The notes under the pieces: generated by a model
What the model was told of the DNA's origin: nothing
The model's database searches: none
Seen by the model: only the letters and a program-made list of their open reading frames with translations
DNA from: an uncultured delta proteobacterium
GTDB lineage: Bacteria > Desulfobacterota > Binatia > UBA9968
Assembly (NCBI GenBank): GCA_963728565.1
Contig: CAVSLC010000023.1
Span: 192,001 to 256,000, forward strand
Direction of reading: 5' to 3'
DNA: 64,000 nt
Made by a program: the position numbers and the translations under genes
Part shown: positions 1 through 64,000 of the stretch, in pieces
Layout: every line of letters starts with the position of its first letter
Numbering within the stretch: the stretch's first letter is position 1

Positions 1-272
1 ATCCGGCTTTGGTGTTTGCCGCCGCGGCCATATCAAGGCCTCAAACGGGTCACGGTCCAGCAAGTAATCAATCTTGCGTGCATCGCGCAGACAAGCGCGG
101 AAGCTGGCGTCAATGATGTTCCGGCATGACTTGAGGCTTAAAGCGCGCTCGTTTAGCAAATAGGCGCGAAATCGTCTAAGCGCCTCGGCGTTACATCGAT
201 CAAAGCAATGGTTTTGAATTTGCCGAGAATGTAGCGGTTGAAGGCAAAATAGAAGCTTTTTTCATTTGACAT
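1..272 (-). CDS. Tyrosine recombinase/phage integrase, N-terminal core-binding region (partial, runs off window, one frameshift)
   Basis: Manual minus-strand translation: MSNEKSFYFAFNRYILGKFKTIALIDVTPRRLDDF/RAYLLNERALSLKSCRNIIDASFRACLRDARKIDYLLDRDPFEALIWPRRQTPKPD. This resembles the SAM-like domain and linker of phage integrases; catalytic domain not in the window. Confidence 0.6.
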
Positions 273-386
273 CTTTGTTCTTCTTTTACTAAGTACCGGG
301 GATGGACGATTTCCAGATTTTGACGTGGATTATCGGAGCCGCGATTCCGGCCATAGTGGAAATCTTTTTTCATCGCGGCGAGTGAC

Positions 387-1714
387 TCATCCTCTCAACA
401 TGCAATTCATAATCACGTCGCCGGCTTTGGCGTCTCCGTCCATCTCTGCCAAAAACTCTCTGGCGCTCCTGGTGACCGGCGATAGTCTGCCGCCGTTGTC
501 GATCAGCTCGCCGGTCGGTAACTGAATGTCTTCGCTTTCCAGTATCGCCGCGGCCTTGGCGTTTAGTTCGTCAAAATAGCTGGCCTCTTCGGCTTCAGCC
601 CAGCGCTGAAACTCTCGTTCAATCTCCAAGTCCATCTTGCGCTCGAAGAAATCGCCGTGCGTGCTGTGGATCTTGTCGCCAGATAAGTCTCGCTCTAGTG
701 CTTCTTTGAGTAATGCCGGATCTGCTTCGTCGATGAAGCCTGATTCATGGGCCAGCTGGGCAAGCTCGTCCGCCGGAGCACTGGCAGGAACCATCAAGGC
801 GGGTGTCCGCGGTTATGCACGGCTTACCAGGCCACGGCTTGAAGGCGTTGACGACATCCTCGAGGCCTTGGAGAAGCACGTCCTGGAACCCAACACGACG
901 CAAAGAGACGCAGCGCACGTACTCGGCAACTATGCCGACGTGATGAGAGAGAATCCCTTCAGCTTAGATCATCCCTTAGCCGATCAGATTCATTTAGAAG
1001 CCACCGCTGATGATGTCGCGCACGTCTACCGGCCGGCCTGCGTCAAGGTCGGCGATCGCTTTAGCGCCGACACCTGCAGCGCCGACCCGTATCAGTGCAT
1101 CGCTTACGTCGTACGGGCTGTTGAGGGTTTTCTTGTAGCGGTAAACGAAGGGTTGAATCATCGCCTCTGATAATGCGCCAAAGCCTGCTTCAATCAGCGC
1201 TGTTTTGAGAATCCCCGCCGATGTCGAAGCGCCGAAGGGTATCGTTCCAATAACTAACGGATCGGTAAGAGTGGCGGCCATGGCGCCGGTGAAGCTGCCG
1301 ACCTTGCCGGCAAACGTGCTGTTGCTAATGACGCTCTCTGACGTCTGGCGCAGCCGCTTTGAATCCTCGATGATCTTTCAACAAGTCTTCGTCGTTCTTG
1401 ATCTCGGGGTGCTGATTGGAAAGCTCTCTGATCTGCCGCTCTGCCGATAACCGCGCCTTCTCCACTGTGGTTAAACCTGGATCCGTAGGGTTTGCCGTTG
1501 CGGTAAACGGCTTGCCGGTAATCTCGAGAATTTTCTCGTTTCTCTGCTTTACTTTGTCGAGATAGTTCTGCCGCTCGCTGATGCTCAAGTCTTCTTGCCG
1601 GGTGGTGTCATAGCTGGCGCTAAAGCCTTCCATGAATCCCCCGGGCGGTCTGTCCACCGGTTGGCGTGCCGCGTCGATGATCGCTTGCTGATAGCCGTCG
1701 TCAGAAATGCCCAT
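387..1714 (-). pseudogene. Fragmented phage-like (possible internal virion) protein
   Basis: Consecutive minus ORFs 1325-1714, 994-1281 and 387-797 in shifting frames read as one protein (…GFMEGFSASY…, …TDPLVIGTIPFGA…ALIEAGFGALSEAMIQP…). Confidence 0.4.
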
Positions 1715-1763
1715 TAGATACCCTTTAAAGGAGATTCAGAGATAGCTTGGACTGACATCATAA

Positions 1764-1973
1764 TTGTGTTATATCTTACGAACTGTGCGTAAGTTGCAGG
1801 GTTTCTGGTCCAATTACGGTAAGTCAATTTTAGTGGTTCTTGCTGTGACGATCATGTTTTTAGGACCCCGCGTTCTTACTCGGTACCTTCAATCTCAAGG
1901 TTTTTATTTGGGTAAATCCGCTTACGACTGCTTCGAAGATGCCGAACCATATGTTTTCACTCGAGGTTGTTAG
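1764..1973 (+). CDS. Small hypothetical membrane protein
   Basis: 69 aa, one hydrophobic helix (SILVVLAVTIMFLG); AT-richer and opposite in strand to the flanking phage genes. Confidence 0.4.
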   Translation: MCYILRTVRKLQGFWSNYGKSILVVLAVTIMFLGPRVLTRYLQSQGFYLGKSAYDCFEDAEPYVFTRGC

Positions 1974-2152
1974 AACTTATGACCGATGCTCTAAAGGATT
2001 GTTTGCTCGTTTTTCTTGCCGCCGCCTTTGCGTTCCTCACAAACTACTACGTGATCAATTCCCGAAGTGACCGGGCACCCGTTGCACAGGCGCAGCCGGG
2101 GATAGTTCGTTCTGAACTATTCCACCAGACCAGCGATACCGCCCGTCCGTGA
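1967..2152 (+). CDS. Small hypothetical membrane protein
   Basis: About 57-61 aa, one hydrophobic helix (CLLVFLAAAFAFLT). Confidence 0.4.
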   Translation: MLELMTDALKDCLLVFLAAAFAFLTNYYVINSRSDRAPVAQAQPGIVRSELFHQTSDTARP

Positions 2153-2169
2153 TCCTGTCATCGCTCTAT

Positions 2170-3480
2170 TCACGGTTGCGCAAGGTCCAAGACAAATGGC
2201 CCGCTGTCTGACTGCACGTAGCCCGGACCAACCTTAACCAGATACTTACCGTCTCCGATTGACTCAAAAAGTCCGTGCTTCTTGATGTCCTCGGCCTTGA
2301 ACCCTTTGGCCTTTGAGTAATCAGCAACATTCAGTAGATCTTTGAACTCGCCTTCGGTCATGCCGGAGCGTGGCGGCTGGATCTTGTAACCGCGGCTGAA
2401 GTAGCCGCCGCCGATACTGAGAAGCCCGCCGGTTACTTCCTGCACCGCTTCATCCATGCGCGAACTGTTAAACGTGCCGCTTAGGTCCTTGGCTTGCCAT
2501 GATTTGGCGGCATAGGCTGCCAAAGCTGCGTCTGTGATGGTGTCGTGGTGCTCGACGTTGCCCTGATAGGCTGAGCGAGATTGCTGTTGATTCTGTCGCG
2601 TGCTGCGGTGAGCTCGGCGCCGGTCAGTCCTACCTTGGGCTCTTGCTTCAAGACCCCCTGGCCGCGGAGAATCGTGCTGGCGGCTCTCGGTGCTTCCATC
2701 GATAGCCCCATGGTCAAGGCGGTAATCGATTCCTTCTTGCCGGCCAGTTGCGCGGCAATCGCTCTGACTCGCTCATCGCTAAAGCCGTTGCGCAGTTGGC
2801 GGAACATATTCACCTTGCCGTCTGCGGGTACCGCGTCGAGCTTTTTCTTTAGTGCGTCTGATTCCTCGTCCGATAATGGGCTGATAGTGCCGAGCCCGTA
2901 GCGCTGCTCGACAATGCCGGCGGAGATATCCAGCGCTCGCATTGAAGTCGGGTTGTTTAGATCAAGCGGTGCCGGCGGCGGGATAACCCGGCGCAAGACT
3001 CCCGCGGTCATAGGATCGGTCTTCAGTTGCGCCTTGGTGGTCTCGTGCGCTGCTTTCAAGTCGCCAAGAACTTCGCTTCCTCGCCGCTCTTGGGTGCCTG
3101 GGCTTTCTTCCGTAAATATTCCTCTTACTGTAATGGAGACATGGCATTGAAGACAAACAGCTCGCTCGCATTGCGCTGCACCTGGATGAAATCGGCTTCG
3201 TGCTCGGTGTTTCTGACCCTGGCGCCCAGCTGTGCAAGGTTGCCACTCCATGGTGATCCGGACATCACCGCGGCTTTGTAGTCGCTCACCTGTTTACCTA
3301 TCTGCCGCTCGTTCTCTTTGCGCTCGCTTCCTGCTTGCGTGCCATGGCCTCAAGGCGCTGCTGTGCTTCACCACGCAGTGCCACAATATGGCGCTGACTT
3401 AAGTTGCCGTCATATTTGCCGGTGTTTAACTCGGCTAGGCTGCCAATCTCTGCAGCGTGATCAGCCGGCAGGCCGATCAA
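2170..3480 (-). pseudogene. Fragmented phage-like structural/ejection protein
   Basis: ORFs 3298-3480, 2481-3251 and 2170-2523 overlap in shifting frames; helical Ala-rich composition. Confidence 0.4.
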
Positions 3481-3867
3481 CTATCGCCCATAGCAAATTG
3501 ACTAATGGCTGAAAGCCTCAACCACCGGCGGAAAAGTAAGAACCCAACCTAATGCAATTTGGATGAGTGACACGAAAAATGCACCGAAGTTCACATGTTT
3601 GCCCCGCGGTGGAATGGAATACCGGCCTAACAATCAGCCAGACGATTTACGCCGACACCGGTTTAACCAATCAAGGTCCAACTGCTCCGGAGCAAGTCGA
3701 TGCCGCCCTCAATAACTGGCTAATCTCCGCTGGCATTTGCCCTTTCATGGGCATGTCCTTTCCTCCTGCGCGAGCACGGGAGGAAGATCAAGCGCCGCCG
3801 ACACCCGCTGCGGTGATAACCTCTTGCAGTACTAGACTTACTTAGGTTTTCAGCTCTTCGGCTCACA

Positions 3868-4257
3868 TCACCGGAGCCCCGGACATTTGGCCGGAGTTGT
3901 CCGTCGGCCGGAACCCTGCGACTTTTCGCGACGGCACTGACACTCGGCACAAAAGGTCGTTTCAGGCGCCGTTTGGAGGCGGTGCAGTTCGATGGGCCGC
4001 CGGCAACCGATGCAAGTGCCGTAGGCGGCTTCGCGCATCCGGATCAGCGCGTGATCGATTCGTGTGGTCTCACTGGCATACCACTCAGCTAATCTTTCGA
4101 GCAGATGACGTCTGCTTTCGTAGGCCGCTTTGTCGATTGAGTGTTTATTTTCGACCAGCGTCCGTTGTTCTTGATTTAGATAGTCTAGCGTCCGCAAGAT
4201 TTCGACTCGGCGCTGGTATAGTCTTTCAAAATACTGCTCGGTTTTTTTTACGATCAT
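3868..4257 (-). CDS. TraR/DksA C4-type zinc finger protein
   Basis: Coiled coil plus YGTCIGC…RLQTAPETTFCAEC; SD AAAGGAG before ATG 4257. Confidence 0.85.
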   Translation of the reverse strand: MIVKKTEQYFERLYQRRVEILRTLDYLNQEQRTLVENKHSIDKAAYESRRHLLERLAEWYASETTRIDHALIRMREAAYGTCIGCRRPIELHRLQTAPETTFCAECQCRREKSQGSGRRTTPAKCPGLR

Positions 4258-4724
4258 CTGATCTCCTTTGCGATCCGTGCCAAAATCAGCCATAACCCGT
4301 CGCGCAGTGTCTTGACGAGTTCCTGCATCATTTCTTTGAGGCGTTTACCGTCTCCGGCGTTCAGGTAAATCGCCGCCGGCGCGTCGGGTTGCTTGAAATT
4401 ATGAACGTAGACCCAATCGCCGGGTGTGGCGCTGGAAGACACGCGCTCAGCGATCCACCGGCGCAGCGTCTCTAATTTACCGGCGCCGGTCAAACCCGAC
4501 ACAAAAATGTTGTAGCCGCTGCTCCCCACTCCGAGCCCCAATTCCAAGGCAGCGAGCGCGCGTTCCTGGCCGACGAATTCTCTCGCGCCGCTCAGCTCGC
4601 GAGTCGAGGAAAATTTGCCGGCGATCTTGGTCTCAAAGTGCAGATCTTTCGCGCTCAGCTCACGCGGGCGAGTAGAGGATTCGGTCGCGGGCTCGAGAGT
4701 TGCCAATTCACTGTCGCCATTCAT
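4254..4724 (-). pseudogene. Truncated Lon-like (LonC/AAA_32-type) ATP-dependent protease N-terminus
   Basis: FVGQERALAALELGLG…GYNIFVSGLTGAGK…DWVYVHNF motifs; similarity ends after about 140 aa, whereas family members are several hundred aa. Confidence 0.75.
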
Positions 4725-5149
4725 GCTGCTTCTCCTGCAGGTTTTTTGGCTTTCGGTATGGTCACGCGCAACACGCCTTCATAGAACTCCGCTTTGATCT
4801 GGCTGGCATCGACCGACTCCGGCAGTTTCAGGCGCCGTATGAAGTGGCCCGATGAGCGCTCCATCGTATGAAAGTGGCCGTGACGATGGGTTTCTTCCAA
4901 CGCACGGGAGCCCTGTAAGAGCAAATCGCTGTTTGCAATCTCCACCTTTACATCATCGAGCTTGACCCCAGGAAGATCAGCTTCCAACATGAAAGCATCG
5001 TCCATTTCATAGAGATCCACGGATGGATTCCAGCCGCGCATCTCACGGCAAAAGCCCCAAGGCCGATGAATCATCTCGTCGAAAAGGCGCTCCACTTCGC
5101 GCGAGACATGAATTGGAAACGAAATTAGGTCGTTCGGGGTTTTCGCCAT
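4721..5149 (-). CDS. Hsp20/alpha-crystallin small heat shock protein
   Basis: WNPSVDLYE…ADLPGV…ERSSGHFIRRLKLP…GVLRVTIPK. Confidence 0.95.
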   Translation of the reverse strand: MAKTPNDLISFPIHVSREVERLFDEMIHRPWGFCREMRGWNPSVDLYEMDDAFMLEADLPGVKLDDVKVEIANSDLLLQGSRALEETHRHGHFHTMERSSGHFIRRLKLPESVDASQIKAEFYEGVLRVTIPKAKKPAGEAA

Positions 5150-5208
5150 CGCCGCAATTCCTCCTCATTCGTGGGCTGCATACTTTACCGTGTCCCACAT
5201 CAGTAAAC

Positions 5209-5223
5209 GCAACGGCCGTGCCA
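5209..5223 (-). promoter_or_regulatory. sigma54 -24/-12 promoter for hsp20-lon'-dksA
   Basis: TGGCACGGCCGTTGC (GG-N10-GC), 60 nt upstream of the hsp20 start. Confidence 0.85.
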
Positions 5224-5270
5224 CGTACATGCTTGATTTTCTTGCCGGTTTGCAGCGAGACAGGCGGTGT

Positions 5271-5318
5271 TTCTCAAACGTGGGAAGGGGCGGCATGGTG
5301 TCTTGCAAATCTTGCGAA
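5271..5318. promoter_or_regulatory. Tandem enhancer (bEBP) sites between divergent sigma54 promoters
   Basis: TTCTCA-AACG-TGGGAA (5271) and TTGCAA-ATCT-TGCGAA (5303), 32 bp apart. Confidence 0.65.
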
Positions 5319-5347
5319 GGGGCCTCGCGCCGCCACTCAAACATTAC

Positions 5348-5362
5348 TGGCACATCGGTTGC
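5348..5362 (+). promoter_or_regulatory. sigma54 promoter
   Basis: TGGCACATCGGTTGC, 50 nt upstream of ORF 5412. Confidence 0.85.
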
Positions 5363-5411
5363 GTTTTCATCCTTCTGAAAACGAGCTCAGCATAGGAAGG
5401 ACGCTACGTCG

Positions 5412-5741
5412 ATGGCAGAGAGCCTCCAGTGTATGATGGGCAGTGACACTTCGGTTACGGAACCATTCTTCGCTACTCTGCGCCGAAGTGAACATCTCGA
5501 GCCGGAAAAGAATTTATTGATCGCGATTCTGCGGGATGCGATTCATGATTATCGCAAGTACTGCCGGGCTCGAGATCCGGAGGGGAGGGGACACTTCCGA
5601 GAAGCGCAGCAGTGGATCATGGCAGGCGGTAACAACTGGATTTTTTCTTTCAATAATATATGCGAATTTTTAGGTCTCGATCCGGATTACATTCGTCGTG
5701 GGCTTAACGAGCCGGATGCAGATCGTAACACCAAAAGATAA
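5412..5741 (+). CDS. Conserved-looking hypothetical helical protein
   Basis: EPEKNLLIAILRDAI…FREAQQWI…WIFSFNNICEFLGLDPDYIRRGL; has an SD and its own sigma54 promoter. Confidence 0.75.
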   Translation: MAESLQCMMGSDTSVTEPFFATLRRSEHLEPEKNLLIAILRDAIHDYRKYCRARDPEGRGHFREAQQWIMAGGNNWIFSFNNICEFLGLDPDYIRRGLNEPDADRNTKR

Positions 5742-5774
5742 GTCTCGAACTACTGCAAGCAGTGGCGCAGCAAA

Positions 5775-6587
5775 TCAAGTTCCCTGCGGCCAATAGAGCA
5801 ACAGAGGCACCCCTGCGTGCCGCACGCAAGATGCGGCGATGCTACCCAGTACGACTCGCTTCGCCGCGGCATGGGCATGAGTCGTCATTGCCAGCAATGT
5901 TTCGGGGAGGTCTTTTAGGTACCGACTGAGTGCGTCGCCCGGTTCTCCATGCAGCACTTCCCATTGCGCTTCGATTCTATGAACGGCTTCGATTTCGGCG
6001 GCCAGTCGATGCAGGTAGGACGTTTCGAGAAAATCCGACTCTTGCTCGTGTAACAGCGCCTCGGGACGGTGCACCGGCAACGCCTGGACCAAGAACAGGG
6101 GCGCTGACAATGACCGAGCGGCTCTGACGGCGTACGGCAGTATTTTCTCGGAAAAGGCACTACCGTCCACGGCGGCTGTAACATTGGTAATTTTACTCGG
6201 CGCCTCGCGGTCTTTGTGATGCGCCCCAAGCAAGAGCACGGGTCTCATAGCTTCACGCAGAACCCGGAAAGCAACGCTGCCGATGATCGCTTCGGTCCAT
6301 GCTGTGCGCCCGTGAGTAGTCAGCGCCGCAATCGCGCGCGGCTCTCTTTCGAGCTCTGTTCTTATCGCGGCGGCTGGATCTGGTGATACGACAAAGCGCA
6401 GCTCGGCGCCGTATCGGCGAGCGCATTCCTGCAAATAATCTTCTTCGATCGACTTTTCCGCCGGATCCTGAACGACGCGCAAAAATATCAGCTTGCCCGC
6501 TGTCGCCCGTGTCACGCCGCGCGCCAGCGGAATAATCTGCTCCGCGAGCGAGGAACCGTCCAGGCAAACTATCACTTGCTCAAACAC
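5775..6587 (-). CDS. Universal stress protein (tandem USP domains)
   Basis: VIVCLDGSSLAE…THGRT…GSVA…; AVDGSAFSE…GSIA; GTG start. Confidence 0.9.
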   Translation of the reverse strand: MFEQVIVCLDGSSLAEQIIPLARGVTRATAGKLIFLRVVQDPAEKSIEEDYLQECARRYGAELRFVVSPDPAAAIRTELEREPRAIAALTTHGRTAWTEAIIGSVAFRVLREAMRPVLLLGAHHKDREAPSKITNVTAAVDGSAFSEKILPYAVRAARSLSAPLFLVQALPVHRPEALLHEQESDFLETSYLHRLAAEIEAVHRIEAQWEVLHGEPGDALSRYLKDLPETLLAMTTHAHAAAKRVVLGSIAASCVRHAGVPLLLYWPQGT

Positions 6588-6809
6588 AGTGGCCTCGTCC
6601 TTCGGTCGGCTATCGCTTCATTCATCATAGTGCGGGCGGCTCTGCCAATTGATGGCTGATGGCATTTTTTTGTTAAAGCAACTTCCACTCCACCACGTGC
6701 GCTGCCCCATGCACTCGCCTCCTTGTCGACCGGATGCTAGTGGCCGCATGTTACTTAAGCGAGCGCCATAGTTCTTTCCTTTCGGTGCTCGCTGACTTAA
6801 AAAAAGGCG

Positions 6810-6824
6810 GCAAGAGCCATGCAA
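6810..6824 (-). promoter_or_regulatory. Degenerate sigma54 promoter for USP 5775-6587
   Basis: TTGCATGGCTCTTGC: correct spacing and -12 element, but TG instead of GG at -24. Confidence 0.4.
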
Positions 6825-6851
6825 TTATAGGTTAATAATTAGATCGCTTTC

Positions 6852-6899
6852 TTCGCAATGCTGGGAAGAACGTTCATGCAGGATTCGCACGGATGCAGA
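6852..6899. promoter_or_regulatory. Tandem enhancer sites
   Basis: TTCGCA-ATGC-TGGGAA (6852) and TTCGCA-CGGA-TGCAGA (6884), 32 bp apart; IHF-like AATCAACTGGCTG follows at about 6918. Confidence 0.65.
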
Positions 6900-6938
6900 A
6901 CCGCAGGAGCTATTTAAAATCAACTGGCTGAGTAATAG

Positions 6939-6953
6939 GGGCATGCTTCTTGC
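6939..6953 (+). promoter_or_regulatory. sigma54 promoter for ybaK-like gene
   Basis: GGGCATGCTTCTTGC, 38 nt before ATG 6992. Confidence 0.8.
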
Positions 6954-6991
6954 GCTGTGAGCAATAGGAATCAAGCAGAAGGAGAAAACCC

Positions 6992-7477
6992 ATGCCAATT
7001 ATCAAAAAACTTAAAGACCTCTTCGACGAGACAAAGGTTAGTTACGAAGTCTACAACCATCCGCTGGCGTATACCGCGCAGGAGATCGCTCAGAGACAAC
7101 ACTTCTCTGGTAATGAGATGGCCAAGGTTGTGATGCTCAAGGTGGACGGCAAAATGGTGATGGCGGTGGTTACCGGGAATCAAAAAGTGCACCTGCCTAC
7201 CGCACGCGCAAGCCTCGCCGCCTATGAGGTGAGTTTGGCGACGGAAGACGAGTTTTATTCTAAATTCCCGGGCTGCGAAATCGGCGCGATGCCGCCGTTT
7301 GGGAATTTGTATGGTCTACCTGTTTACGTTGACCCGGCGGTAACCAAGGATGAATGGATTTACTTCAATGCCGGAAACCACGTTCAGACGGTTCGGATCC
7401 GCTATAAGGACTTCGAAAAACTCGTAAACCCACAGGTGGTCCGATTGACTGAGGAGAAGAAACAGCATGCAGCCTAA
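6992..7477 (+). CDS. YbaK/EbsC-family aminoacyl-tRNA deacylase
   Basis: HPLAYTAQEIA…AKVVMLK…GCEIGAMPPFGNLYGLPVYVD…FNAGNH. Confidence 0.9.
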   Translation: MPIIKKLKDLFDETKVSYEVYNHPLAYTAQEIAQRQHFSGNEMAKVVMLKVDGKMVMAVVTGNQKVHLPTARASLAAYEVSLATEDEFYSKFPGCEIGAMPPFGNLYGLPVYVDPAVTKDEWIYFNAGNHVQTVRIRYKDFEKLVNPQVVRLTEEKKQHAA

Positions 7478-7779
7478 GACTCCAGGCAACCATCGGCGTG
7501 AGCTGGCGCGTTTATCAGACGTATTTCTAGGAAATATCCGGTCGTCGTAGCCGGGATGCCGAAAAACAGCCTGAGGGTTTAACTCGGCAGATTGCCGCCT
7601 TCGACTCCGGACCGCAGCCTCATGGCCGCGCTTGGTTGCAGAACCATCCCTGGAAACTCACAGAGTCTTCCCCCAAGCACATCATCAGAACAATCGATTA
7701 TTCGAGGCAACCTGATAGTGTGCCCAGTCAAGGGAACGGTTGTGCAGTCTCCAGACCCACGTAGTCTCTAGCGACACTT

Positions 7780-8000
7780 TCACTGAAGCACTTGGCGAGG
7801 CCGGGGTGACCCGTCGGCTGGCAAAACTAAACGTGCGAATGGCGATCGTGGCGACGCTGCGATCGCGTCAGCAGCACGTTCAGAATCACCATCAATAAGG
7901 ATAGGAGCACGAAATAGAAGAACAGGCTTTCGGTTACCATACTCCACCTCCGCTTCAAGAGTTTCTAGTTGAAGTGAGCGCAAAGCCAATGCCAACCCGC
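7780..8000 (-). pseudogene. Probable degraded USP fragment
   Basis: KPVLLFR…FARLVLPADGSPRPRQVL resembles the USP interdomain region (PVLLVR…FRRILVPLDGS). Confidence 0.3.
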
Positions 8001-8180
8001 TGCCACCATAGGCCCGCCGCGCCCTTACAAATCCTATGGGATTGCTATGCGTTTGCTTGACACCACCGATCGACGGAAATAAAGCTATTCCCAGCTTCAA
8101 GAAAGGTAACGCAAGTTTCGAGAATCGCGATATCTCGAATCAATTGCTGCGGACGACCCGAAAACACGGGCCGGCAACAC

Positions 8181-10760
8181 ATGCCTGTATTGACTGAAGT
8201 CCAACAGAATGTTGAGGCTCCCGTAACCAGGCAGCAACGCGCGCTCGAGGAGTCCGATTTACTGTTACGTCTTTACCGAGCGCTCATCGAGAATCCCGAC
8301 CTATCTTCCGGCCTCCGCGCCGCTCTTGAAATCGTGTGTCAATTTACCGGTTGGGTTGTTGGAACCGCGTGGCTTCCTTCAGACGACGAAACAGAAATAA
8401 GGCTCTGCTCCTCGTGGCATGCAGACGATCCAAAGCTCGCCGAGTTTATTGGCCTTTGCCGGCAGCTGTCGTTTCCCCGCGACGTTGGCATCCCCGGCCG
8501 GGTTTGGCACCGCGGAAAAGATGAGTGGACGCGCGATCTGGCCGCTGAGCCTGCCGAACCGTTCCCTATGGCACCTGCGGCGAAACTTGCGGATCTCAAA
8601 GCCGCCTTCGCGGTTCCGATCACTCACGATGAGGACGTTGATGGCGTGTTGGTGTTCCATGCGCGCGAGGCGAAGGAGGAAGACGGACGTCTAACGCAAG
8701 TCGTTTCCACCATCGCAACCCAGCTAGGATTCGCGCTCCAGCACAAACGGCTCGAAGAAGAACTCTTGAAGCAGCAGGCTTTGGTCCGTCGAAGCCATGA
8801 AAACTTGGAAGAACAGGTTGAGCAGCGAGTGCGGCAGCAGGAGGCCGTAGTCGATCTTGGCCGCCAAGCCCTAGGCGGAGCGGACTTGTCAACGCTCATG
8901 CGCTCGGTTACCGAGTTAGTCGCCAAAACTTTGAGCATCGAGTTTTGCAAAGTGCTGGAGCTGCTGCCCGGGAATGACGCTTTTCTTTTACGCGCGGGGG
9001 TCGGGTGGAGGGAAGGGCTTGTCGGCCAGACAACCGTGAGCGCCGGCACGAACTCACAAGCCGGCTATACGTTGCTCTGCAAAGAGCCGGTGATCGTTGA
9101 AGATCTCCGGAAAGAAGCGAGATTTATCAGGCCGCCGCTGTTGCGTGATCACGCGGTCGTAAGCGGCATCAGCGTCATTATCGGACACAGCGATCATCCT
9201 TACGGAATTCTTGGAGCGCACAGCGCAAAGGCGCGGGCGTTTTCACAAGACGACATTCATTTCTTGCAGGCGATAGCTAACGTGCTTTTCCAAGTTATCG
9301 AACACAATCGCGACTTGGCAGAGATTCGGCGCAACGCCACCTGGCTGCAGCGTCTCATCGATACTACCCAAGACGCGGTTGTTTCCATCGACCGGCGCGG
9401 CTGTATCGTCTTGTTCAATGCCGCCGCGGAACGAGTGTTCGGCTACAGCGCGGACGAGATTGTCGGACGCAAGGTCAATGAACTGATGGCCGAGCCCTAC
9501 GCCACCGAGCACGACGGTTATATTGCCCGCTACGAACGGACCGGCGAGCCACGCGCCATTGGCCGCATCCGCACAGTGGAGGGACGGCGTAAGAGCGGCG
9601 AGACCTTTCCCCTCGAGCTTTCAGTGACGCAAGTCGCGACCGCTGAAAACGAAGAAGTTCACTACGCCGCTTTTATCCGGGATATTTCCGAAGTGAGACG
9701 GGGCCAGGCCTGGTTGCAGAGCCTGATCGAAACAACGCAAGATGCCGTCCTGTCCATCGATCGTCAAGGGCGGGTTGTTCTATTCAATCCGGCGGCTGAA
9801 CGGATATTCGGTTATCCGCGCAACGAAGTTATCGGAGAAAAGGTCAATATGCTCATGGCGGAGCCGTATGCTACAGAGCACGATGAATATATCGCGCGCT
9901 ACGAAAGAACCGGTGAAGCCCGCGCCATTGGCCGGATTCGAACAGTCAGCGCGCGGCGAAGTAATGGCGAGCCCTTTCCCATCGAGCTCTCCGTCACTGA
10001 AATATCAGTAGATCAAGAAGTGCATTATGCCGCCTTCATTCGCGACATCTCGGAGAAAACCAAGTTACAGAACCAGCTGATGGAAACCGAACGGCTGGCT
10101 GCCATCGGCAGCACGGCGGCTAAGATCGGCCATGAGCTCGCCAATCCGCTTAACGGAATGTCCCTGACGATTCAGCTGCTGGAGCAGCGTCTCAGCAGGC
10201 TCAGCGATAGCGCCGGGACTCAATTGACCCCGACTGTGAAAAGACTCAAGGACGAAATCTCCCGACTGCAGAAATTGGTCGGAGAGTTCGCAACAATCTC
10301 GAGAAAAGAAAAATATGTCCTTCGACCGATCAACCTGAAGCAACTAGTCGAAGATATTGTTGACCTACAAGCGCCCCATCTTGCGCAGAGCGGGATAGAG
10401 CTAAAGACTTCCGTACCTTTTGATCTGCCGGTCATCAGGCTCGATAGGGATAAGATGAAGCAGGCTCTGCTCAATCTGGTTAAAAACGCCGGCGAGGCGA
10501 TGCCTCAGGGCGGCAGGATCACCATTGATGCCTTTACGGCGGACGACGCAATCATACTTGAGATTACCGATACCGGAGAAGGTATTCCTCTGGACATCGA
10601 TGCGTTTGAGCCTTTTGTGACCACGAAGGAACAAGGTACCGGGATCGGATTGGTCATAGTTCGGCAAATCCTCGCCGCCCATGATGGAAAAATATCCTAT
10701 CGAAGTAAACCGGGAGAAGGAACTACCTTCCGGCTGGAGCTGCCGCAAGGATTGGGTTAG
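8181..10760 (+). CDS. Soluble sensor histidine kinase GAF-GAF-PAS-PAS-HisKA-HATPase with two FixL-like heme PAS domains
   Basis: No TM segments; two GAF domains; two PAS repeats with VN(E/M)LMAEPYATEHD(G/E)YIARYERTGE(P/A)RAIGRIRTV…FP(L/I)ELSV; H-box IGHELANPL; N, D and G boxes (NLVKNA, DTGEGI, GTGIGL). Confidence 0.95.
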   Translation: MPVLTEVQQNVEAPVTRQQRALEESDLLLRLYRALIENPDLSSGLRAALEIVCQFTGWVVGTAWLPSDDETEIRLCSSWHADDPKLAEFIGLCRQLSFPRDVGIPGRVWHRGKDEWTRDLAAEPAEPFPMAPAAKLADLKAAFAVPITHDEDVDGVLVFHAREAKEEDGRLTQVVSTIATQLGFALQHKRLEEELLKQQALVRRSHENLEEQVEQRVRQQEAVVDLGRQALGGADLSTLMRSVTELVAKTLSIEFCKVLELLPGNDAFLLRAGVGWREGLVGQTTVSAGTNSQAGYTLLCKEPVIVEDLRKEARFIRPPLLRDHAVVSGISVIIGHSDHPYGILGAHSAKARAFSQDDIHFLQAIANVLFQVIEHNRDLAEIRRNATWLQRLIDTTQDAVVSIDRRGCIVLFNAAAERVFGYSADEIVGRKVNELMAEPYATEHDGYIARYERTGEPRAIGRIRTVEGRRKSGETFPLELSVTQVATAENEEVHYAAFIRDISEVRRGQAWLQSLIETTQDAVLSIDRQGRVVLFNPAAERIFGYPRNEVIGEKVNMLMAEPYATEHDEYIARYERTGEARAIGRIRTVSARRSNGEPFPIELSVTEISVDQEVHYAAFIRDISEKTKLQNQLMETERLAAIGSTAAKIGHELANPLNGMSLTIQLLEQRLSRLSDSAGTQLTPTVKRLKDEISRLQKLVGEFATISRKEKYVLRPINLKQLVEDIVDLQAPHLAQSGIELKTSVPFDLPVIRLDRDKMKQALLNLVKNAGEAMPQGGRITIDAFTADDAIILEITDTGEGIPLDIDAFEPFVTTKEQGTGIGLVIVRQILAAHDGKISYRSKPGEGTTFRLELPQGLG

Positions 10761-10832
10761 GATTTTTGGCTGGCTTGGGTATTGCTCTACTTACATCCAT
10801 TGAGGAACTAATCTAAGAATCAGCCTAGCGCA

Positions 10833-10879
10833 TTTGCACAACTAAGATTTTTTTTAAATAGTTTCTCAGAACTGAGAAA
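10833..10879. promoter_or_regulatory. Tandem enhancer-like sites directly upstream of the NtrC-type regulator (autoregulation?)
   Basis: Perfect TTTCTCA-GAAC-TGAGAAA (10862-10879) and weaker TTTGCA-CAAC-TAAGAT (10833), 30 bp apart. Confidence 0.7.
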
Positions 10880-10892
10880 GTGGAAAGCTACG

Positions 10893-12239
10893 TTGACCGG
10901 GACAATACTAGTCGTTGAAGATCAAGAATCGGCGCGTGAAAGTTTAGTCGAGTTATTGAGAGGGGAGGGGTTTGAAGTTCATGCCGCCGCTGACGGCAAA
11001 GCCGGCATTGAGTTCGTCGATCAATACGATCTCGATGTGGTGCTTACCGATTTAGCCATGCCCCACGCCGACGGTATCGCCGTGCTGCGGCACATTCGTG
11101 AGATCTCGCCGCAGACATTGGTAATATTGATGACCGCACATGCTACGGTCGAGACCGCCGTCGAAGCCATCCGTCTCGGCGCCCAAGACTATCTGCTCAA
11201 GCCGCTTATTTTTGAAGATGTGCTGCGCAAAGTGCAGCATTTGATGAACCATCGGAAGCTTGCCTGGGAGAACCAGCTGCTGCGCCGCGAGATCAATACC
11301 CGCTTCAGTTCCGATCGGCCGCTCGGGCGCAGCCAGGCAATGCAGGAAATCGCCCGCTTAATAAAAAAAGTCGCGCCGGCTCCCACCACGGTTCTAATCA
11401 CCGGCGAGAGCGGCGTCGGCAAAGAAGTGGTTGCGCGCACGATTCACGCGCACAGCCGGTTCAGCGATAATGTGTTTCTGCCGGTAAACTGCAGCGCCAT
11501 TCCGGAAAATCTTCTCGAGAGTCAGCTGTTTGGACACGTTAAAGGCTCCTTTACGGGAGCCGTGAGTTCTCAAGAAGGCCTGTTTCAAAGGGCGCGCGGG
11601 GGCACGATCTTCCTCGATGAGATCGGCGAAATGCCGCTGACCCTTCAGCCAAAGCTGCTGCGCGTGCTCGAAGAAAAAGTAATTCTTCCGGTGGGCTCGA
11701 CAAATCCCGTCAAGGTCAATGTGCGCATACTGGCGGCAACCAATCGCGATCTCAATGCCGAAGTGGAAGCCGGGCGCTTTCGCGACGATTTATTTTATCG
11801 TCTGAATGTATTCGAAATCAATATTCCGCCGCTGCGCAAGCGGCTTGACGATCTGCCGGGGTTGGTGGAGCATCTTATCCAGCGCCACAACCAGGAGATG
11901 AACACGACCTATAAAGGCGTCGATAGCGCGACCATGCGGATTCTCATGTCGTTTCCGTGGAAGGGAAACATCCGTGAGCTCGACAACGTTCTGGAGCGCT
12001 CGATGATTCTGGGCGACGGCGAATGGATCAAGCCGTCGGAACTCCCTGGGCAACAAACCGACGGCGGAGAATTCAATTACGAGGATAGTCTCAGCGCGGC
12101 GCTTGATCTCTACGAAAAAAGCCATATCGAACGCACTTTGAATAAAGCCGGCGGCGACAAGATACGGGCGGCCGAGCTCATGGGATTGAGTCTCTCGACG
12201 CTTTACCGAAAGCTCGAAAAACTGGGTATCGAGAGCTAA
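10893..12239 (+). CDS. NtrC/AtoC-family sigma54-dependent response regulator (REC-AAA+-HTH)
   Basis: REC (VVEDQ…TDLAMP…MTAH…KP), Walker A GESGVGKE, GSFTGA (GAFTGA loop), FLDEIGE, RDDLFYRLNV, WKGNIRELDN, Fis-type HTH; TTG start. Confidence 0.97.
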   Translation: MTGTILVVEDQESARESLVELLRGEGFEVHAAADGKAGIEFVDQYDLDVVLTDLAMPHADGIAVLRHIREISPQTLVILMTAHATVETAVEAIRLGAQDYLLKPLIFEDVLRKVQHLMNHRKLAWENQLLRREINTRFSSDRPLGRSQAMQEIARLIKKVAPAPTTVLITGESGVGKEVVARTIHAHSRFSDNVFLPVNCSAIPENLLESQLFGHVKGSFTGAVSSQEGLFQRARGGTIFLDEIGEMPLTLQPKLLRVLEEKVILPVGSTNPVKVNVRILAATNRDLNAEVEAGRFRDDLFYRLNVFEINIPPLRKRLDDLPGLVEHLIQRHNQEMNTTYKGVDSATMRILMSFPWKGNIRELDNVLERSMILGDGEWIKPSELPGQQTDGGEFNYEDSLSAALDLYEKSHIERTLNKAGGDKIRAAELMGLSLSTLYRKLEKLGIES

Positions 12240-12386
12240 ACAGAGATCTCATTTCCCCGAACATCTTCAAGATCCAAAGGCGAGGCGATTGAGCGACAAC
12301 GAAGCATATGGATATTTTTCAGCAGCCCTGCTAGCCGCAAACTCCGGTTGTAGCAATAACCCAAGCGAAATGCCCGAACGGTAATC

Positions 12387-13748
12387 ATGCTTGCGGACAT
12401 TAAAACGAGCGCACTGCTGACCGATCTCTACCAGCTGACGATGCTGCAAGGTTACTTCGATCAGGGGATGAAGGAGACCGCGGTCTTTGAATTTTTCATT
12501 AGAAAGTTGCCGGCAAAGCGCAATTTTCTCATTGCAGCGGGACTCGAGCAGGCATTGGCGTTTCTCGAACAGGTACAGTTTTCCCCGGAGGAACTTGAGT
12601 GGATCGCAGGCTACGGCGCTTTTCGCCCCGCCTTTGTACGGCATCTGGAAACCTTTCGCTTTACCGGCGACGTCTATGCGATGCCGGAAGGAACCCTGTT
12701 TTTCCCCGACGAGCCCATCTTACGTGTGATCGCGCCCATCGCCGAAGCACAGTTGGTCGAAAGCCGATTGATCAATCTAATTCATTTTCAGACTCTGATC
12801 GCTTCAAAAGCGGCGCGCTCGGTGTTGACGGCGCCGGACAAGCTGCTGGTGGATTTTGGCTTGCGGCGCGCCCACGGGGCAGAAGCCGGATTATTGGCGG
12901 CGCGCGCGAGCTACCTCGCTGGTTTTGCCGGCACCGCGACAGTCATGGCGGCGCCGCTTTTCGGAATCCCGGTGTACGGCACGATGGCGCATTCCTTTGT
13001 CCAGGCCCACGATGATGAGGCCGCCGCCTTCGATCACTTCGCGCATTCATTGCCGGAGAACGTCATTCTGCTGATCGATACTTACGATACCGAAGCCGCT
13101 GCGGAAAAGGTCGTTCGTCTCGCGCCCAAGCTGATGCGCGACGGCATCAAGATCAAAGGGGTGCGGCTGGATAGCGGCGATTTGGCCGATCATGCATTCA
13201 AGGTGCGGCGTATTCTCGACCACGGTGGGCTGCAAGATACCACCATCTTTGCCAGCGGCAGCGTCGATGAATACATCGTTGAGCGCCTGATGCAGCAAAA
13301 CGCGCCCATCGACGGATTCGGCATCGGCACGCACATGGATACTTCCGCTGATGCTCCTTATTTAGATTGCGTCTACAAATTGGTTGAATACGCCGGCAGA
13401 GCGCGGCGCAAGCGCTCGGAAGGGAAGGCCGTGTGGCCGGGCCGCAAGCAGGTGTTTCGCCGCTACGGCGCAGATGGCGGCCTGCACGGCGACATCCTTT
13501 CGGTCGACGGCGAGCGGTTAGAAGGCGAGCCCTTAATCACAGCGGTGATGAAAGGAGGACGGCGCCTCTCACCGGCGGAGTCTTTGCAGCAATCCCGGCA
13601 GCGGGCGCTGGGGGAGCTGAAGCGTTTACCCGAGTCGCTCAAGAGTTTAGAAGCTGCGCCGGCCTATACGGTCACCGTTTCCGCAGCGCTGAAAAACCTC
13701 GCCGCCGAAGTTGACGCGCTCCAAGCCCATGCCTACGGTCGAGATTGA
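12387..13748 (+). CDS. pncB: Nicotinate phosphoribosyltransferase
   Basis: LLTDLYQLTM, DFGLRRAHG, GTMAHS, LIDTYD, GVRLDSGD. Confidence 0.95.
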   Translation: MLADIKTSALLTDLYQLTMLQGYFDQGMKETAVFEFFIRKLPAKRNFLIAAGLEQALAFLEQVQFSPEELEWIAGYGAFRPAFVRHLETFRFTGDVYAMPEGTLFFPDEPILRVIAPIAEAQLVESRLINLIHFQTLIASKAARSVLTAPDKLLVDFGLRRAHGAEAGLLAARASYLAGFAGTATVMAAPLFGIPVYGTMAHSFVQAHDDEAAAFDHFAHSLPENVILLIDTYDTEAAAEKVVRLAPKLMRDGIKIKGVRLDSGDLADHAFKVRRILDHGGLQDTTIFASGSVDEYIVERLMQQNAPIDGFGIGTHMDTSADAPYLDCVYKLVEYAGRARRKRSEGKAVWPGRKQVFRRYGADGGLHGDILSVDGERLEGEPLITAVMKGGRRLSPAESLQQSRQRALGELKRLPESLKSLEAAPAYTVTVSAALKNLAAEVDALQAHAYGRD

Positions 13749-13946
13749 GAGTCGCACCGGAGAAGAGCCCTCATCCGAACTTTGCCTGGGGGTTGCCGCC
13801 AAGCTTCGCGGTCTGGGTTGAATCGCCGTGGCGCAATCGTAAGCAGCCGCCAGTAGGCAAGCCGAACGTTGACGAATAGCAGAGTCGAGCGGAACGAGGC
13901 GAATTCAGAGTACCACGCTGGACCCCGGTAGTGTGTGGATCGGAAC

Positions 13947-14372
13947 TCACCGCGCCGTTTGCGGCGATTTCGCGACGAGCTTTCCAATCTGGGAGATTTC
14001 GTCTCCAAGCAGTGCGATGAGATCATCCATCGTGACGATTCCAAGAACGGTCTCCAGGCCGCCCATGATCGGTATCCGCCGAACGTGGTGCGTGTGCATC
14101 AGCGACAACACATCCCCCACGTCTCGATCAACGGAAATGCGCACCGGATCTCGGGTCATCACTTCCTCTACCATGGTGCTTAGCGGGTCTCTTTCTTCTC
14201 CTGTTACTTTCATGGCGATGTCACGATCGGTTAAAATGCCGCACATCCTATCGTGGCTCTCAACAACAAGGCAGCCGAGTTTTTTGTCCTTCATCAGCCA
14301 GCAAGCCTCTGCGATGCTCCTTTCCGGCGAAATAGTACTCACGCGCTTTTGGCAAAACGCTCGTAGAGACAT
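13947..14372 (-). CDS. CBS-domain protein (Hrp1/Rv2626c-like)
   Basis: GCLVV…GILTDRDI…VMTRDP…HVRRIPI…GIVTMDD. Confidence 0.9.
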   Translation of the reverse strand: MSLRAFCQKRVSTISPERSIAEACWLMKDKKLGCLVVESHDRMCGILTDRDIAMKVTGEERDPLSTMVEEVMTRDPVRISVDRDVGDVLSLMHTHHVRRIPIMGGLETVLGIVTMDDLIALLGDEISQIGKLVAKSPQTAR

Positions 14373-14392
14373 CGAGCACCTCCCTATTTCCT

Positions 14393-15166
14393 TCATTGTT
14401 CCTCGGGTGTTGGTTTGTCCGGGGCGATAAAATCTTTCTCTTCTTCGGTGCTCTCGGCTATGTCTTCGGTTCCAGGCGACTCTTGCCCGGCAGGGAGCAG
14501 CTCAGGCGCGGTTTCTTTGGAGCGGGCTTCACGCTCCCATAGCAGCTCTTCCACCTGAATTCGATCTACGATTTCAGTGATACCAAGAACATCTGTCACA
14601 ATCTTCAGCAGGATCTGGTGCTCGGCTTCGCTGGGAAGCGCTCCGGTCAGATAAACAACCCTCTTGCGGCAGACGATCCGCAGCTCTTCGGTATCGATTC
14701 GGCCGTCTTCCTTCAGATGGTCACGAATAACCTGGACCCACTCAGCGTCCTCGAGCGGGCTCAAATCTGGCGGGACCGGCGCGGTTGACGCAATCTCCGG
14801 TTCTTCGGCTGGAGCAGCGCTTGGTTGCTCGTCTCTCGCTGCGCAGTCCGTACAGCGCCGGGTTGCCGGGAGAGCGCGAAGCCGATCCACCGGTATGTAG
14901 TGGCCGCATGCTTCGCAGAGGCCGTAAACACCCGTGAGGATGCGTTGCAGCGCCGCATCGACTTCGCGCACCGCCCGCAAAGTTCTATCATCCAGGTGGT
15001 TCAGCACCCGTGCGGATTGTTCTTCTTGAGCATGCTCCTCCAATTCGCTTTCCCGTTCTGCGGCGATTGATTCCAGGCCCTCTTCGGCTTTTCTAAATGC
15101 TTCCAAGTAATGCTTGCGCTGCTTGCGCAACTCCTCGGCGAAGGTCTCGATAAGATTGTGTTCCAT
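14393..15166 (-). CDS. TraR/DksA zinc finger-BON domain fusion protein
   Basis: YGLCEACG…RLRALPATRRCTDC, then BON-like VVYLTGALPSEAEHQ…VLGITEIVDRIQV and an acidic tail. Confidence 0.85.
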   Translation of the reverse strand: MEHNLIETFAEELRKQRKHYLEAFRKAEEGLESIAAERESELEEHAQEEQSARVLNHLDDRTLRAVREVDAALQRILTGVYGLCEACGHYIPVDRLRALPATRRCTDCAARDEQPSAAPAEEPEIASTAPVPPDLSPLEDAEWVQVIRDHLKEDGRIDTEELRIVCRKRVVYLTGALPSEAEHQILLKIVTDVLGITEIVDRIQVEELLWEREARSKETAPELLPAGQESPGTEDIAESTEEEKDFIAPDKPTPEEQ

Positions 15167-15191
15167 ACATCACCTCTCGCTCATCAAGAGG

Positions 15192-15206
15192 GCAAACTAT
15201 ATGCCA
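15192..15206 (-). promoter_or_regulatory. sigma54 promoter for dksA-BON/CBS
   Basis: TGGCATATAGTTTGC, 25 nt before ATG 15166. Confidence 0.85.
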
Positions 15207-15338
15207 GTAGGCTGATCAACTGCGGGCCGTTATTTCCTCACTCGTATCCCGATCACTGAGTTTGAATTGGCTGCGCCCGCAAGGCGCTCGTTTCTCAGCT
15301 ACTGGCAATAACTGTGGGGCGACAGCAACTGGAAACTT

Positions 15339-15385
15339 TCGTCAGTGGTGAGAAGATTGGCGGCGCAGCATCGCAAAAATGAGAA
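15339..15385. promoter_or_regulatory. Tandem enhancer sites
   Basis: TCGTCA-GTGG-TGAGAA (15339) and ATCGCA-AAAA-TGAGAA (15370), 31 bp apart. Confidence 0.65.
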
Positions 15386-15678
15386 TCAGGTTTCCGTGTG
15401 CGAGACCAAAGCTGGACTGTCGGTGATTTCAAGTCAAAAGGGGCTTAACCAAACATCCGGCGTAAAATAGCCCACTCGAGCAGCGACCAGCTTAGAAAAA
15501 AGCGAAAAGAATCCAGTGAGCCGTCTACCGGCGGTTCGGCGCGATTTCCGCTTTTCGAATCAGAAGTGTCAACCCTGGCTGAGGCAAGTTGCTGTGCAGC
15601 CCATCCTCTTAGGCGGATTCCCGGATTCAGCAACCAACGCTCTTCACCGAGTGTTTTTCGAGCGTAAGAAAAGAACGT

Positions 15679-17307
15679 CTAAAGTTGGCGCAGTCCATGA
15701 GATGGTTCTCGCGCCTCGAAAATACGCCCGAGGCTATCCAGAACCTGCTGCGCGCCCTGCTCCGGATCGTTTTCGGTGCTCAAGATCATTCGCTTTGAAT
15801 CTGGAACCTCGCTTAATGGCGCGAACTCGTTGCGCTGGCGCAAATAAATGGCGGCCGTAGCGTCAGACACCGCGCCAGGCCGCCGCCGCCGGTTTTTCAG
15901 CCGTTCGAGAGTTTTTTCCTCGCTTGCTCGGCACTCCACAAACAGCACGGGTAGACACCTGCGGGATGACAACTCCAAAAATTGCTGCCGGTGTTGCTGG
16001 TCTTTGAACGTTGCGTCAACGATCACGCCTATTCCTGATTGTAAACACGCTTCGGCCTGTTTCAGGAGGGAATCGTAAGTGCGAGCATTGAACGATTCAG
16101 TGTACAAGCCTTTGCCATACTCCTCCGGCGAATGGAAGTTTAGTGGAATGCCCGCCAGCTGCTTGCGGACGACGTCGGAGTCAAGGAGTTGATAGCCCGT
16201 GCGAGCGCCGACAATCCCAGCTATTGTTGATTTTCCGGATCCGGCCAGACCGCAGACAATGACGATGGCGACAGGATAGTGATCGCTTGTATAGCGATAC
16301 GCAAGATGGAAGTAGCGACGCGCCCGCCGCTTAGCTTCCTCACGCTCGTCCTGGGGCACTTCGGGTTCGTTGGCTTTCAGCATTTCCACTTTGCCTCGGA
16401 CACACGCTCTGTAAGTTTTATACAACGGCAGAACGCGTAGGAGATCCGGATCTTTTGTGAAGTTCTGAAAGGACCTAACGAAATGGTCCGAGAGCACGGG
16501 GGCTCCGAGGTAATCCAAATCCATGGAGAGAAACGCAATCTCCGAGGCCGTATCGCAGTAGCGAAACTCCTCGCTAAACTCAATGCAGTCGTAGATTACA
16601 GGCTCCTGCTCAAGGCAGATGTGCTCGGCGCGGAGATCCCCATGTCCTTCTTTCACGCGACCATCTCGAAGTCTTGTCTCGAGAAGATCGCCATTGCAGG
16701 TCAGAAAATTTGCAGTGTAACCTCGGATGTCCCTAAATTCTTGCAAACTGAGGGTCTCGCCTATAAACGGCTCGAGCTCTTTCCCGTTTTGTTCTAGATT
16801 TCGACGAATCAGCTCCGGAGATCCGTATAGAGAAGCTTGATCGGTTGCCGCGGTCTCATAAAAATCGGCCAGCTTCTTTGCGATTCGCTCTAAGTCCTCC
16901 CGTCGAGCCCTGGCTTCCTCAATCATCCGGTCGAGGAAATATTCCTCGGGAAGGCGGCGCATTTTGACGGCATATTCGACGATTTTCTCTCGAGTTGCTG
17001 GAGATTCCCGCAGATTGAATCGTTCTCCGTCGTGTATGATGGCAACCACATTCAGATAAACCGTTGGTGCAAGTTTTCGGTTCAGACGGACTTCCTTGTG
17101 GCAAAAGCAGCGGCGCTTCTCCAGTGTCGAATAATCGAGAAACGCGAAACGGACCGGTTTCTTAACCTTGTAGACGTAATCGCCTGCCAGAAGCACGTAT
17201 GAGATATGGGTTTGCCTAAGCTCTACTGAGTCGGGGTGATGCGGGTAGAAGCCAGCATCCAGCATGGCTCGAATAAAAGGCGGCAGGGACGGAGATTCGC
17301 TGGCCAT
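15679..17307 (-). CDS. Aminoglycoside-phosphotransferase-like/AAA_33 kinase fusion (Rv2004c-like)
   Basis: THISYVLL…YKVKKPV…E.RLN…HGDL…DCIEF; C-terminal P-loop GLAGSGKST…SDVVRK…VDATF. Confidence 0.9.
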   Translation of the reverse strand: MASESPSLPPFIRAMLDAGFYPHHPDSVELRQTHISYVLLAGDYVYKVKKPVRFAFLDYSTLEKRRCFCHKEVRLNRKLAPTVYLNVVAIIHDGERFNLRESPATREKIVEYAVKMRRLPEEYFLDRMIEEARARREDLERIAKKLADFYETAATDQASLYGSPELIRRNLEQNGKELEPFIGETLSLQEFRDIRGYTANFLTCNGDLLETRLRDGRVKEGHGDLRAEHICLEQEPVIYDCIEFSEEFRYCDTASEIAFLSMDLDYLGAPVLSDHFVRSFQNFTKDPDLLRVLPLYKTYRACVRGKVEMLKANEPEVPQDEREEAKRRARRYFHLAYRYTSDHYPVAIVIVCGLAGSGKSTIAGIVGARTGYQLLDSDVVRKQLAGIPLNFHSPEEYGKGLYTESFNARTYDSLLKQAEACLQSGIGVIVDATFKDQQHRQQFLELSSRRCLPVLFVECRASEEKTLERLKNRRRRPGAVSDATAAIYLRQRNEFAPLSEVPDSKRMILSTENDPEQGAQQVLDSLGRIFEAREPSHGLRQL

Positions 17308-17545
17308 GGTTTTGTCTCCGATGAAAGCTGAAGTGCTTACTACGACGGACCAGACCAATGGACAAGGGAACCAAACGTACCCCAATCCAGATGCCGGAAT
17401 CTCGCCGCCTAATTTGTCAATGCAATCCTCTGCCGCACCAACCGGAGAGTTGCGCGAGTTTATTCTGTCTGAAGACAGCGTCTAAAGGGCTGGTCGTCCG
17501 CAGCTCTCCTATCACTGGAGGCCTGTGGCAACGCAAAACAAAAAC

Positions 17546-18208
17546 TTATGCGACGCTTTTCTCTTTTGACTGTTCTGCCGCGCTCACCGATTCCAAAACT
17601 GCAATAACTTGTTCATCCGTTACCTGGGAGAAATCGTCAAAGTATTGCCCCACGGCCATAAAATCTTCAGGTGTATCCAAATAAACTATCTCATCCGCAT
17701 ATCTCCTGATCTCCCTTAACGTCGAGACAGGAAGTACGGCAACCGCCCCCACCAGCTTAGCTGGACTTTGCTCCCGTATGGAGCGGAGTGCTGCGATCAT
17801 GGTGGCACCGGTGGCGATGCCGTTGTCGACAACAATGACGACGCGGCCCGTGGGATCGATAGGAGAACGGAGCGGCGTGTACCGAGAGCGGCGCCGACGC
17901 AGCGTTTGGAGCTGCTCTTCTTTTTCGCGGGCCACATACTGCGGGCTTATCTCCAACTCGGCTGCGGCATTCGTTAAGTACACCCGTCCTTTTTCGTCAA
18001 CGGCGCCAATAGCGAACTCCGGCTGTCCGGGCGCACCCAATTTGTGCACCAGCACGACGTCCAATTCGCCCTGGAGACCCTCGGCGATGATTTTCGCCAT
18101 AGGCACCGCCCCTCGGGGGATCCCTAACACCAGCGGCTTCTCCGCTTTGTACTTGGCCAGTTTTCGGACTAAGAGTCTTGCCGCGTGCTCGCGATTTCTA
18201 AATTTCAT
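17546..18208 (-). CDS. Phosphoribosyltransferase (Rv0571c/Rv2030c N-terminal-like)
   Basis: FRNREHAAR…LGIPRGAVP…KLGAPGQPEFAIGA…VVDNGIATGATM…AVGQYFDDFSQVTDEQV. Confidence 0.9.
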   Translation of the reverse strand: MKFRNREHAARLLVRKLAKYKAEKPLVLGIPRGAVPMAKIIAEGLQGELDVVLVHKLGAPGQPEFAIGAVDEKGRVYLTNAAAELEISPQYVAREKEEQLQTLRRRRSRYTPLRSPIDPTGRVVIVVDNGIATGATMIAALRSIREQSPAKLVGAVAVLPVSTLREIRRYADEIVYLDTPEDFMAVGQYFDDFSQVTDEQVIAVLESVSAAEQSKEKSVA

Positions 18209-18418
18209 AGCTATCTCCGTATGTGAATGCCTTGTCAGCCGGTACCGCATAGCCTTTAGCGCTGTACAAAAGCGCCTCATCAAAGGTTGCGGACCTGCAG
18301 GGAAACGCACGATCTCATCTATCCCCGGATCTGGTCATCACCTAGCCACGTGAGAAAGCCTTGTACGACCTTCAGCAGTCAATCTGTCGCTTTGATGACC
18401 ACTGCTGAAGTCAAATTC

Positions 18419-18433
18419 GCACGGCGCGTGCCA
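18419..18433 (-). promoter_or_regulatory. sigma54 promoter for PRT/kinase
   Basis: TGGCACGCGCCGTGC (GG-N10-GC), divergent from 18570. Confidence 0.7.
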
Positions 18434-18472
18434 AATTCCAAGATCCATGAGGATAACTTAACGCGCCGAAAA

Positions 18473-18519
18473 TTTTCAATTTTGCAGTTTTAGGAACGAA
18501 TTTTTCGCAGTTCTTAAAA
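18473..18519. promoter_or_regulatory. Tandem enhancer sites
   Basis: TTTTCA-ATTT-TGCAGT (18473) and TTCGCA-GTTC-TTAAAA (18504), 31 bp apart. Confidence 0.5.
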
Positions 18520-18569
18520 TGAAATTGACGAAGACCCCAATCGATGGTTGGAGTCTTAGCCGCTCCGCT

Positions 18570-18584
18570 TGGCATTCGATATGC
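18570..18584 (+). promoter_or_regulatory. sigma54 promoter for HPF-CSD gene
   Basis: TGGCATTCGATATGC. Confidence 0.75.
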
Positions 18585-18636
18585 TCCTTTGAAGAATCAC
18601 ATCGTGATGGTCCACTGTAAAACGGGAGGTGCAACC

Positions 18637-19275
18637 ATTAACATTCCAATACAAATTACATTCAAAAACATGCTGGCTTCCGAGCCCATTGAAGCCAACA
18701 TTCGTGACAGAGCAGAAAAGCTGGAGTCCTTCTGCGATAAGATTATGGGCTGTCGGGTACTCGTCGAAGCGCCACACCACCACCATCGCGCAGGGCAGCG
18801 TTACCACGTCCGTATCGATCTCACCGTTCCAGGCCGGGAAATCGCCATCAAGCGTGCACCAAGGCTGGTTACCGCAAAGCCGTTGCGTTCTCAGAAAGAC
18901 GCCAATGGTCTGGAGCTGGAAGAGAGCCGGGAACCGAGCAAATACGCCGTCCATGACGATATCTTATTAGCGATTCGCGATGCGTTCGACGCTGCGCGCC
19001 GTAAGCTTCAGGACTATGCCCGCCGTGAACGTGGAGTAGTGAAGGTGCACGAGGGCTCCCCCCATGGCCGAGTTATCAAAGTTTTTCCGGAAGAAGGTTT
19101 TGGTTTCCTCGAAACGCACGACGGACGGGAAATCTATTTTCACGAACACAGCGTACTGGACTCCGGTTTCGCTGGGCTGAAGGTCGGGACCGAGGTGCGC
19201 TTCGTCGAGGAAGCCGGTGAAAAAGGTCCCCAAGCCAGTACGGTGATGCCGGTCAAGCACCATATGACGAGATGA
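18637..19275 (+). CDS. HPF/RaiA ribosome hibernation factor fused to a cold-shock domain
   Basis: IPIQITFKNM…CRVLVEAPH…YHVRIDLTVPGREI…AIRDAFDAARRKL; CSD GFGFLE…EIYFHEHSV…GEKGPQAS. The SD GGAGG points to an ATT start at 18637 (alternative ATG at 18607). Confidence 0.9.
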   Translation: MNIPIQITFKNMLASEPIEANIRDRAEKLESFCDKIMGCRVLVEAPHHHHRAGQRYHVRIDLTVPGREIAIKRAPRLVTAKPLRSQKDANGLELEESREPSKYAVHDDILLAIRDAFDAARRKLQDYARRERGVVKVHEGSPHGRVIKVFPEEGFGFLETHDGREIYFHEHSVLDSGFAGLKVGTEVRFVEEAGEKGPQASTVMPVKHHMTR

Positions 19276-19566
19276 ATCTTGCTAAACGAGATTTGCTAAC
19301 TTCGGCTCCAACGCAACGCTACCGTGGAAGAAAGTGCCCGCGGCACTTGAGGTACACTGATCGGACCGCAAGAGAGGTTTCCCCGGCGTGTGTTATTTCA
19401 CGAGTCCACGGGAAAATATTCCCGCGAAGATAACTTGTTCGTCGGTATTGATCTCGTCGAGGAATCTGAGAAGTATCGGCACGCCGTCCGACCCGAAGAC
19501 GCGCATTTGGTAAACGATTACTCCGTCCGATTCAACCGGTGCCAGCGCGCGGGACTAGATGATCGA

Positions 19567-19665
19567 TTCCGACGAATGCTAAAAAAAACCAGTCTTTCTT
19601 CATTGCTGCGATGATCGCACGATGAACTCTTTGATTGCGTGTGATGATTTGGGCATGGCAATTGC
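19567..19665 (+). promoter_or_regulatory. sigma54 promoter with degenerate tandem sites upstream of a short ORF and a USP
   Basis: GGGCATGGCAATTGC (19651-19665); TTCCGA-CGAA-TGCTAA (19567) and TCTTCA-TTGC-TGCGAT (19597). Confidence 0.65.
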
Positions 19666-20067
19666 GCATTACGTGAGAGAGGAGAAATTAAAGTGGACGT
19701 ACTCTTTTTGACACTTGCGAGACTGGCAAATGGAAGCTTCCATGTTGCTAGGCCGCTGACCCGGCCTAATCGCCACCAAAAAATCATCAAACGCGCGGCA
19801 TGCGAGGAGACCGCCAGGAACAAAGGTGCCAACAGCTCTTCAGCGAAGCCGAATAATAAGAGTTCGGCAAAGAAACATTGAGCGGCGGCATCGGAGTAAG
19901 AAGTGCCGCCTGAAAGGAGGCCGTGTGCTTTACTTAAGTGCCGGCCGAGAAGTCACTCGAGACGATCCTCGGGCATTTCTCTTCGGACTGGAAGGCGATA
20001 AATATGCTCGAGCGCGCGAGAAGGTCAGCTCAATGAGGCAGAGAAGAATTCGCCCTGAAAAAGGTTG

Positions 20068-20973
20068 ATGTATACCAAGTTGTTGATCCCATTGGACGGA
20101 TCGCGGCTAGCGGAAGGGGTTCTGCCTTACGCGCGTTTACTTGCACATGGGCTTGATGTGCCGGTCGAGCTCTTGCGCATCAACGATCCCGCCGAGAGTG
20201 GTTCCTATCTGGCACCCATTGACCGCGATGAATACTATGAAAAAATCGCAGCGTCTTTTTCAATGCCGACGAACGTTACGCATAGAGTTGAGGCGGGAAA
20301 CGCGGCTACTGCCATCGTCAGGCTCGGCGCTGCCCAACCAGGCGCTCTGATTGCGATGGTCAAGCACAGACAGCGCGGGCTTCAGCGCCGGCTATTGGGA
20401 AGCATTGCAGAGAACGTTCTACATAAAGCGACAAACGACTTGTTGTTAGTGCAGCCCTCAGACGACAGCCGTGGCGAGGCACGGTTAAACAGTGCTTTCG
20501 TACCATTGGACGGTTCCGACTTGGCCGAACGAGTATTATTCACCGTCACTGATCTAGCCACTCGATTGCAGTTGGAAATATGTTTGATGCATGTTGTGAT
20601 CCGTGTTTATTTCGGGCCGCCGGAGGGTTTTCTTCCCGTTTTCAGCGGAAATATCCCAAACCAGAAACAGCTCTGGGCGGAGGCCGCCGCCCAGGCAACC
20701 GAATATCTGGCTCGCAAAGTCGAGCAGTTACGTGCGCAAGGGGTGTCACGCGTTTCCTCAGTGTTGATCGAGGGCAGCGCCGAAGGAGCAGCGGCGGAGA
20801 TCATAGACCGGGGCAGCAAAAGTTCCAACACTTTGGTCATCATGAGCACGCCCGGTCGATCGGGTATCGGGCGCTGGCTGATCGGAAGCGTGACGGAAAG
20901 GGTGGTTCGTCACTCACTCAACCCGGTGCTGGTCACTCGCTCACACCCTAATGGGTTAGGTCGGTTCCGCTGA
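20068..20973 (+). CDS. Universal stress protein (tandem)
   Basis: MYTKLLIPLDGSRLAE…GSIAENVL…VPLDGSDLAE…GRSGIGRWLIGSVTERVVR. Confidence 0.93.
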   Translation: MYTKLLIPLDGSRLAEGVLPYARLLAHGLDVPVELLRINDPAESGSYLAPIDRDEYYEKIAASFSMPTNVTHRVEAGNAATAIVRLGAAQPGALIAMVKHRQRGLQRRLLGSIAENVLHKATNDLLLVQPSDDSRGEARLNSAFVPLDGSDLAERVLFTVTDLATRLQLEICLMHVVIRVYFGPPEGFLPVFSGNIPNQKQLWAEAAAQATEYLARKVEQLRAQGVSRVSSVLIEGSAEGAAAEIIDRGSKSSNTLVIMSTPGRSGIGRWLIGSVTERVVRHSLNPVLVTRSHPNGLGRFR

Positions 20974-21131
20974 AACCGGACCCAAGGCACAAGCCGACGC
21001 AGCCGCTGACGCAAAATCAGTGACCTGAATTCCATCTGAATACCGAGGTGGAATTGACATCCGTGCGGCATTCAAGCTTGCGCACGTGGGTCGAACTTTA
21101 TCGACGAGGTAAGTTTTGGACCTCTTAGATA

Positions 21132-22466
21132 TTGGTCATGCTCAAAGAAAAAATGACGAGAGCGCCAGCTGAAGCCGCCGAACGTGACTACCGGCGTGTC
21201 GTGAACGCATGGGCGATGTATGATTGGGCGAACTCCGCGTTTGCCGTCATCATGCTAACCGCGGTTTTCCCGGTGTACTATCGCTCTTTGGCTACGACCG
21301 CCGGGTACGCTGCCGAAGATGCAACCGCGTACTGGGCCTATACTACATCACTGTCTCTGCTGGTTGTTGCTCTGGTTGGCCCGGTGCTCGGGGCGATCGT
21401 CGATATACTTGGCGCCAAGAAGCAGTTCTTGGGCGTCGCTCTGGCATTGGGCGCATTGGGTTCGCTGAGCCTGGCGTTTTTGGGCAAGGAAACGCTCTTG
21501 CTGGGTGCTCTTGTGTTCGCGATTGCCAACCTGGGTTTTGCCGGCGGAAATATTTTTTACGAGGCCTTGCTTCCGGACGTGGCGCGGGTCGATGACATCG
21601 ACCGTGTTTCGGCGCGCGGTTATGCGCTGGGATATCTTGGCGGAGGGCTTCTTTTGATCATCAATATCCTTTGGCTCCTCCGGCCGGGTTGGTTTTGGAT
21701 GCCTGACCGGGAGTTTGCGTTGCGCGCGAGCTTTGCCAGCGTGGCGGTATGGTGGGTTGTTTTTGCTTTGCCGTTGTTTTACTCGGTGTCTGAGCCCGGA
21801 AGCCGCCGCCGGACGCCTATTTCGTTGAGCGTGATCACCAAAGGCTTGCAGCAACTACATCGCACGGTCAGCCGCATTGGGCACTACAAAGAGCTGGCGC
21901 TTTTTCTTCTCGCCTTCTGGATCTACAACGACGGCATCGGTACCATCATCAAAATCGCCACGGCTTACGGTGATGAAATCGGCATCGATCACAATCAGAT
22001 GCTGATCGCTCTTGTCTTAACTCAACTCATTGGCTTTCCGTGCACGCTTGGATTCGGCCTGCTCGCTCGTCTCCTCAGCGCGAAACGCGCCGTTTTGCTC
22101 GGGCTTGCCGCTTATATGATTATTTCGATTGCCGGCTTTTTCATGACAAATGCTTGGCACTTCTACGTGCTGGCGGCTGCCGTGGGCATCGTTCAAGGCG
22201 GGACGCAAGCGCTAAGCCGATCGTTGTTCGCGACCATGGTTCCCAAGACGCGTACCACGGAGTTTTTTGGCTTCTACAGTACCGGAGAGAAAGTAGCAGG
22301 TATCGTTGGACCAAGCATATTCGGGCTGGTGGGACAACTCACGGGTAGCAGTCGGTGGGGAATCGTATCCGTGATTGTGCTGTTTATCGCCGGCGCTGCG
22401 TTACTCTGGCGTGTAGACGAACGCGAGGGCCGGCGCGTGGCCGAAGCAGTGGAAGATTTTGCCTAA
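21132..22466 (+). CDS. MFS transporter, UMF1/Atg22-like family
   Basis: AWAMYDWANSAF, FYEALLP…DRVSARGYALGYLGG, YNDGIGT, GGTQALSRS, EFFGFY; about 12 TM segments. Confidence 0.9.
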   Translation: MVMLKEKMTRAPAEAAERDYRRVVNAWAMYDWANSAFAVIMLTAVFPVYYRSLATTAGYAAEDATAYWAYTTSLSLLVVALVGPVLGAIVDILGAKKQFLGVALALGALGSLSLAFLGKETLLLGALVFAIANLGFAGGNIFYEALLPDVARVDDIDRVSARGYALGYLGGGLLLIINILWLLRPGWFWMPDREFALRASFASVAVWWVVFALPLFYSVSEPGSRRRTPISLSVITKGLQQLHRTVSRIGHYKELALFLLAFWIYNDGIGTIIKIATAYGDEIGIDHNQMLIALVLTQLIGFPCTLGFGLLARLLSAKRAVLLGLAAYMIISIAGFFMTNAWHFYVLAAAVGIVQGGTQALSRSLFATMVPKTRTTEFFGFYSTGEKVAGIVGPSIFGLVGQLTGSSRWGIVSVIVLFIAGAALLWRVDEREGRRVAEAVEDFA

Positions 22467-22543
22467 GCTTATCCAGATGTGCGCAGCGAAGAAGAGCGGG
22501 AGGGCGGCAGAAGAATCCGTTAGCGGTACCTACAAATGCCGCC

Positions 22544-23167
22544 TTACCGTCGATCGACGAAGCGCTCGTCGAGCGTTTTAAGCTTCTCTACGATTCCTGT
22601 GTATTCCAACTCTGACATCGGCAGCATTGCGGCACCGAAGAAGCCTTGACGGCGCATACCGATGGCTTTTTTTGCAACGACGTCACGTACCGTATCCCAG
22701 AACGGGTGGGCGAAGGCGTCCACGGGCTCGGTCATCTTGCCGCGATGCATGGCAAAAGCAGCACAGCTAACCACGGGCGGCCCGTCGAAGTAGCTGATGC
22801 CTGAATTGAGCACGACGGGCATTAGCGGCATCTGGTGCGAGCCGCGCATCGCTCCGGCAACATAGGGGCCGATGGCATATGGGGAAAGAATCTCCCCTGT
22901 GGCTGGAAAATCCTTCTGCACACGGGCGAGCATCACGGGATCGTCTTTGCCGGTGTATTTGCCGGCAATGTTGTGTAACCGCGATGTCGAGACAGCTACC
23001 GCCTGTTCGGCTGTGCTACGCGACCAAACGGATTCCACCACATAACGCTCAGTGTCTCTCAGCAGGGTGGCGATGGCGTAGAGCTCCTCGGGCGCGTTTA
23101 ACTCGATGATGCGGTCGTGTTCCGTGCAATTCACATCCATGATGACAAACCTGAACCCGTCGCTCAT
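22544..23167 (-). pseudogene. C-terminal half of bifunctional FBP aldolase/phosphatase (class V FBPase)
   Basis: RLHNIAGKYTGKDDPV…GAMRGSH.MPLMPV…FDGPP…MRRQGFFGAAMLPMSELEYT; N-terminal half absent upstream. Confidence 0.85.
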
Positions 23168-23380
23168 GGCGGGATTAGGAGAGGATCCACCGTCGCAATA
23201 AAAACCACGCTACGGGGAATAACGTCTTGATCTATTCACCTCTTTTGAGACACTATTCCGGCTGAATCCGGCGCGCTGTAAGACCAGAGATTCCTTCCGA
23301 TAGGAATCGACGACTCCTCCTAGGGGAGGAGATATCTCCAGCCCAGCCATGATTGCCCCAGATCGATAGGGATACGCATA

Positions 23381-24774
23381 ATGCGACGCACAAAAATTAT
23401 ATGCACCGTTGGTCCTGCTATCGAATCAGCTGAGATACTTCGCAAGTTGGTGGAGGCCGGCACCGATGTCTTTCGTCTCAACTTCGCTCACGGAACGGTA
23501 AGCGGACACCAACTCATCATGGGCCGCATTAGCGACGTCGCGGAGGAGACCGGAAAGGCCGTTGCCATCTTTCAGGACTTAGCCGGTCCGTAGACCGGCT
23601 TGGCGTTTTCAAAGATGGATCGGTACGAGCTTCATGCCGGAGATCGATTCCGCCTCACGAGCGAGGACCTTCTCGGGAATCATGAACACGCTTCGGTTAG
23701 CTATTCCGAACTTCCTGACGAAGTGAGGCCAGGCCAAAGCATTATACTTGCCGATGGGACTGTGGAGCTCGAGGTCGAATCAACCGGCTCCACGCGACGA
23801 TCGTTTGCCGAGTCGTTCTCGGTGGAGTTATTACCAGTGACAAAGGCGTCAACGTGGTAGGAGGAACCTCAAGCTTGCCCGCCTTCACCGAGCGTGACCA
23901 GGAACTTCTTCTGTCCGGCCTTGAAGCATGTGTGGATCTGGTTGCACTCTCCTTTGTCCGCTCCGCGGTTGATGTTCAGTCTGCCCGAAGTTTCCTCGCG
24001 ACCCGCCGAGGCAAAGCTTCCTCTAATGGCGAAAATCGAGAAGCTCGAGTCGTTAGACATTATAGACGAAATCATTGCTGTCGCTGATTCCATCATGGTA
24101 GCGCGCGGCGATCTTGGTCTTGAAGTTCGATTGCGAAGTGCCGCATATCCAGAAGGAACTGATCGCCAAAGCGATCCAGGATGTCAAACCTGTGATGACA
24201 CTACATAGATGCTTCCTTCATGGTTGAAAAACCTCGACCACCGTGCGGAGGTAGTCTGACATTCTAACGCGGTACTCGACGGTTCCGATGCTTTGATGCT
24301 TTCAGAGGAAAGCACAGTGGGCGCCTATCCTGTGGAGGGAGTCAAGGATCTGGCAGAGATGCCGAGGTAGGAAGCCCGGCTTTTTGCCCGGCGTCACTTA
24401 ATTGCCTGTCTCCGATCAAGCATTCCGCCGCTGAAGCATGCGAATGTCGCAAGGTTGAGGCGCTCCAGGTCAAAGCGACAGCGATTATATGCTGCACCCG
24501 GACAGGCCAGACAGCTCGGCTTGTGGCCAAATACCGACCGGTCCAACCCATTATAGCTATCATCCCTGAGCCCCAAACCGTGCGGCCGCTCATGCTTGTC
24601 TGGGGTGTCCAGCCATTTCTGCTAGATGAATGCAGATCGATTGACGCAATGATAAAGGCGGCAATTGACCTTACTTCCAAAAAAAGGATTGTGAAGCCCG
24701 GAAAAGTAGTGATCGTGGCGGCCGCCCCATATTCTCCCCGAGGAGAAACGGATTTCCTCCGTGTTGCTAATTGA
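23381..24774 (+). pseudogene. pyk: Pyruvate kinase pseudogene
   Basis: RRTKIICTVGPA, FRLNFAHG, QDLAGP*, VALSFVR, AKIE…[20 protein letters not shown]; in-frame stops (about 23591 and 24206) plus several frameshifts. Confidence 0.9.
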
Positions 24775-24941
24775 ACTACGGACGGGGCGAGACGGTTGAG
24801 AAAAGAACGAGGTTACGGAACGACGCTGTCGCGCGTGCAGACGCCGATAGTTGCGTAAATCCCAAGGCATCGTTTTGCGGTGATCTAATGTCGCCTTAAT
24901 GCTCGTGGCTGCGCGTGGAAGATCAATCACCGGAGGGCTTT

Positions 24942-25055
24942 ATGAGACAGGAAATGGAACTCGTTGCGCTTATTATCCTGATATTTGTAACTTTGATTGT
25001 TCACCTGATCATCTCGTTTATGAGTTCTCGGCGAAACGGCACGACGCGTCGGTGA
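24942..25055 (+). CDS. Small single-pass membrane protein (37 aa)
   Basis: SD GGAGG then MRQEMELVALIILIFVTLIVHLIISFMSSRRNGTTRR*; below the ORF-track cutoff. Confidence 0.5.
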   Translation: MRQEMELVALIILIFVTLIVHLIISFMSSRRNGTTRR

Positions 25056-25260
25056 AAACGGAATGCAACCGGACGCACGAGCAAAACGACTTGGGCTTTG
25101 ATCTGGGATTGCTCACGAAGCGGCTTGGTAAATTCGAATTTTTCGCCAGTGACAATTAGGCGTTCGGACAAAGCGATATTTGTTTCAGGGACGCGGGCTT
25201 CCCTGCCACAGATGGCGCGCTTGGCTAAAGGATGCACTGCTTACCATGCGGAAGGTAAGG

Positions 25261-25542
25261 CCTAGCGGGACCAAGCTAGGCAATAGTCAGAAAGCTGCTC
25301 GGAATCTGGCGTAAAGAGTAAGCAGCCTATATACCAACAAGGCATCTCTTCTAGTTTGACATTTATTAAGTCAAACTTCCCAGCTGAGCGGCGGCCGATA
25401 TTTTTCTAACAAAAGAAGGCGCGAGCGGTGTTAACCATGATGCAAAGGTTGCATGTCAAGATATAATTGCGGCTCTGAGACAGTTCCTAGCGTGACCAAG
25501 CATGTATAGTTATAAAGCTGCTCGGAATCTGGCGTAACGAGT
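25261..25542. repeat. Imperfect direct repeat of about 58 bp (25261-25319, 25486-25542)
   Basis: Identical 24-mer AAAGCTGCTCGGAATCTGGCGTAA at 25291 and 25514, each preceded by CCTAGCG(G/T)GACCAAGC. Confidence 0.85.
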
Positions 25543-25659
25543 TTGTTTGTTCGCAAACCGAGGAGGGAGTAGTGGTTTGCTTAATGCAAGATGTTGCACG
25601 TCTGAAGACCTAATTGCCGCGTCTCATGTAGGGTCGTCGCCGGTCTCAAAGCGACATGT

Positions 25660-27840
25660 CTAATCAGCCGTGTCTTGCTCTGCTTCACCGGCCAATATTT
25701 TCTCGACCAATCTCCCCGCCGCAACATAATTGACCTTACCGTTTCCCAGCAGTGGTATGGAGCGGGTGATAAAAATCTTTTTCGGCAGGCCGATCGCACT
25801 GACTCGTTCATTCCGCGCGCGCTCCACAAGCGTCTGAAGTCTTGCGTCGCTGTAGTCCGTAAGAAGGATGAGCTCTTCGCCCTTACGCGCATCGGCGAAA
25901 TTGAAGACTGCGTGATGCTTTCTTGGCCAGGTCCGCTGCGCTAATTCTTCAATGGCCGCCAACGAGACCATCTCTCCGCCGATCTTGGCGAAGCGCTTGG
26001 CGCGGCCAATAATCCACATAAAGCCATCGTCATCCACCCGCACGATATCTCCGGTGTCATACCAGCCAGTGCCGCGCTCAGTTGCCGGCAGCGTGACGTC
26101 ACCGTGTCGTAGATAGCCGAGCATCACATTGGGCCCGCGAACGCACAGGCGCCCGCCGTCCTCGATGCCCGGCACGGGTTCGAGGTAGTACTCAACGGCG
26201 GGCAGCAGCCGGCCTACACTGCCCGGCCGGTATTGCATCGGCGTATTCACGGCCAGCACCGGACCGGTTTCCGTCGCGCCATAACCTTCCAAGAGCCGCA
26301 CGCCGAACTTCTCGACCCAAGCGCGGCGTGTTTCTTCCTGCAGCTTCTCGGCGCCGGCAAACACATAACGGATGCTGTAGAAATCGTAAGGATGGGCAAA
26401 ACGAGCATAGCCGGCAAGAAATGTATTAGTGCCGAACAGCAGTGTGACATTGTTCTCATAAGCGGTCTCTGGAATCCTACGGTAGTGCAACGGCGAAGGG
26501 TAGAGGAAGATTTTAACCGAGCAAAATAATGGCAACAGGGTTCCAGCCGTCAGGCCGAAAGAGTGAAACATCGGCAAGCTGGTCAACACCGTATCGCGCG
26601 CGTTTAAATCGATACGCGCGGCGATCTGGCTACAATTGGCAAGCAAACTATGATGTGACAGCGCTACCGCTTTTGGCAGCCCCTCGGAACCGGAAGTGAA
26701 AAGTACCACGGCAGGATCTTCGGGCCCGGTGTTGTCGGGTAATCGTCGATAAAGGCGCTCGGCAAAGTATCCGTTGAACCATCCCATGAGCTTGTCCAGA
26801 ATAGTGATCTTGGCGCGCAAATCTTCCAGGCAGATGACACGGATATACCTTTCCATTGCCGCTACGGTGTCGACCAGTCTAGCTGACTCGATAAAGCGGC
26901 GTGAGGAATAGACAGTGCGTATGCCCGCGGTCTCGCACGCCGTCATAATTCCTTGAGCGCCTGCCGTAAAGTTCAGCATTGCCGGTACCCGCCCCCGGAG
27001 TTGCAGCGCAAAGAAGGCTATCAAGGTAGCGACGGTGTTGGGCAGTAATAATCCGACATATTCTCTCGGCGCGGTATTCTGCGCGAATAGTTTAGCAAGA
27101 ATAAAAGCGCGGCTGATGAGCTGATTATAGGTGATAGGGGTGTGCTCATTATCTTCGACGATGACGTGTCGTCCGCTATGAACGCGGCGAGCATCGAGAA
27201 GAGCTTGAAACAAAGGCCGGTAATGATCGCCCGTGGCAAACATCATTTCGCTCATGATGTCGCTCAGCACTGTGGCGGCCCGGTTGCGCCGGGCGCGCCC
27301 CCGCAAGTGCTCGGGCAGGGAAATCCGGCGCGGCGGCTGTATCGATAGCGCAATACGCGGAAACCACCGCTGTTTGATACGACTGCCCAGATGCGTAAAA
27401 GGTGTATGTTGCGTGCCGTCGATGCGGATCGGCAGCACCAGAGCTTGCGATCTGTCAGCCAGCAGGCCAGGACCTTGGTAAACTTTCATCAAGCCGCCCG
27501 TAACGGTCAGACGGCCCTCCGGAAAGATCATGAGCTTCCGGTTCTCGGATAAGAATTTGATCAGCGACCGGGTCGATAGCGGGTTCGTCGTATCGATCGC
27601 GAAGAAATCCACCAAAGCAAGTGCGGGACGCACCCACCAGGCTTTGGCTATGCGACTGTCTACTGTAAACGTTACCCGGTCCGGCAGAAAAATTGCCAGG
27701 AGCACGCCGTCGAGGTAAGAGGCGTGGTTGGCGACAATAAGAACCCGATCTCCCGCTTTCTCGTAATTATCGAGACCGCTGATAGTGACGCGATAGAGCA
27801 TGCGGAAGAGCCGCTGCAAAAAAGCTTTGATGAATTCCAT
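25660..27840 (-). CDS. aas: Bifunctional 2-acylglycerophosphoethanolamine acyltransferase/acyl-ACP synthetase
   Basis: ANHASYLD and IFPEGR (PlsC domain); FTSGSEGLPK, EGYGATE, YDTGD, GRAKRFAKIGGEMVSL. Confidence 0.92.
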   Translation of the reverse strand: MEFIKAFLQRLFRMLYRVTISGLDNYEKAGDRVLIVANHASYLDGVLLAIFLPDRVTFTVDSRIAKAWWVRPALALVDFFAIDTTNPLSTRSLIKFLSENRKLMIFPEGRLTVTGGLMKVYQGPGLLADRSQALVLPIRIDGTQHTPFTHLGSRIKQRWFPRIALSIQPPRRISLPEHLRGRARRNRAATVLSDIMSEMMFATGDHYRPLFQALLDARRVHSGRHVIVEDNEHTPITYNQLISRAFILAKLFAQNTAPREYVGLLLPNTVATLIAFFALQLRGRVPAMLNFTAGAQGIMTACETAGIRTVYSSRRFIESARLVDTVAAMERYIRVICLEDLRAKITILDKLMGWFNGYFAERLYRRLPDNTGPEDPAVVLFTSGSEGLPKAVALSHHSLLANCSQIAARIDLNARDTVLTSLPMFHSFGLTAGTLLPLFCSVKIFLYPSPLHYRRIPETAYENNVTLLFGTNTFLAGYARFAHPYDFYSIRYVFAGAEKLQEETRRAWVEKFGVRLLEGYGATETGPVLAVNTPMQYRPGSVGRLLPAVEYYLEPVPGIEDGGRLCVRGPNVMLGYLRHGDVTLPATERGTGWYDTGDIVRVDDDGFMWIIGRAKRFAKIGGEMVSLAAIEELAQRTWPRKHHAVFNFADARKGEELILLTDYSDARLQTLVERARNERVSAIGLPKKIFITRSIPLLGNGKVNYVAAGRLVEKILAGEAEQDTAD

Positions 27841-28053
27841 GGCTAAAATCTGCAGAAATTTTGGGTTCGCACGCTCGAAACAATAGTCGTATTCAAAAGC
27901 AACTAACATACCGCCGCCACCAGCCGAACTGTCAGGTCTTGGGGGGGGCCGTACTGCTGACCGCAGAGTTGCGAATTAGCTGGAGGGAAAGAACTCGTTC
28001 GTGAGCTGAAAGAGACTTGGCTCTGCAGCGAGGGCGGGCGGCTGCCAAGGCCT

Positions 28054-28482
28054 CTATGGCCACAGCTCTTGAAGCGTCTTTGGGAGCAGGTGTTTGACTT
28101 TCTCGGTCTCTCCGGCATTGATGTGCCGCGCAAGGACCTTGAGAACCGAACGCATGACCTTCTCAGGGTCCACCGTGTCGTCGTCCCGAAACACAACCGC
28201 GATGTGATCCAGGAATTCGCTCTTGTGGCGCTCCCTCACCGGCTTTCCGGTGAGTTTCCATCCCTCATAGTAAATACCCCTTATGAGGATCGGCAATTGT
28301 GCTCCGAGATGAACGGCTTCCTCGTTGGTCAACCGGTCGCGCAGGGCATGCAACGCCGTGCGTAGAGCCAGGCACGCCTTCTGCGGCTTTTCTTCCCATC
28401 CGAGCTCGCGCATGAGATCATTTAACCATACCTGGGTTTTTTGCAGCGACGCATCGAAAACCTCTAAGACAGCGCTACTCAT
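28054..28482 (-). CDS. DUF2267 family protein
   Basis: VFDASLQKTQVWL…ALRTALHALRDRL…HLGAQLPILIRGIYYEGW…LP..LQELWP. Confidence 0.9.
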   Translation of the reverse strand: MSSAVLEVFDASLQKTQVWLNDLMRELGWEEKPQKACLALRTALHALRDRLTNEEAVHLGAQLPILIRGIYYEGWKLTGKPVRERHKSEFLDHIAVVFRDDDTVDPEKVMRSVLKVLARHINAGETEKVKHLLPKTLQELWP

Positions 28483-28655
28483 CGACGACTCCTCACTCCA
28501 TTTTCAGTGGACTACGGCGCGCGGAAACCACCCATTTCGGCTTGTTCTTCTCCTGGTGCAATTATGGCGCCGCCGATTTTAGCAATTCTAAGGAAGTATA
28601 AAGCCATGCCGTGGCCCCTGTGAAAACAGTCGAGCTGCAAGTCCGAAAGTTTATT

Positions 28656-28745
28656 TTCTCAGCAATGATAATTGGCAGCTTTCCTCATGTCATCCATGCG
28701 AACGACACCGCATCATTGAGGAATATCTCCTGGCATATCGGTTGC
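28656..28745 (+). promoter_or_regulatory. Tandem enhancer sites plus sigma54 promoter for HAD gene
   Basis: TTCTCA-GCAA-TGATAA (28656) and ATGTCA-TCCA-TGCGAA (28687), 31 bp apart; TGGCATATCGGTTGC (28731-28745). Confidence 0.8.
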
Positions 28746-28868
28746 GTTTCAAATTCTCTCTCGTATACGCGGATTTATTGGTCGTAGAACCGCAGTGCGC
28801 GCTATTTGCCGCAGCGGTAGAAAACCGATCTGCTTCAATAAGCCCAACAAGTCTGAGGAGGAGTGCAA

Positions 28869-30602
28869 GTGTATTGTCGTGCGATCGCTTGTGATTTTGA
28901 CGGTACTGGAGCGACTAACGGCCGTCCGGCGCCGGAACTTTATGCCGCGTTGGCGGCAGCACGCGGAGACGGAATCGTTACGCTTCTGGTAACCGGCCGG
29001 GTTTTGGAAGACGTACAACGCGCCTGCGAAGAGTTGTCGCCGTTCGATGCAGTAGTGGCTGAAAACGGTGCGATCATTCATCTCTGCGGTATCGACCGGA
29101 CGATTCAGCTCGGTCAGCCGCCGCCGGAACATTTTCTCGGTGAACTGCGAGCTCAGGGGGTGCCGTTTCACAGTGGCGCCGTTATCATTGGTACTTGGGA
29201 ACAACACGCTAACAAACTGTTAGAACTGGTTCGCCGTCTGGGTATCGACGGGCAGTTGGTTTTCAACCGCGCCGCACTGATGCTATTACCCAGCGGGATT
29301 AACAAGGCGATCGGTATCCGCCGCGCGTTGGATGAGTTGGGGCGTTCGGAACGTAGTTTAATCGCTTTCGGCGATGCCGAGAACGACATACCGATGTTGA
29401 TGAGTGCGGAGATGGGCGTGGCAGCTTGGGGATCAGTTCCAACGGTGGTAGCCCTCGCCGACGATTTCGTTGCGCAACCTGGCGGCGCCGGTGTTTCTCT
29501 CTATATCGGCAAGATCATAGAAAAACGCGGTATCGTTGCGACACCAAAGCGACGGGCGGTGGTACTTGGAACCTCATCGGACGGCTCTGAGGTGAGATTG
29601 CCCAGCTCAGGTACCAACGTTGTCATCAGCGGGGACCCGCGATCCGGCAAATCCTGGATCGCGGGAGTTCTATCGGAACAGCTTATTGAGGAAGGCTACC
29701 AGGTTTACATCATCGATCCTGAGGGCGACTATGCACAGATGGGGCAGCGTCCAAAGGTTGTGACCTTTGGGCCTGATTTAGCTTTGCCTTCTTCAGGGGC
29801 CGCGGCGCGGCTGCTCAGCAGCGAGCCACTCAGCACAGTATTCATACTCTCATCGTTAGCGCCTGACGAGCAGTGGAAATACGTCGACGAACTGCTCACG
29901 GCCACTCAACGAGTGCGAGATAATACGGGACTACCACACTGGGTGGTAGTCGACGAAGCTCATTACTTTTTTCAGGCAGGGAGCCCTTTGCTGAGGCATC
30001 TTAGCAGCACGACCGGGAGCTTGTGTCTGGTGACATACCGTCCGAGCTTACTCGCCGACGAAGTGTATGGATCGATCGGTGCGCATATAGTCACCAGCAC
30101 GAAAGTCGAAGACGAGCGTTACTTCGTGACTAAGATTCTTCAGGCGCATGATGGTCTCGATGTTCAAGCGCACGTAGCGCTCGACTCGCTGGAGGTGCCG
30201 CGCGCAGGATTGCTGTTAACGGCTGCGCCTGAAACGCGTTGGCAAGTTTTTACTCCGAGCAAACGCATTTCGCGCCATGCGCACCACGCTCGCAAATACG
30301 CTGATACGCGTCTATCCCAGGACAAGGCATTCCGCTTCATCAATGCGGGCGAGCCGCTTATTGCCTACAATATGATTGAATTCCATCGGGCCATCCAGTC
30401 AGCGCCTCTCGCTTCCTTACGTCATCATCTGAGTAAAGGCGACTTCTCACGCTGGGTGGGCGAGATCATTGGCGACGAGCAACTTGCCAGTGGCTTGCGT
30501 AAACTGGAGCGTAGCACCCTGCCTGGCTCAACTCTCGACCGTTCGGAGATCCTCGCCCATATCGACGACCATTATTTGATTGAACGGAGCGGAACGCAGT
30601 AA
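28869..30602 (+). CDS. HAD phosphatase/P-loop ATPase/small C-terminal helical domain fusion
   Basis: ACDFDGT, VTGR, AENG, K…GDAEND (Cof-type HAD); GDPRSGKS, IIDPEGDY, VVDEAH; C-terminal LRHHLSKGDFSRWV. Confidence 0.85.
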   Translation: MYCRAIACDFDGTGATNGRPAPELYAALAAARGDGIVTLLVTGRVLEDVQRACEELSPFDAVVAENGAIIHLCGIDRTIQLGQPPPEHFLGELRAQGVPFHSGAVIIGTWEQHANKLLELVRRLGIDGQLVFNRAALMLLPSGINKAIGIRRALDELGRSERSLIAFGDAENDIPMLMSAEMGVAAWGSVPTVVALADDFVAQPGGAGVSLYIGKIIEKRGIVATPKRRAVVLGTSSDGSEVRLPSSGTNVVISGDPRSGKSWIAGVLSEQLIEEGYQVYIIDPEGDYAQMGQRPKVVTFGPDLALPSSGAAARLLSSEPLSTVFILSSLAPDEQWKYVDELLTATQRVRDNTGLPHWVVVDEAHYFFQAGSPLLRHLSSTTGSLCLVTYRPSLLADEVYGSIGAHIVTSTKVEDERYFVTKILQAHDGLDVQAHVALDSLEVPRAGLLLTAAPETRWQVFTPSKRISRHAHHARKYADTRLSQDKAFRFINAGEPLIAYNMIEFHRAIQSAPLASLRHHLSKGDFSRWVGEIIGDEQLASGLRKLERSTLPGSTLDRSEILAHIDDHYLIERSGTQ

Positions 30603-30621
30603 TCTCGACGGCCAGGGTCGC

Positions 30622-30681
30622 GGCGGCGTTGTCGGCGAATCTGGCGGCGCAGTTTGTTCGCCGAATGCATGGCACGCCGCC
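30622..30681. terminator. GC-rich inverted repeat between convergent HAD and ppsA genes
   Basis: GGCGGCGT…TCGGCGAA / TTCGCCGA…ACGCCGCC; no clear U tract. Confidence 0.35.
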
Positions 30682-30682
30682 A

Positions 30683-33115
30683 TTAGGATGCCGTGGCCGC
30701 CCGCGGTGCCGGCTGGGCAGCTTCGATTTCCAGGATTCTAATCGTCGTTTTGAGAACCGCATCGGGATTGAGCGAGATGCTGTCGATGCCCAATGCGACG
30801 AGAAAAGCGGCAAACTCGGGATAATCACTGGGCGCCTGGCCGCAGATGCCGATCTTTTTGCCTTTGCTCCTGGCGGCTTGAATGACACTGCCAATCATTT
30901 TTGTCACGGCCGGATTGCGCTCATCGAAAACATGCGCGACGATCTCCGAGTCGCGGTCCACGCCCAGAACGAGCTGGGTCAGATCGTTGGAGCCGATGGA
31001 GAAGCCGTCGAAGATATCGGCGAATTCGTTTGCCAGGATGACGTTACTGGGAATTTCGCACATGACGTAGACCTGCAGTTCGTTGATGCCGCGTTTCAAT
31101 CCGTGTTTTTCCATCTCTTCGAGCACGCGCCGCCCTTCCCCCACCGTGCGGCAGAATGGAACCATAAGCTTCACGTTGGTGAGGCCCATTTCGTCGCGCA
31201 CCTTTTTCATGGCGCGGCATTCCAATGCGAAGCCGGCTTGATAACGCGGATCGTAGTAGCGTGAAGCGCCGCGGAAGCCGATCATGGGATTCTCTTCAAT
31301 AGGTTCGTACGCCTTGCCGCCGATCAGGTTCGCATACTCGTTGGTCTTGAAGTCGCTCAGGCGGACGATCACGTCCTTGGGATAAAAAGCGGCGCCAATC
31401 ATGGCCACGCCTTGAGCCAGCTTGTCGATGAAGAACTGGGACTTGTCATTGTAACCGGCGGTAAGCCGCTCGATCTCGACGCGCGCGGCGTGGTCTTCGA
31501 GGCGGTTGAAGTCGAGCAAGGCCAGCGGGTGAATCTTGATATAGGTCGTGATGATAAACTCTTCTCGCGCGAGACCGACTCCATCGTTGGGCATAAACGA
31601 CAGGTGAAAAGCCTCCTCCGGATTCCCGACATTCATCATGACCTTGGTGTGCGGTCTCGGCAGCTCTTGAAGGTTGATGCGTTCGATATCGAATTGCAGG
31701 GAGCCCTCGTAAACAAAGCCGATTTCACCCTCGGCGCAGGAAACCGTGACCGCTTGCCCGTCTTTCAAGTTTTCGGTCCCATTGGCAGTTCCGACCACCG
31801 CTGGTAGACCCAATTCGCGACTGACAATCGCCGCATGGCAAGTTCTGCCGCCGCGATCGGTGACGATCGCCGCCGCTTTTTTCATGGTCGGCTCCCAATC
31901 GGGATCGGTTTTTTCCGTGACGAGGACGTCGCCGTCCCGGACCTCGTCAAGATTCTGAGCGCTTCTGACGACGCGCACGGGCCCGCGGGCGATTTTTTCG
32001 CCGACGGCGCGACCTTGTGCCAGCGGCCGGGATTTTTCCTTAAGGCGATAGATTTCGAGAGTGTCAAAGCGTTTCTGTGATTGCACCGTTTCCGGCCGCG
32101 CCTGGACGATAAAAAGCTCTCCGTTGCGTCCGTCCTTCGCCCATTCAATGTCCATGGGCGTATAGCAATTGCGCTTGCGGCTGTAATGATCCTCGATCAA
32201 GCAAGCCCAGCGGGCGAGGGTCAATATCTCCTCATCCGTAATGGCGAAGCGCAAGCGATCGTCCGGCCCAACGGGCACGTTCTTGACCATCTTGCCGCCG
32301 CCGACATCGTAAATAAGCTTGAACTCTTTAGTGCCGGCAATCTTTTGCAGAATCGGGCGAAAGCCGTGCTTGAGAGTCGGCTTGAACACGTAATACTCGT
32401 CGGGGTTGACCGATCCCTGGACGACGTTTTCGCCGAGCCCGTATGCCGCATTGATCAACACCACGTCTGGAAATCCGCTTTCTGTATCTATGGAAAACAT
32501 GACTCCCGAAGCGGCGAGATCCGAGCGCACCATGCGCTGAATTCCTATGGACAACCCCACCTTTAGGTCATCGAATCCCTTGTCTTTGCGATAAGAGATG
32601 GCACGGTCGGTGAAAAGCGAAGCGAAGCAGCGCTTGCAGCTTTCCAAGAGAGCCGCATCACCCTGGACGTTAAGATAGGTTTCCTGCTGGCCGGCAAAGC
32701 TGGCCTCCGGCAGGTCTTCCGCCGTGGCGCTACTGCGAACCGCAACATCCACGGGTTCAGTAGCTCCTTCACAGAGCTTGTGGTAGGCCGCTAAGATCTG
32801 TCTTTGCAGGTCATCGGGTAATGAGGCCTCCGTCAGTTCGCGCCGAATCGCATTGCCCCTTTGCCGAAGATTGGCAGAATCCTGAGTGTCGAGCCCGGCA
32901 AGGATTTCCTTAATTCGCTGATCTAATTTCGTGCGCCGTAGCAAATCCCAGTAAGCCCCGGCCGTAATCGCGAATCCACTCGGCACCTTTATTCCTCCGG
33001 GGGTTAGCTCTCGGTAGAGCTCGCCGAGGGAAGCGTTCTTGCCGCCGACGAGCGCAACATCGTCGATGCCGATTTCCTCAAACCAGCGGATATAATGTTT
33101 GGCACTGGACATCAT
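30683..33115 (-). CDS. ppsA: Phosphoenolpyruvate synthase
   Basis: VGGKNASLGE, AVRSSATAEDLP.ASFAGQQET, QARPETV, GGRTCHAAIVSRE, FSIGSNDLTQ, GICGQAPSD. Confidence 0.97.
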   Translation of the reverse strand: MMSSAKHYIRWFEEIGIDDVALVGGKNASLGELYRELTPGGIKVPSGFAITAGAYWDLLRRTKLDQRIKEILAGLDTQDSANLRQRGNAIRRELTEASLPDDLQRQILAAYHKLCEGATEPVDVAVRSSATAEDLPEASFAGQQETYLNVQGDAALLESCKRCFASLFTDRAISYRKDKGFDDLKVGLSIGIQRMVRSDLAASGVMFSIDTESGFPDVVLINAAYGLGENVVQGSVNPDEYYVFKPTLKHGFRPILQKIAGTKEFKLIYDVGGGKMVKNVPVGPDDRLRFAITDEEILTLARWACLIEDHYSRKRNCYTPMDIEWAKDGRNGELFIVQARPETVQSQKRFDTLEIYRLKEKSRPLAQGRAVGEKIARGPVRVVRSAQNLDEVRDGDVLVTEKTDPDWEPTMKKAAAIVTDRGGRTCHAAIVSRELGLPAVVGTANGTENLKDGQAVTVSCAEGEIGFVYEGSLQFDIERINLQELPRPHTKVMMNVGNPEEAFHLSFMPNDGVGLAREEFIITTYIKIHPLALLDFNRLEDHAARVEIERLTAGYNDKSQFFIDKLAQGVAMIGAAFYPKDVIVRLSDFKTNEYANLIGGKAYEPIEENPMIGFRGASRYYDPRYQAGFALECRAMKKVRDEMGLTNVKLMVPFCRTVGEGRRVLEEMEKHGLKRGINELQVYVMCEIPSNVILANEFADIFDGFSIGSNDLTQLVLGVDRDSEIVAHVFDERNPAVTKMIGSVIQAARSKGKKIGICGQAPSDYPEFAAFLVALGIDSISLNPDAVLKTTIRILEIEAAQPAPRAATAS

Positions 33116-33499
33116 ACGTCTCTCCTCTCTGACCGACTCCTGCTAGGCGGCCCGCCTCAGCTGATCCGCCTTTGGCGAAATGGGCCTGCGCTCATTGGAT
33201 CCGTTGCACTACATCCAAACGTTTTGAACGGATTGAACGGCTAGAGCTTTTTGAACTCAGTTCTCCCTGTAGCGGTGCAATCCGAATGTCGCTCGCAGGG
33301 GCGATTAAAGAAAGCCATGGTATGCGAAAGCTATGGCATGAGGCCGGGATGGTGCCACCAAAAACTTGCTTTGCGAATTGCAGCAGCACGGATTCTTGCA
33401 CCAATGATCACACTGTTATCGCGGCCGCACGGCGCAGCCCTTGCGCCAGGCGTAGGGATCACACGGTCAATAAAGAAGCGGTGCGTGCCGCCCGGAATC

Positions 33500-34186
33500 T
33501 TAGCCTGCGGCGGGTGCTTGGACGCGACTCCCGAGATACCGACTGAACCATTCCGCTGCTAGACGCGCCGCTTCTTGGAGCGTGCCCGGCTCTTCAAATA
33601 AATGCGTTGCACCTGGAACGATGGCCAGATGTTTTTCAGCTTTGAGTTTGGCATAAGCTTGCCGATTGAGATCAATGACAACCTCATCGAGGCCGCCAAC
33701 GATCAGCAGCGTCGGCGATTGGACCCGGTCCAGCGCCGGCATCGCTAAATCCGGCCGGCCACCACGTGACACCACTGCGCCAATCGATGAACCGAACGTC
33801 GCTGCGGCCTGCAGCGCCGCAGCCGCGCCGGTGCTTGCCCCAAAGTATCCAATGTCTAGGGAAGTGCTCCGCGGCTGCTCCATGATCCACTGGGTGGCGC
33901 GCTCCAAACGCCAGGTCAGGAGGTCGATGTCGAATCTATTCTCGTAGATGGAATCTTCCTCTGTGGTCAGCAGATCCATGAGCAACGTGCCCATCCCCGC
34001 TCTGTGGAGGACTTGAGCCACAAAGTTGTTTCTCGGACTGTGAAGGCTGCTGCCGCTGCCGTGAGCGAACAGCACGACGCCGTTGGCGTTTGCAGGGATC
34101 ACCAGCGCGCCTTCTAGCTCGATCCCGTTCGCCGGAATCTGGACGATTCGGTCGAACTGATTGTGTCCGATACGTGTTTTATTCAT
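33500..34186 (-). CDS. Dienelactone hydrolase-like alpha/beta hydrolase (Rv0571c C-terminal-like)
   Basis: FAHGSGSS, GYFGASTGAAAAL, VSRGGRPDLA, VPGATHLFEEPG. Confidence 0.9.
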   Translation of the reverse strand: MNKTRIGHNQFDRIVQIPANGIELEGALVIPANANGVVLFAHGSGSSLHSPRNNFVAQVLHRAGMGTLLMDLLTTEEDSIYENRFDIDLLTWRLERATQWIMEQPRSTSLDIGYFGASTGAAAALQAAATFGSSIGAVVSRGGRPDLAMPALDRVQSPTLLIVGGLDEVVIDLNRQAYAKLKAEKHLAIVPGATHLFEEPGTLQEAARLAAEWFSRYLGSRVQAPAAG

Positions 34187-34206
34187 CGTGACACCACCAA
34201 CTCACT

Positions 34207-34320
34207 TCAGGCAACCAGGCAGCCGATGTTCTTGTCTTCCATAATCCAGCAAGCCTCTGCGATACTCGTCTCCGAAGAAATGGTCACCACGCGCTTTTGA
34301 CAAAATGCTCGTGAAACAAG
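34207..34320 (-). pseudogene. Truncated CBS-gene copy
   Basis: Manual translation SRAFCQKRVVTISSETSIAEACWIMEDKNIGCLVA* matches the N-terminus of CBS 13947-14372. Confidence 0.8.
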
Positions 34321-34331
34321 ATAGCCTCCCA

Positions 34332-34760
34332 TTAGGCGTTTATTTCTGGAAACTCTTCGGAGATGGCTTTGCCGATCTCCGAAATATCGCTGCCCAATTG
34401 CGCGATCAGATCTTCCAGTGTAACAAGGCCCAGAGTCGTATCGAAGCCGTTGACAATCGGTACGCGCCGGACGTGGTAGGCATGCATCAGCACGGTCAAG
34501 TGATGCAGATCCTTATCCACGGAAACACGAATCGGGTCCGGCGTCATGATGTCTTGGACCTTGGTCTTATCCGGATCGCGCTTTGTGCCGGTGACCCGGA
34601 GCGCGATGTCTCGGTCAGTGACGATGCCGCAAAGTTTTCCCTCGTGCTCGGCAATCAAGCAGCCGATGTTGTTTTGCTCCATCAGTTGGCAGGCCTCGGT
34701 AATGCTCGTTTCCGGTGATATTCTGACTACCGGTTTTCGACAATAACTTTTCAACGACAT
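34332..34760 (-). CDS. CBS-domain protein (paralog of 13947-14372)
   Basis: IGCLI…GIVTDRDI…IMTPDP…HVRRVPIV. Confidence 0.92.
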   Translation of the reverse strand: MSLKSYCRKPVVRISPETSITEACQLMEQNNIGCLIAEHEGKLCGIVTDRDIALRVTGTKRDPDKTKVQDIMTPDPIRVSVDKDLHHLTVLMHAYHVRRVPIVNGFDTTLGLVTLEDLIAQLGSDISEIGKAISEEFPEINA

Positions 34761-34799
34761 GGATTCCTCCCGTAAAAGAGCCCATCTGCATTGCGTTCG

Positions 34800-35420
34800 T
34801 CATAGTTCTTTCGTTCCTATCCGGTGTATTCCCAACATCTTGAAGCCGCTGGCGCGGAGCGCCTTGGCGATTTTCTCTGGTGCCCCTGAAAGCAGACGCA
34901 AGTAGCAAATCGGATTTTCGCCCGGCTTTTCCCTGTACGTGCCGACGCCTAAAACTTCGCCGCCCTCGCGCGCGACAATGCGCGTGGCTTCGACCAAGCC
35001 GTGCTCTTCGCCTTCTAAAACCAAGTCCATCCTGGTGCTGCCGCCGTGCGACGCTCCCATGACGTCAAGGAATGCGTTGAGAATATCACTGGCGGTAATG
35101 ATGCCGATCAAGCGTCCGTCTGCCACTACAGGTAGGCCACCGACCTGCCGCTCCAGCAGAATTTGCGTCGCTTCTTCCAATGTCGTCGCCGGGGTTACGG
35201 TTAACGGATTTTCCGTCATCGCGCCGTTGATCTTGGTGTGCTCGAGATGACCATGATGCTCGCGCACGTCTCGTTCAGTGACGATGCCGACAAGCTTGCC
35301 TTCGCTCACCACTGGCACCCGGCGAAATCCGCCCGCCTGCATTTTATGCGAGGCGCGGATCAGCAAATCATCCGGCCCAACCGTAATCGGTTCTTTAGTC
35401 ATGCGGTTTCCAACGATCAT
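34800..35420 (-). CDS. CBS-CBS-ACT protein (AcuB-like)
   Basis: MTKEPITV…GIVTERD…GIITASDILNAF..MG followed by an ACT-like C-terminus. Confidence 0.85.
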   Translation of the reverse strand: MIVGNRMTKEPITVGPDDLLIRASHKMQAGGFRRVPVVSEGKLVGIVTERDVREHHGHLEHTKINGAMTENPLTVTPATTLEEATQILLERQVGGLPVVADGRLIGIITASDILNAFLDVMGASHGGSTRMDLVLEGEEHGLVEATRIVAREGGEVLGVGTYREKPGENPICYLRLLSGAPEKIAKALRASGFKMLGIHRIGTKEL

Positions 35421-35520
35421 ATTGACCTCACGGTTCTCTTTGTCGCTTGGCTGGGAGCAAGTCCCGTCGGGCAACGAGTCCGGCAAGCGGTACTGTCGAT
35501 CACGTCGTGGCTTATTGCCA

Positions 35521-35694
35521 TCAACTCTTCTTAGACGTCTTCACCTGCACCAGCGAAATCGTCTTAACCACTTTTGTGCTGCCGCACGAGGGACATTTAT
35601 TGTTTTCTTTAATCCGCTTGTCGTACTCGGAGAGCGACCAGATTCTTTCGAAAGCCTTGTCGCACTTCTCGCAGCGAAATTCATAAGTCGGCAT
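35521..35694 (-). CDS. FmdB-family zinc ribbon protein (57 aa)
   Basis: Manual translation MPTYEFRCEKCDKAFERIWSLSEYDKRIKENNKCPSCGSTKVVKTISLVQVKTSKKS*; SD AGGAGG; missed by the ORF track. Confidence 0.9.
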   Translation of the reverse strand: MPTYEFRCEKCDKAFERIWSLSEYDKRIKENNKCPSCGSTKVVKTISLVQVKTSKKS

Positions 35695-35712
35695 GTGGCG
35701 TCCTCCTGCTCC

Positions 35713-36432
35713 TCAGCGTTCGGCCTGTATCCGGTTGATGACTTCACTGACCCCAAGCACGTACCAGGCATCGCGTTCGGCCATCTGCTTCATGGTCTCA
35801 TTCGGAACCAACCCATCCATAGTGACGACCCACTCTTTGGTTGTGACCCGGATCTTGGTCGCATCGACAAATGGATCTTTTTCCAAGGCGAGGTGGACCC
35901 CGTCGGTCAGCTCATCGTCGTTATCTTCTTGCGCGGGCACTTCTTCCAAGCCGTTAACAACGTCGCGAGTCCCGGGTACCCACCAGGCAAGGACGCCGGC
36001 TAAGCGCTTGTGCGATAGGCTGGGCACTTTCCCATTGAGCGTCACTGTGCCGTCGCTGACGGCGACAACAATCGATCCCGCAAGTTCGCCCGCGGCCTTT
36101 TCAGTTGCGACCTGATTACCGACGAAGCCCTCGATAATGCAGTGTTCCAGCGCCGGTTCTTCAAACAGGACCTTGCATACGTGATCGCGAATTTCGGCGT
36201 CTCCCATTTTTTCAGCGGGAGTGACCCTCAGCCGATCGACGATTCGTCCAACACCATGAGTATGCGACGCCGCTACAAGAGCCAACTTTTTGGCGGCGAT
36301 ACCCTCGACCTCTCCCGTCAGGATCAGATCGTCGTTTTGAGCGGCAATGGCAATCGGATAGCGATGAAGGTTAATTCGGGGATCTTTTTCGAGGACGGCA
36401 CGGACCTGCTTTATGGTTGCTTGTTTATTCAT
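35713..36432 (-). CDS. BON-domain (OsmY-like) protein, three BON repeats
   Basis: LTGEV…GVGRIVDRL; VTLNGKV…VPGTRDVVNGL; VTMDGLV…GVSEVINRI. Confidence 0.9.
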   Translation of the reverse strand: MNKQATIKQVRAVLEKDPRINLHRYPIAIAAQNDDLILTGEVEGIAAKKLALVAASHTHGVGRIVDRLRVTPAEKMGDAEIRDHVCKVLFEEPALEHCIIEGFVGNQVATEKAAGELAGSIVVAVSDGTVTLNGKVPSLSHKRLAGVLAWWVPGTRDVVNGLEEVPAQEDNDDELTDGVHLALEKDPFVDATKIRVTTKEWVVTMDGLVPNETMKQMAERDAWYVLGVSEVINRIQAER

Positions 36433-36594
36433 CGTCCTTGCACTTTCGGGTTCCCCGTAATGGCGAGATTCCTGCCTCGCCGCATCGCACCTAGAGTGAG
36501 GAAAATATTGATGCGATAGCGTGCGAATGACGAGGCGCCAATCAGTTTCGGTTCCATAAATGATTCGGTGCTATTCCTATGCTCGAATTCCTGC

Positions 36595-36609
36595 GCAAAG
36601 CATGTGCCA
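36595..36609 (-). promoter_or_regulatory. sigma54 promoter for BON-FmdB-AcuB-CBS-hydrolase run
   Basis: TGGCACATGCTTTGC. Confidence 0.85.
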
Positions 36610-36699
36610 TTACAATCGCCTTCTTGTTCATGGCCCTTGATAATATCGTGTCGAGATTACGAGGAATCCCAACGCCTTTGAACATGACTTGCGGTCGTT

Positions 36700-36746
36700 T
36701 TTTTAATCTTGATATTTTCCACCCATCAATTTCTTAGCGGCGGGAA
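36700..36746. promoter_or_regulatory. Tandem enhancer sites between divergent sigma54 promoters
   Basis: TTTTTA-ATCT-TGATAT (36700) and TTCTTA-GCGG-CGGGAA (36731), 31 bp apart. Confidence 0.5.
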
Positions 36747-36786
36747 TTAAGATCACCGGCGAACTAATTCAAACAGTAGCTTTATC

Positions 36787-36801
36787 TGGCACGCTGCATG
36801 C
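36787..36801 (+). promoter_or_regulatory. sigma54 promoter
   Basis: TGGCACGCTGCATGC, 42 nt before ATG 36844. Confidence 0.8.
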
Positions 36802-36843
36802 GGGCTGTGATGTCTGTAAGCGAAGTTCGCCTGGAGGTGTCGT

Positions 36844-37098
36844 ATGGAAGATGTGGACATTGAGCAAAGATTCCATTTCATGCAAAAGCAGATCGAAGCG
36901 ACGGTTTCGTTAACGCGGGAATGCAGACTCGATCTGATGGCGGCCATTGATTCACTTAGGATCGAGCTCGAAGTCTTGAAGAGCTACATGGAACGCTATC
37001 ATCCTGGTTTTGCGGAGTCTTATCCAAAGTTCAGGGAAGAGGCGATTCAGGCAATCGATCCAGAATGGATTGGCTCGGTAGCCCGGAAAAACGCTTGA
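36844..37098 (+). CDS. Small helical hypothetical protein
   Basis: 84 aa, SD GGAGG, own sigma54 promoter, coiled-coil-like composition. Confidence 0.75.
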   Translation: MEDVDIEQRFHFMQKQIEATVSLTRECRLDLMAAIDSLRIELEVLKSYMERYHPGFAESYPKFREEAIQAIDPEWIGSVARKNA

Positions 37099-37344
37099 AG
37101 GCCGCTAATGCAGTCGGCCTGCATGGCGCATTGCCAGTGTGCAAAAATCGTCGTCGGCCCTTGGCCATTGATGAGACGGCAAAACATGCCTCGCGGACTG
37201 GGACCGCTGCATGGATTTCGCACCAATGAGAGAAACAGACCGCGCGATTCGCAAAGGTGATTAAGGTACAGGATATCGCGACGAAAAGTCGCACCGATCA
37301 ATCTCAAATCGAATTCGTCGCCCAATTGAACAGATGATTCCAAT

Positions 37345-37575
37345 CTAGTACGGAAGGGACAGTCCGAGGCTTGCCTTCTGCGCGGGGGTCAAACGGTCCG
37401 CTCTGATATAGCCAAGCTCTTCCAGTCGTTTGATACAGGCATCGCCGTCTTCGCCCACCGGACAGTAACGGAGTTCGTTTGTCTTCACGTTAAGCAACAG
37501 GATTGATGTCGGTCCACAGCTAAGTACCGCATTGCAGATGATAATCGACATGGAAATGCCAAGGGCGTGTTTCAT
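37345..37575 (-). CDS. Small hypothetical exported/lipoprotein
   Basis: N-terminal hydrophobic stretch ending VLSC; 76 aa with two further Cys after it. Confidence 0.5.
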   Translation of the reverse strand: MKHALGISMSIIICNAVLSCGPTSILLLNVKTNELRYCPVGEDGDACIKRLEELGYIRADRLTPAQKASLGLSLPY

Positions 37576-37748
37576 TCGATGGAATTGCGGCGGCTCTCGT
37601 CGTCTCTTGAGCGCGTCCTTATATATGTCCTGCCGATCGAAGAAGCGGAAACCGCGTTCACTTCAAGGTGTGACCGTAAGCCGCTGTGCGCGTCATTCCA
37701 GAAAACAAGCTCGGGTTCTCAGGCAGGTTGTGCACCTGGAACTTCACC

Positions 37749-38861
37749 TTAATGCCAACGGAGGTTGAAAATATTCTCATCGCTCTGCTGCACCGCAGTA
37801 TTAAATCGCTTCCCTTCTCGATTGAGCAGATCCGCCAGCCACTGTGAGTCGGTCGCGGAAGCGCGATTCAATCGAAAGCGGCGGATTTGGGTTGGTATCA
37901 GCCGCAACGCGATAAGTTTGCCGGTGCCGGAATTGATATCCGCAAAGTACATCAGACCGAGATCGCCGCGAAATTGCTCGTGGCCGCTGATGCCCTCATA
38001 ATCATTGAAAAAATCGCCGCAGCCGTAAAGAATCAGGCGCTCTCTGTAGACTTCGATTGCTTTGACATGGTGCGACGAATGGCCGTGAACAATATCAGCT
38101 CCAGCTTCCTCGACCAGCCGATGAGCGAGTCTATTCTCGCTACGGGGAATTCTATAGCCCCAGTTGCTCCCCCAGTGCATCGAGACGATAACGATGTCAC
38201 CTGTTCGTCTAATCGCGCTGATTTCATTCGCTAGGAAGCGCACAAGATCATCCGGGTAGGATTCTATCAGATGCAGGCCAGGCAGGTTTTCTCGGGCCGA
38301 CCATTCGGCCAGGATGCCGCTTGATGTCGAGCCCAGGCCGAAGACGATGACCCTTGTGCGTTCTCCAGTTTTCACGATTGCCGGCGCCCGGGCTTCCTGG
38401 AGGTTAAGGCCGGCGCCGGCGTGTTTGATCTTTACTTTGTCGAGCACGTCGAGAGTTTCGACCAGTCCGGGAATTCCCCAGTCGAGGATATGATTGTTCG
38501 CAACGACGCAGCAATCGACTCCGGCTGCCGTAAGCGACGGAATATTGTCCGGGCTCATCTTGTAGTGGACGTTTTTGCTCTGCCAGTGGGTATCGCTACG
38601 AGTGACCGCCGTTTCCAAATTAATTATCTTCGCTCGTGGTTTTTCGCGCTGAAACACCTCCACCGTGTCGCCCCAGATGTAGCTGAAATCGACCGGGCGC
38701 ATCAGCGGACCGTTTGCCTGCTCGGCAAGCCTTACATATTCGGACGCATTCTCGACGCATGGCTCGTAGAGCCGTGGATCTCCTGGATAGGGTAGGGCTT
38801 GATCGATCCCGCGCGCGGTCATCACGTCACCGCATAAAAACAAAGTCACTGTTTCGTTCAT
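37749..38861 (-). CDS. CapA/poly-gamma-glutamate synthesis-family metallophosphoesterase (Rv0574c-like)
   Basis: LCGDVM, INLET, ANNHILDWG, SMHWG, HGHSSHH, YGCGDF. Confidence 0.92.
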   Translation of the reverse strand: MNETVTLFLCGDVMTARGIDQALPYPGDPRLYEPCVENASEYVRLAEQANGPLMRPVDFSYIWGDTVEVFQREKPRAKIINLETAVTRSDTHWQSKNVHYKMSPDNIPSLTAAGVDCCVVANNHILDWGIPGLVETLDVLDKVKIKHAGAGLNLQEARAPAIVKTGERTRVIVFGLGSTSSGILAEWSARENLPGLHLIESYPDDLVRFLANEISAIRRTGDIVIVSMHWGSNWGYRIPRSENRLAHRLVEEAGADIVHGHSSHHVKAIEVYRERLILYGCGDFFNDYEGISGHEQFRGDLGLMYFADINSGTGKLIALRLIPTQIRRFRLNRASATDSQWLADLLNREGKRFNTAVQQSDENIFNLRWH

Positions 38862-38922
38862 GCGGCTAGCGTCTTTTCAGCACGGACTGCGCACCAAAGC
38901 GATTCAACGAAGAGCCTGGCCG

Positions 38923-39303
38923 TCACGATTTCGACTGCTTGCTCGGGCGGCCGACTGTGCGAAGACAGGCCGCTGTGTCGATGGACGCCTTTCCAAGATT
39001 GACATAGTCGGCAACCGAGATGCCCTCGAGCCGGGTCGGTTCCTGCCAGTACAAGCTGATGTCGAGTTGAGCGCGCTCGTAGAGCCGGAGCGCATTGATG
39101 GACCTGCCTTCGGATAGGATCTCGCCGCGGTTGGGGTGTATCCTTCACAACCTAAGATCACGTAAGCCCAGTGAGCTCGTGCCTGATCCGTTGGTTCCTA
39201 CCAGGGCGTGAATTTCTCGAGGGTTGATACTAATATCAAGCCTATCGAAAATACTTTGCCCTCCGATCTGGAAGGAAAGATTCTTGACCTGTAATAGTTG
39301 CAT
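38923..39303 (-). pseudogene. SufC/SmsC-like ABC ATPase remnant
   Basis: Manual translation across two shifts: MQLLQVKNLSFQIGGQSIFDRLDISINPREIHALVGTNGSGTSSL/YVILGCEGYTP/RGEILSEGRSINALRLYERAQLDISLYWQEPTRLEGISVADY; Walker A Lys lost, truncated. Confidence 0.75.
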
Positions 39304-39333
39304 AGCGACTTGTCACTGCTTAATCGTCGAGTT

Positions 39334-40275
39334 TCATGCGTGCGCTAAGACATTGCCGAGTGATTCCCGGCGATACAGTCGCTGGATCGTTTCCGCCAAG
39401 AGCGGTGCCAACGACGAGACCTGGAGGGGCAGAGGAGATCGCTCAGGTCTGGGCACACTGTCGGAGACATAAATCTTCTCGATCGGCAGTTGTGCCAGCC
39501 GATCGACGGCGTTACCTACGAACAAACCGTGGCTCGCCACGACCTTAATGCCGGAGGATGAGCAGCCGGCGTCGAGCAGCGCTTTAATCGCCTTCTCTAT
39601 GGTTCCGCCGGTTGTGATCATATCATCAACGACAACTATCTCTCTGTCGCGGACATCGCCGATGATGCGTTGGACGGTGACTTCGGCGCCGCTGATGCGA
39701 GTTTTATGGATAATCGCCACCGATAAACCGAGCAGCCTGGCGTAGTGCTCGGCCATCTTGACCGCGCCAAGATCCGGCGAGACAACAACGCCATCTTTGT
39801 GGACCGAAGGTCGGACGGCATTAGCTAAAATTGAGATGGCGCTTACATGCTCTACCGGAACCGCAAAGGCGCTTTCGACTGCGCGGCTGTGAAAATCCAC
39901 GACCACGACTCGCTGGACTGCGCAGGCAGCGATCAGATCGGCAAGCAGCCGCAAGCTCACGGGCTCGCGCCCGTGGGCGCGGCGGTCCTGCCGGGCGTAG
40001 CCGAAATAAGGGATGACGGCTGTCAGGTGAGTCGCTCCCGCGCGGCGGCATGCATCGGCCAGAAAAAACAATTCAAAGAAGTGCTCGTCCACGGGGGGAC
40101 GGGTCGGCTCAATCAGATAAACGTCACACCCGCGCACGCTCTGTTTGATTTCAATGTTTAGCTCACCGTCGGGAAAACGCTCCAAAATCCGCGGCACAAG
40201 CTCGACCCCAAGATTTTTTGCAACCTCTTCAGCAAGTGGATAGTTTGACGAACCTGTGACGATCTCAAGGCTCAT
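39334..40275 (-). CDS. prs: Ribose-phosphate pyrophosphokinase
   Basis: RFPDGE, IPYFGYARQDRR, DFHS, VVSPDLGAVK, VVDDMITTGGT, ASHGLF. Confidence 0.95.
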   Translation of the reverse strand: MSLEIVTGSSNYPLAEEVAKNLGVELVPRILERFPDGELNIEIKQSVRGCDVYLIEPTRPPVDEHFFELFFLADACRRAGATHLTAVIPYFGYARQDRRAHGREPVSLRLLADLIAACAVQRVVVVDFHSRAVESAFAVPVEHVSAISILANAVRPSVHKDGVVVSPDLGAVKMAEHYARLLGLSVAIIHKTRISGAEVTVQRIIGDVRDREIVVVDDMITTGGTIEKAIKALLDAGCSSSGIKVVASHGLFVGNAVDRLAQLPIEKIYVSDSVPRPERSPLPLQVSSLAPLLAETIQRLYRRESLGNVLAHA

Positions 40276-40292
40276 GGTCTCTCCTAAAGCCA

Positions 40293-41723
40293 CTAGCCTT
40301 TGATGCAGATTACCGGTTCGAGCCGCGCGACGGTGCGCGCCAAGCCAGCATGATCCGCCGCTTCAACCACTTCTGTCACGTCTTTATACGCGCCCGGCGC
40401 TTCTTCGGCGACGCCGCGCATCGAACGGCTACGAATCAAGACGCCGCGGCTCGCGAGATTTTGAACGACCTCAGAGCCGCGCCACTGTCGACATGCTTGA
40501 TGCCGACTCATGCTGCGGCCGGCGCCGTGACAGGCGGAGCCGAAGGCGAGGTCCATGCCTGCCGTCGTCCCTGACAATATATAAGATGCCGTCCCCATGG
40601 TTCCGCCAATCAGCACGGGCTGTCCAACCGCTCGCAACGGCTGGGCAATTGCGTGATGTCCCGGGCCAAAGGCGCGTGTCGCGCCCTTGCGATGGACGAA
40701 GAGATGCATCTCTCTTCCATCAACAATATGATCTTCTACCTTACAGGTGTTGTGCGACACGTCATAGAGCAACGGCAGCTCCGCTTGCGGAAAAATTTCC
40801 GTGAACGCCTCGCGCACGAGATGCGTGATGATCTGGCGGTTGGCGAGCGCGCAGTTGATGGCGCCTCGCATAGCGCCCAGATAAGCTCGGCCGACCGTTG
40901 AGTAGATCGGCGCGCAAGCGAGCTCGCGGTCCGGTAAATCGATGCCATACTCGGATGCGGCGGCGGCCATGCGTGTCAGAAATTCCGTGCCGATTTGATG
41001 GCCGAGACCGCGCGAGCCGCAGTGAATAGTGAGGACGACGTCGCCTTCGAATACTTTAAAAGCTGAAGCAATTCCGCGGTCAATGATCTTGGTGACATGC
41101 TGGACTTCGAGATAATGATTCCCCGACCCGAGAGTTCCCATTTCATCGCGCTGGCGCTTCTTGGCGCGATCGGAAACTTCGGTTGGGCGCGCATCTGCAA
41201 TGCAGCCGCTTTCCTCGATCCTTTGTAGATCTTCAACCGTTCCGTAACCCTGCTTTACCGCCCATTGCGCGCCGCCCAAGAGCATCGAGTCCATTTCCTT
41301 GTCGTTCAAACTAAGCTTGCCTCGACTGCCGACGCCTGCGGGAATTCTGTGGAAGAGCGCATCGGCTAACCTTTCCTTCACCGATTGAATCTCTTCGAGG
41401 GTCACCCCGGTCAAGAGGGTGCGCACGCCGCAGGAAATATCAAAGCCGACGCCGCCGGCGGAAATGACGCCGCCATCGTCCGGGTCAAAAGCCGCTACTC
41501 CGCCGATTGGAAAGCCATATCCCCAATGGGCATCGGGCATGGCATACGAGGCTCTGACGATCCCCGGCAGAGTCGCGACGTTGGTTACCTGTTCGTAAAC
41601 CTTTTCATCCATGTCGCAAATCAACGACTCGGTAGCGAAGATCACTGCCGGCACTCGCATTTTGCCGTGAGCAGCGATTCGCCATTGATGTTCCGTTTGT
41701 CTCTGCAACCGCGTGGTATCCAC
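40293..41723 (-). CDS. rtcB: RNA ligase RtcB (archaeal/eukaryote-like long type)
   Basis: MPDAHWGYGFPIGGV, GFDISCG, GTLGSGNHY, HCGSRG, YDVSHN, HRKGATR, GGTMG, SACHGAGR, EEAPGAYK. Confidence 0.97.
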   Translation of the reverse strand: MDTTRLQRQTEHQWRIAAHGKMRVPAVIFATESLICDMDEKVYEQVTNVATLPGIVRASYAMPDAHWGYGFPIGGVAAFDPDDGGVISAGGVGFDISCGVRTLLTGVTLEEIQSVKERLADALFHRIPAGVGSRGKLSLNDKEMDSMLLGGAQWAVKQGYGTVEDLQRIEESGCIADARPTEVSDRAKKRQRDEMGTLGSGNHYLEVQHVTKIIDRGIASAFKVFEGDVVLTIHCGSRGLGHQIGTEFLTRMAAAASEYGIDLPDRELACAPIYSTVGRAYLGAMRGAINCALANRQIITHLVREAFTEIFPQAELPLLYDVSHNTCKVEDHIVDGREMHLFVHRKGATRAFGPGHHAIAQPLRAVGQPVLIGGTMGTASYILSGTTAGMDLAFGSACHGAGRSMSRHQACRQWRGSEVVQNLASRGVLIRSRSMRGVAEEAPGAYKDVTEVVEAADHAGLARTVARLEPVICIKG

Positions 41724-41732
41724 GAAACTCTC

Positions 41733-42155
41733 CTAGACGTCAACAACGCACTGCGCCAGCCAGGCGCCTCCTGCGTCTTGCGCCACCTTTAACTCCGTGC
41801 ACGTGGCGCCTTTGACCTCAACGGCCAACTCATGTCGATTGGCATCGATAGATTCACCCCAGGCTTTGCCCACCAAATTGTGTCCGTCGATGTGAACCTC
41901 GAATCGCGCGAACAGCATGGTTCGCGTCGCCATCTCGTAAACCAAAGCATTAAGCCATTCGACGAGTAACAACTCATCGTCAGGTGCTTCGCATGTCACC
42001 TGGACAAGCTCTTTGGCCGCGACGGAGTTGGGGTCGGTGATGACCGCCGTCAAGGCGACAGCCGCCTGCTCGAAACACTCCTCCTTCGAGCTTCCTACGC
42101 CTCTTACGCCGATGTCGGCACCGTGAGGGGTGAGCTCATAACTGGCTTTAGCCAT
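41733..42155 (-). CDS. Archease (RtcB activator)
   Basis: HGADIG…F.QAA.AL…LLVEWLNAL…WGE…EVKGAT…VDV, immediately upstream of rtcB. Confidence 0.93.
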
Positions 42156-42387
42156 TTACCTTCCATCGAACGCTGCGGCTCATTCTCAAGGCAACCAGTA
42201 AGGTCACTTTGTAAGCCGCTTGAGCCCTCGATGCTTGGCTGCTTAGTGCTTGGGTCCGCAAACTGCCCGGCGTCAAGGTTGGTGGTCATGATCGGCTTCC
42301 TGCCCATCACATGGACAACTCTTCTCCCGCCGTTTAGCGGTCATTCTCTCCAAGTGAACGGCCGATCAGGGTTATTGCTCGCGCAAT

Positions 42388-42720
42388 TCAAGACTCGCCG
42401 GCTCTGATAACGTTTGGGGCGGTCACTTGGTAAAGCTCTCGCTTCGATGATTCCTCCAACAGACCGGAAATCCTTTTCGCCCACGGCTGAAAGTCGAGTC
42501 CTTCTGTGACTGTCTTAATTTGCCGCTCCAGAGTTCCGGGATCGTCTACTTCCTGCTCAAAAACCAAATCCGGAGCGCCCAAGGAACCGAAGTGTGTGCG
42601 CATAACTCGGGCGTTCCGCCCGCCCGCATTTTCTACCCATTTGAGAAGCGTCAGCAGTCCCTCTTCAACTTCGTGGGTCTTTCCAGGCAACGTATGAAAT
42701 GTCAGCCGCGATACATACAT
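42388..42720 (-). CDS. Hypothetical dimeric alpha/beta-barrel (NIPSNAP/ABM-like) protein
   Basis: MYVSRLTFHTLPGKT…VFEQEVDD…RELY; SD AGGAGG; first gene after a sigma54 promoter. Confidence 0.7.
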   Translation of the reverse strand: MYVSRLTFHTLPGKTHEVEEGLLTLLKWVENAGGRNARVMRTHFGSLGAPDLVFEQEVDDPGTLERQIKTVTEGLDFQPWAKRISGLLEESSKRELYQVTAPNVIRAGES

Positions 42721-42765
42721 ACTTTCGCACCTCCTATTTTTCGCTATCCATGCCGAAATCATTGC

Positions 42766-42878
42766 GCAAGGAAAATGCCAAGGCGCCGAAGCAGACGACT
42801 CGCTGCAATCTTTAGCTGAATCCTCATTTTCTTCTCATATTCGCGAAGCAGAGCGTAATTCTTTCGCATATCGATACA
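42766..42878 (-). promoter_or_regulatory. sigma54 promoter and enhancer sites for the archease-rtcB-prs run
   Basis: TGGCATTTTCCTTGC (42766-42780); TTCTCA-TATT-CGCGAA (42832) and half-site TTCGCA (42863), 31 bp apart. Confidence 0.8.
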
Positions 42879-42977
42879 CGAGTGCTGGCGCGTGTAATCG
42901 ATCATTTAGCGATTAACTGGACTGGAGTTTTCCGGTTCGTCACGGTTTATTTTTCAGAAATGAAATAATCTATCGCT

Positions 42978-43115
42978 ATCGTCGAGGCGCCAGATCCGGA
43001 TACCGCCACTAAGGTGGCATTGCTGATTCGGTCATTTGGTCACGGAACAACCGAGACATGGTTCGCCACGCCGTGGGACCGCTTCGCCGAACTGGCGACT
43101 GCGCTCAAGAGTTAA
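42978..43115 (+). pseudogene. GYD-domain protein C-terminal remnant
   Basis: IVEAPDPDTATKVALLIRSFGHGTTETWFATPWDRFAELATALKS*; no start codon or N-terminus. Confidence 0.65.
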
Positions 43116-43164
43116 CGCCAGCATAGCGTGCTTGAAATTGATGGCTCGCAGTATTCCGGCAGCG

Positions 43165-43524
43165 GACCTCGCCGTGACCGCCCGCCAAAAAGATCGCCGA
43201 AGATGCCGCCGAGATCGGCGAAGCGACCGCCGAAAAAATCGCCGAAATCAAAACCGCGTAAGATATCCTCGGTGGACCAGCGTTCGCTCACCCCGGCGTG
43301 ACCCGCGACATCGTACTGCTCGCGTTTGGCCGGATCGCACAACACAGCGTAAGCCTCAGCGATCTCTCGAAATCGATCCGTGGCATCCGGCGCTGGATTG
43401 CGGTCCGGATGTGAGGTCATCGCTAACTCGCGATAGCCTGTTTGATTTGATCTTGGGTCGCTGTGCGGTCTACACCAAGAACCTCGTAGTAGTCGCGTTT
43501 ATCTGCCGTTGCGACCATGGCCAT
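43165..43524 (-). pseudogene. dnaJ: Truncated DnaJ (J domain plus G/F-rich region only)
   Basis: KRDYYEVLGVDRTAT…HPDRNP…FREIAEAYAVL.DPAKREQYD…GFDFGDFFGG; interrupted near 43425 and truncated. Confidence 0.8.
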
Positions 43525-43806
43525 CTTTTCCCTACGCTATGAAACCGCAGCAATCCCGGCTTAAAGGTGTACCCAGCGGAGAACAACCGCAATCAAAGTT
43601 TCATCACGAAACCTGTCAAGGACACGAAGGTTTGAATGACCGTATTGGTAAACTTCGTGATTTCCGCAATAGTGTGTGACCGTTGTCGCTGCTCGCGCAA
43701 ATGTTCCAGTGACTAGCCTGACGGGCCTCGCTTTAGAAGAGAATTCACCGCGGAGACGTGGAGTACGCCAAGAAAAAAGTTTCATGATACACAGCTTGGT
43801 ACTGCA

Positions 43807-44283
43807 TCAGCGCGGCCGGGCACCCGGGGACGGCGTAACGCGTTTCGAGGGCCACAAATCATTCAACGCTTTGGGTAAGCTATGTTTGACGTCCTCGATC
43901 TCGCCCGCGCTGGTGTGTCGCGCAAGAGTTTTGAAAACCGCGCGCGCGATGCTCTCGGCTCGAGAGCTGAAATCGTCTTTAAAGGCTTCCTTGATAGGCG
44001 CGAGAAAATCTTCCTTGTGCCGCGCCTTGCCCGGTTTCCCTTTGAGCGTCCAACCTTCGTAGTAGAAGCCACGCACCAGCATTGGCAGCTGCGCGCCAAG
44101 TTGGACGGCTTCTTCGATGGTCAAGCGGTCGCGTAGCGCGTGAAGCACGATGCGCAGGGCGAGGTACGCTTTATATGGATGTTCCTGCCAATCGAGCTCG
44201 TTCATAATGTCGTTCAACCAGACGTTCGTCTTTTGCAGGGTGCCGTCAAACACATCATGGCTGTTCTTGCGCCGTGTCTTCAT
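43807..44283 (-). CDS. DUF2267 family protein (second copy)
   Basis: VFDGTLQKTNVWL…LHALRDRL…LGAQLPMLVRGFYYEGW; close paralog of 28054-28482. Confidence 0.9.
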   Translation of the reverse strand: MKTRRKNSHDVFDGTLQKTNVWLNDIMNELDWQEHPYKAYLALRIVLHALRDRLTIEEAVQLGAQLPMLVRGFYYEGWTLKGKPGKARHKEDFLAPIKEAFKDDFSSRAESIARAVFKTLARHTSAGEIEDVKHSLPKALNDLWPSKRVTPSPGARPR

Positions 44284-44374
44284 TCCTACCAGCTGATAGC
44301 GGTATCCCGGACCGGTTTTCATAACAATTCTCCCCAACAATTTTCGAAGAAGCGATCTCAAGTAAGTGAATTGA

Positions 44375-44389
44375 GCAATTCCAGTGCCG
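44375..44389 (-). promoter_or_regulatory. sigma54 promoter for DUF2267
   Basis: CGGCACTGGAATTGC. Confidence 0.75.
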
Positions 44390-44690
44390 CGAGGAATGGT
44401 TGAAAAGCAAAAATATTCCGTTGAACCCGAATCCAAGCGGTAATTCAGCCCGGATTCCGCAGTCAAAACTGAGCGAGGGGCAAGCCTGGAGAAGCGAAGA
44501 CACCGGAGTGTTCAGTTTCAAAGTCTTTCTTGTGCTTGGCTCGCCGCGTCTATTTGCGCGACGTCGTCACGCACGGCACCGACAGTTATCGCCTCTCAGA
44601 GGTAGAAACACATTGTCTGCGCTGCGGAAGGTTTGCTCCTCGCTCATGACTTATCCTTCAACTGCGGAATCCGGGTTCAGGCCAACTCAA

Positions 44691-44802
44691 TTTTCACTTC
44701 TGAAAAAAACCGGCGCATCTCTTCGCAGGACTGGAAAAAACTGCTTCGCGAAGTGCGTCCTGACCGTGCAAAGTTCCGGATTTATCATGGCTTGTTTCTT
44801 GC
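44691..44802 (+). promoter_or_regulatory. Tandem enhancer sites plus sigma54 promoter for acsA-pdh operon
   Basis: TTTTCA-CTTC-TGAAAA (44691) and TTCGCA-GGAC-TGGAAA (44722), 31 bp apart; TGGCTTGTTTCTTGC (44788-44802). Confidence 0.8.
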
Positions 44803-44903
44803 GGTTTAGACTGTTTTTGCAGCGCTGACTTGACCAGATTCGGCAGAGACGCGCGTCGGCCGAACAGATCGTCGTAGCATATGTCTCGACCCGAAAGGAC
44901 GCC

Positions 44904-46661
<1,758 letters not shown>

Positions 46662-46703
46662 TGGCAAAGCGCGGCTGGCCTCAGTTCTGAGAAGAAAGGA
46701 TAC

Positions 46704-46920
46704 TTTGACGACGATGGCACGAAGGACGCAGAGGGTTTAGGAAAACAACTGCGAGCTTTGTGCTCATCGTGGTGAAACTGGATTCTTTCATAGAGGATAC
46801 CAAACCCGGACAGGGCGTGACTTACCACTAAGGACACTAACGACACGAAGCACACGAAGATTCGGCAGGAGTTTTATCATTCTCCTCTCCCGTTCATGCT
46901 CTTCGGTGCTTCGCGGCGAC
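46704..46920. repeat. Two REP-like imperfect hairpins built from CACGAAG-type 9-nt units
   Basis: TTTGACGACGATGGCACGAAG…CTTTGTGCTCATCGTGGTGAAA; ACCACTAAGGACACTAACGACACGAAGCACACGAAG…CTCTTCGGTGCTTCGCGGCGAC. Confidence 0.6.
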
Positions 46921-46935
46921 AGGGAGACTTTCTCG

Positions 46936-47931
46936 ATGCCCCGACATGCAAAACAAAAAGCGCAGGCGATCGATCGCGAGCATGCGCTGCATCTGCTCAA
47001 AGAGATGCTGCGCATTCGCCGCCTCGAGGAAAAATGTGTGGAGCTCTACACCGCCGCTAAAATTCGCGGGTTTGTCCATCTCTATATCGGCGAGGAGGCC
47101 GTTGCCGTGGGCGCGATGGGCGCGCTCGAGTCTGAAGATAATATCGTCGCAACCTACCGAGAGCACGGCCATGCACTGGCGCGCGGCATGTCGGCCAACG
47201 CGATCATGGCGGAAATGGTCGGCAAAGTGGAAGGCTGCAGCCGCGGCCGCGGCGGGTCCATGCACCTGTTCGATGCCGCCACGCGATTTTACGGCGGCAA
47301 CGCGATTGTCGGCGGCGGGCTTCCGCTCGCTGTCGGTCTCGCGCTGGCGCAAAAGCTCGCCGGGCGACAACAAATTACCGCCTGTTTCTTCGGCGAGGGA
47401 GCCGTTGCCGAAGGCGAGTTTCATGAATCGCTGAATCTTGCCGCGCTGTGGAAACTGCCGGTGCTGTTTTGCTGTGAGAATAATCTCTACGCCATGGGCA
47501 CGGCGCTATCTCGTTCCGAATCGGAGATCGACATCTGTCTCAAAGCCGCTGCGTTCGAGATGCCGGCGTGGCCGGTGGACGGCATGGATGTCATCGCCGT
47601 CGAAGACGCCACCCGGCGCGCCGCCATCGCCATCCGCGCCGGCGGCGGGCCGCATTTTCTCGAGTACCGTACATACCGCTTCCGCGCCCATTCGATGTAC
47701 GACCCGGAGCTTTACCGCGACAAACATGAAGTGGACGAGTGGAAGAAGCGCGATCCGATTCCGAGCTTGATCGAGTGGTTGAAACAACAGAACCTCTGGC
47801 AGGAGGAAGAGTGGAGCCGCATGGAGGAGGAGGTCGCACACGAAATCCAGCAGTCTGTCGAGTTCGCCGAAGCGGGCCATTGGGAACCGGTGGAAGAGTT
47901 GACGCGCTTTGTTTACTCGGAGGTGCAGTAA
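46936..47931 (+). CDS. pdhA: 2-oxoacid (pyruvate) dehydrogenase E1 alpha
   Basis: [30 protein letters not shown]…ENNLYAMGT (TPP motif), [11 protein letters not shown]. Confidence 0.93.
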
Positions 47932-47938
47932 ATGCATC

Positions 47939-48004
47939 GTTCAAAAATTCAATGTTCAACGTTCAACGTCGCCGCCCCAACCTTGAACTTGGAACCTTTG
48001 AACC
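47939..48004. repeat. Heptamer-unit inverted repeat
   Basis: GTTCAAA/ATTCAAT/GTTCAAC/GTTCAAC … TTGAAC/TGGAAC/TTGAAC between pdhA and pdhB. Confidence 0.65.
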
Positions 48005-48014
48005 GAGACGAGAT

Positions 48015-49010
48015 ATGAACGGGGAAAAAGTAAAAACCACGTATAGAGAAGCGATGCGCGCGGCGATCCGCGATGCGCTGCTGCGCGACCAGCGGGTCTT
48101 TCTAATGGGCGAGGATGTCGGCCGCTATGGCGGTTGCTTTGCCGTCAGCAAAGGTTTGCTCGATGAGTTCGGTCCCGAGCGCATTCGCGACACGCCGCTT
48201 TCCGAATCGGCATTTGTCGGCGCGGGAATCGGCGCAGCGATGGGCGGTGTCAGGCCGATTGTGGAGATCATGACCGTGAATTTCAGCCTGTTAGCATTGG
48301 ACCAGATCGTCAACAACGCCGCGACGATTCTGCATATGTCGGGCGGGCAGTTCAACATTCCACTGGTCATCCGCATGACCACCGGCGCCGGCCGTCAACT
48401 GGCCGCGCAACATTCGCACAGCCTCGAAGGTTGGTACGCGCATATCCCAGGGATCAAGGTGCTCACGCCTGCAACGCTGGAAGACGCCCGCGGCATGCTC
48501 TGGACGGCGCTACAGGATCCCGACCCGGTGCTGATTTTCGAAAATGGTCTGCTCTACAACATGGAAGGCGAACTGGCCGCGGATGCTGGGCCGGTCGACA
48601 TCTCCAAGGCGGTGATTCGCCGTCCTGGACAACATATCAGCTTAATCACTTATGGCGGCACTTTGTTCAAGACGCTGGCGGCAGCGGAAGAGCTGGCGGG
48701 CAACGGCATAGATGCCGAGGTCGTTGATCTGCGGACGCTACGGCCGTTGGATACGGCGACTGTTATCGGCTCCGTAAGCCGCACACACCGCGCCGTTATC
48801 ATCGACGAGGGCTGGCGGAGTGGAAGCATTTCCGCCGAGATCATGGCGCGCATCATGGAGAACGCTTTTTACGAGCTCGATGCGCCGGTTGCGCGGGTTT
48901 GCAGCGTCGAAGTGCCAATGCCTTATCCCAAGCATCTCGAAGACGCGGCGATCCCTCAGGTTCCAGGAATCGTCGCGGCGGCGCGGCGAGTAGTGACCGG
49001 CCATGAGTGA
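48015..49010 (+). CDS. pdhB: 2-oxoacid dehydrogenase E1 beta
   Basis: [32 protein letters not shown]. Confidence 0.93.
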
Positions 49011-50229
49011 ATTTCGCATGCCCTCGCTGGGAGCCGACATGCAATTCGGCACCATCGTCGATTGGCGCGTGAAACCAGGCGACGCCGTCAAAAGGGGCGA
49101 CGTGGTGGCATTGGTGGAAACTGAAAAAGGCGTGATCGAGGTCGAGATCTTCGAAAGCGGTGTCATTGAATCTCTCCTCGTTCAGCCAGGGCGGAAAGTC
49201 CCAGTGGGAACGACCCTGGCGACATTGAGCGGCGATGGCAAGAAGGTGGAGGCACAACCGGCAGCAAAGGCGGCGGTTGCTCCGCCGACCACGGCGGCGC
49301 CGCCCAAAGCCGAGATCGTGCCCGCGCAAGTCGCGGCAGCGGCTGTAGCGGAGGAATCTCTTCGTCTGCGGGTTTCGCCGCTGGCGCGTAAACGAGCGCA
49401 GGAACTCGGCGTCGATCTATCCACTCTGACCGGCACGGGTGGGAAGGGTTCGATTACCATTGCGGACGTTGAACGGGCAGCAGAAAGCGCCAAGACAATT
49501 ACGCCGGCAACTGCGCCTGTAGCGAGCAAGGGGTTGGATCTTACAGCGATGCGCCGGGTGATTGCCACCGCAATGGCGCGGTCGAAGCGCGAAATCCCGC
49601 ATTATTACCTTGCGACGACCATTGATATGGGCAAAGCCTTAGATTGGCTCGACGCAGAAAATGCCAAGCGAGCTGTGACGAAAAGATTGCTCTACTCCGT
49701 GCTGCTCATTCGCGCCATGGCTTTGGCATTGCGCACATTCCCCGAACTCAATGGCTTCTGGATCAACGAGGCATTCAAGCCGGGTGACGGCATTCACATC
49801 GGCATAGCGATTTCTTTGCGCCAAGGGGGCCTGGTCAATCCGGCGATCCACGACGCGGATAAGAAAAGTTTGGAGGAACTGATGGAGAGCTTGCTTGACC
49901 TGGTAAACCGCGCGCGCAACGGTCACCTGCGCAGCTCGGAACTTTCCGATGGTACGATTACGGTCACCAATCTCGGCGAACAAGGAGTCGAAACTGTTTT
50001 CGGCGTGATCTATCCGCCCCAGGTAGCGCTGGTCGGTTTCGGCAGGATTTCGGATCGGCCTTTTGCAGCCAACGGAATGTTCGGCGTGCGGCCAATGCTC
50101 GATGCCACGCTCGCTGCCGACCACCGGGTCAGCGACGGTCATCGCGGCGGCCGCTTTCTTTTGGCCATCGACCGTTGGCTGCAGGAACCGGAAAAGCTGT
50201 GGGAAAGACCGGCGTTCCAACAATCCTGA
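49003..50229 (+). CDS. pdhC: Dihydrolipoamide acyltransferase E2
   Basis: Lipoyl domain (MPSLGADM…VETEKG), PSBD (VSPLARKRA…GTGG.G.I), catalytic DHRVSDG. Confidence 0.92.
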
Positions 50230-50266
50230 TTAGGATTGAAAGAGATCGGTAGAGAGGGGCACTAGA

Positions 50267-50512
50267 ATGACGGAGGCCGAGATCAAAAATATCGTCCGGC
50301 AAGCATTGGGCAACATCGCGCCGGAGGTCGATTTCGATTGCATCGATCCGGCCAAAGATCTGCGCGATCAGAGCGACTTAGATTCGGTCGACTTCTTAAA
50401 TTTTGTGATCGGCCTGCATAATGTTTTAGGGGTGGATATTCCCGACATCGATCTTCCCAAGCTCGCAACCGTGAATGGCTGCATTGCCTATCTTGCTTCT
50501 AAAGTCGGGTAA
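50267..50512 (+). CDS. Acyl carrier protein (phosphopantetheine-binding)
   Basis: 81 aa, acidic; LRDQSDLDSVDFLNF…LGVDIP…TV…YL. Confidence 0.85.
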   Translation: MTEAEIKNIVRQALGNIAPEVDFDCIDPAKDLRDQSDLDSVDFLNFVIGLHNVLGVDIPDIDLPKLATVNGCIAYLASKVG

Positions 50513-50559
50513 ATCGGTAAATCTTGAAAGATTTTTGGCATGCAGGCGAACTGTACGCA

Positions 50560-50780
50560 GGAGGCGGCGCAGGTCTTGCCGGCGTACTCACGAACTTCGA
50601 CACGGTTGTGGCCAATATCACGGTAAGCAGCCGGGCTTATTTGGCAACGATTACCCACTCGATCCCGGGTACCAGCGTTCAATGCTTGGTGGAGAAAGGA
50701 AAGGCGGAGGAAGTTTTAATCGAGCACGCGTCCGCCGACACAGATGCGCTGATCGTCATGGCCACAGACGGCAGCTCGGA
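50560..50780 (+). pseudogene. USP fragment
   Basis: YLATITHSIPGTSVQCLVEKGKAEEVLIEHASADTDALIVMATDG matches an internal segment of USP 51545. Confidence 0.7.
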
Positions 50781-50832
50781 TCCAACGCTGGCTCTTGAGA
50801 TAAGCGAACCGGCAGGCGTGGGCAGATGCTGG

Positions 50833-50933
50833 CTCGCAGAACTGCGAGAACGCACGGAGCATTTTTTCAATTCTGCGAAGTGGCGCCTAAAAGTTAATTG
50901 ATTAGGGGGCTATCTTGGTGGCACAGGCGTTGC
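50833..50933 (+). promoter_or_regulatory. Tandem enhancer sites plus sigma54 promoter for hsp20-USP operon
   Basis: CTCGCA-GAAC-TGCGAG (50833) and TTTTCA-ATTC-TGCGAA (50864), 31 bp apart; TGGCACAGGCGTTGC (50919-50933). Confidence 0.88.
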
Positions 50934-50977
50934 GGTAGCAAGTATCGATAGCAGCCAAAACAAAAAAGAAGGAGGGT

Positions 50978-51481
50978 ATGACGATGGCAGAGAAAAATAA
51001 AGAAAAAGAAACGAAGGCGGTAACTCCATGGCGACCGTTCATGGGTCTTACCACTTGGGAGCGGGACATGGACCGGATGATGGAGGACTTTTTCGGTAGA
51101 CGCGCGCGACCGTGGTGGCCGGAGCGATGGTCTAGAACCGAGGAAATGGAAGTGAAACCTCCGATTGTCGATGTTTTCGAAGAGAAGGATGACATCGTCG
51201 TAAAAGCCGAGCTTCCCGGCATCGAAAAAGACAATATCGAGGTGAATCTGATGGATCACACGCTGACCATCAAAGGCGAAAAGAAAAAAGAAGAAGAAGT
51301 TAAAGAGGAAAACTATTATCGCGCCGAGCGTTCGTACGGAAGCTTTTTACGGACTTTGGAGCTGCCGAGAGACGTTCGCGCAGACCAAATCAAAGCCTCT
51401 TTCAAAAACGGCATCTTGGAAGTGAGGATGCCCAAGACGGAAGAAGCCAAGGCCAAAGAAATCAAGGTGAAAGTCGAGTAA
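50978..51481 (+). CDS. Hsp20/alpha-crystallin protein
   Basis: VDVFE…AELPGI…ERSYGSFLRTLELP…NGILEVRMPK…IKV. Confidence 0.95.
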   Translation: MTMAEKNKEKETKAVTPWRPFMGLTTWERDMDRMMEDFFGRRARPWWPERWSRTEEMEVKPPIVDVFEEKDDIVVKAELPGIEKDNIEVNLMDHTLTIKGEKKKEEEVKEENYYRAERSYGSFLRTLELPRDVRADQIKASFKNGILEVRMPKTEEAKAKEIKVKVE

Positions 51482-51544
51482 AGAACGCCGCTGGGAGCAT
51501 AGCGTAGGGATGCGGATTTTCTCGTAGAGGCGGCGGAGGAAAAC

Positions 51545-52582
51545 ATGTACAGCAAAATACTAGTCCCTTTGGACGGATCGAAGACGGCAGAGAGAGTCCT
51601 TCCCTACGCTCGCTACCTGGGGGGCAAATTCAAGGTCCCCGTTGAGTTGTTGGCTGTTGTCGATGTCGTCGAGATCGCCTCGCACATGACAAGTGAAAAG
51701 GTGCATGCTCTCGATACCATCATCGATGATGCCGTCCAACACAGCACCATCTACCTGAGGGGCGTTGCCACAACGATTGCCGGGAGTGATGTGAGATGCT
51801 CGGTGGAAAAGGGCAGAGCCGAAGACACGATCATCGAAAAAGCGGCCACCGATAAAACCATGCTGATTGCCATGGCGACTCACGGACGGTCGGGTTTGAA
51901 TCGCTTTTTGCTGGGCAGCATTGCCGAAAAGGTCCTGCGCGGCACGGCGAATCCATTATTGTTGATCCGCGCCGCGGGGGAGGCCAAATCAGAGGGCGAA
52001 GCAATGCTCAAGTCGATCATTGTGCCGCTGGACGGGTCCGAGCTTGCCGAGGCCGTGCTGCCAATCGTGGCCGACATGGCGAAAAAGCTCGATCTTGAGA
52101 TCGAATTGTTCCGCACCTATCACGTTCCATACAACGTCTACTCCGGCGACGAGGGTTTTTACGCCGTCAACTACGAGGAACTGCTTGCCGGGGTGCGCGA
52201 TGAAGCGGTCGAATATCTCGACAAGAAGGCAGGCGATCTGAAAAGACTTGGCGTCGCGAAGTTCCAATGTGTAACCAGGGAGGGTTTGGCTGCCGATGAG
52301 ATTATCTCGCTAGGGCGGAAAACGCCGGATAATTTGATTGCGATGTCCTCGCACGGGCGGTCTGGTGTAAGACGCTGGATGCTAGGCAGCGTGACCGAGA
52401 TGGTGGTGCGCCACTCGGGCAATCCTGTGCTCGTGATTCGCTCGTGTGAGCGGTCATCTAAAGCTACAGAACCATGTACTCGAAAGTTCTCGTTCCATTG
52501 GACAGATCGAAAACCGCAGAAAACGTACTGCCGCTGGCTCGTTGCTTCGCCCGCAGTCTGCAAATTCCCGTGGAGTTGCTAG
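51545..52582 (+). CDS. Universal stress protein (tandem); true end probably near 52450
   Basis: MYSKILVPLDGS…HGRSG…GSIAEKVL; reads past the expected PVLVIR end into the next gene, probably because of a small indel. Confidence 0.9.
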   Translation: MYSKILVPLDGSKTAERVLPYARYLGGKFKVPVELLAVVDVVEIASHMTSEKVHALDTIIDDAVQHSTIYLRGVATTIAGSDVRCSVEKGRAEDTIIEKAATDKTMLIAMATHGRSGLNRFLLGSIAEKVLRGTANPLLLIRAAGEAKSEGEAMLKSIIVPLDGSELAEAVLPIVADMAKKLDLEIELFRTYHVPYNVYSGDEGFYAVNYEELLAGVRDEAVEYLDKKAGDLKRLGVAKFQCVTREGLAADEIISLGRKTPDNLIAMSSHGRSGVRRWMLGSVTEMVVRHSGNPVLVIRSCERSSKATEPCTRKFSFHWTDRKPQKTYCRWLVASPAVCKFPWSC

Positions 52583-53400
52583 GCGTTATCGATATAGTTG
52601 ACATGGCCTATCATCTCGCCACGGACCAAGTGTCAATCATTCACACCATGATTGACGATGCGAGCCGAAGATTCGCCGAGTATTTGGAAGGAATTGCCCA
52701 AAATTTTCCTGGCGGCACAGTGCGTTGCACGATCCAGACGGGAAGTGCCGCCGAGGCTATTATTAATTCTGCTGCCACGGATAAACAAACGTTGATCGCG
52801 CTGGCAACCCATGGTCGCTCCGGTCTGGACCGCTGGTTGCTCGGCAGCGTCGCGGAAAAGGTTTTACGAGGCGGCTCAAATCCGACTCTGGTGGTCCGAG
52901 CTCGAGACGACAAGAATCCCAGCTGGGCAATGGCCACATTGAAGCGCGTCATTGTTCCACTCGATGGGTCCGAGTTATCGGAGAGTATCTTGCCCTATAT
53001 CAGAGAATTGGCAAAACAGCTCGATTTGGAAGTGACGCTGATCCATCTTTACCGTGCTTTGTCGGCCGTGGGCGATGGCTTTTATACTCCCCATCAGTTA
53101 GATGCGTCGACTGCCAGGCAACGGGAAGAAGCGGTGACATATCTCGAAAGTAGGACAGAGGAGATGAAACGGCAGGGGCTTAAAAAGATCTCCTTCGTAG
53201 CTAAGGAGGGTTTGGAAGCAGACGAAATACTAGCGATAGCGCGGCAGAGCCCGGATACGATAATCGCTATGTGCACGCATGGCCGTTCCGGCGTGCAGCG
53301 CTGGGCGCTAGGCAGCATCACCGAGAGAGTTGTGCGCCATTCCGATAACCCGGTTTTGGTGGTGCGCGCGGGTGTTGATCAATGGTCCGCGGGAAAGTGA
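52474..53400 (+). CDS. Universal stress protein (tandem)
   Basis: Two USP domains with HGRSG…GS motifs. Confidence 0.93.
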   Translation: MYSKVLVPLDRSKTAENVLPLARCFARSLQIPVELLGVIDIVDMAYHLATDQVSIIHTMIDDASRRFAEYLEGIAQNFPGGTVRCTIQTGSAAEAIINSAATDKQTLIALATHGRSGLDRWLLGSVAEKVLRGGSNPTLVVRARDDKNPSWAMATLKRVIVPLDGSELSESILPYIRELAKQLDLEVTLIHLYRALSAVGDGFYTPHQLDASTARQREEAVTYLESRTEEMKRQGLKKISFVAKEGLEADEILAIARQSPDTIIAMCTHGRSGVQRWALGSITERVVRHSDNPVLVVRAGVDQWSAGK

Positions 53401-53406
53401 CGAGCG

Positions 53407-54270
53407 ATGTACAGCAAAATTCTCGTGCCTTTGGATGGGTCGAATGTTTCGGAGCAAATTGTGCCTTATGCCCGTTTCTTTGCTGATGCGTATGGCATCC
53501 CCGTGGAGTTGTTGCGCATCACCGATCCGGACGCGCGCCCGCCCTTTTGGCCTCCAGAAACAAGTGGTCAGTATTTAAGGAAAATTGCCGCTGAATATTT
53601 CTCCGGCACTACTTGCACCGCCGCTGAAGTCGGTGCGCCGGCGACGGTGATTGTCGATCACGCCAAAAGCGATCCTTCCTGCTTGATCGCCATGGCGACA
53701 CACGGCATCTCCGGAGCGCGACGTTGGCTCCTCGGTAGCGTGACGAGCAAAGTCGTTCAGGCGGCGACCAATCCTCTGCTGCTCATTCGCCCGACCCATA
53801 CTCCCGATGCCTTGAGGCCGGTCAAGATGAATCAGATCTTTGTCCCGCTCGATGGATCCGGTTTGGCGGAAAAAACCCTGCCCCATGCATGTGCACTCAC
53901 CAAGCGACTGAACCTTGAGATGCAATTGCTGCGTGTTTACTCGTTACCCATGGACGCCTATGTCGTTGCCGACGGCGTGATCGCTCAGGGTCCGGCGCAG
54001 TTCCGCGAGGAATTGGCCAGACATGCGCAGGATTACCTCGACGGCAAAGTGGCCGGCCTGAGAGCCGAGGGGTTCAAGCGAGTCGTTGCGATTGCGCTTG
54101 AAGGGGACGCCGCGAGCGAAATCATCGATTTGGGTCGCAAAGCACCAAATAGTTTAATAGCAATGTCGACGCACGGGCGGTCCGGGATTGGCCGGTGGGT
54201 TCTGGGGAGTGTCGCGGAGAAGATCATTCAGCATGCGCACAATCCGGTACTGCTCATTCGCGCAAATTGA
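53407..54270 (+). CDS. Universal stress protein (tandem)
   Basis: MYSKILVPLDGS…VPLDGSGLAE…HGRSGIGRWVLGSVAE. Confidence 0.93.
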   Translation: MYSKILVPLDGSNVSEQIVPYARFFADAYGIPVELLRITDPDARPPFWPPETSGQYLRKIAAEYFSGTTCTAAEVGAPATVIVDHAKSDPSCLIAMATHGISGARRWLLGSVTSKVVQAATNPLLLIRPTHTPDALRPVKMNQIFVPLDGSGLAEKTLPHACALTKRLNLEMQLLRVYSLPMDAYVVADGVIAQGPAQFREELARHAQDYLDGKVAGLRAEGFKRVVAIALEGDAASEIIDLGRKAPNSLIAMSTHGRSGIGRWVLGSVAEKIIQHAHNPVLLIRAN

Positions 54271-54305
54271 AAGCCGGTGAGCGACCTGCGCTGCAAGACA
54301 ATCCG

Positions 54306-54791
54306 ATGCAATTCTCAACGGTTAAAATAGAAAAACCCGACAACATCAATTTCATTGTCGGTCAGAGCCATTTCATCAAGACAGTTGAAGACATTCACGA
54401 GGCTCTGGTGCAAACCGTGCCTGGAATCAAGTTCGGCTTAGCATTCTGTGAAGCATCCGGTGCGATGCAGGTTCGTTGGAGCGGCACAGACGAGCCCATG
54501 CTCGAACTCGCTAAACGCAACGCTTTGGCGCTTTCCGCCGGACACAGCTTCATCCTATTTCTGGGCCCAGGTTTTTTTCCGCTAAACGTGCTCAACGCCA
54601 TCAAGAATGTCCCAGAAGTTTGTGGGATTTTCTGTGCCACGGCCAATTCTGTCGAAGTCGTCATTGCGGAGACGGAGCATGGGCGCGGCATTATGGGTGT
54701 CATCGACGGCGGCAAAAGCCAGGGGGTTGAAAATGAAGAGGGTATTGCCTGGCGCAAACAGCTGCTGCGCACAATCGGTTATAAGTTGTGA
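54306..54791 (+). CDS. Adenosine-specific kinase family (DUF355)
   Basis: NFIVGQSHFIKTVED…FGLAFCEASG…AGHSF…FCATAN…GRGIMGVIDG…LRTIGYK. Confidence 0.9.
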   Translation: MQFSTVKIEKPDNINFIVGQSHFIKTVEDIHEALVQTVPGIKFGLAFCEASGAMQVRWSGTDEPMLELAKRNALALSAGHSFILFLGPGFFPLNVLNAIKNVPEVCGIFCATANSVEVVIAETEHGRGIMGVIDGGKSQGVENEEGIAWRKQLLRTIGYKL

Positions 54792-54865
54792 TTGATAAGT
54801 TTCTCGCTTAGGGGACTTGGAAGATACATCTGATCGACTGTTATCCGCCGCGACAAGGAGCTCCT

Positions 54866-55294
54866 ATGGCAATCTTTAAAACGATACTGGCACCAACGGA
54901 CTTTTCCGACCTCTCAGCCAACGGGGTCGGTTACGCGTGCCAGTTGGCCAGGGAGACGGGAGCGGAGCTCATCGCCTTCAATGTGGTGGTATTGGACGAG
55001 AGCAACCGCATCGACAAGCGCGAAATCGAACAACACAAACAGCGGCTCGCCGATTTTGTCGCCGAGAAAGTCCCGAATGCGGGAGCTGGGTTGAAGATGC
55101 GCCAGCTCGTCGATGCCGGCCAACCCTTCGGCGCCATCGTCGACTGCGCCGAGAAGGAAGGCGTCGATCTGATCGTCATGTCCTCGCACGGACGCGGCGG
55201 CTTAGCGCGCATGCTGATCGGCAGCGTCACGGACAAGATTCTACGCGGATCGCCCTGTCCGGTCCTGGTCGTGCCGTTACAAAAAGAAAATTAG
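54866..55294 (+). CDS. Universal stress protein (single domain)
   Basis: ILAPTDFS…DLIVMSSHGRGG…GSVTDKILRGSPCPVLVV. Confidence 0.93.
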   Translation: MAIFKTILAPTDFSDLSANGVGYACQLARETGAELIAFNVVVLDESNRIDKREIEQHKQRLADFVAEKVPNAGAGLKMRQLVDAGQPFGAIVDCAEKEGVDLIVMSSHGRGGLARMLIGSVTDKILRGSPCPVLVVPLQKEN

Positions 55295-55471
55295 CAACCT
55301 CGACGCGGCACTCTGCTGTTCCATTAGAATAGTCAATGGGGATTCGAACCTGCGCTGGAGCGTTGCGCTAGCATTGCTCCAGTTCCACATTGGTATGCCA
55401 GCAATGCCGCGTGAAGTTCGACAGCGCGCGAATAGAATCGATGCCGAACGTCTTCTTACTTTTAATGCCCT

Positions 55472-56075
55472 TCACCAATATCGTACGCGCCCGATATCTA
55501 GGTGGACGAAGTCAGACTTGGGATAATACCCGACGCCGCCGCTCTTGAGAGCTATCGCTGCCTTTTGCAAGATGCGCGTTTCTCGGCCGGGTAATCGGAT
55601 ATCGATCGCTTGACCGACCAGATGCAAGCTGTTTTCTCGCCACTGCCGTGCTGTGCGCGCGCAGGAACTCGTTCGTACGTGCGGAGCGATATCCGGAGAT
55701 GACGTGAAAGGGCTGATTCGCTTCGATTTCTTGGCGAACGGCGAACAGGAAATCCAGTAGCCGGATATCGATCTCGTGTACTTCATTGCTGCGCGGGTCA
55801 CGCAGGACGTAATTGATCTCGCGCAGAGATCCTTCCACATAACCGCCTTGCGCCCAGTAAATGGCCTTGAGTCTCTCGCCCGTATGCGTGTTGTAAAACG
55901 CCAAAGCTCTTTCTTCGACAGACAAGTGTTTACTCGAGCCGAGGACCGCGGACGGTAATAATCCCGTGATCGCGGCCATGCTACCGAGCTTGACGAACGT
56001 TCGCCGCGTCATTCGCATCGGCTGAGTGTCGGAGGTCTGATAGCCGCGTGTCAGCGAATGGTGAAATTTTGTCAT
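55472..56075 (-). CDS. YcbK/MepK (DUF882, peptidase M15) Tat-exported protein; one frameshift near 55635
   Basis: TRRTFVK Tat signal; NTHTGE, LRD, ISGYRS, SLH…AIDI, GGVGYYP.S.FVHLD.G.VR.W. Confidence 0.85.
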
Positions 56076-57022
56076 TGCGAATCCGTAGCTCCAACTCCGC
56101 GTGTAATCGGTCTAGCGATGCCGTCTTCTTTGCGGATTATACTTTGTGCCAGGTGACGGTCAACGACAGATTCAAGATTGAAGGTTTGCAGCAATGCTTC
56201 GAAAAGTCGCGGGGCATCTGCCTCTTTTTTGTAAACATCTCGATGAGCCTCTAAGTAAACTTGCTGCCCGATTTTGGCGATCAGGAGTCGCTCATAGATG
56301 AGTAGAGCGGGAGTGCCGCGCGAGACCTCGCCAAATAGCTGGGCGATATCGTCCGCGTGGGCGCGTATGCAGCCATGGGTTTGAAATCGATAGATACTTG
56401 TCGGCGCAATCGTGCCATGAATGCCATAGCCCGGGATGCTAAGCCCCAACCAGTGACTTCCCAAAGGATTGTCCGGACCCGGCGGAACACAAGTCTTTAC
56501 CGTCTTGCCCTCGCGTTGCATCTCATCTTGAATCGACTTAGGCACATCCCATGTCGGATTTTCCTCTCTGGCAACGATGGTGAATTGGCCGGTGGGCGTC
56601 GGCCAGTCCCGTCTCCCCAGCCCCACCGGAAAGAAGCGAAGCAATCGGCCCTCCTTGAAATGAAAGAGCAGACGTTGGGGAATATTGATGAGGATACCCT
56701 CTTCGATCCGTTTGGGTATGATGTGGCGATTGTTGATGCGCAGCACTTGTCCGAGTTTTAAAGGAGAGCTCGCAGAAAGATCATTATCCGCAGCGATTAC
56801 CGCCGCGTCTACAGCGAATCTTGCGCCAATGCCGATCAGCGAATCTCCCCGCTTGGCTGCATAGGAAAACTCGCCGCCGACGAGTTGCTGCGATAACGCC
56901 CGGGGCTGTTGGCCGGCAGCCGGGCGATACCCGAGAAGCAACGACAACAGCACCAGCAAAAAACCGACGGCGGTGTGACGGTGAATGCGCATTTCAATGT
57001 TTCCGTGTTCTGAAGTGGCCAT
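56072..57022 (-). CDS. LysM-domain L,D-transpeptidase
   Basis: Signal peptide, LysM (GDSLIGIGARF), INIPQR, NPTW, PPGPDNPLG, YGIHGT…THGCIR. Confidence 0.93.
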   Translation of the reverse strand: MATSEHGNIEMRIHRHTAVGFLLVLLSLLLGYRPAAGQQPRALSQQLVGGEFSYAAKRGDSLIGIGARFAVDAAVIAADNDLSASSPLKLGQVLRINNRHIIPKRIEEGILINIPQRLLFHFKEGRLLRFFPVGLGRRDWPTPTGQFTIVAREENPTWDVPKSIQDEMQREGKTVKTCVPPGPDNPLGSHWLGLSIPGYGIHGTIAPTSIYRFQTHGCIRAHADDIAQLFGEVSRGTPALLIYERLLIAKIGQQVYLEAHRDVYKKEADAPRLFEALLQTFNLESVVDRHLAQSIIRKEDGIARPITRGVGATDSQ

Positions 57023-57044
57023 GCAGCCTCGGCTGATGGTTCGA

Positions 57045-57761
57045 TCAATTTTTGGGATCCGGATTTCGGCGCACCAGCTCTTTCATGAAATCCATCTGGA
57101 TTTGCTGGATCTCCAGGAGCTTCTGCCACTGGTGCTTGAGCAGGACGTCAAGCTTTTCGTGCAGATGGCGGATCTCAAGCTCGGCCTTGAGATTAACTTG
57201 GTAGTCGTTTTCCGAGCGAAGACGATCTCGGACTTCCATGCGATTTTGGCTCATCATGATCACCGGCGCTTGTATCGCCGCCAAGCACGACAAGATCAGG
57301 TTCAGCAGGATAAAGGATACGAATCAAAGGGGCGGGAAAGCAGCGCGAAGCTGTTGATGCCGATCCATACCGCCAGCACCAGCGAAAAAAAGCCGATGAA
57401 TGTCCAGCTGCCGCCGAAGGAGGCGACGCGATCGGCGACACGCTGACCGAAGGTAACGCTTTTTTCGAATGCCCGGTTTAGATTCTCGGCCAGAGTTTCC
57501 TGCTCCTTCATGACTCTCCACAACTTCCTTTTCGAGCTGCGTCAGCTCGCCGACTTCTTCTTTCAGAGCGTCTTCGACGTACTCCGAACGAAAAACATCA
57601 AGGCAGTCCAGGCAGATCATATCCATGCTGGTGCCCAGGCGGGAGTCGCGTTTCTTGATCGTCTCAATGATAGCCGGCCTAAGCATCTCGCCAGGAATCA
57701 TGGATTCATAAGGGTGATTTTTCTGACAGTGAAAACAGCGTTGTGCGACGGGTTCCGGCAT
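57045..57761 (-). CDS. DUF1003 membrane protein, frameshifted
   Basis: Fragments: ICLDC…EVGEL; TFGQRVADRVASFGGSWTFI…FD.YP; LAAIQAPVIMMSQNR…DYQVNLKAELEI. Confidence 0.8.
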
Positions 57762-57778
57762 AGTTCCTCCTTTAGCGT

Positions 57779-60700
57779 TTAGCCGAGAAATTCTAACCTA
57801 TATCCCTTTCGCCGGTAGTATTTCTTGGCTTCTTCAAAGACCAATACCAGCACCGTGCCGTGGAACGCGAACAAGTAAACATGCCAGGGGAGGGGGGCGA
57901 AGTAGTAGATCTCGGAAAGCGGCGTGTAGAAAAAAACATAGCAAAGCGCCAGCTCCAACAAGATGCCGAGATCGATGAGCGGGTTGGAGATGAAATTGAA
58001 GATGATGTAGTGCCGCTCGAAAAAAGCCGCAACCCATCGGGTGAACGGCGCGATGACGGGACGCTCGAGGCGCACGAGAGATTGAGATAGCAGCATCCAG
58101 ATGAATCTGAAGGGCAGAAGCACTAGCCCGACCGATCAGGGCGAAGAGAGCGCGGACGGCGGTGAATTCAGCGGCGCGTTGAACGTGATACTCGATGTGC
58201 ACTCGCGCGGTGTACCGAGGCGGCCGCCAGTTGGCTATGGCTGCGAGGGCCTCACTGCGACGAAGCGGGTGGAGGAAATTCCAAGAGAAGAGTGAGCTTT
58301 GCCATGACCGTTTGCATAAGACATTGGCAATCTGCGCGGTTACGGTGGGGAAAAAATATGCGGTCAATGTTTGCAGATAAGCCGACGACGCTTCCCCGAA
58401 GTTGAGGCCGGCAGGTGACGGCGGCATCGAGGCAACACTCTGGCCCGGTTTCCAGGCGCCAAGCACCCAACCCATATAAAAGTAAGTAGCGTAGCAGCTA
58501 AGCGCGAGCAGAGTTCCCTGGACAAAATAAGAGCGGAGTATGAACTTGAGCGAAAGCAGCTTTTCGTCGCGGCGCCGTGGCGTTCGCTCCATGATGCCGT
58601 TTTCCGGAGGCTCGATGCCCAAGCCCATCGCCGGAATGAGGTCCGTGCCTACATCGACCGCCAAAACGCCCATGATTGTCATTGCCAGCGGAGTGCCGGG
58701 AAAGAGTACCCAAAAAATGTACGGGTACATTTCCTGCGGGTTACTGTTGAGCACGTAGGCGGCGAATCGTTTGATGTTGTCGAATATCGCGCGGCCCTCT
58801 TCGATGGCAGCGACAATGGAGCTGAAGTTATCATCGGTCAGAATCATGCGCGCGGCCTCTTTGGCGACATCGTTACCGCGCACTCCCATAGCAATGCCGA
58901 TATCGGCCTTCTTCAAGGCCGGGGCGTCATTAACGCCATCACCGGTGACGGCGACGATCTCCCCCATCTGTTTCAGCAAGGAAACGATGCGTAGTTTATG
59001 TTCTGGCGCGACCCGGGCGAAGATGGTTTCCTGTTGGGACAGAATTTCGCGCAACGCGTCATCGTCCAACTCGGAAACTTCGGCGCCTGTGAAACATTTC
59101 AGGGATCCGTTCTGTCCAAGACCGATTTGCCGGCCGATGCTGGCGGCGGTGAGCGGGTAATCGCCAGTGACCATGAGGACGCGGATCCCGGCGGTATGGC
59201 AGTCGCGGATTGCCCCGGGAACCTCGGCCCGCGCCGGATCCGATAGTGCTACCAAGCCAAGGAAGACTAAGTGCGTCTCGATGCATGCTGTCGTGTAAGC
59301 AGCGCCGTTTAATTCCGCTCCTTCTCGGTATGCAAATGCGAGCACCCGCAGGCCGCGCTGTGCCATTGCGTCATTTTCCTCGACAATCCGCCGGCGCTCT
59401 GCGTCCGTTAGCGGGCGGATCTCGCCATTCCAACAGAGCCGGTCGCACTGTTGGAGCGTTTCCAGTGGAGCGCCTTTGACATAAATCGTTGGCTCGCTCT
59501 GCTGATGGGCCTTAATCACGACGCTCATCCGTTTGCGGATCGATTCGAAAGGATTTAAATGCAGGCGTTGATGAACGCCGCGAAGCCCGGCTTTTTCGGC
59601 CAGGCACACTAAAGCTCCCTCCGTGGGGTCGCCGATCACACGGTAATCCGCGCCTTGTTTGCTCAGCCGTGCGTTGTTGCACGTAAAAGCGCAATCCAGC
59701 AAGCGGCGCAAGGTCGGCCAATGAGAGATTGCATCCAAAGAAAGCCTTTGTCCCGAGGTTTTAAATTCTCCTTGCGGTCGATAACCGGACGCCGGAGACT
59801 TGGACGATCTTGCCGTCAACGGCAATTTCGCTGGCCATCATGAGATTTTGCGTAAGCGTGCCGGTCTTATCGCAGCAAATCACCGTAGTGCACCCCAGAG
59901 TCTCGACCGAAGGCAAGCTTTTCACCAGCGCATGGCGCTTGGCCATGCGTTGCACGCCCATCGCCAATGATAATGTCACAGTGGGAAGTAAGCCTTCGGG
60001 CACATTGGCGACAAAAAGACCGATGAAGAAAACGAACGCCGCGAGAAAACTCAGGCCCGCGAAGAGCCAGCCCATAATGAGAAAGGTTAAGCCCAAGCCA
60101 CCGGCGAGGGCGGCGATGGAGTAAACTGTGGCGCGGAGTTGTTTCTGTAACGGGCTTTGTTCGGCTCGAATGTCCCGAGTCAGATTGGCGATTTTACCGA
60201 TTTCTGTATTCATCCCGGTGCCGAAGATCACAGCCCGAGCCCGGCCGCGCAGCAAAGATGTGCCGGCGAAGATGACATTGGGTAGCTCGAGCCAAAGAAA
60301 CTTGCCCGGAATGAGAATCGGCTGATCCGACTTGTAGCGACGTGCCGGCGTGGATTCGCCGGTCAGCGAGGAATTGTCTAGCTCAACTTCGAAGGCCTCC
60401 AGCAATCGTGCATCGGCCGGTACGAGATCACCTTCTTCAACCACGATCAGATCGCCGGGAACAAGCTGGCTTGCATCACACTCCTGGAGGTTGCCGTCGC
60501 GCATCACCTGACAACGCTGGGTGATGAGTTGCTGTAAAATCTCCAAGGAACGGTCGGATTTGTATTCTTGCAGAAATGCAAAAAGGCCGTTCACCAGAAT
60601 CACAACCAAAATGGCAATTCCGAGTTGCGGCAGATCGACTCCGGGAATGAAACAGAGCAGGGCCGCGATCCAAAGCAAGATGGCAAAGAAGCTAAACAGG

Positions 60701-61296
60701 TTGCGCAAGAGCTTAAGCTGCCAGGGATCAACGCGCCACCGTTGCAGCAGGTTAGGTCCGTAATGGCGTAAACGCTGTTGCGCCTCGGTTGACGTCAGCC
60801 CATGCGTGAGATTGGTTTGGAGCTCGAAGCCGATCTGCTCCTGAGTGAGATTCAAATAGGTCGGCAAAGCCGATTGCTGCTCGGCACGCGCGATGATTCT
60901 AAGCACCCGGACCGGATCGCGCTGCGCCAAGAGTTCATCACGGATCGCCGGGAGCAGCGAGCAGATGCGCTGTAAAATCTGCAGATGTTGCGGCGGCTGC
61001 TCGGCTGGCGTTGCAAGAAGCAGGACAATGTTGATTCGTTGATTGTTAAAGGAGAGGCCCTCCGGGGAAATCCCGAGGATCAATTCCGGCGCGGCAAGAT
61101 GATCGATGCGCACATGGGGTACGGCAATTCCGTGACCGATACAACTATAGCGCTCATTCTCGTCCGCTTTTTGTGCTCGGAAATGATTGGCGAGGTCAGC
61201 CACAGACGATCGGCCACAAAGCTCGTCAATGGCTTTGACGAGGGTTCCCTTAAGCCCGAAACCGATCTTTGTTGAGTCCAGGCGGTCGGCAATCAT
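57779..61296 (-). CDS. P-type cation ATPase (P2C, Na+/K+-ATPase-like) with N-terminal PTS EIIA domain; two frameshifts
   Basis: IGHGIAVPH (EIIA); LTGES, ANVPEGLLPT, CDKTGTLT, KGAP, MVTGD, TGDGVNDAPALKKAD, SNPQE, DVGTD. Confidence 0.88.
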
Positions 61297-61559
61297 GGTC
61301 CAAGGCTGGGAAGCCGCTCGCTATTCGATAGACGACATTGGAGACCACGGCCGATCGCATGTAGCAACGCGGCACTCAGTACCATCAGAAAGATCCCAAG
61401 CTGGCTGACGGTCAATCTGCCGATCGGTTGGCCGATGATCATCAAGCACGCGATCAGGGCCAGGTGTTTGGCAAGCTTTATGAAAAAGGCGCCGATCACG
61501 CACGCGGGCGCGAGAAACGACTTCGTGCTAGCAGGCTCGCTTTGCTGCCGATGGAGCAT
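61293..61559 (-). CDS. Small membrane protein
   Basis: 88 aa with 2-3 hydrophobic segments; translationally coupled to the ATPase start. Confidence 0.55.
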   Translation of the reverse strand: MLHRQQSEPASTKSFLAPACVIGAFFIKLAKHLALIACLMIIGQPIGRLTVSQLGIFLMVLSAALLHAIGRGLQCRLSNSERLPSLGP

Positions 61560-61595
61560 GTGGGATCCTCGCCAAGTGAGCGTGCCACCGGCTGA

Positions 61596-62024
61596 TTAGG
61601 CGATCGATCCCACATAATGCAGGACGTTGGTCGTGGTGACCAAACCCACCAGGGCTCCATCACTGAGGACGGGCACACAACCGATTTTCTTGTTTGCCAT
61701 GAGCATCGCGGCATCTTTGATCGGCGTGTCGGGCGTCACCGTTATGACCCGTTTTTGCATAATGTCCTTGATCAACTCGTTTTTGAGCAAAGCCGATCTG
61801 CTTTTCTGCTTAAGACCAAAGATACGGTTCGCCGCGGCGCCGATAAGGTCTCGTCCGGAGATCAACCCCACCAACTTGCCATTATCCAAGATCGGAATGT
61901 GGCGAATGCGACCAAGAGAAATTACGTCACTAGCCAGATCTAGAGTATCGTTGGGGGCCAAAGTCACGGGCGAGCCCATCATAATCTCCTTTACGGTCCC
62001 GTTCTTTTGATTTTTATTTTTCAT
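61596..62024 (-). CDS. CBS-domain protein
   Basis: VKEIM…IRHIPIL…GLIS.RD…IGCVPV…GLVTTT. Confidence 0.92.
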   Translation of the reverse strand: MKNKNQKNGTVKEIMMGSPVTLAPNDTLDLASDVISLGRIRHIPILDNGKLVGLISGRDLIGAAANRIFGLKQKSRSALLKNELIKDIMQKRVITVTPDTPIKDAAMLMANKKIGCVPVLSDGALVGLVTTTNVLHYVGSIA

Positions 62025-62099
62025 ATGAGCGCTCCTCTCAGACGTGTTGGAGGCGACGCCGGAACAATATTTCGGCGCCTCCCCTTAGCGAAGAATTGT

Positions 62100-62114
62100 G
62101 CACTGTCCGTGCCA
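62100..62114 (-). promoter_or_regulatory. sigma54 promoter for CBS-ATPase-DUF1003-LDT-YcbK run
   Basis: TGGCACGGACAGTGC; partial palindrome TCCGCA-TGAA-TAAGAA at 62198; hairpin 62049-62082 in the leader. Confidence 0.75.
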
Positions 62115-62331
62115 ATCGCAGCCGGTGCTTCTTCTCGGAATTCCCGTTGGCGCCAGCGCCCGCGAGAAGTCTAAACGGCAAGAATATTCACGCTAGTTCC
62201 GCATGAATAAGAAGAGCGCGGCAGAAAAAGTTTGCATCGCCTTTGGTCGACCGCGGACCTATCTTTTGCGGTTCATCGCAGATCGCTCGAAACACCGCCC
62301 TTATGCGGCATGCCTAAGGGGCAGCGCTAAC

Positions 62332-62790
62332 TCACTGAGCTGCAATCGTTGAGTTTGCCGGCTCCGTAAATGGGTAAGGACTAGCGGACGTGCTTATTGA
62401 TCCGCGAAGGTTTGTCGCCCTCCCACTGGTGCTCACAACGCAGCGCAAAGCAGAATCGCGGTATTGAGCCGTTGACTGGCACGTAATGCCGGGACCTTGA
62501 GGCACTCCACAGGAACTGGTCTCAGTAACATTGTCGCCTCTCCAATCGAAAATTTCCGCAACAATGATACGATTTACGCTATCGGTATTAGTGGCGAAAC
62601 AAGCTGCAGTAAAGCCAGCGGGTTCATGAATGGCTGCAGTTGAGAGATGTTCAAATCTCTGGAGATGACCGGCTGTCGTTTGAAACCCGGAGCCGTCTGG
62701 CCCAACAGTCGAGGGACTTTCGGCCCGAACGCCTGCGACAAAAATAAGCATGAGAATAGTCTTGGCGATGATGGCGTAGAACAACATCAT
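62332..62790 (-). CDS. Hypothetical secreted Cys-containing protein
   Basis: SD AGGAGG; signal peptide ending VRA; four Cys; Ser/Thr-rich. Confidence 0.65.
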   Translation of the reverse strand: MMLFYAIIAKTILMLIFVAGVRAESPSTVGPDGSGFQTTAGHLQRFEHLSTAAIHEPAGFTAACFATNTDSVNRIIVAEIFDWRGDNVTETSSCGVPQGPGITCQSTAQYRDSALRCVVSTSGRATNLRGSISTSASPYPFTEPANSTIAAQ

Positions 62791-62866
62791 AAATCCTCCT
62801 TTGTGCCCATCGACCGTCATTATCTTTTTTTGATTCCTGCACTCACGCAGGCAATTAGAAATCCCA

Positions 62867-63256
62867 TTACAGATCATAGATGGGCGTCCGAATCGCCACG
62901 TGCTCGCCCATGGCGATAGCGCTGACTATGTCGGCACGGCTGACGATTCCGATAATTTTGCCGCCGTCCGTAACCGGCACCCGCTTGATAGCGTGGGTGA
63001 TCATGAGCTGGGCAATCTCTTCAACAGCGGTATCCTCCCGGACACTGACAACTTTTCTGCTCATGATCGATTTGGCATCCTTGCCTTTTTTTGCCACGAT
63101 ATCCGCTTCCGAAACGATGCCCAGGATTTTACCCTGTTCATCTACGACTGGGGCACCGCTGATCTGATTTTTGATCAAGATCATGGCTAAGTTCCTGACC
63201 TTAGTGGTCGGGCTTATGGTAATGATGTCGCGGGTCATAACATCTTTGGCGAACAT
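62867..63256 (-). CDS. CBS-domain protein
   Basis: AKDVMTRD…ISGAPVVD…GIVSEAD…IKRVPV…GIVSRAD. Confidence 0.93.
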   Translation of the reverse strand: MFAKDVMTRDIITISPTTKVRNLAMILIKNQISGAPVVDEQGKILGIVSEADIVAKKGKDAKSIMSRKVVSVREDTAVEEIAQLMITHAIKRVPVTDGGKIIGIVSRADIVSAIAMGEHVAIRTPIYDL

Positions 63257-63268
63257 TGTTTGCTCCTC

Positions 63269-64000
<732 letters not shown>

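Follow-up and report, generated by a model that had tools for sequence, protein, structure and literature searches.

A tandem palindromic motif upstream of sigma-54 promoters in a 64-kb genome stretch of an uncultured delta proteobacterium: a candidate enhancer of an NtrC-family activator

A palindromic sequence recurs in pairs throughout a 64-kb stretch of the genome of an uncultured delta proteobacterium (the whole stretch is referred to as the window), which raises the question of which protein recognizes it and which genes are controlled in this way. The motif is probably (probability about 0.7) the upstream activator sequence of a single NtrC-family sigma-54 activator; the likeliest candidate for this protein is the response regulator specified by gene 10893-12239.

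Recovery and tandem pitch of the motif

A palindrome-constrained motif finder (own implementation) was run blind on the 40 intergenic regions of the window (14.2 kb in total) and returned TTCTCAGTACTGAGAA, a 16-bp palindrome of the form TTCTCAG-N2-CTGAGAA. Its log-likelihood ratios at 10, 16 and 24 sites (181.8, 255.2 and 343.1) exceeded the maxima of 14 dinucleotide shuffles (165.4, 226.1 and 307.0), so that the recurring TT(C/T)(T/G)CA-N4-TG(A/C)GAA element claimed in the preliminary description was found again by a search that beat 14 of 14 shuffles. After masking of the motif, no second palindrome rose above the null, with scores of 156.3 (null range 152-165) and 218.3 (null range 209-226), while the finder without palindrome constraint, serving as positive control, recovered the sigma-54 promoter CTGGCATATCGGTTGC. 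An enumeration of exact 5-mer dyads in the window did not recover the motif, because the motif is degenerate. In mismatch form (TTYKCA-N4-TGMGAA), three exact strand matches (two sites) are present in the window versus 0.08 expected. With up to one mismatch, 23 strand matches (14 positions) were counted versus 4.0 +/- 2.3, and with up to two 75 versus 43.6 +/- 7.2 in shuffles, each number being reached by none of 100 shuffles. All 24 16-mers listed previously are present at their positions; compared with this consensus on the plus strand, two of them have no mismatch, seven have one, nine have two, five have three and one (42863) has five.

The spacing of the sites is similarly constrained. 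Around 13 anchors scoring 12 bits or more, partners with 6 bits or more were found at offset 31 (six), 30 (one) and 32 (one), and at other offsets from 10 to 120 only at 23 (one), 77 (one) and 119 (two). With a pair defined as one site of at least 10 bits and a partner of at least 5 bits at offset 30-32, nine pairs were detected in the window, compared to a mean of 0.05 and a maximum of 1 in 200 shuffles; other 3-bp offset bins from 18 to 122 contained 0-2 pairs each at the same thresholds, and 79 unrelated activator loci (1.33 Mb) contained none. The preference for a pitch of about 31 bp is thereby confirmed. The inter-site spacers are unrelated in sequence (identity 0.324, control 0.315 +/- 0.014); the pitch was therefore not inherited from a duplicated cassette.

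Scored with leave-one-region-out matrices, nine of the 12 pairs proposed earlier are solid (5271/5303, 6852/6884, 10833/10863, 15339/15370, 18473/18504, 28656/28687, 37217/37248, 44691/44722 and 50833/50864) and 36700/36731 is moderate, whereas 19597 and 42832 are single sites. Their supposed partners 19567 (3.2 bits) and 42863 (-4.6 bits) were rejected. Site 5303 is better read as CTTGCA-N5-TGCGAA when aligned with the orthologous locus described below. Six sites (46678, 42951, 27960, 13680, 54312 and 62198) were absent from the earlier list; 42951, 46678, 27960 and 13680 are strong sites standing singly, the last within a coding region.

Position of the sites relative to sigma-54 promoters

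The sites and promoters are given below (sites without strand, promoter strand in brackets, bit scores of the sites, centres relative to the promoter).

5271-5318: pair 5271/5303, 13.1 and 5.0 bits, between divergent promoters 5208-5223(-) and 5348-5363(+); centres -81.5/-113.5 and -95.5/-63.5
6852-6899: pair 6852/6884, 16.2 and 9.6 bits, upstream of promoter 6939-6954(+) of the YbaK/tRNA_edit gene 6992-7477; centres -105.5/-73.5
10771-10786 (+): promoter-like element TGGCTT-N6-TTGCT upstream of pair 10833/10863
10833-10878: pair 10833/10863, 11.8 and 22.6 bits; centres +43.5/+73.5
15339-15385: pair 15339/15370, 10.0 and 16.5 bits, upstream of promoter 15191-15206(-) of the DksA-zinc-finger/BON gene 14393-15166; centres -166.5/-197.5
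18473-18519: pair 18473/18504, 11.9 and 13.9 bits, between divergent promoters 18418-18433(-) of phosphoribosyltransferase and AAA_33 genes and 18570-18585(+) of an HPF-cold-shock fusion gene; centres -73.5/-104.5 and -115.5/-84.5
19597-19612: single site, 11.9 bits, upstream of promoter 19651-19666(+) of the Usp gene 20065-20973 and an MFS gene; centre -72.5
28656-28702: pair 28656/28687, 13.2 and 8.1 bits, between divergent promoters 28557-28572(-) of a DUF2267 gene and 28731-28746(+) of the HAD/HerA-like gene 28863-30602; centres -117.5/-148.5 and -93.5/-62.5
36700-36746: weaker pair 36700/36731, 6.9 and 7.7 bits, exactly 31 bp apart, between divergent promoters 36594-36609(-) of BON and CBS genes and 36787-36802(+) of the 84-aa ORF 36844-37098; centres -124.5/-155.5 and -105.5/-74.5
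37217-37263: orphan pair 37217/37248, 10.4 and 6.4 bits
42832-42847: single site, 11.2 bits, upstream of promoter 42765-42780(-) of a small ORF, archease, RtcB and PRPP synthetase; centre -85.5
42951-42966: lone strong site, 17.0 bits, located 119 bp away from 42832, without partner at 28-34 bp and not assigned to any promoter
44691-44737: pair 44691/44722, 17.7 and 14.7 bits, upstream of promoter 44788-44803(+) of the acetate-CoA ligase gene 44904-46661; centres -115.5/-84.5
46678-46693: single site without partner, 15.7 bits, upstream of promoter 46715-46730(+) of 2-oxoacid dehydrogenase E1/E2 genes 46906-50229; centre -55.5
50833-50879: pair 50833/50864, 7.6 and 19.7 bits, upstream of promoter 50919-50934(+) of the Hsp20 gene 50978-51481, three tandem-Usp genes, an adenosine-kinase-like gene and a further Usp gene; centres -104.5/-73.5
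62198-62213: weak single site, 9.9 bits, upstream of promoter 62099-62114(-) of a CBS gene and a P-type ATPase gene; centre -117.5

The exact promoter sequence TGGCAY-N5-TTGC occurs eight times in the window versus 0.28 expected (24 versus 10.0 with up to one mismatch), and a motif site is located upstream of seven of these eight elements. The earlier claim that the pairs lie upstream of or between -24/-12 elements holds for 10 of the 12 (two of them really single sites), the centres of which are found 62-198 bp upstream of a canonical GG-N10-GC element; five of these ten are between divergent promoters (5271, 18473, 28656, 36700 and probably 6852). It does not hold for 10833/10863, which lies downstream of its promoter-like element, nor for 37217/37248, within range of which no canonical -24/-12 element was found in the promoter listing or on inspection of the sequence. 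Pair 10833/10863 ends 15 bp ahead of the start codon of the regulator gene, and its member 10863 is the top-scoring site of the whole window. The centres of the proximal sites fall into clusters near -63, -74 and -85 and are helically phased (Rayleigh R 0.77 at 10.5 bp, 12 regions, simulated p = 0.0018), with predicted transcription starts and with promoters picked by a relaxed consensus (9 or more of 12). Promoter-upstream positions, divergent sharing and phasing support the reading as an enhancer well.

Sites 50833 and 50864 were outside the motif training set, since they are located within ORF 50524-50901, for which no Pfam match was found. The product of 44904-46661 exceeds the NCBIfam cut-off for acetate--CoA ligase (939 bits, cut-off 729). 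The first gene after promoter 42765-42780(-) likely has its true start at 42720, preceded by GGAGG.

The presumed activator, its kinase and alternative readings

Two adjacent genes encode a putative signalling system.

8181-10760 (+): sensor histidine kinase, GAF-GAF-PAS-PAS-HisKA-HATPase (Pfam), the first PAS being a FixL-type haem-PAS
10893-12239 (+): NtrC-family sigma-54 activator, presumed motif binder (Pfam Response_reg, Sigma54_activat with 1.5e-69, and HTH_8)

The regulator has the Walker A sequence GESGVGKE and a sigma-54 contact loop GSFTGA (canonical: GAFTGA). Its best PDB match is 4l4u/1ny5, no NCBIfam equivalog cut-off was reached, and the family is large (at least 8000 hits in a protein search). 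No other recognizable transcription-factor DNA-binding domain was found among the 88 ORFs scanned (65 and 23). The first PAS domain of the kinase matches FixL haem domains in the PDB (E 6e-29); its EHDGYIARY aligns with RHDSYISRY and EHDGYLQRY of FixL, retaining the context of the haem-ligand histidine, and the NCBIfam FixL score of the kinase is 333 bits, under the cut-off of 850. rpoN was not seen within the 64-kb window; an activator encoded elsewhere in the genome could also be the binder.

One orthologous locus was compared, from a Candidatus Binatia MAG (L001), so that regulator and motif have been observed together in two genomes in all. Its regulator is 79% identical to the 10893-12239 protein and nearly identical in the HTH segment. 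All three syntenic pairs (3/3) are kept at 30-31 bp, with half-sites and -24/-12 elements conserved and flanks diverged. Pair 5271/5303 corresponds to 351/381, and 6852/6884 to 2549/2580 ahead of the orthologous YbaK/tRNA_edit gene, while the arrangement of 10771-10786 and 10833/10863 at the regulator gene recurs as 9886 / 9939 / 9970 / 10001. At the PRTase promoter of this locus only weak sites are found, 58 bp apart.

The 10893-12239 protein is put forward as the binder because no other transcription factor is recognizable in the window and because one of the conserved pairs is located at its own gene. The assignment is circumstantial but coherent; the position of this pair downstream of a promoter-like element is atypical and speaks against it, as do the non-canonical contact loop, the orphan pair 37217/37248, the strong single sites and the weak sites at the PRTase promoter of L001. 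Each 16-bp dyad would take one dimer via the C-terminal Fis-type helix-turn-helix, and dyads 31 bp (three helical turns) apart would bring a pair of dimers to the same side of the helix. Phosphorylation of the receiver by the FixL-like haem-PAS kinase, presumably in response to oxygen, would allow an AAA+ ring to assemble on the two-dimer platform. By looping of the DNA, the ring could bridge the 60-200 bp to a -24/-12 promoter, contact the closed sigma-54 holoenzyme there and drive open-complex formation; from a pair between divergent promoters, activation would be possible in both directions.

An unlikely alternative is that the motif is a genuine sigma-54 enhancer recognized by some other activator whose gene lies beyond the window, with the local regulator binding elsewhere or only to the pair at its own gene. 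Both the window, which is only 64 kb of the genome, and the size of the regulator family leave room for such a protein, but the 10893-12239 protein is the only transcription factor recognized in an island with at least 15 target promoters, the strongest site is at its own gene in both genomes, and no second palindromic motif is available for it to bind. Still less probable is an operator of a non-activator (a repressor, a CRP/FNR-like dimer or an architectural protein), with the activator working from solution or elsewhere on the DNA. Many sites of dimeric repressors and of the CRP/FNR type share the format seen here, a 16-bp dyad with a 4-bp centre, and pair 10833/10863 lies in a leader that is transcribed, as expected for a roadblock repressor. 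Against this, positions of -62 to -198, three-turn tandem pitch, divergent sharing and helical phasing are hallmarks of activators, and no gene for such a regulator was found among the 88 ORFs scanned in the window.

That the pattern arose by chance, from AT-rich intergenic composition or as remains of a duplicated promoter cassette can practically be dismissed. Many listed members are indeed degenerate (2-3 mismatches), some had been located by checking the expected offset, as the preliminary description admitted, and the background at up to two mismatches is high (43.6 expected). These readings are refuted by the blind search, with the motif above all shuffles, by the pair counts (nine versus 0.05), by the control loci and by the unrelated spacers; chance or composition is further contradicted by the conservation of pairs in the second genome.

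With the 10893-12239 protein as the activator, about 15 promoters and about 45 genes would form a hypoxia or energy-stress, dormancy-like regulon. The predicted targets include Hsp20, Usp, CBS, BON, DUF2267, HPF, DksA-like, RtcB/archease and P-type ATPase genes and enzymes of central carbon metabolism (PEP synthase, acetate-CoA ligase and 2-oxoacid dehydrogenase). This target set and the haem-PAS kinase, both deduced from sequence, suggest that the regulon is oxygen-responsive and dormancy-like. If so, the activator would switch on a large stress/dormancy gene island in an uncultured soil bacterium.

Relation to known systems

NtrC binds tandem sites about three turns apart. At glnAp2 of enteric bacteria, its enhancer consists of two strong dyad sites with a separation of about 32 bp, centred near -140 and -108, and the consensus of the enteric site is TGCACC-N5-GGTGCA. 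The arrangement found here is similar in that dyads are repeated in tandem at a pitch of about three helical turns ahead of a -24/-12 promoter, and in that the presumed binder is a response regulator of receiver-AAA+-HTH_8 layout with a histidine kinase as its partner. In contrast, the motif is TTCTCA-N4-TGAGAA, the sites are nearer to the promoter (the proximal one being centred mostly at -63 to -85), the regulator scores 397.6 under the NCBIfam NtrC equivalog cut-off of 558.6, and the targets are stress rather than nitrogen genes. The combination of tandem enhancer and NtrC-type activator is of a known kind, with motif sequence and stress targets differing from those of NtrC.

In E. coli, the ZraR sites lie between the divergent sigma-54 promoters of zraP and zraSR, and a set of activator sites shared by two divergent sigma-54 promoters is seen here too. 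The regulator is matched by the ZraR structure 1ojl (E 1e-77), whereas motif, signal and regulon differ and the NCBIfam ZraR score (376.6) is under the cut-off of 760. The best solved full-length relatives are NtrC1 and NtrC4 of Aquifex aeolicus (1ny5 and 4l4u; E 7e-111 and 6e-104), which likewise have three domains, the receiver being joined to the AAA+ domain by a helical linker. In these proteins, the linker keeps the unphosphorylated dimer inactive. The relationship does not go beyond sequence similarity; the DNA sites and regulons of NtrC1 and NtrC4 are unrelated to those described here. As in rhizobial FixL/FixJ, the first PAS of the kinase is a FixL-type haem domain; unlike in that system, the partner is a sigma-54 activator instead of the LuxR-type FixJ, and the kinase has two additional N-terminal GAF domains and is under the FixL equivalog cut-off.

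DosS and DosT are GAF-GAF kinases, and the families of the mycobacterial DosR (DevR) dormancy regulon include NAPRTase, PGA_cap, RtcB, P-type ATPase and an HPF-like protein. The targets named in PMC5069765 include USPs and heat-shock proteins for DevR of mycobacteria, and USPs and pyruvate phosphate dikinase for OsdR of Streptomyces, the listed sites of which are a GC-rich palindrome. The gene content here is similar at the family level. In contrast, DosR/DevR and OsdR are NarL-type regulators that recognize a different, GC-rich palindrome and act on promoters of the sigma-70 type. The resemblance is one of regulon content, not of mechanism, and implies no orthology of the regulators. It extends to the Rv2626c-type CBS-pair proteins, which match at E 9e-9.

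A palindrome repeated at a fixed pitch

The tandem enhancer of this stretch is real, statistically strong, conserved and of textbook NtrC-like architecture. Its unit is a 16-bp palindrome, TTYKCA-N4-TGMGAA (the motif); two sites about 31 bp apart form a pair, named here by their start positions. All 24 16-mers listed as 12 pairs in the preliminary description, which was made from the sequence alone, are present at their positions, and the degeneracy admitted there for some members is seen in the number of + strand mismatches (none in two sites, 1 in seven, 2 in nine, 3 in five and 5 in one). The motif pattern is commoner in the window than expected at all three stringencies applied, with 3 strand matches for the exact pattern (0.08 expected), 23 with up to one mismatch (4.0 expected) and 75 with up to two mismatches (43.6 expected), counts reached by none of 100 shuffles in each case.

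Since a pattern picked by a reader might be self-fulfilling, a palindrome-constrained motif finder with a fixed site number was written and applied blindly to 40 intergenic regions (14.2 kb). This unbiased search gave TTCTCAGTACTGAGAA for 10, 16 and 24 sites, with log-likelihoods of 181.8, 255.2 and 343.1, compared to 165.4, 226.1 and 307.0 for the best of 14 dinucleotide-shuffled sets. TTCTCAGTACTGAGAA has a dyad symmetry of approximately 16–18 bp, fit for a dimeric helix-turn-helix (HTH) protein. In the 10-site matrix, 19 or more of the 20 half-site readings retain each of T2, C5, A6, T11, G12 and A15; the consensus proposed earlier agrees with this matrix, which adds preferences at positions 7 (G) and 10 (C). 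After masking of the motif sites, no second palindrome above the null was found in the intergenic regions with this finder, and the finder without palindrome constraint, run as a positive control, gave CTGGCATATCGGTTGC, the sigma-54 promoter. Enumeration of exact palindromic 5-mer dyads (gaps 0–12) did not reveal the motif, whose degeneracy puts it beyond exact matching, and yielded no dyad above the shuffle maxima. A free-lambda EM search drifted to a low-information composition motif (TTCTC...GAGAA, >300 sites) and was replaced by the search with fixed site number. Rfam and tRNA scans of the whole window gave no match.

The pitch was analysed with site scores in bits against the motif matrix. 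Thirteen sites scoring 12 bits or more served as anchors, and partners with 6 bits or more were found at offset 31 (six times), 30 and 32 (once each); at all other offsets between 10 and 120, partners occurred only at 23 (one), 77 (one) and 119 (two). When a pair was defined as one site of at least 10 bits with a partner of at least 5 bits 30–32 bp away, nine pairs, spaced by an integral number of helical turns, were counted in the window, compared to 0.05 on average and never more than 1 in 200 shuffles, and the other 3-bp offset bins from 18 to 122 contained 0–2 pairs each. The 14–16 bp between paired sites are unrelated to each other (identity 0.324, control 0.315 ± 0.014), so that the fixed pitch is a constraint and not the trace of a copied cassette. 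Ten of the 12 pairs claimed earlier hold when scored leave-one-region-out, nine of them solid and one moderate, and two are reduced to single sites. The spacing of the ten is 30–32 bp and mostly 31 bp, as described (32 bp in 5271/5303 and 6852/6884, 30 bp in 10833/10863 and 31 bp in seven). Six further sites were not listed in the preliminary description.

Motif pairs and single sites (window positions, scores in bits)
5271/5303: 13.1 / 5.0, solid; 5303 is better read as CTTGCA-N5-TGCGAA
6852/6884: 16.2 / 9.6, solid
10833/10863: 11.8 / 22.6, solid
15339/15370: 10.0 / 16.5, solid
18473/18504: 11.9 / 13.9, solid
28656/28687: 13.2 / 8.1, solid
37217/37248: 10.4 / 6.4, solid
44691/44722: 17.7 / 14.7, solid
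50833/50864: 7.6 / 19.7, solid
36700/36731: 6.9 / 7.7, moderate, yet exactly 31 bp apart and flanked by two good promoters
19567/19597: 3.2 / 11.9, only 19597 stands, as a single site
42832/42863: 11.2 / -4.6, only 42832 stands, as a single site
13680-13695: 15.4, unlisted; in the 3' end of the NAPRTase coding region, without promoter
27960: 13.2, unlisted
42951: 17.0, unlisted
46678: 15.7, unlisted
54312: 11.4, unlisted
62198: 9.9, unlisted

No partner at 28–34 bp was found for sites 13680, 27960, 42832, 42951, 46678, 54312 and 62198. The ORF at 50524-50901 (+; 125 aa, no family match), which contains pair 50833/50864 and extends to the Hsp20 promoter, is unlikely to be a gene.

Geometry of enhancers and sigma-54 promoters

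The sequence TGGCAY-N5-TTGC occurs eight times in the window in its exact form (0.28 expected) and 24 times with up to one mismatch (10.0 expected); sigma-54 scanning at a relaxed threshold of 9 or more matches out of 12 gave no enrichment (37 matches, 20–37 in mononucleotide shuffles). The position of the sites upstream of -24/-12 elements, as put forward in the preliminary description, applies to 10 of the 12 listed loci, where the centres lie 62–198 bp upstream of GG-N10-GC, and does not apply to 10833/10863 and 37217/37248. With the predicted transcription start placed by convention 12 nt downstream of the C in the -12 GC, the proximal centres are located at -62.5, -63.5, -72.5, -73.5 (three times), -74.5, -81.5, -84.5 (twice), -85.5, -117.5, -124.5 and -166.5, and group one helical turn apart. 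Sites and promoters are helically phased over 12 regions (Rayleigh R 0.77 at 10.5 bp, p = 0.0018), the p-value being simulated with the scanning of periods taken into account, with promoters picked by a relaxed consensus and starts predicted. The divergent arrangement noted earlier was recovered in five cases, in which one pair could serve both directions.

Divergent promoters around pairs
5208 (-) and 5348 (+): around 5271/5303
18418 (-) and 18570 (+): around 18473/18504
28557 (-) and 28731 (+): around 28656/28687
36594 (-) and 36787 (+): around 36700/36731
6677 (-) and 6939 (+): around 6852/6884, less sure

No canonical -24/-12 element and no convincing gene were found near pair 37217/37248; the sole TGGCA...TGC nearby has, by eye, GG-N11-GC spacing and was rejected. 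This pair sits in a 1.3-kb stretch (36433-37748) with short ORFs only and without Rfam match. An exact TGGCAY-N5-TTGC at 7980-7994 (-) and a one-mismatch form at 39011-39025 (-), before the PGA_cap gene, lack an upstream motif site, and may either be chance occurrences or depend on another activator. The listed HPF ORF (18544-19275, +) encloses the sigma-54 promoter at 18570, so its true start must be further downstream. The listed ATG of ORF 42388-42762 (-), at 42762, is upstream of the start predicted for the promoter at 42765-42780, and judging from the sequence, translation more likely begins at 42720, where an in-frame ATG follows a GGAGG.

The window encodes one two-component pair:

8181-10760 (+): sensor kinase
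10893-12239 (+): NtrC-family sigma-54 activator (the regulator)

NtrC-family activators bind as one dimer per dyad, assemble an AAA+ ring upon phosphorylation and contact the sigma-54 holoenzyme by looping. By analogy, a regulator dimer would occupy each dyad, two dimers three turns apart would form the platform for phosphorylation-triggered assembly of the AAA+ ring, and the ring would reach the sigma-54 holoenzyme via looping. A looping mechanism dependent on the helix face is consistent with the strict phasing and short distances.

Pair 10833/10863 is on the downstream side of TGGCTTGGGTATTGCT (10771-10786), with its centres at +43.5/+73.5 and its end 15 bp short of the TTG start of the regulator. 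It is roughly in phase with the upstream sites (+43.5 and +73.5 compared to -63.5 and -73.5, modulo 10.5) and therefore could activate from downstream. Relocated NtrC sites and Caulobacter FlbD are precedents for such action; the pair could equally be an autorepressing roadblock.

The regulator as candidate binder and its orthologous locus

The regulator consists of a receiver, an AAA+ (Sigma54_activat, 1.5e-69, Pfam) and an HTH_8 domain. Its Walker motifs read GESGVGKE (A) and FLDEIGEM (B), the C-terminal HTH is of Fis type, and the loop GSFTGA is a variant, with F and T retained, of the GAFTGA of AAA+ sigma-54 activators. Among the 88 ORFs scanned (65 + 23), no other transcription-factor DNA-binding domain was found, the only other nucleic-acid-binding match being a cold-shock domain fused to HPF; a sigma-54 (rpoN) domain was not detected in the window's ORFs. 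Since the activator domains are complete, the HTH segment is nearly identical in the orthologous locus, no other transcription-factor domain was found and site 10863, at the regulator's own gene, is the best-scoring site in the window, the regulator is the likely binder of the motif (probability about 0.7). All NCBIfam equivalog scores were below the cut-offs (AtoC, the best, 431.7 < 714; NtrC 397.6 < 558.6; ZraR 376.6 < 760; RtcR 313.9 < 650), and on sequence comparison the protein would not be classed as an ortholog of NtrC (GlnG), AtoC, ZraR or another named activator. Its best solved relatives are NtrC4 and NtrC1 of Aquifex. The closest named relatives are ‘Candidatus Binatia’ MAG proteins, with all of the 120 matches listed being 80–95% identical, which points to uncultured Binatia as the probable source of the DNA.

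A pattern scan of genome contigs retrieved 79 loci of other activators, used as negative controls, and one true ortholog, in a locus of a Candidatus Binatia MAG (L001); mostly non-orthologous activators were retrieved because conserved AAA+ peptides dominated the search patterns. The L001 regulator is 79% identical to that of the window, and its near-identical HTH fits a motif common to both loci. By the same pair definition, three pairs are found in L001, each where synteny predicts it, and none in the 79 unrelated loci (1.33 Mb).

Pairs in L001 (positions in that locus)
351/381: between divergent promoters, before an Hsp20 gene and the ortholog of a 109-aa ORF
2549/2580: flanked by the promoters of the HPF and YbaK-like orthologs
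9939/9970: behind TGGCTTCGCTATTGCT, just before the regulator's start

In alignments of window and L001, half-sites and -24/-12 elements are conserved and spacers and flanks have diverged. The gene order differs (HPF has another neighbour) and the pair is retained at the same gene families. A counter-example is the PRTase promoter of L001, with two weak sites only (6.4 and 5.8 bits), 58 bp apart.

Activators 40–43% identical to the regulator are encoded in five Acidobacteriota MAG loci (L045, L049, L036, L055 and L065), adjoining Usp, Hsp20, PEP synthase, CBS and P-type ATPase genes. Upstream of the sigma-54-like promoters there, a different, GC-rich palindrome of the GGAA..TCC kind was seen by eye; a crude regular expression for it did not discriminate between loci. 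Under the tentative DosR-counterpart reading given below, these activator-plus-Usp/Hsp20 clusters would use their own motifs.

Stress genes and a possible oxygen link

The window (G+C 55%) is dense in stress and maintenance genes (Pfam):

4721-5149 (-) and 50978-51481 (+): two Hsp20 genes
3868-4293 (-) and 14393-15166 (-): two DksA/TraR zinc-finger proteins, one fused to BON
18544-19275 (+): S30AE/HPF ribosome-hibernation domain with C-terminal cold-shock domain
At least seven Usp genes, several CBS-pair and BON proteins, two DUF2267 proteins
Archease and RtcB
PEP synthase, acetate-CoA ligase and a 2-oxoacid dehydrogenase E1/E2 set
NAPRTase, PRPP synthetase, a PGA_cap protein and a P-type ATPase

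Both DksA/TraR zinc-finger genes are located behind motif-served sigma-54 promoters. The enhancer would belong to an uncharacterised activator from an uncultured lineage and appears to control an unusually large clustered stress regulon.

The kinase has the domain order GAF-GAF-PAS-PAS-HisKA-HATPase (Pfam). Its first PAS domain, at about residues 387-515, matches the haem domains of FixL (E 6e-29), with EHDGYIARY aligned to RHDSYISRY and EHDGYLQRY; in the alignment to 1dp6 and 1d06 the H of RHDSY/EHDGY is conserved, as in haem-PAS domains, and we take it to be the proximal histidine, the haem ligand. The second PAS domain resembles the haem-PAS of DosP/EcDOS (E about 1e-15). In contrast to FixL, the kinase does not reach equivalog level (NCBIfam score 333.3 < 850), and its partner is an NtrC-family activator, not FixJ.

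USPs, heat-shock proteins and pyruvate phosphate dikinase are families of the DevR/DosR and OsdR hypoxia regulons, with which the gene families of the window regulon overlap as far as these are covered in excerpts of PMC5069765. A match to Rv2626c-type CBS proteins was also obtained (E 9e-9). NAPRTase, PGA_cap, RtcB, P-type ATPase, an HPF-like protein and GAF-GAF kinases are further DosR parallels. DosR/DevR is a NarL/LuxR-type response regulator with a GC-rich 16–20-bp palindrome as its site; the window regulator is of the sigma-54 activator type, and its likely motif is unlike the OsdR/DevR sites given in those excerpts (PMC5069765). On the basis of the haem-PAS matches and the gene-family overlap with hypoxia regulons, it is proposed that the regulon might be oxygen- or redox-responsive and dormancy-like, at odds just short of even. 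The 60-kb island might be the counterpart, wired through sigma-54, of the DosR dormancy regulon of actinobacteria, with a FixL-like kinase, one NtrC-type activator and at least 15 promoters, a tentative reading with the balance somewhat against it. Under this counterpart reading, falling oxygen would be sensed by the haem-PAS kinase, and the activator, on helically phased tandem enhancers, would switch on, in uncultured Binatia of soil, promoters of genes for Usp, Hsp20, CBS and BON proteins, ribosome hibernation, RNA repair and central carbon metabolism. If true, one survival gene set would have been convergently rewired onto different transcription machinery, and the regulon would be among the largest clustered single-activator regulons. 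An oxygen link, if it holds, would show how a soil bacterium that does not sporulate passes into a low-energy state, with the Usp/Hsp20/CBS set under sigma-54 in one lineage and NarL-type control in another.

No description of such a system was found in the literature on sigma-54 with USP/Hsp20, DosR with sigma-54, or haem-PAS/FixL with NtrC-family/sigma-54. Searches for Binatia with sigma-54 returned nothing, and neither they nor those for FixL/haem-PAS/sigma-54 yielded a regulatory element for this lineage. Searches for the motif returned eukaryotic C/EBP work only, and no similar motif was found in excerpts on the Desulfovibrio sigma-54 regulome (PMC4641369). Sigma-54 promoters are enriched at UspA genes in Planctomycetia, according to excerpts of PMC12316311. 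In the window, a cis-element and a regulon open to testing are available for a regulator that is both abundant and highly conserved in its uncultured soil lineage, and the position weight matrix with the 31-bp rule could be used to annotate the regulon in metagenome-assembled genomes. The element is unusually clean (fixed pitch, phasing, bidirectional use) and a good natural system for sigma-54 enhancer geometry.

The stretch 22544-25659 has decayed: an FBPase_3 ORF spans profile positions 160-360 of 361 only, pieces of a pyruvate kinase barrel are distributed over three successive ORFs (23381-23593, 23600-23860 and 23894-24208), and no ORF counted as a gene in the following 1.4 kb or so (24209-25659); these are pseudogenes or frameshift errors. 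The P-type ATPase (57834-61296, -) is split into overlapping ORFs (59761-61296 and 57834-59825), likely by a frameshift, and its N-terminal part opens with a PTS_EIIA_2 domain, an unusual fusion.
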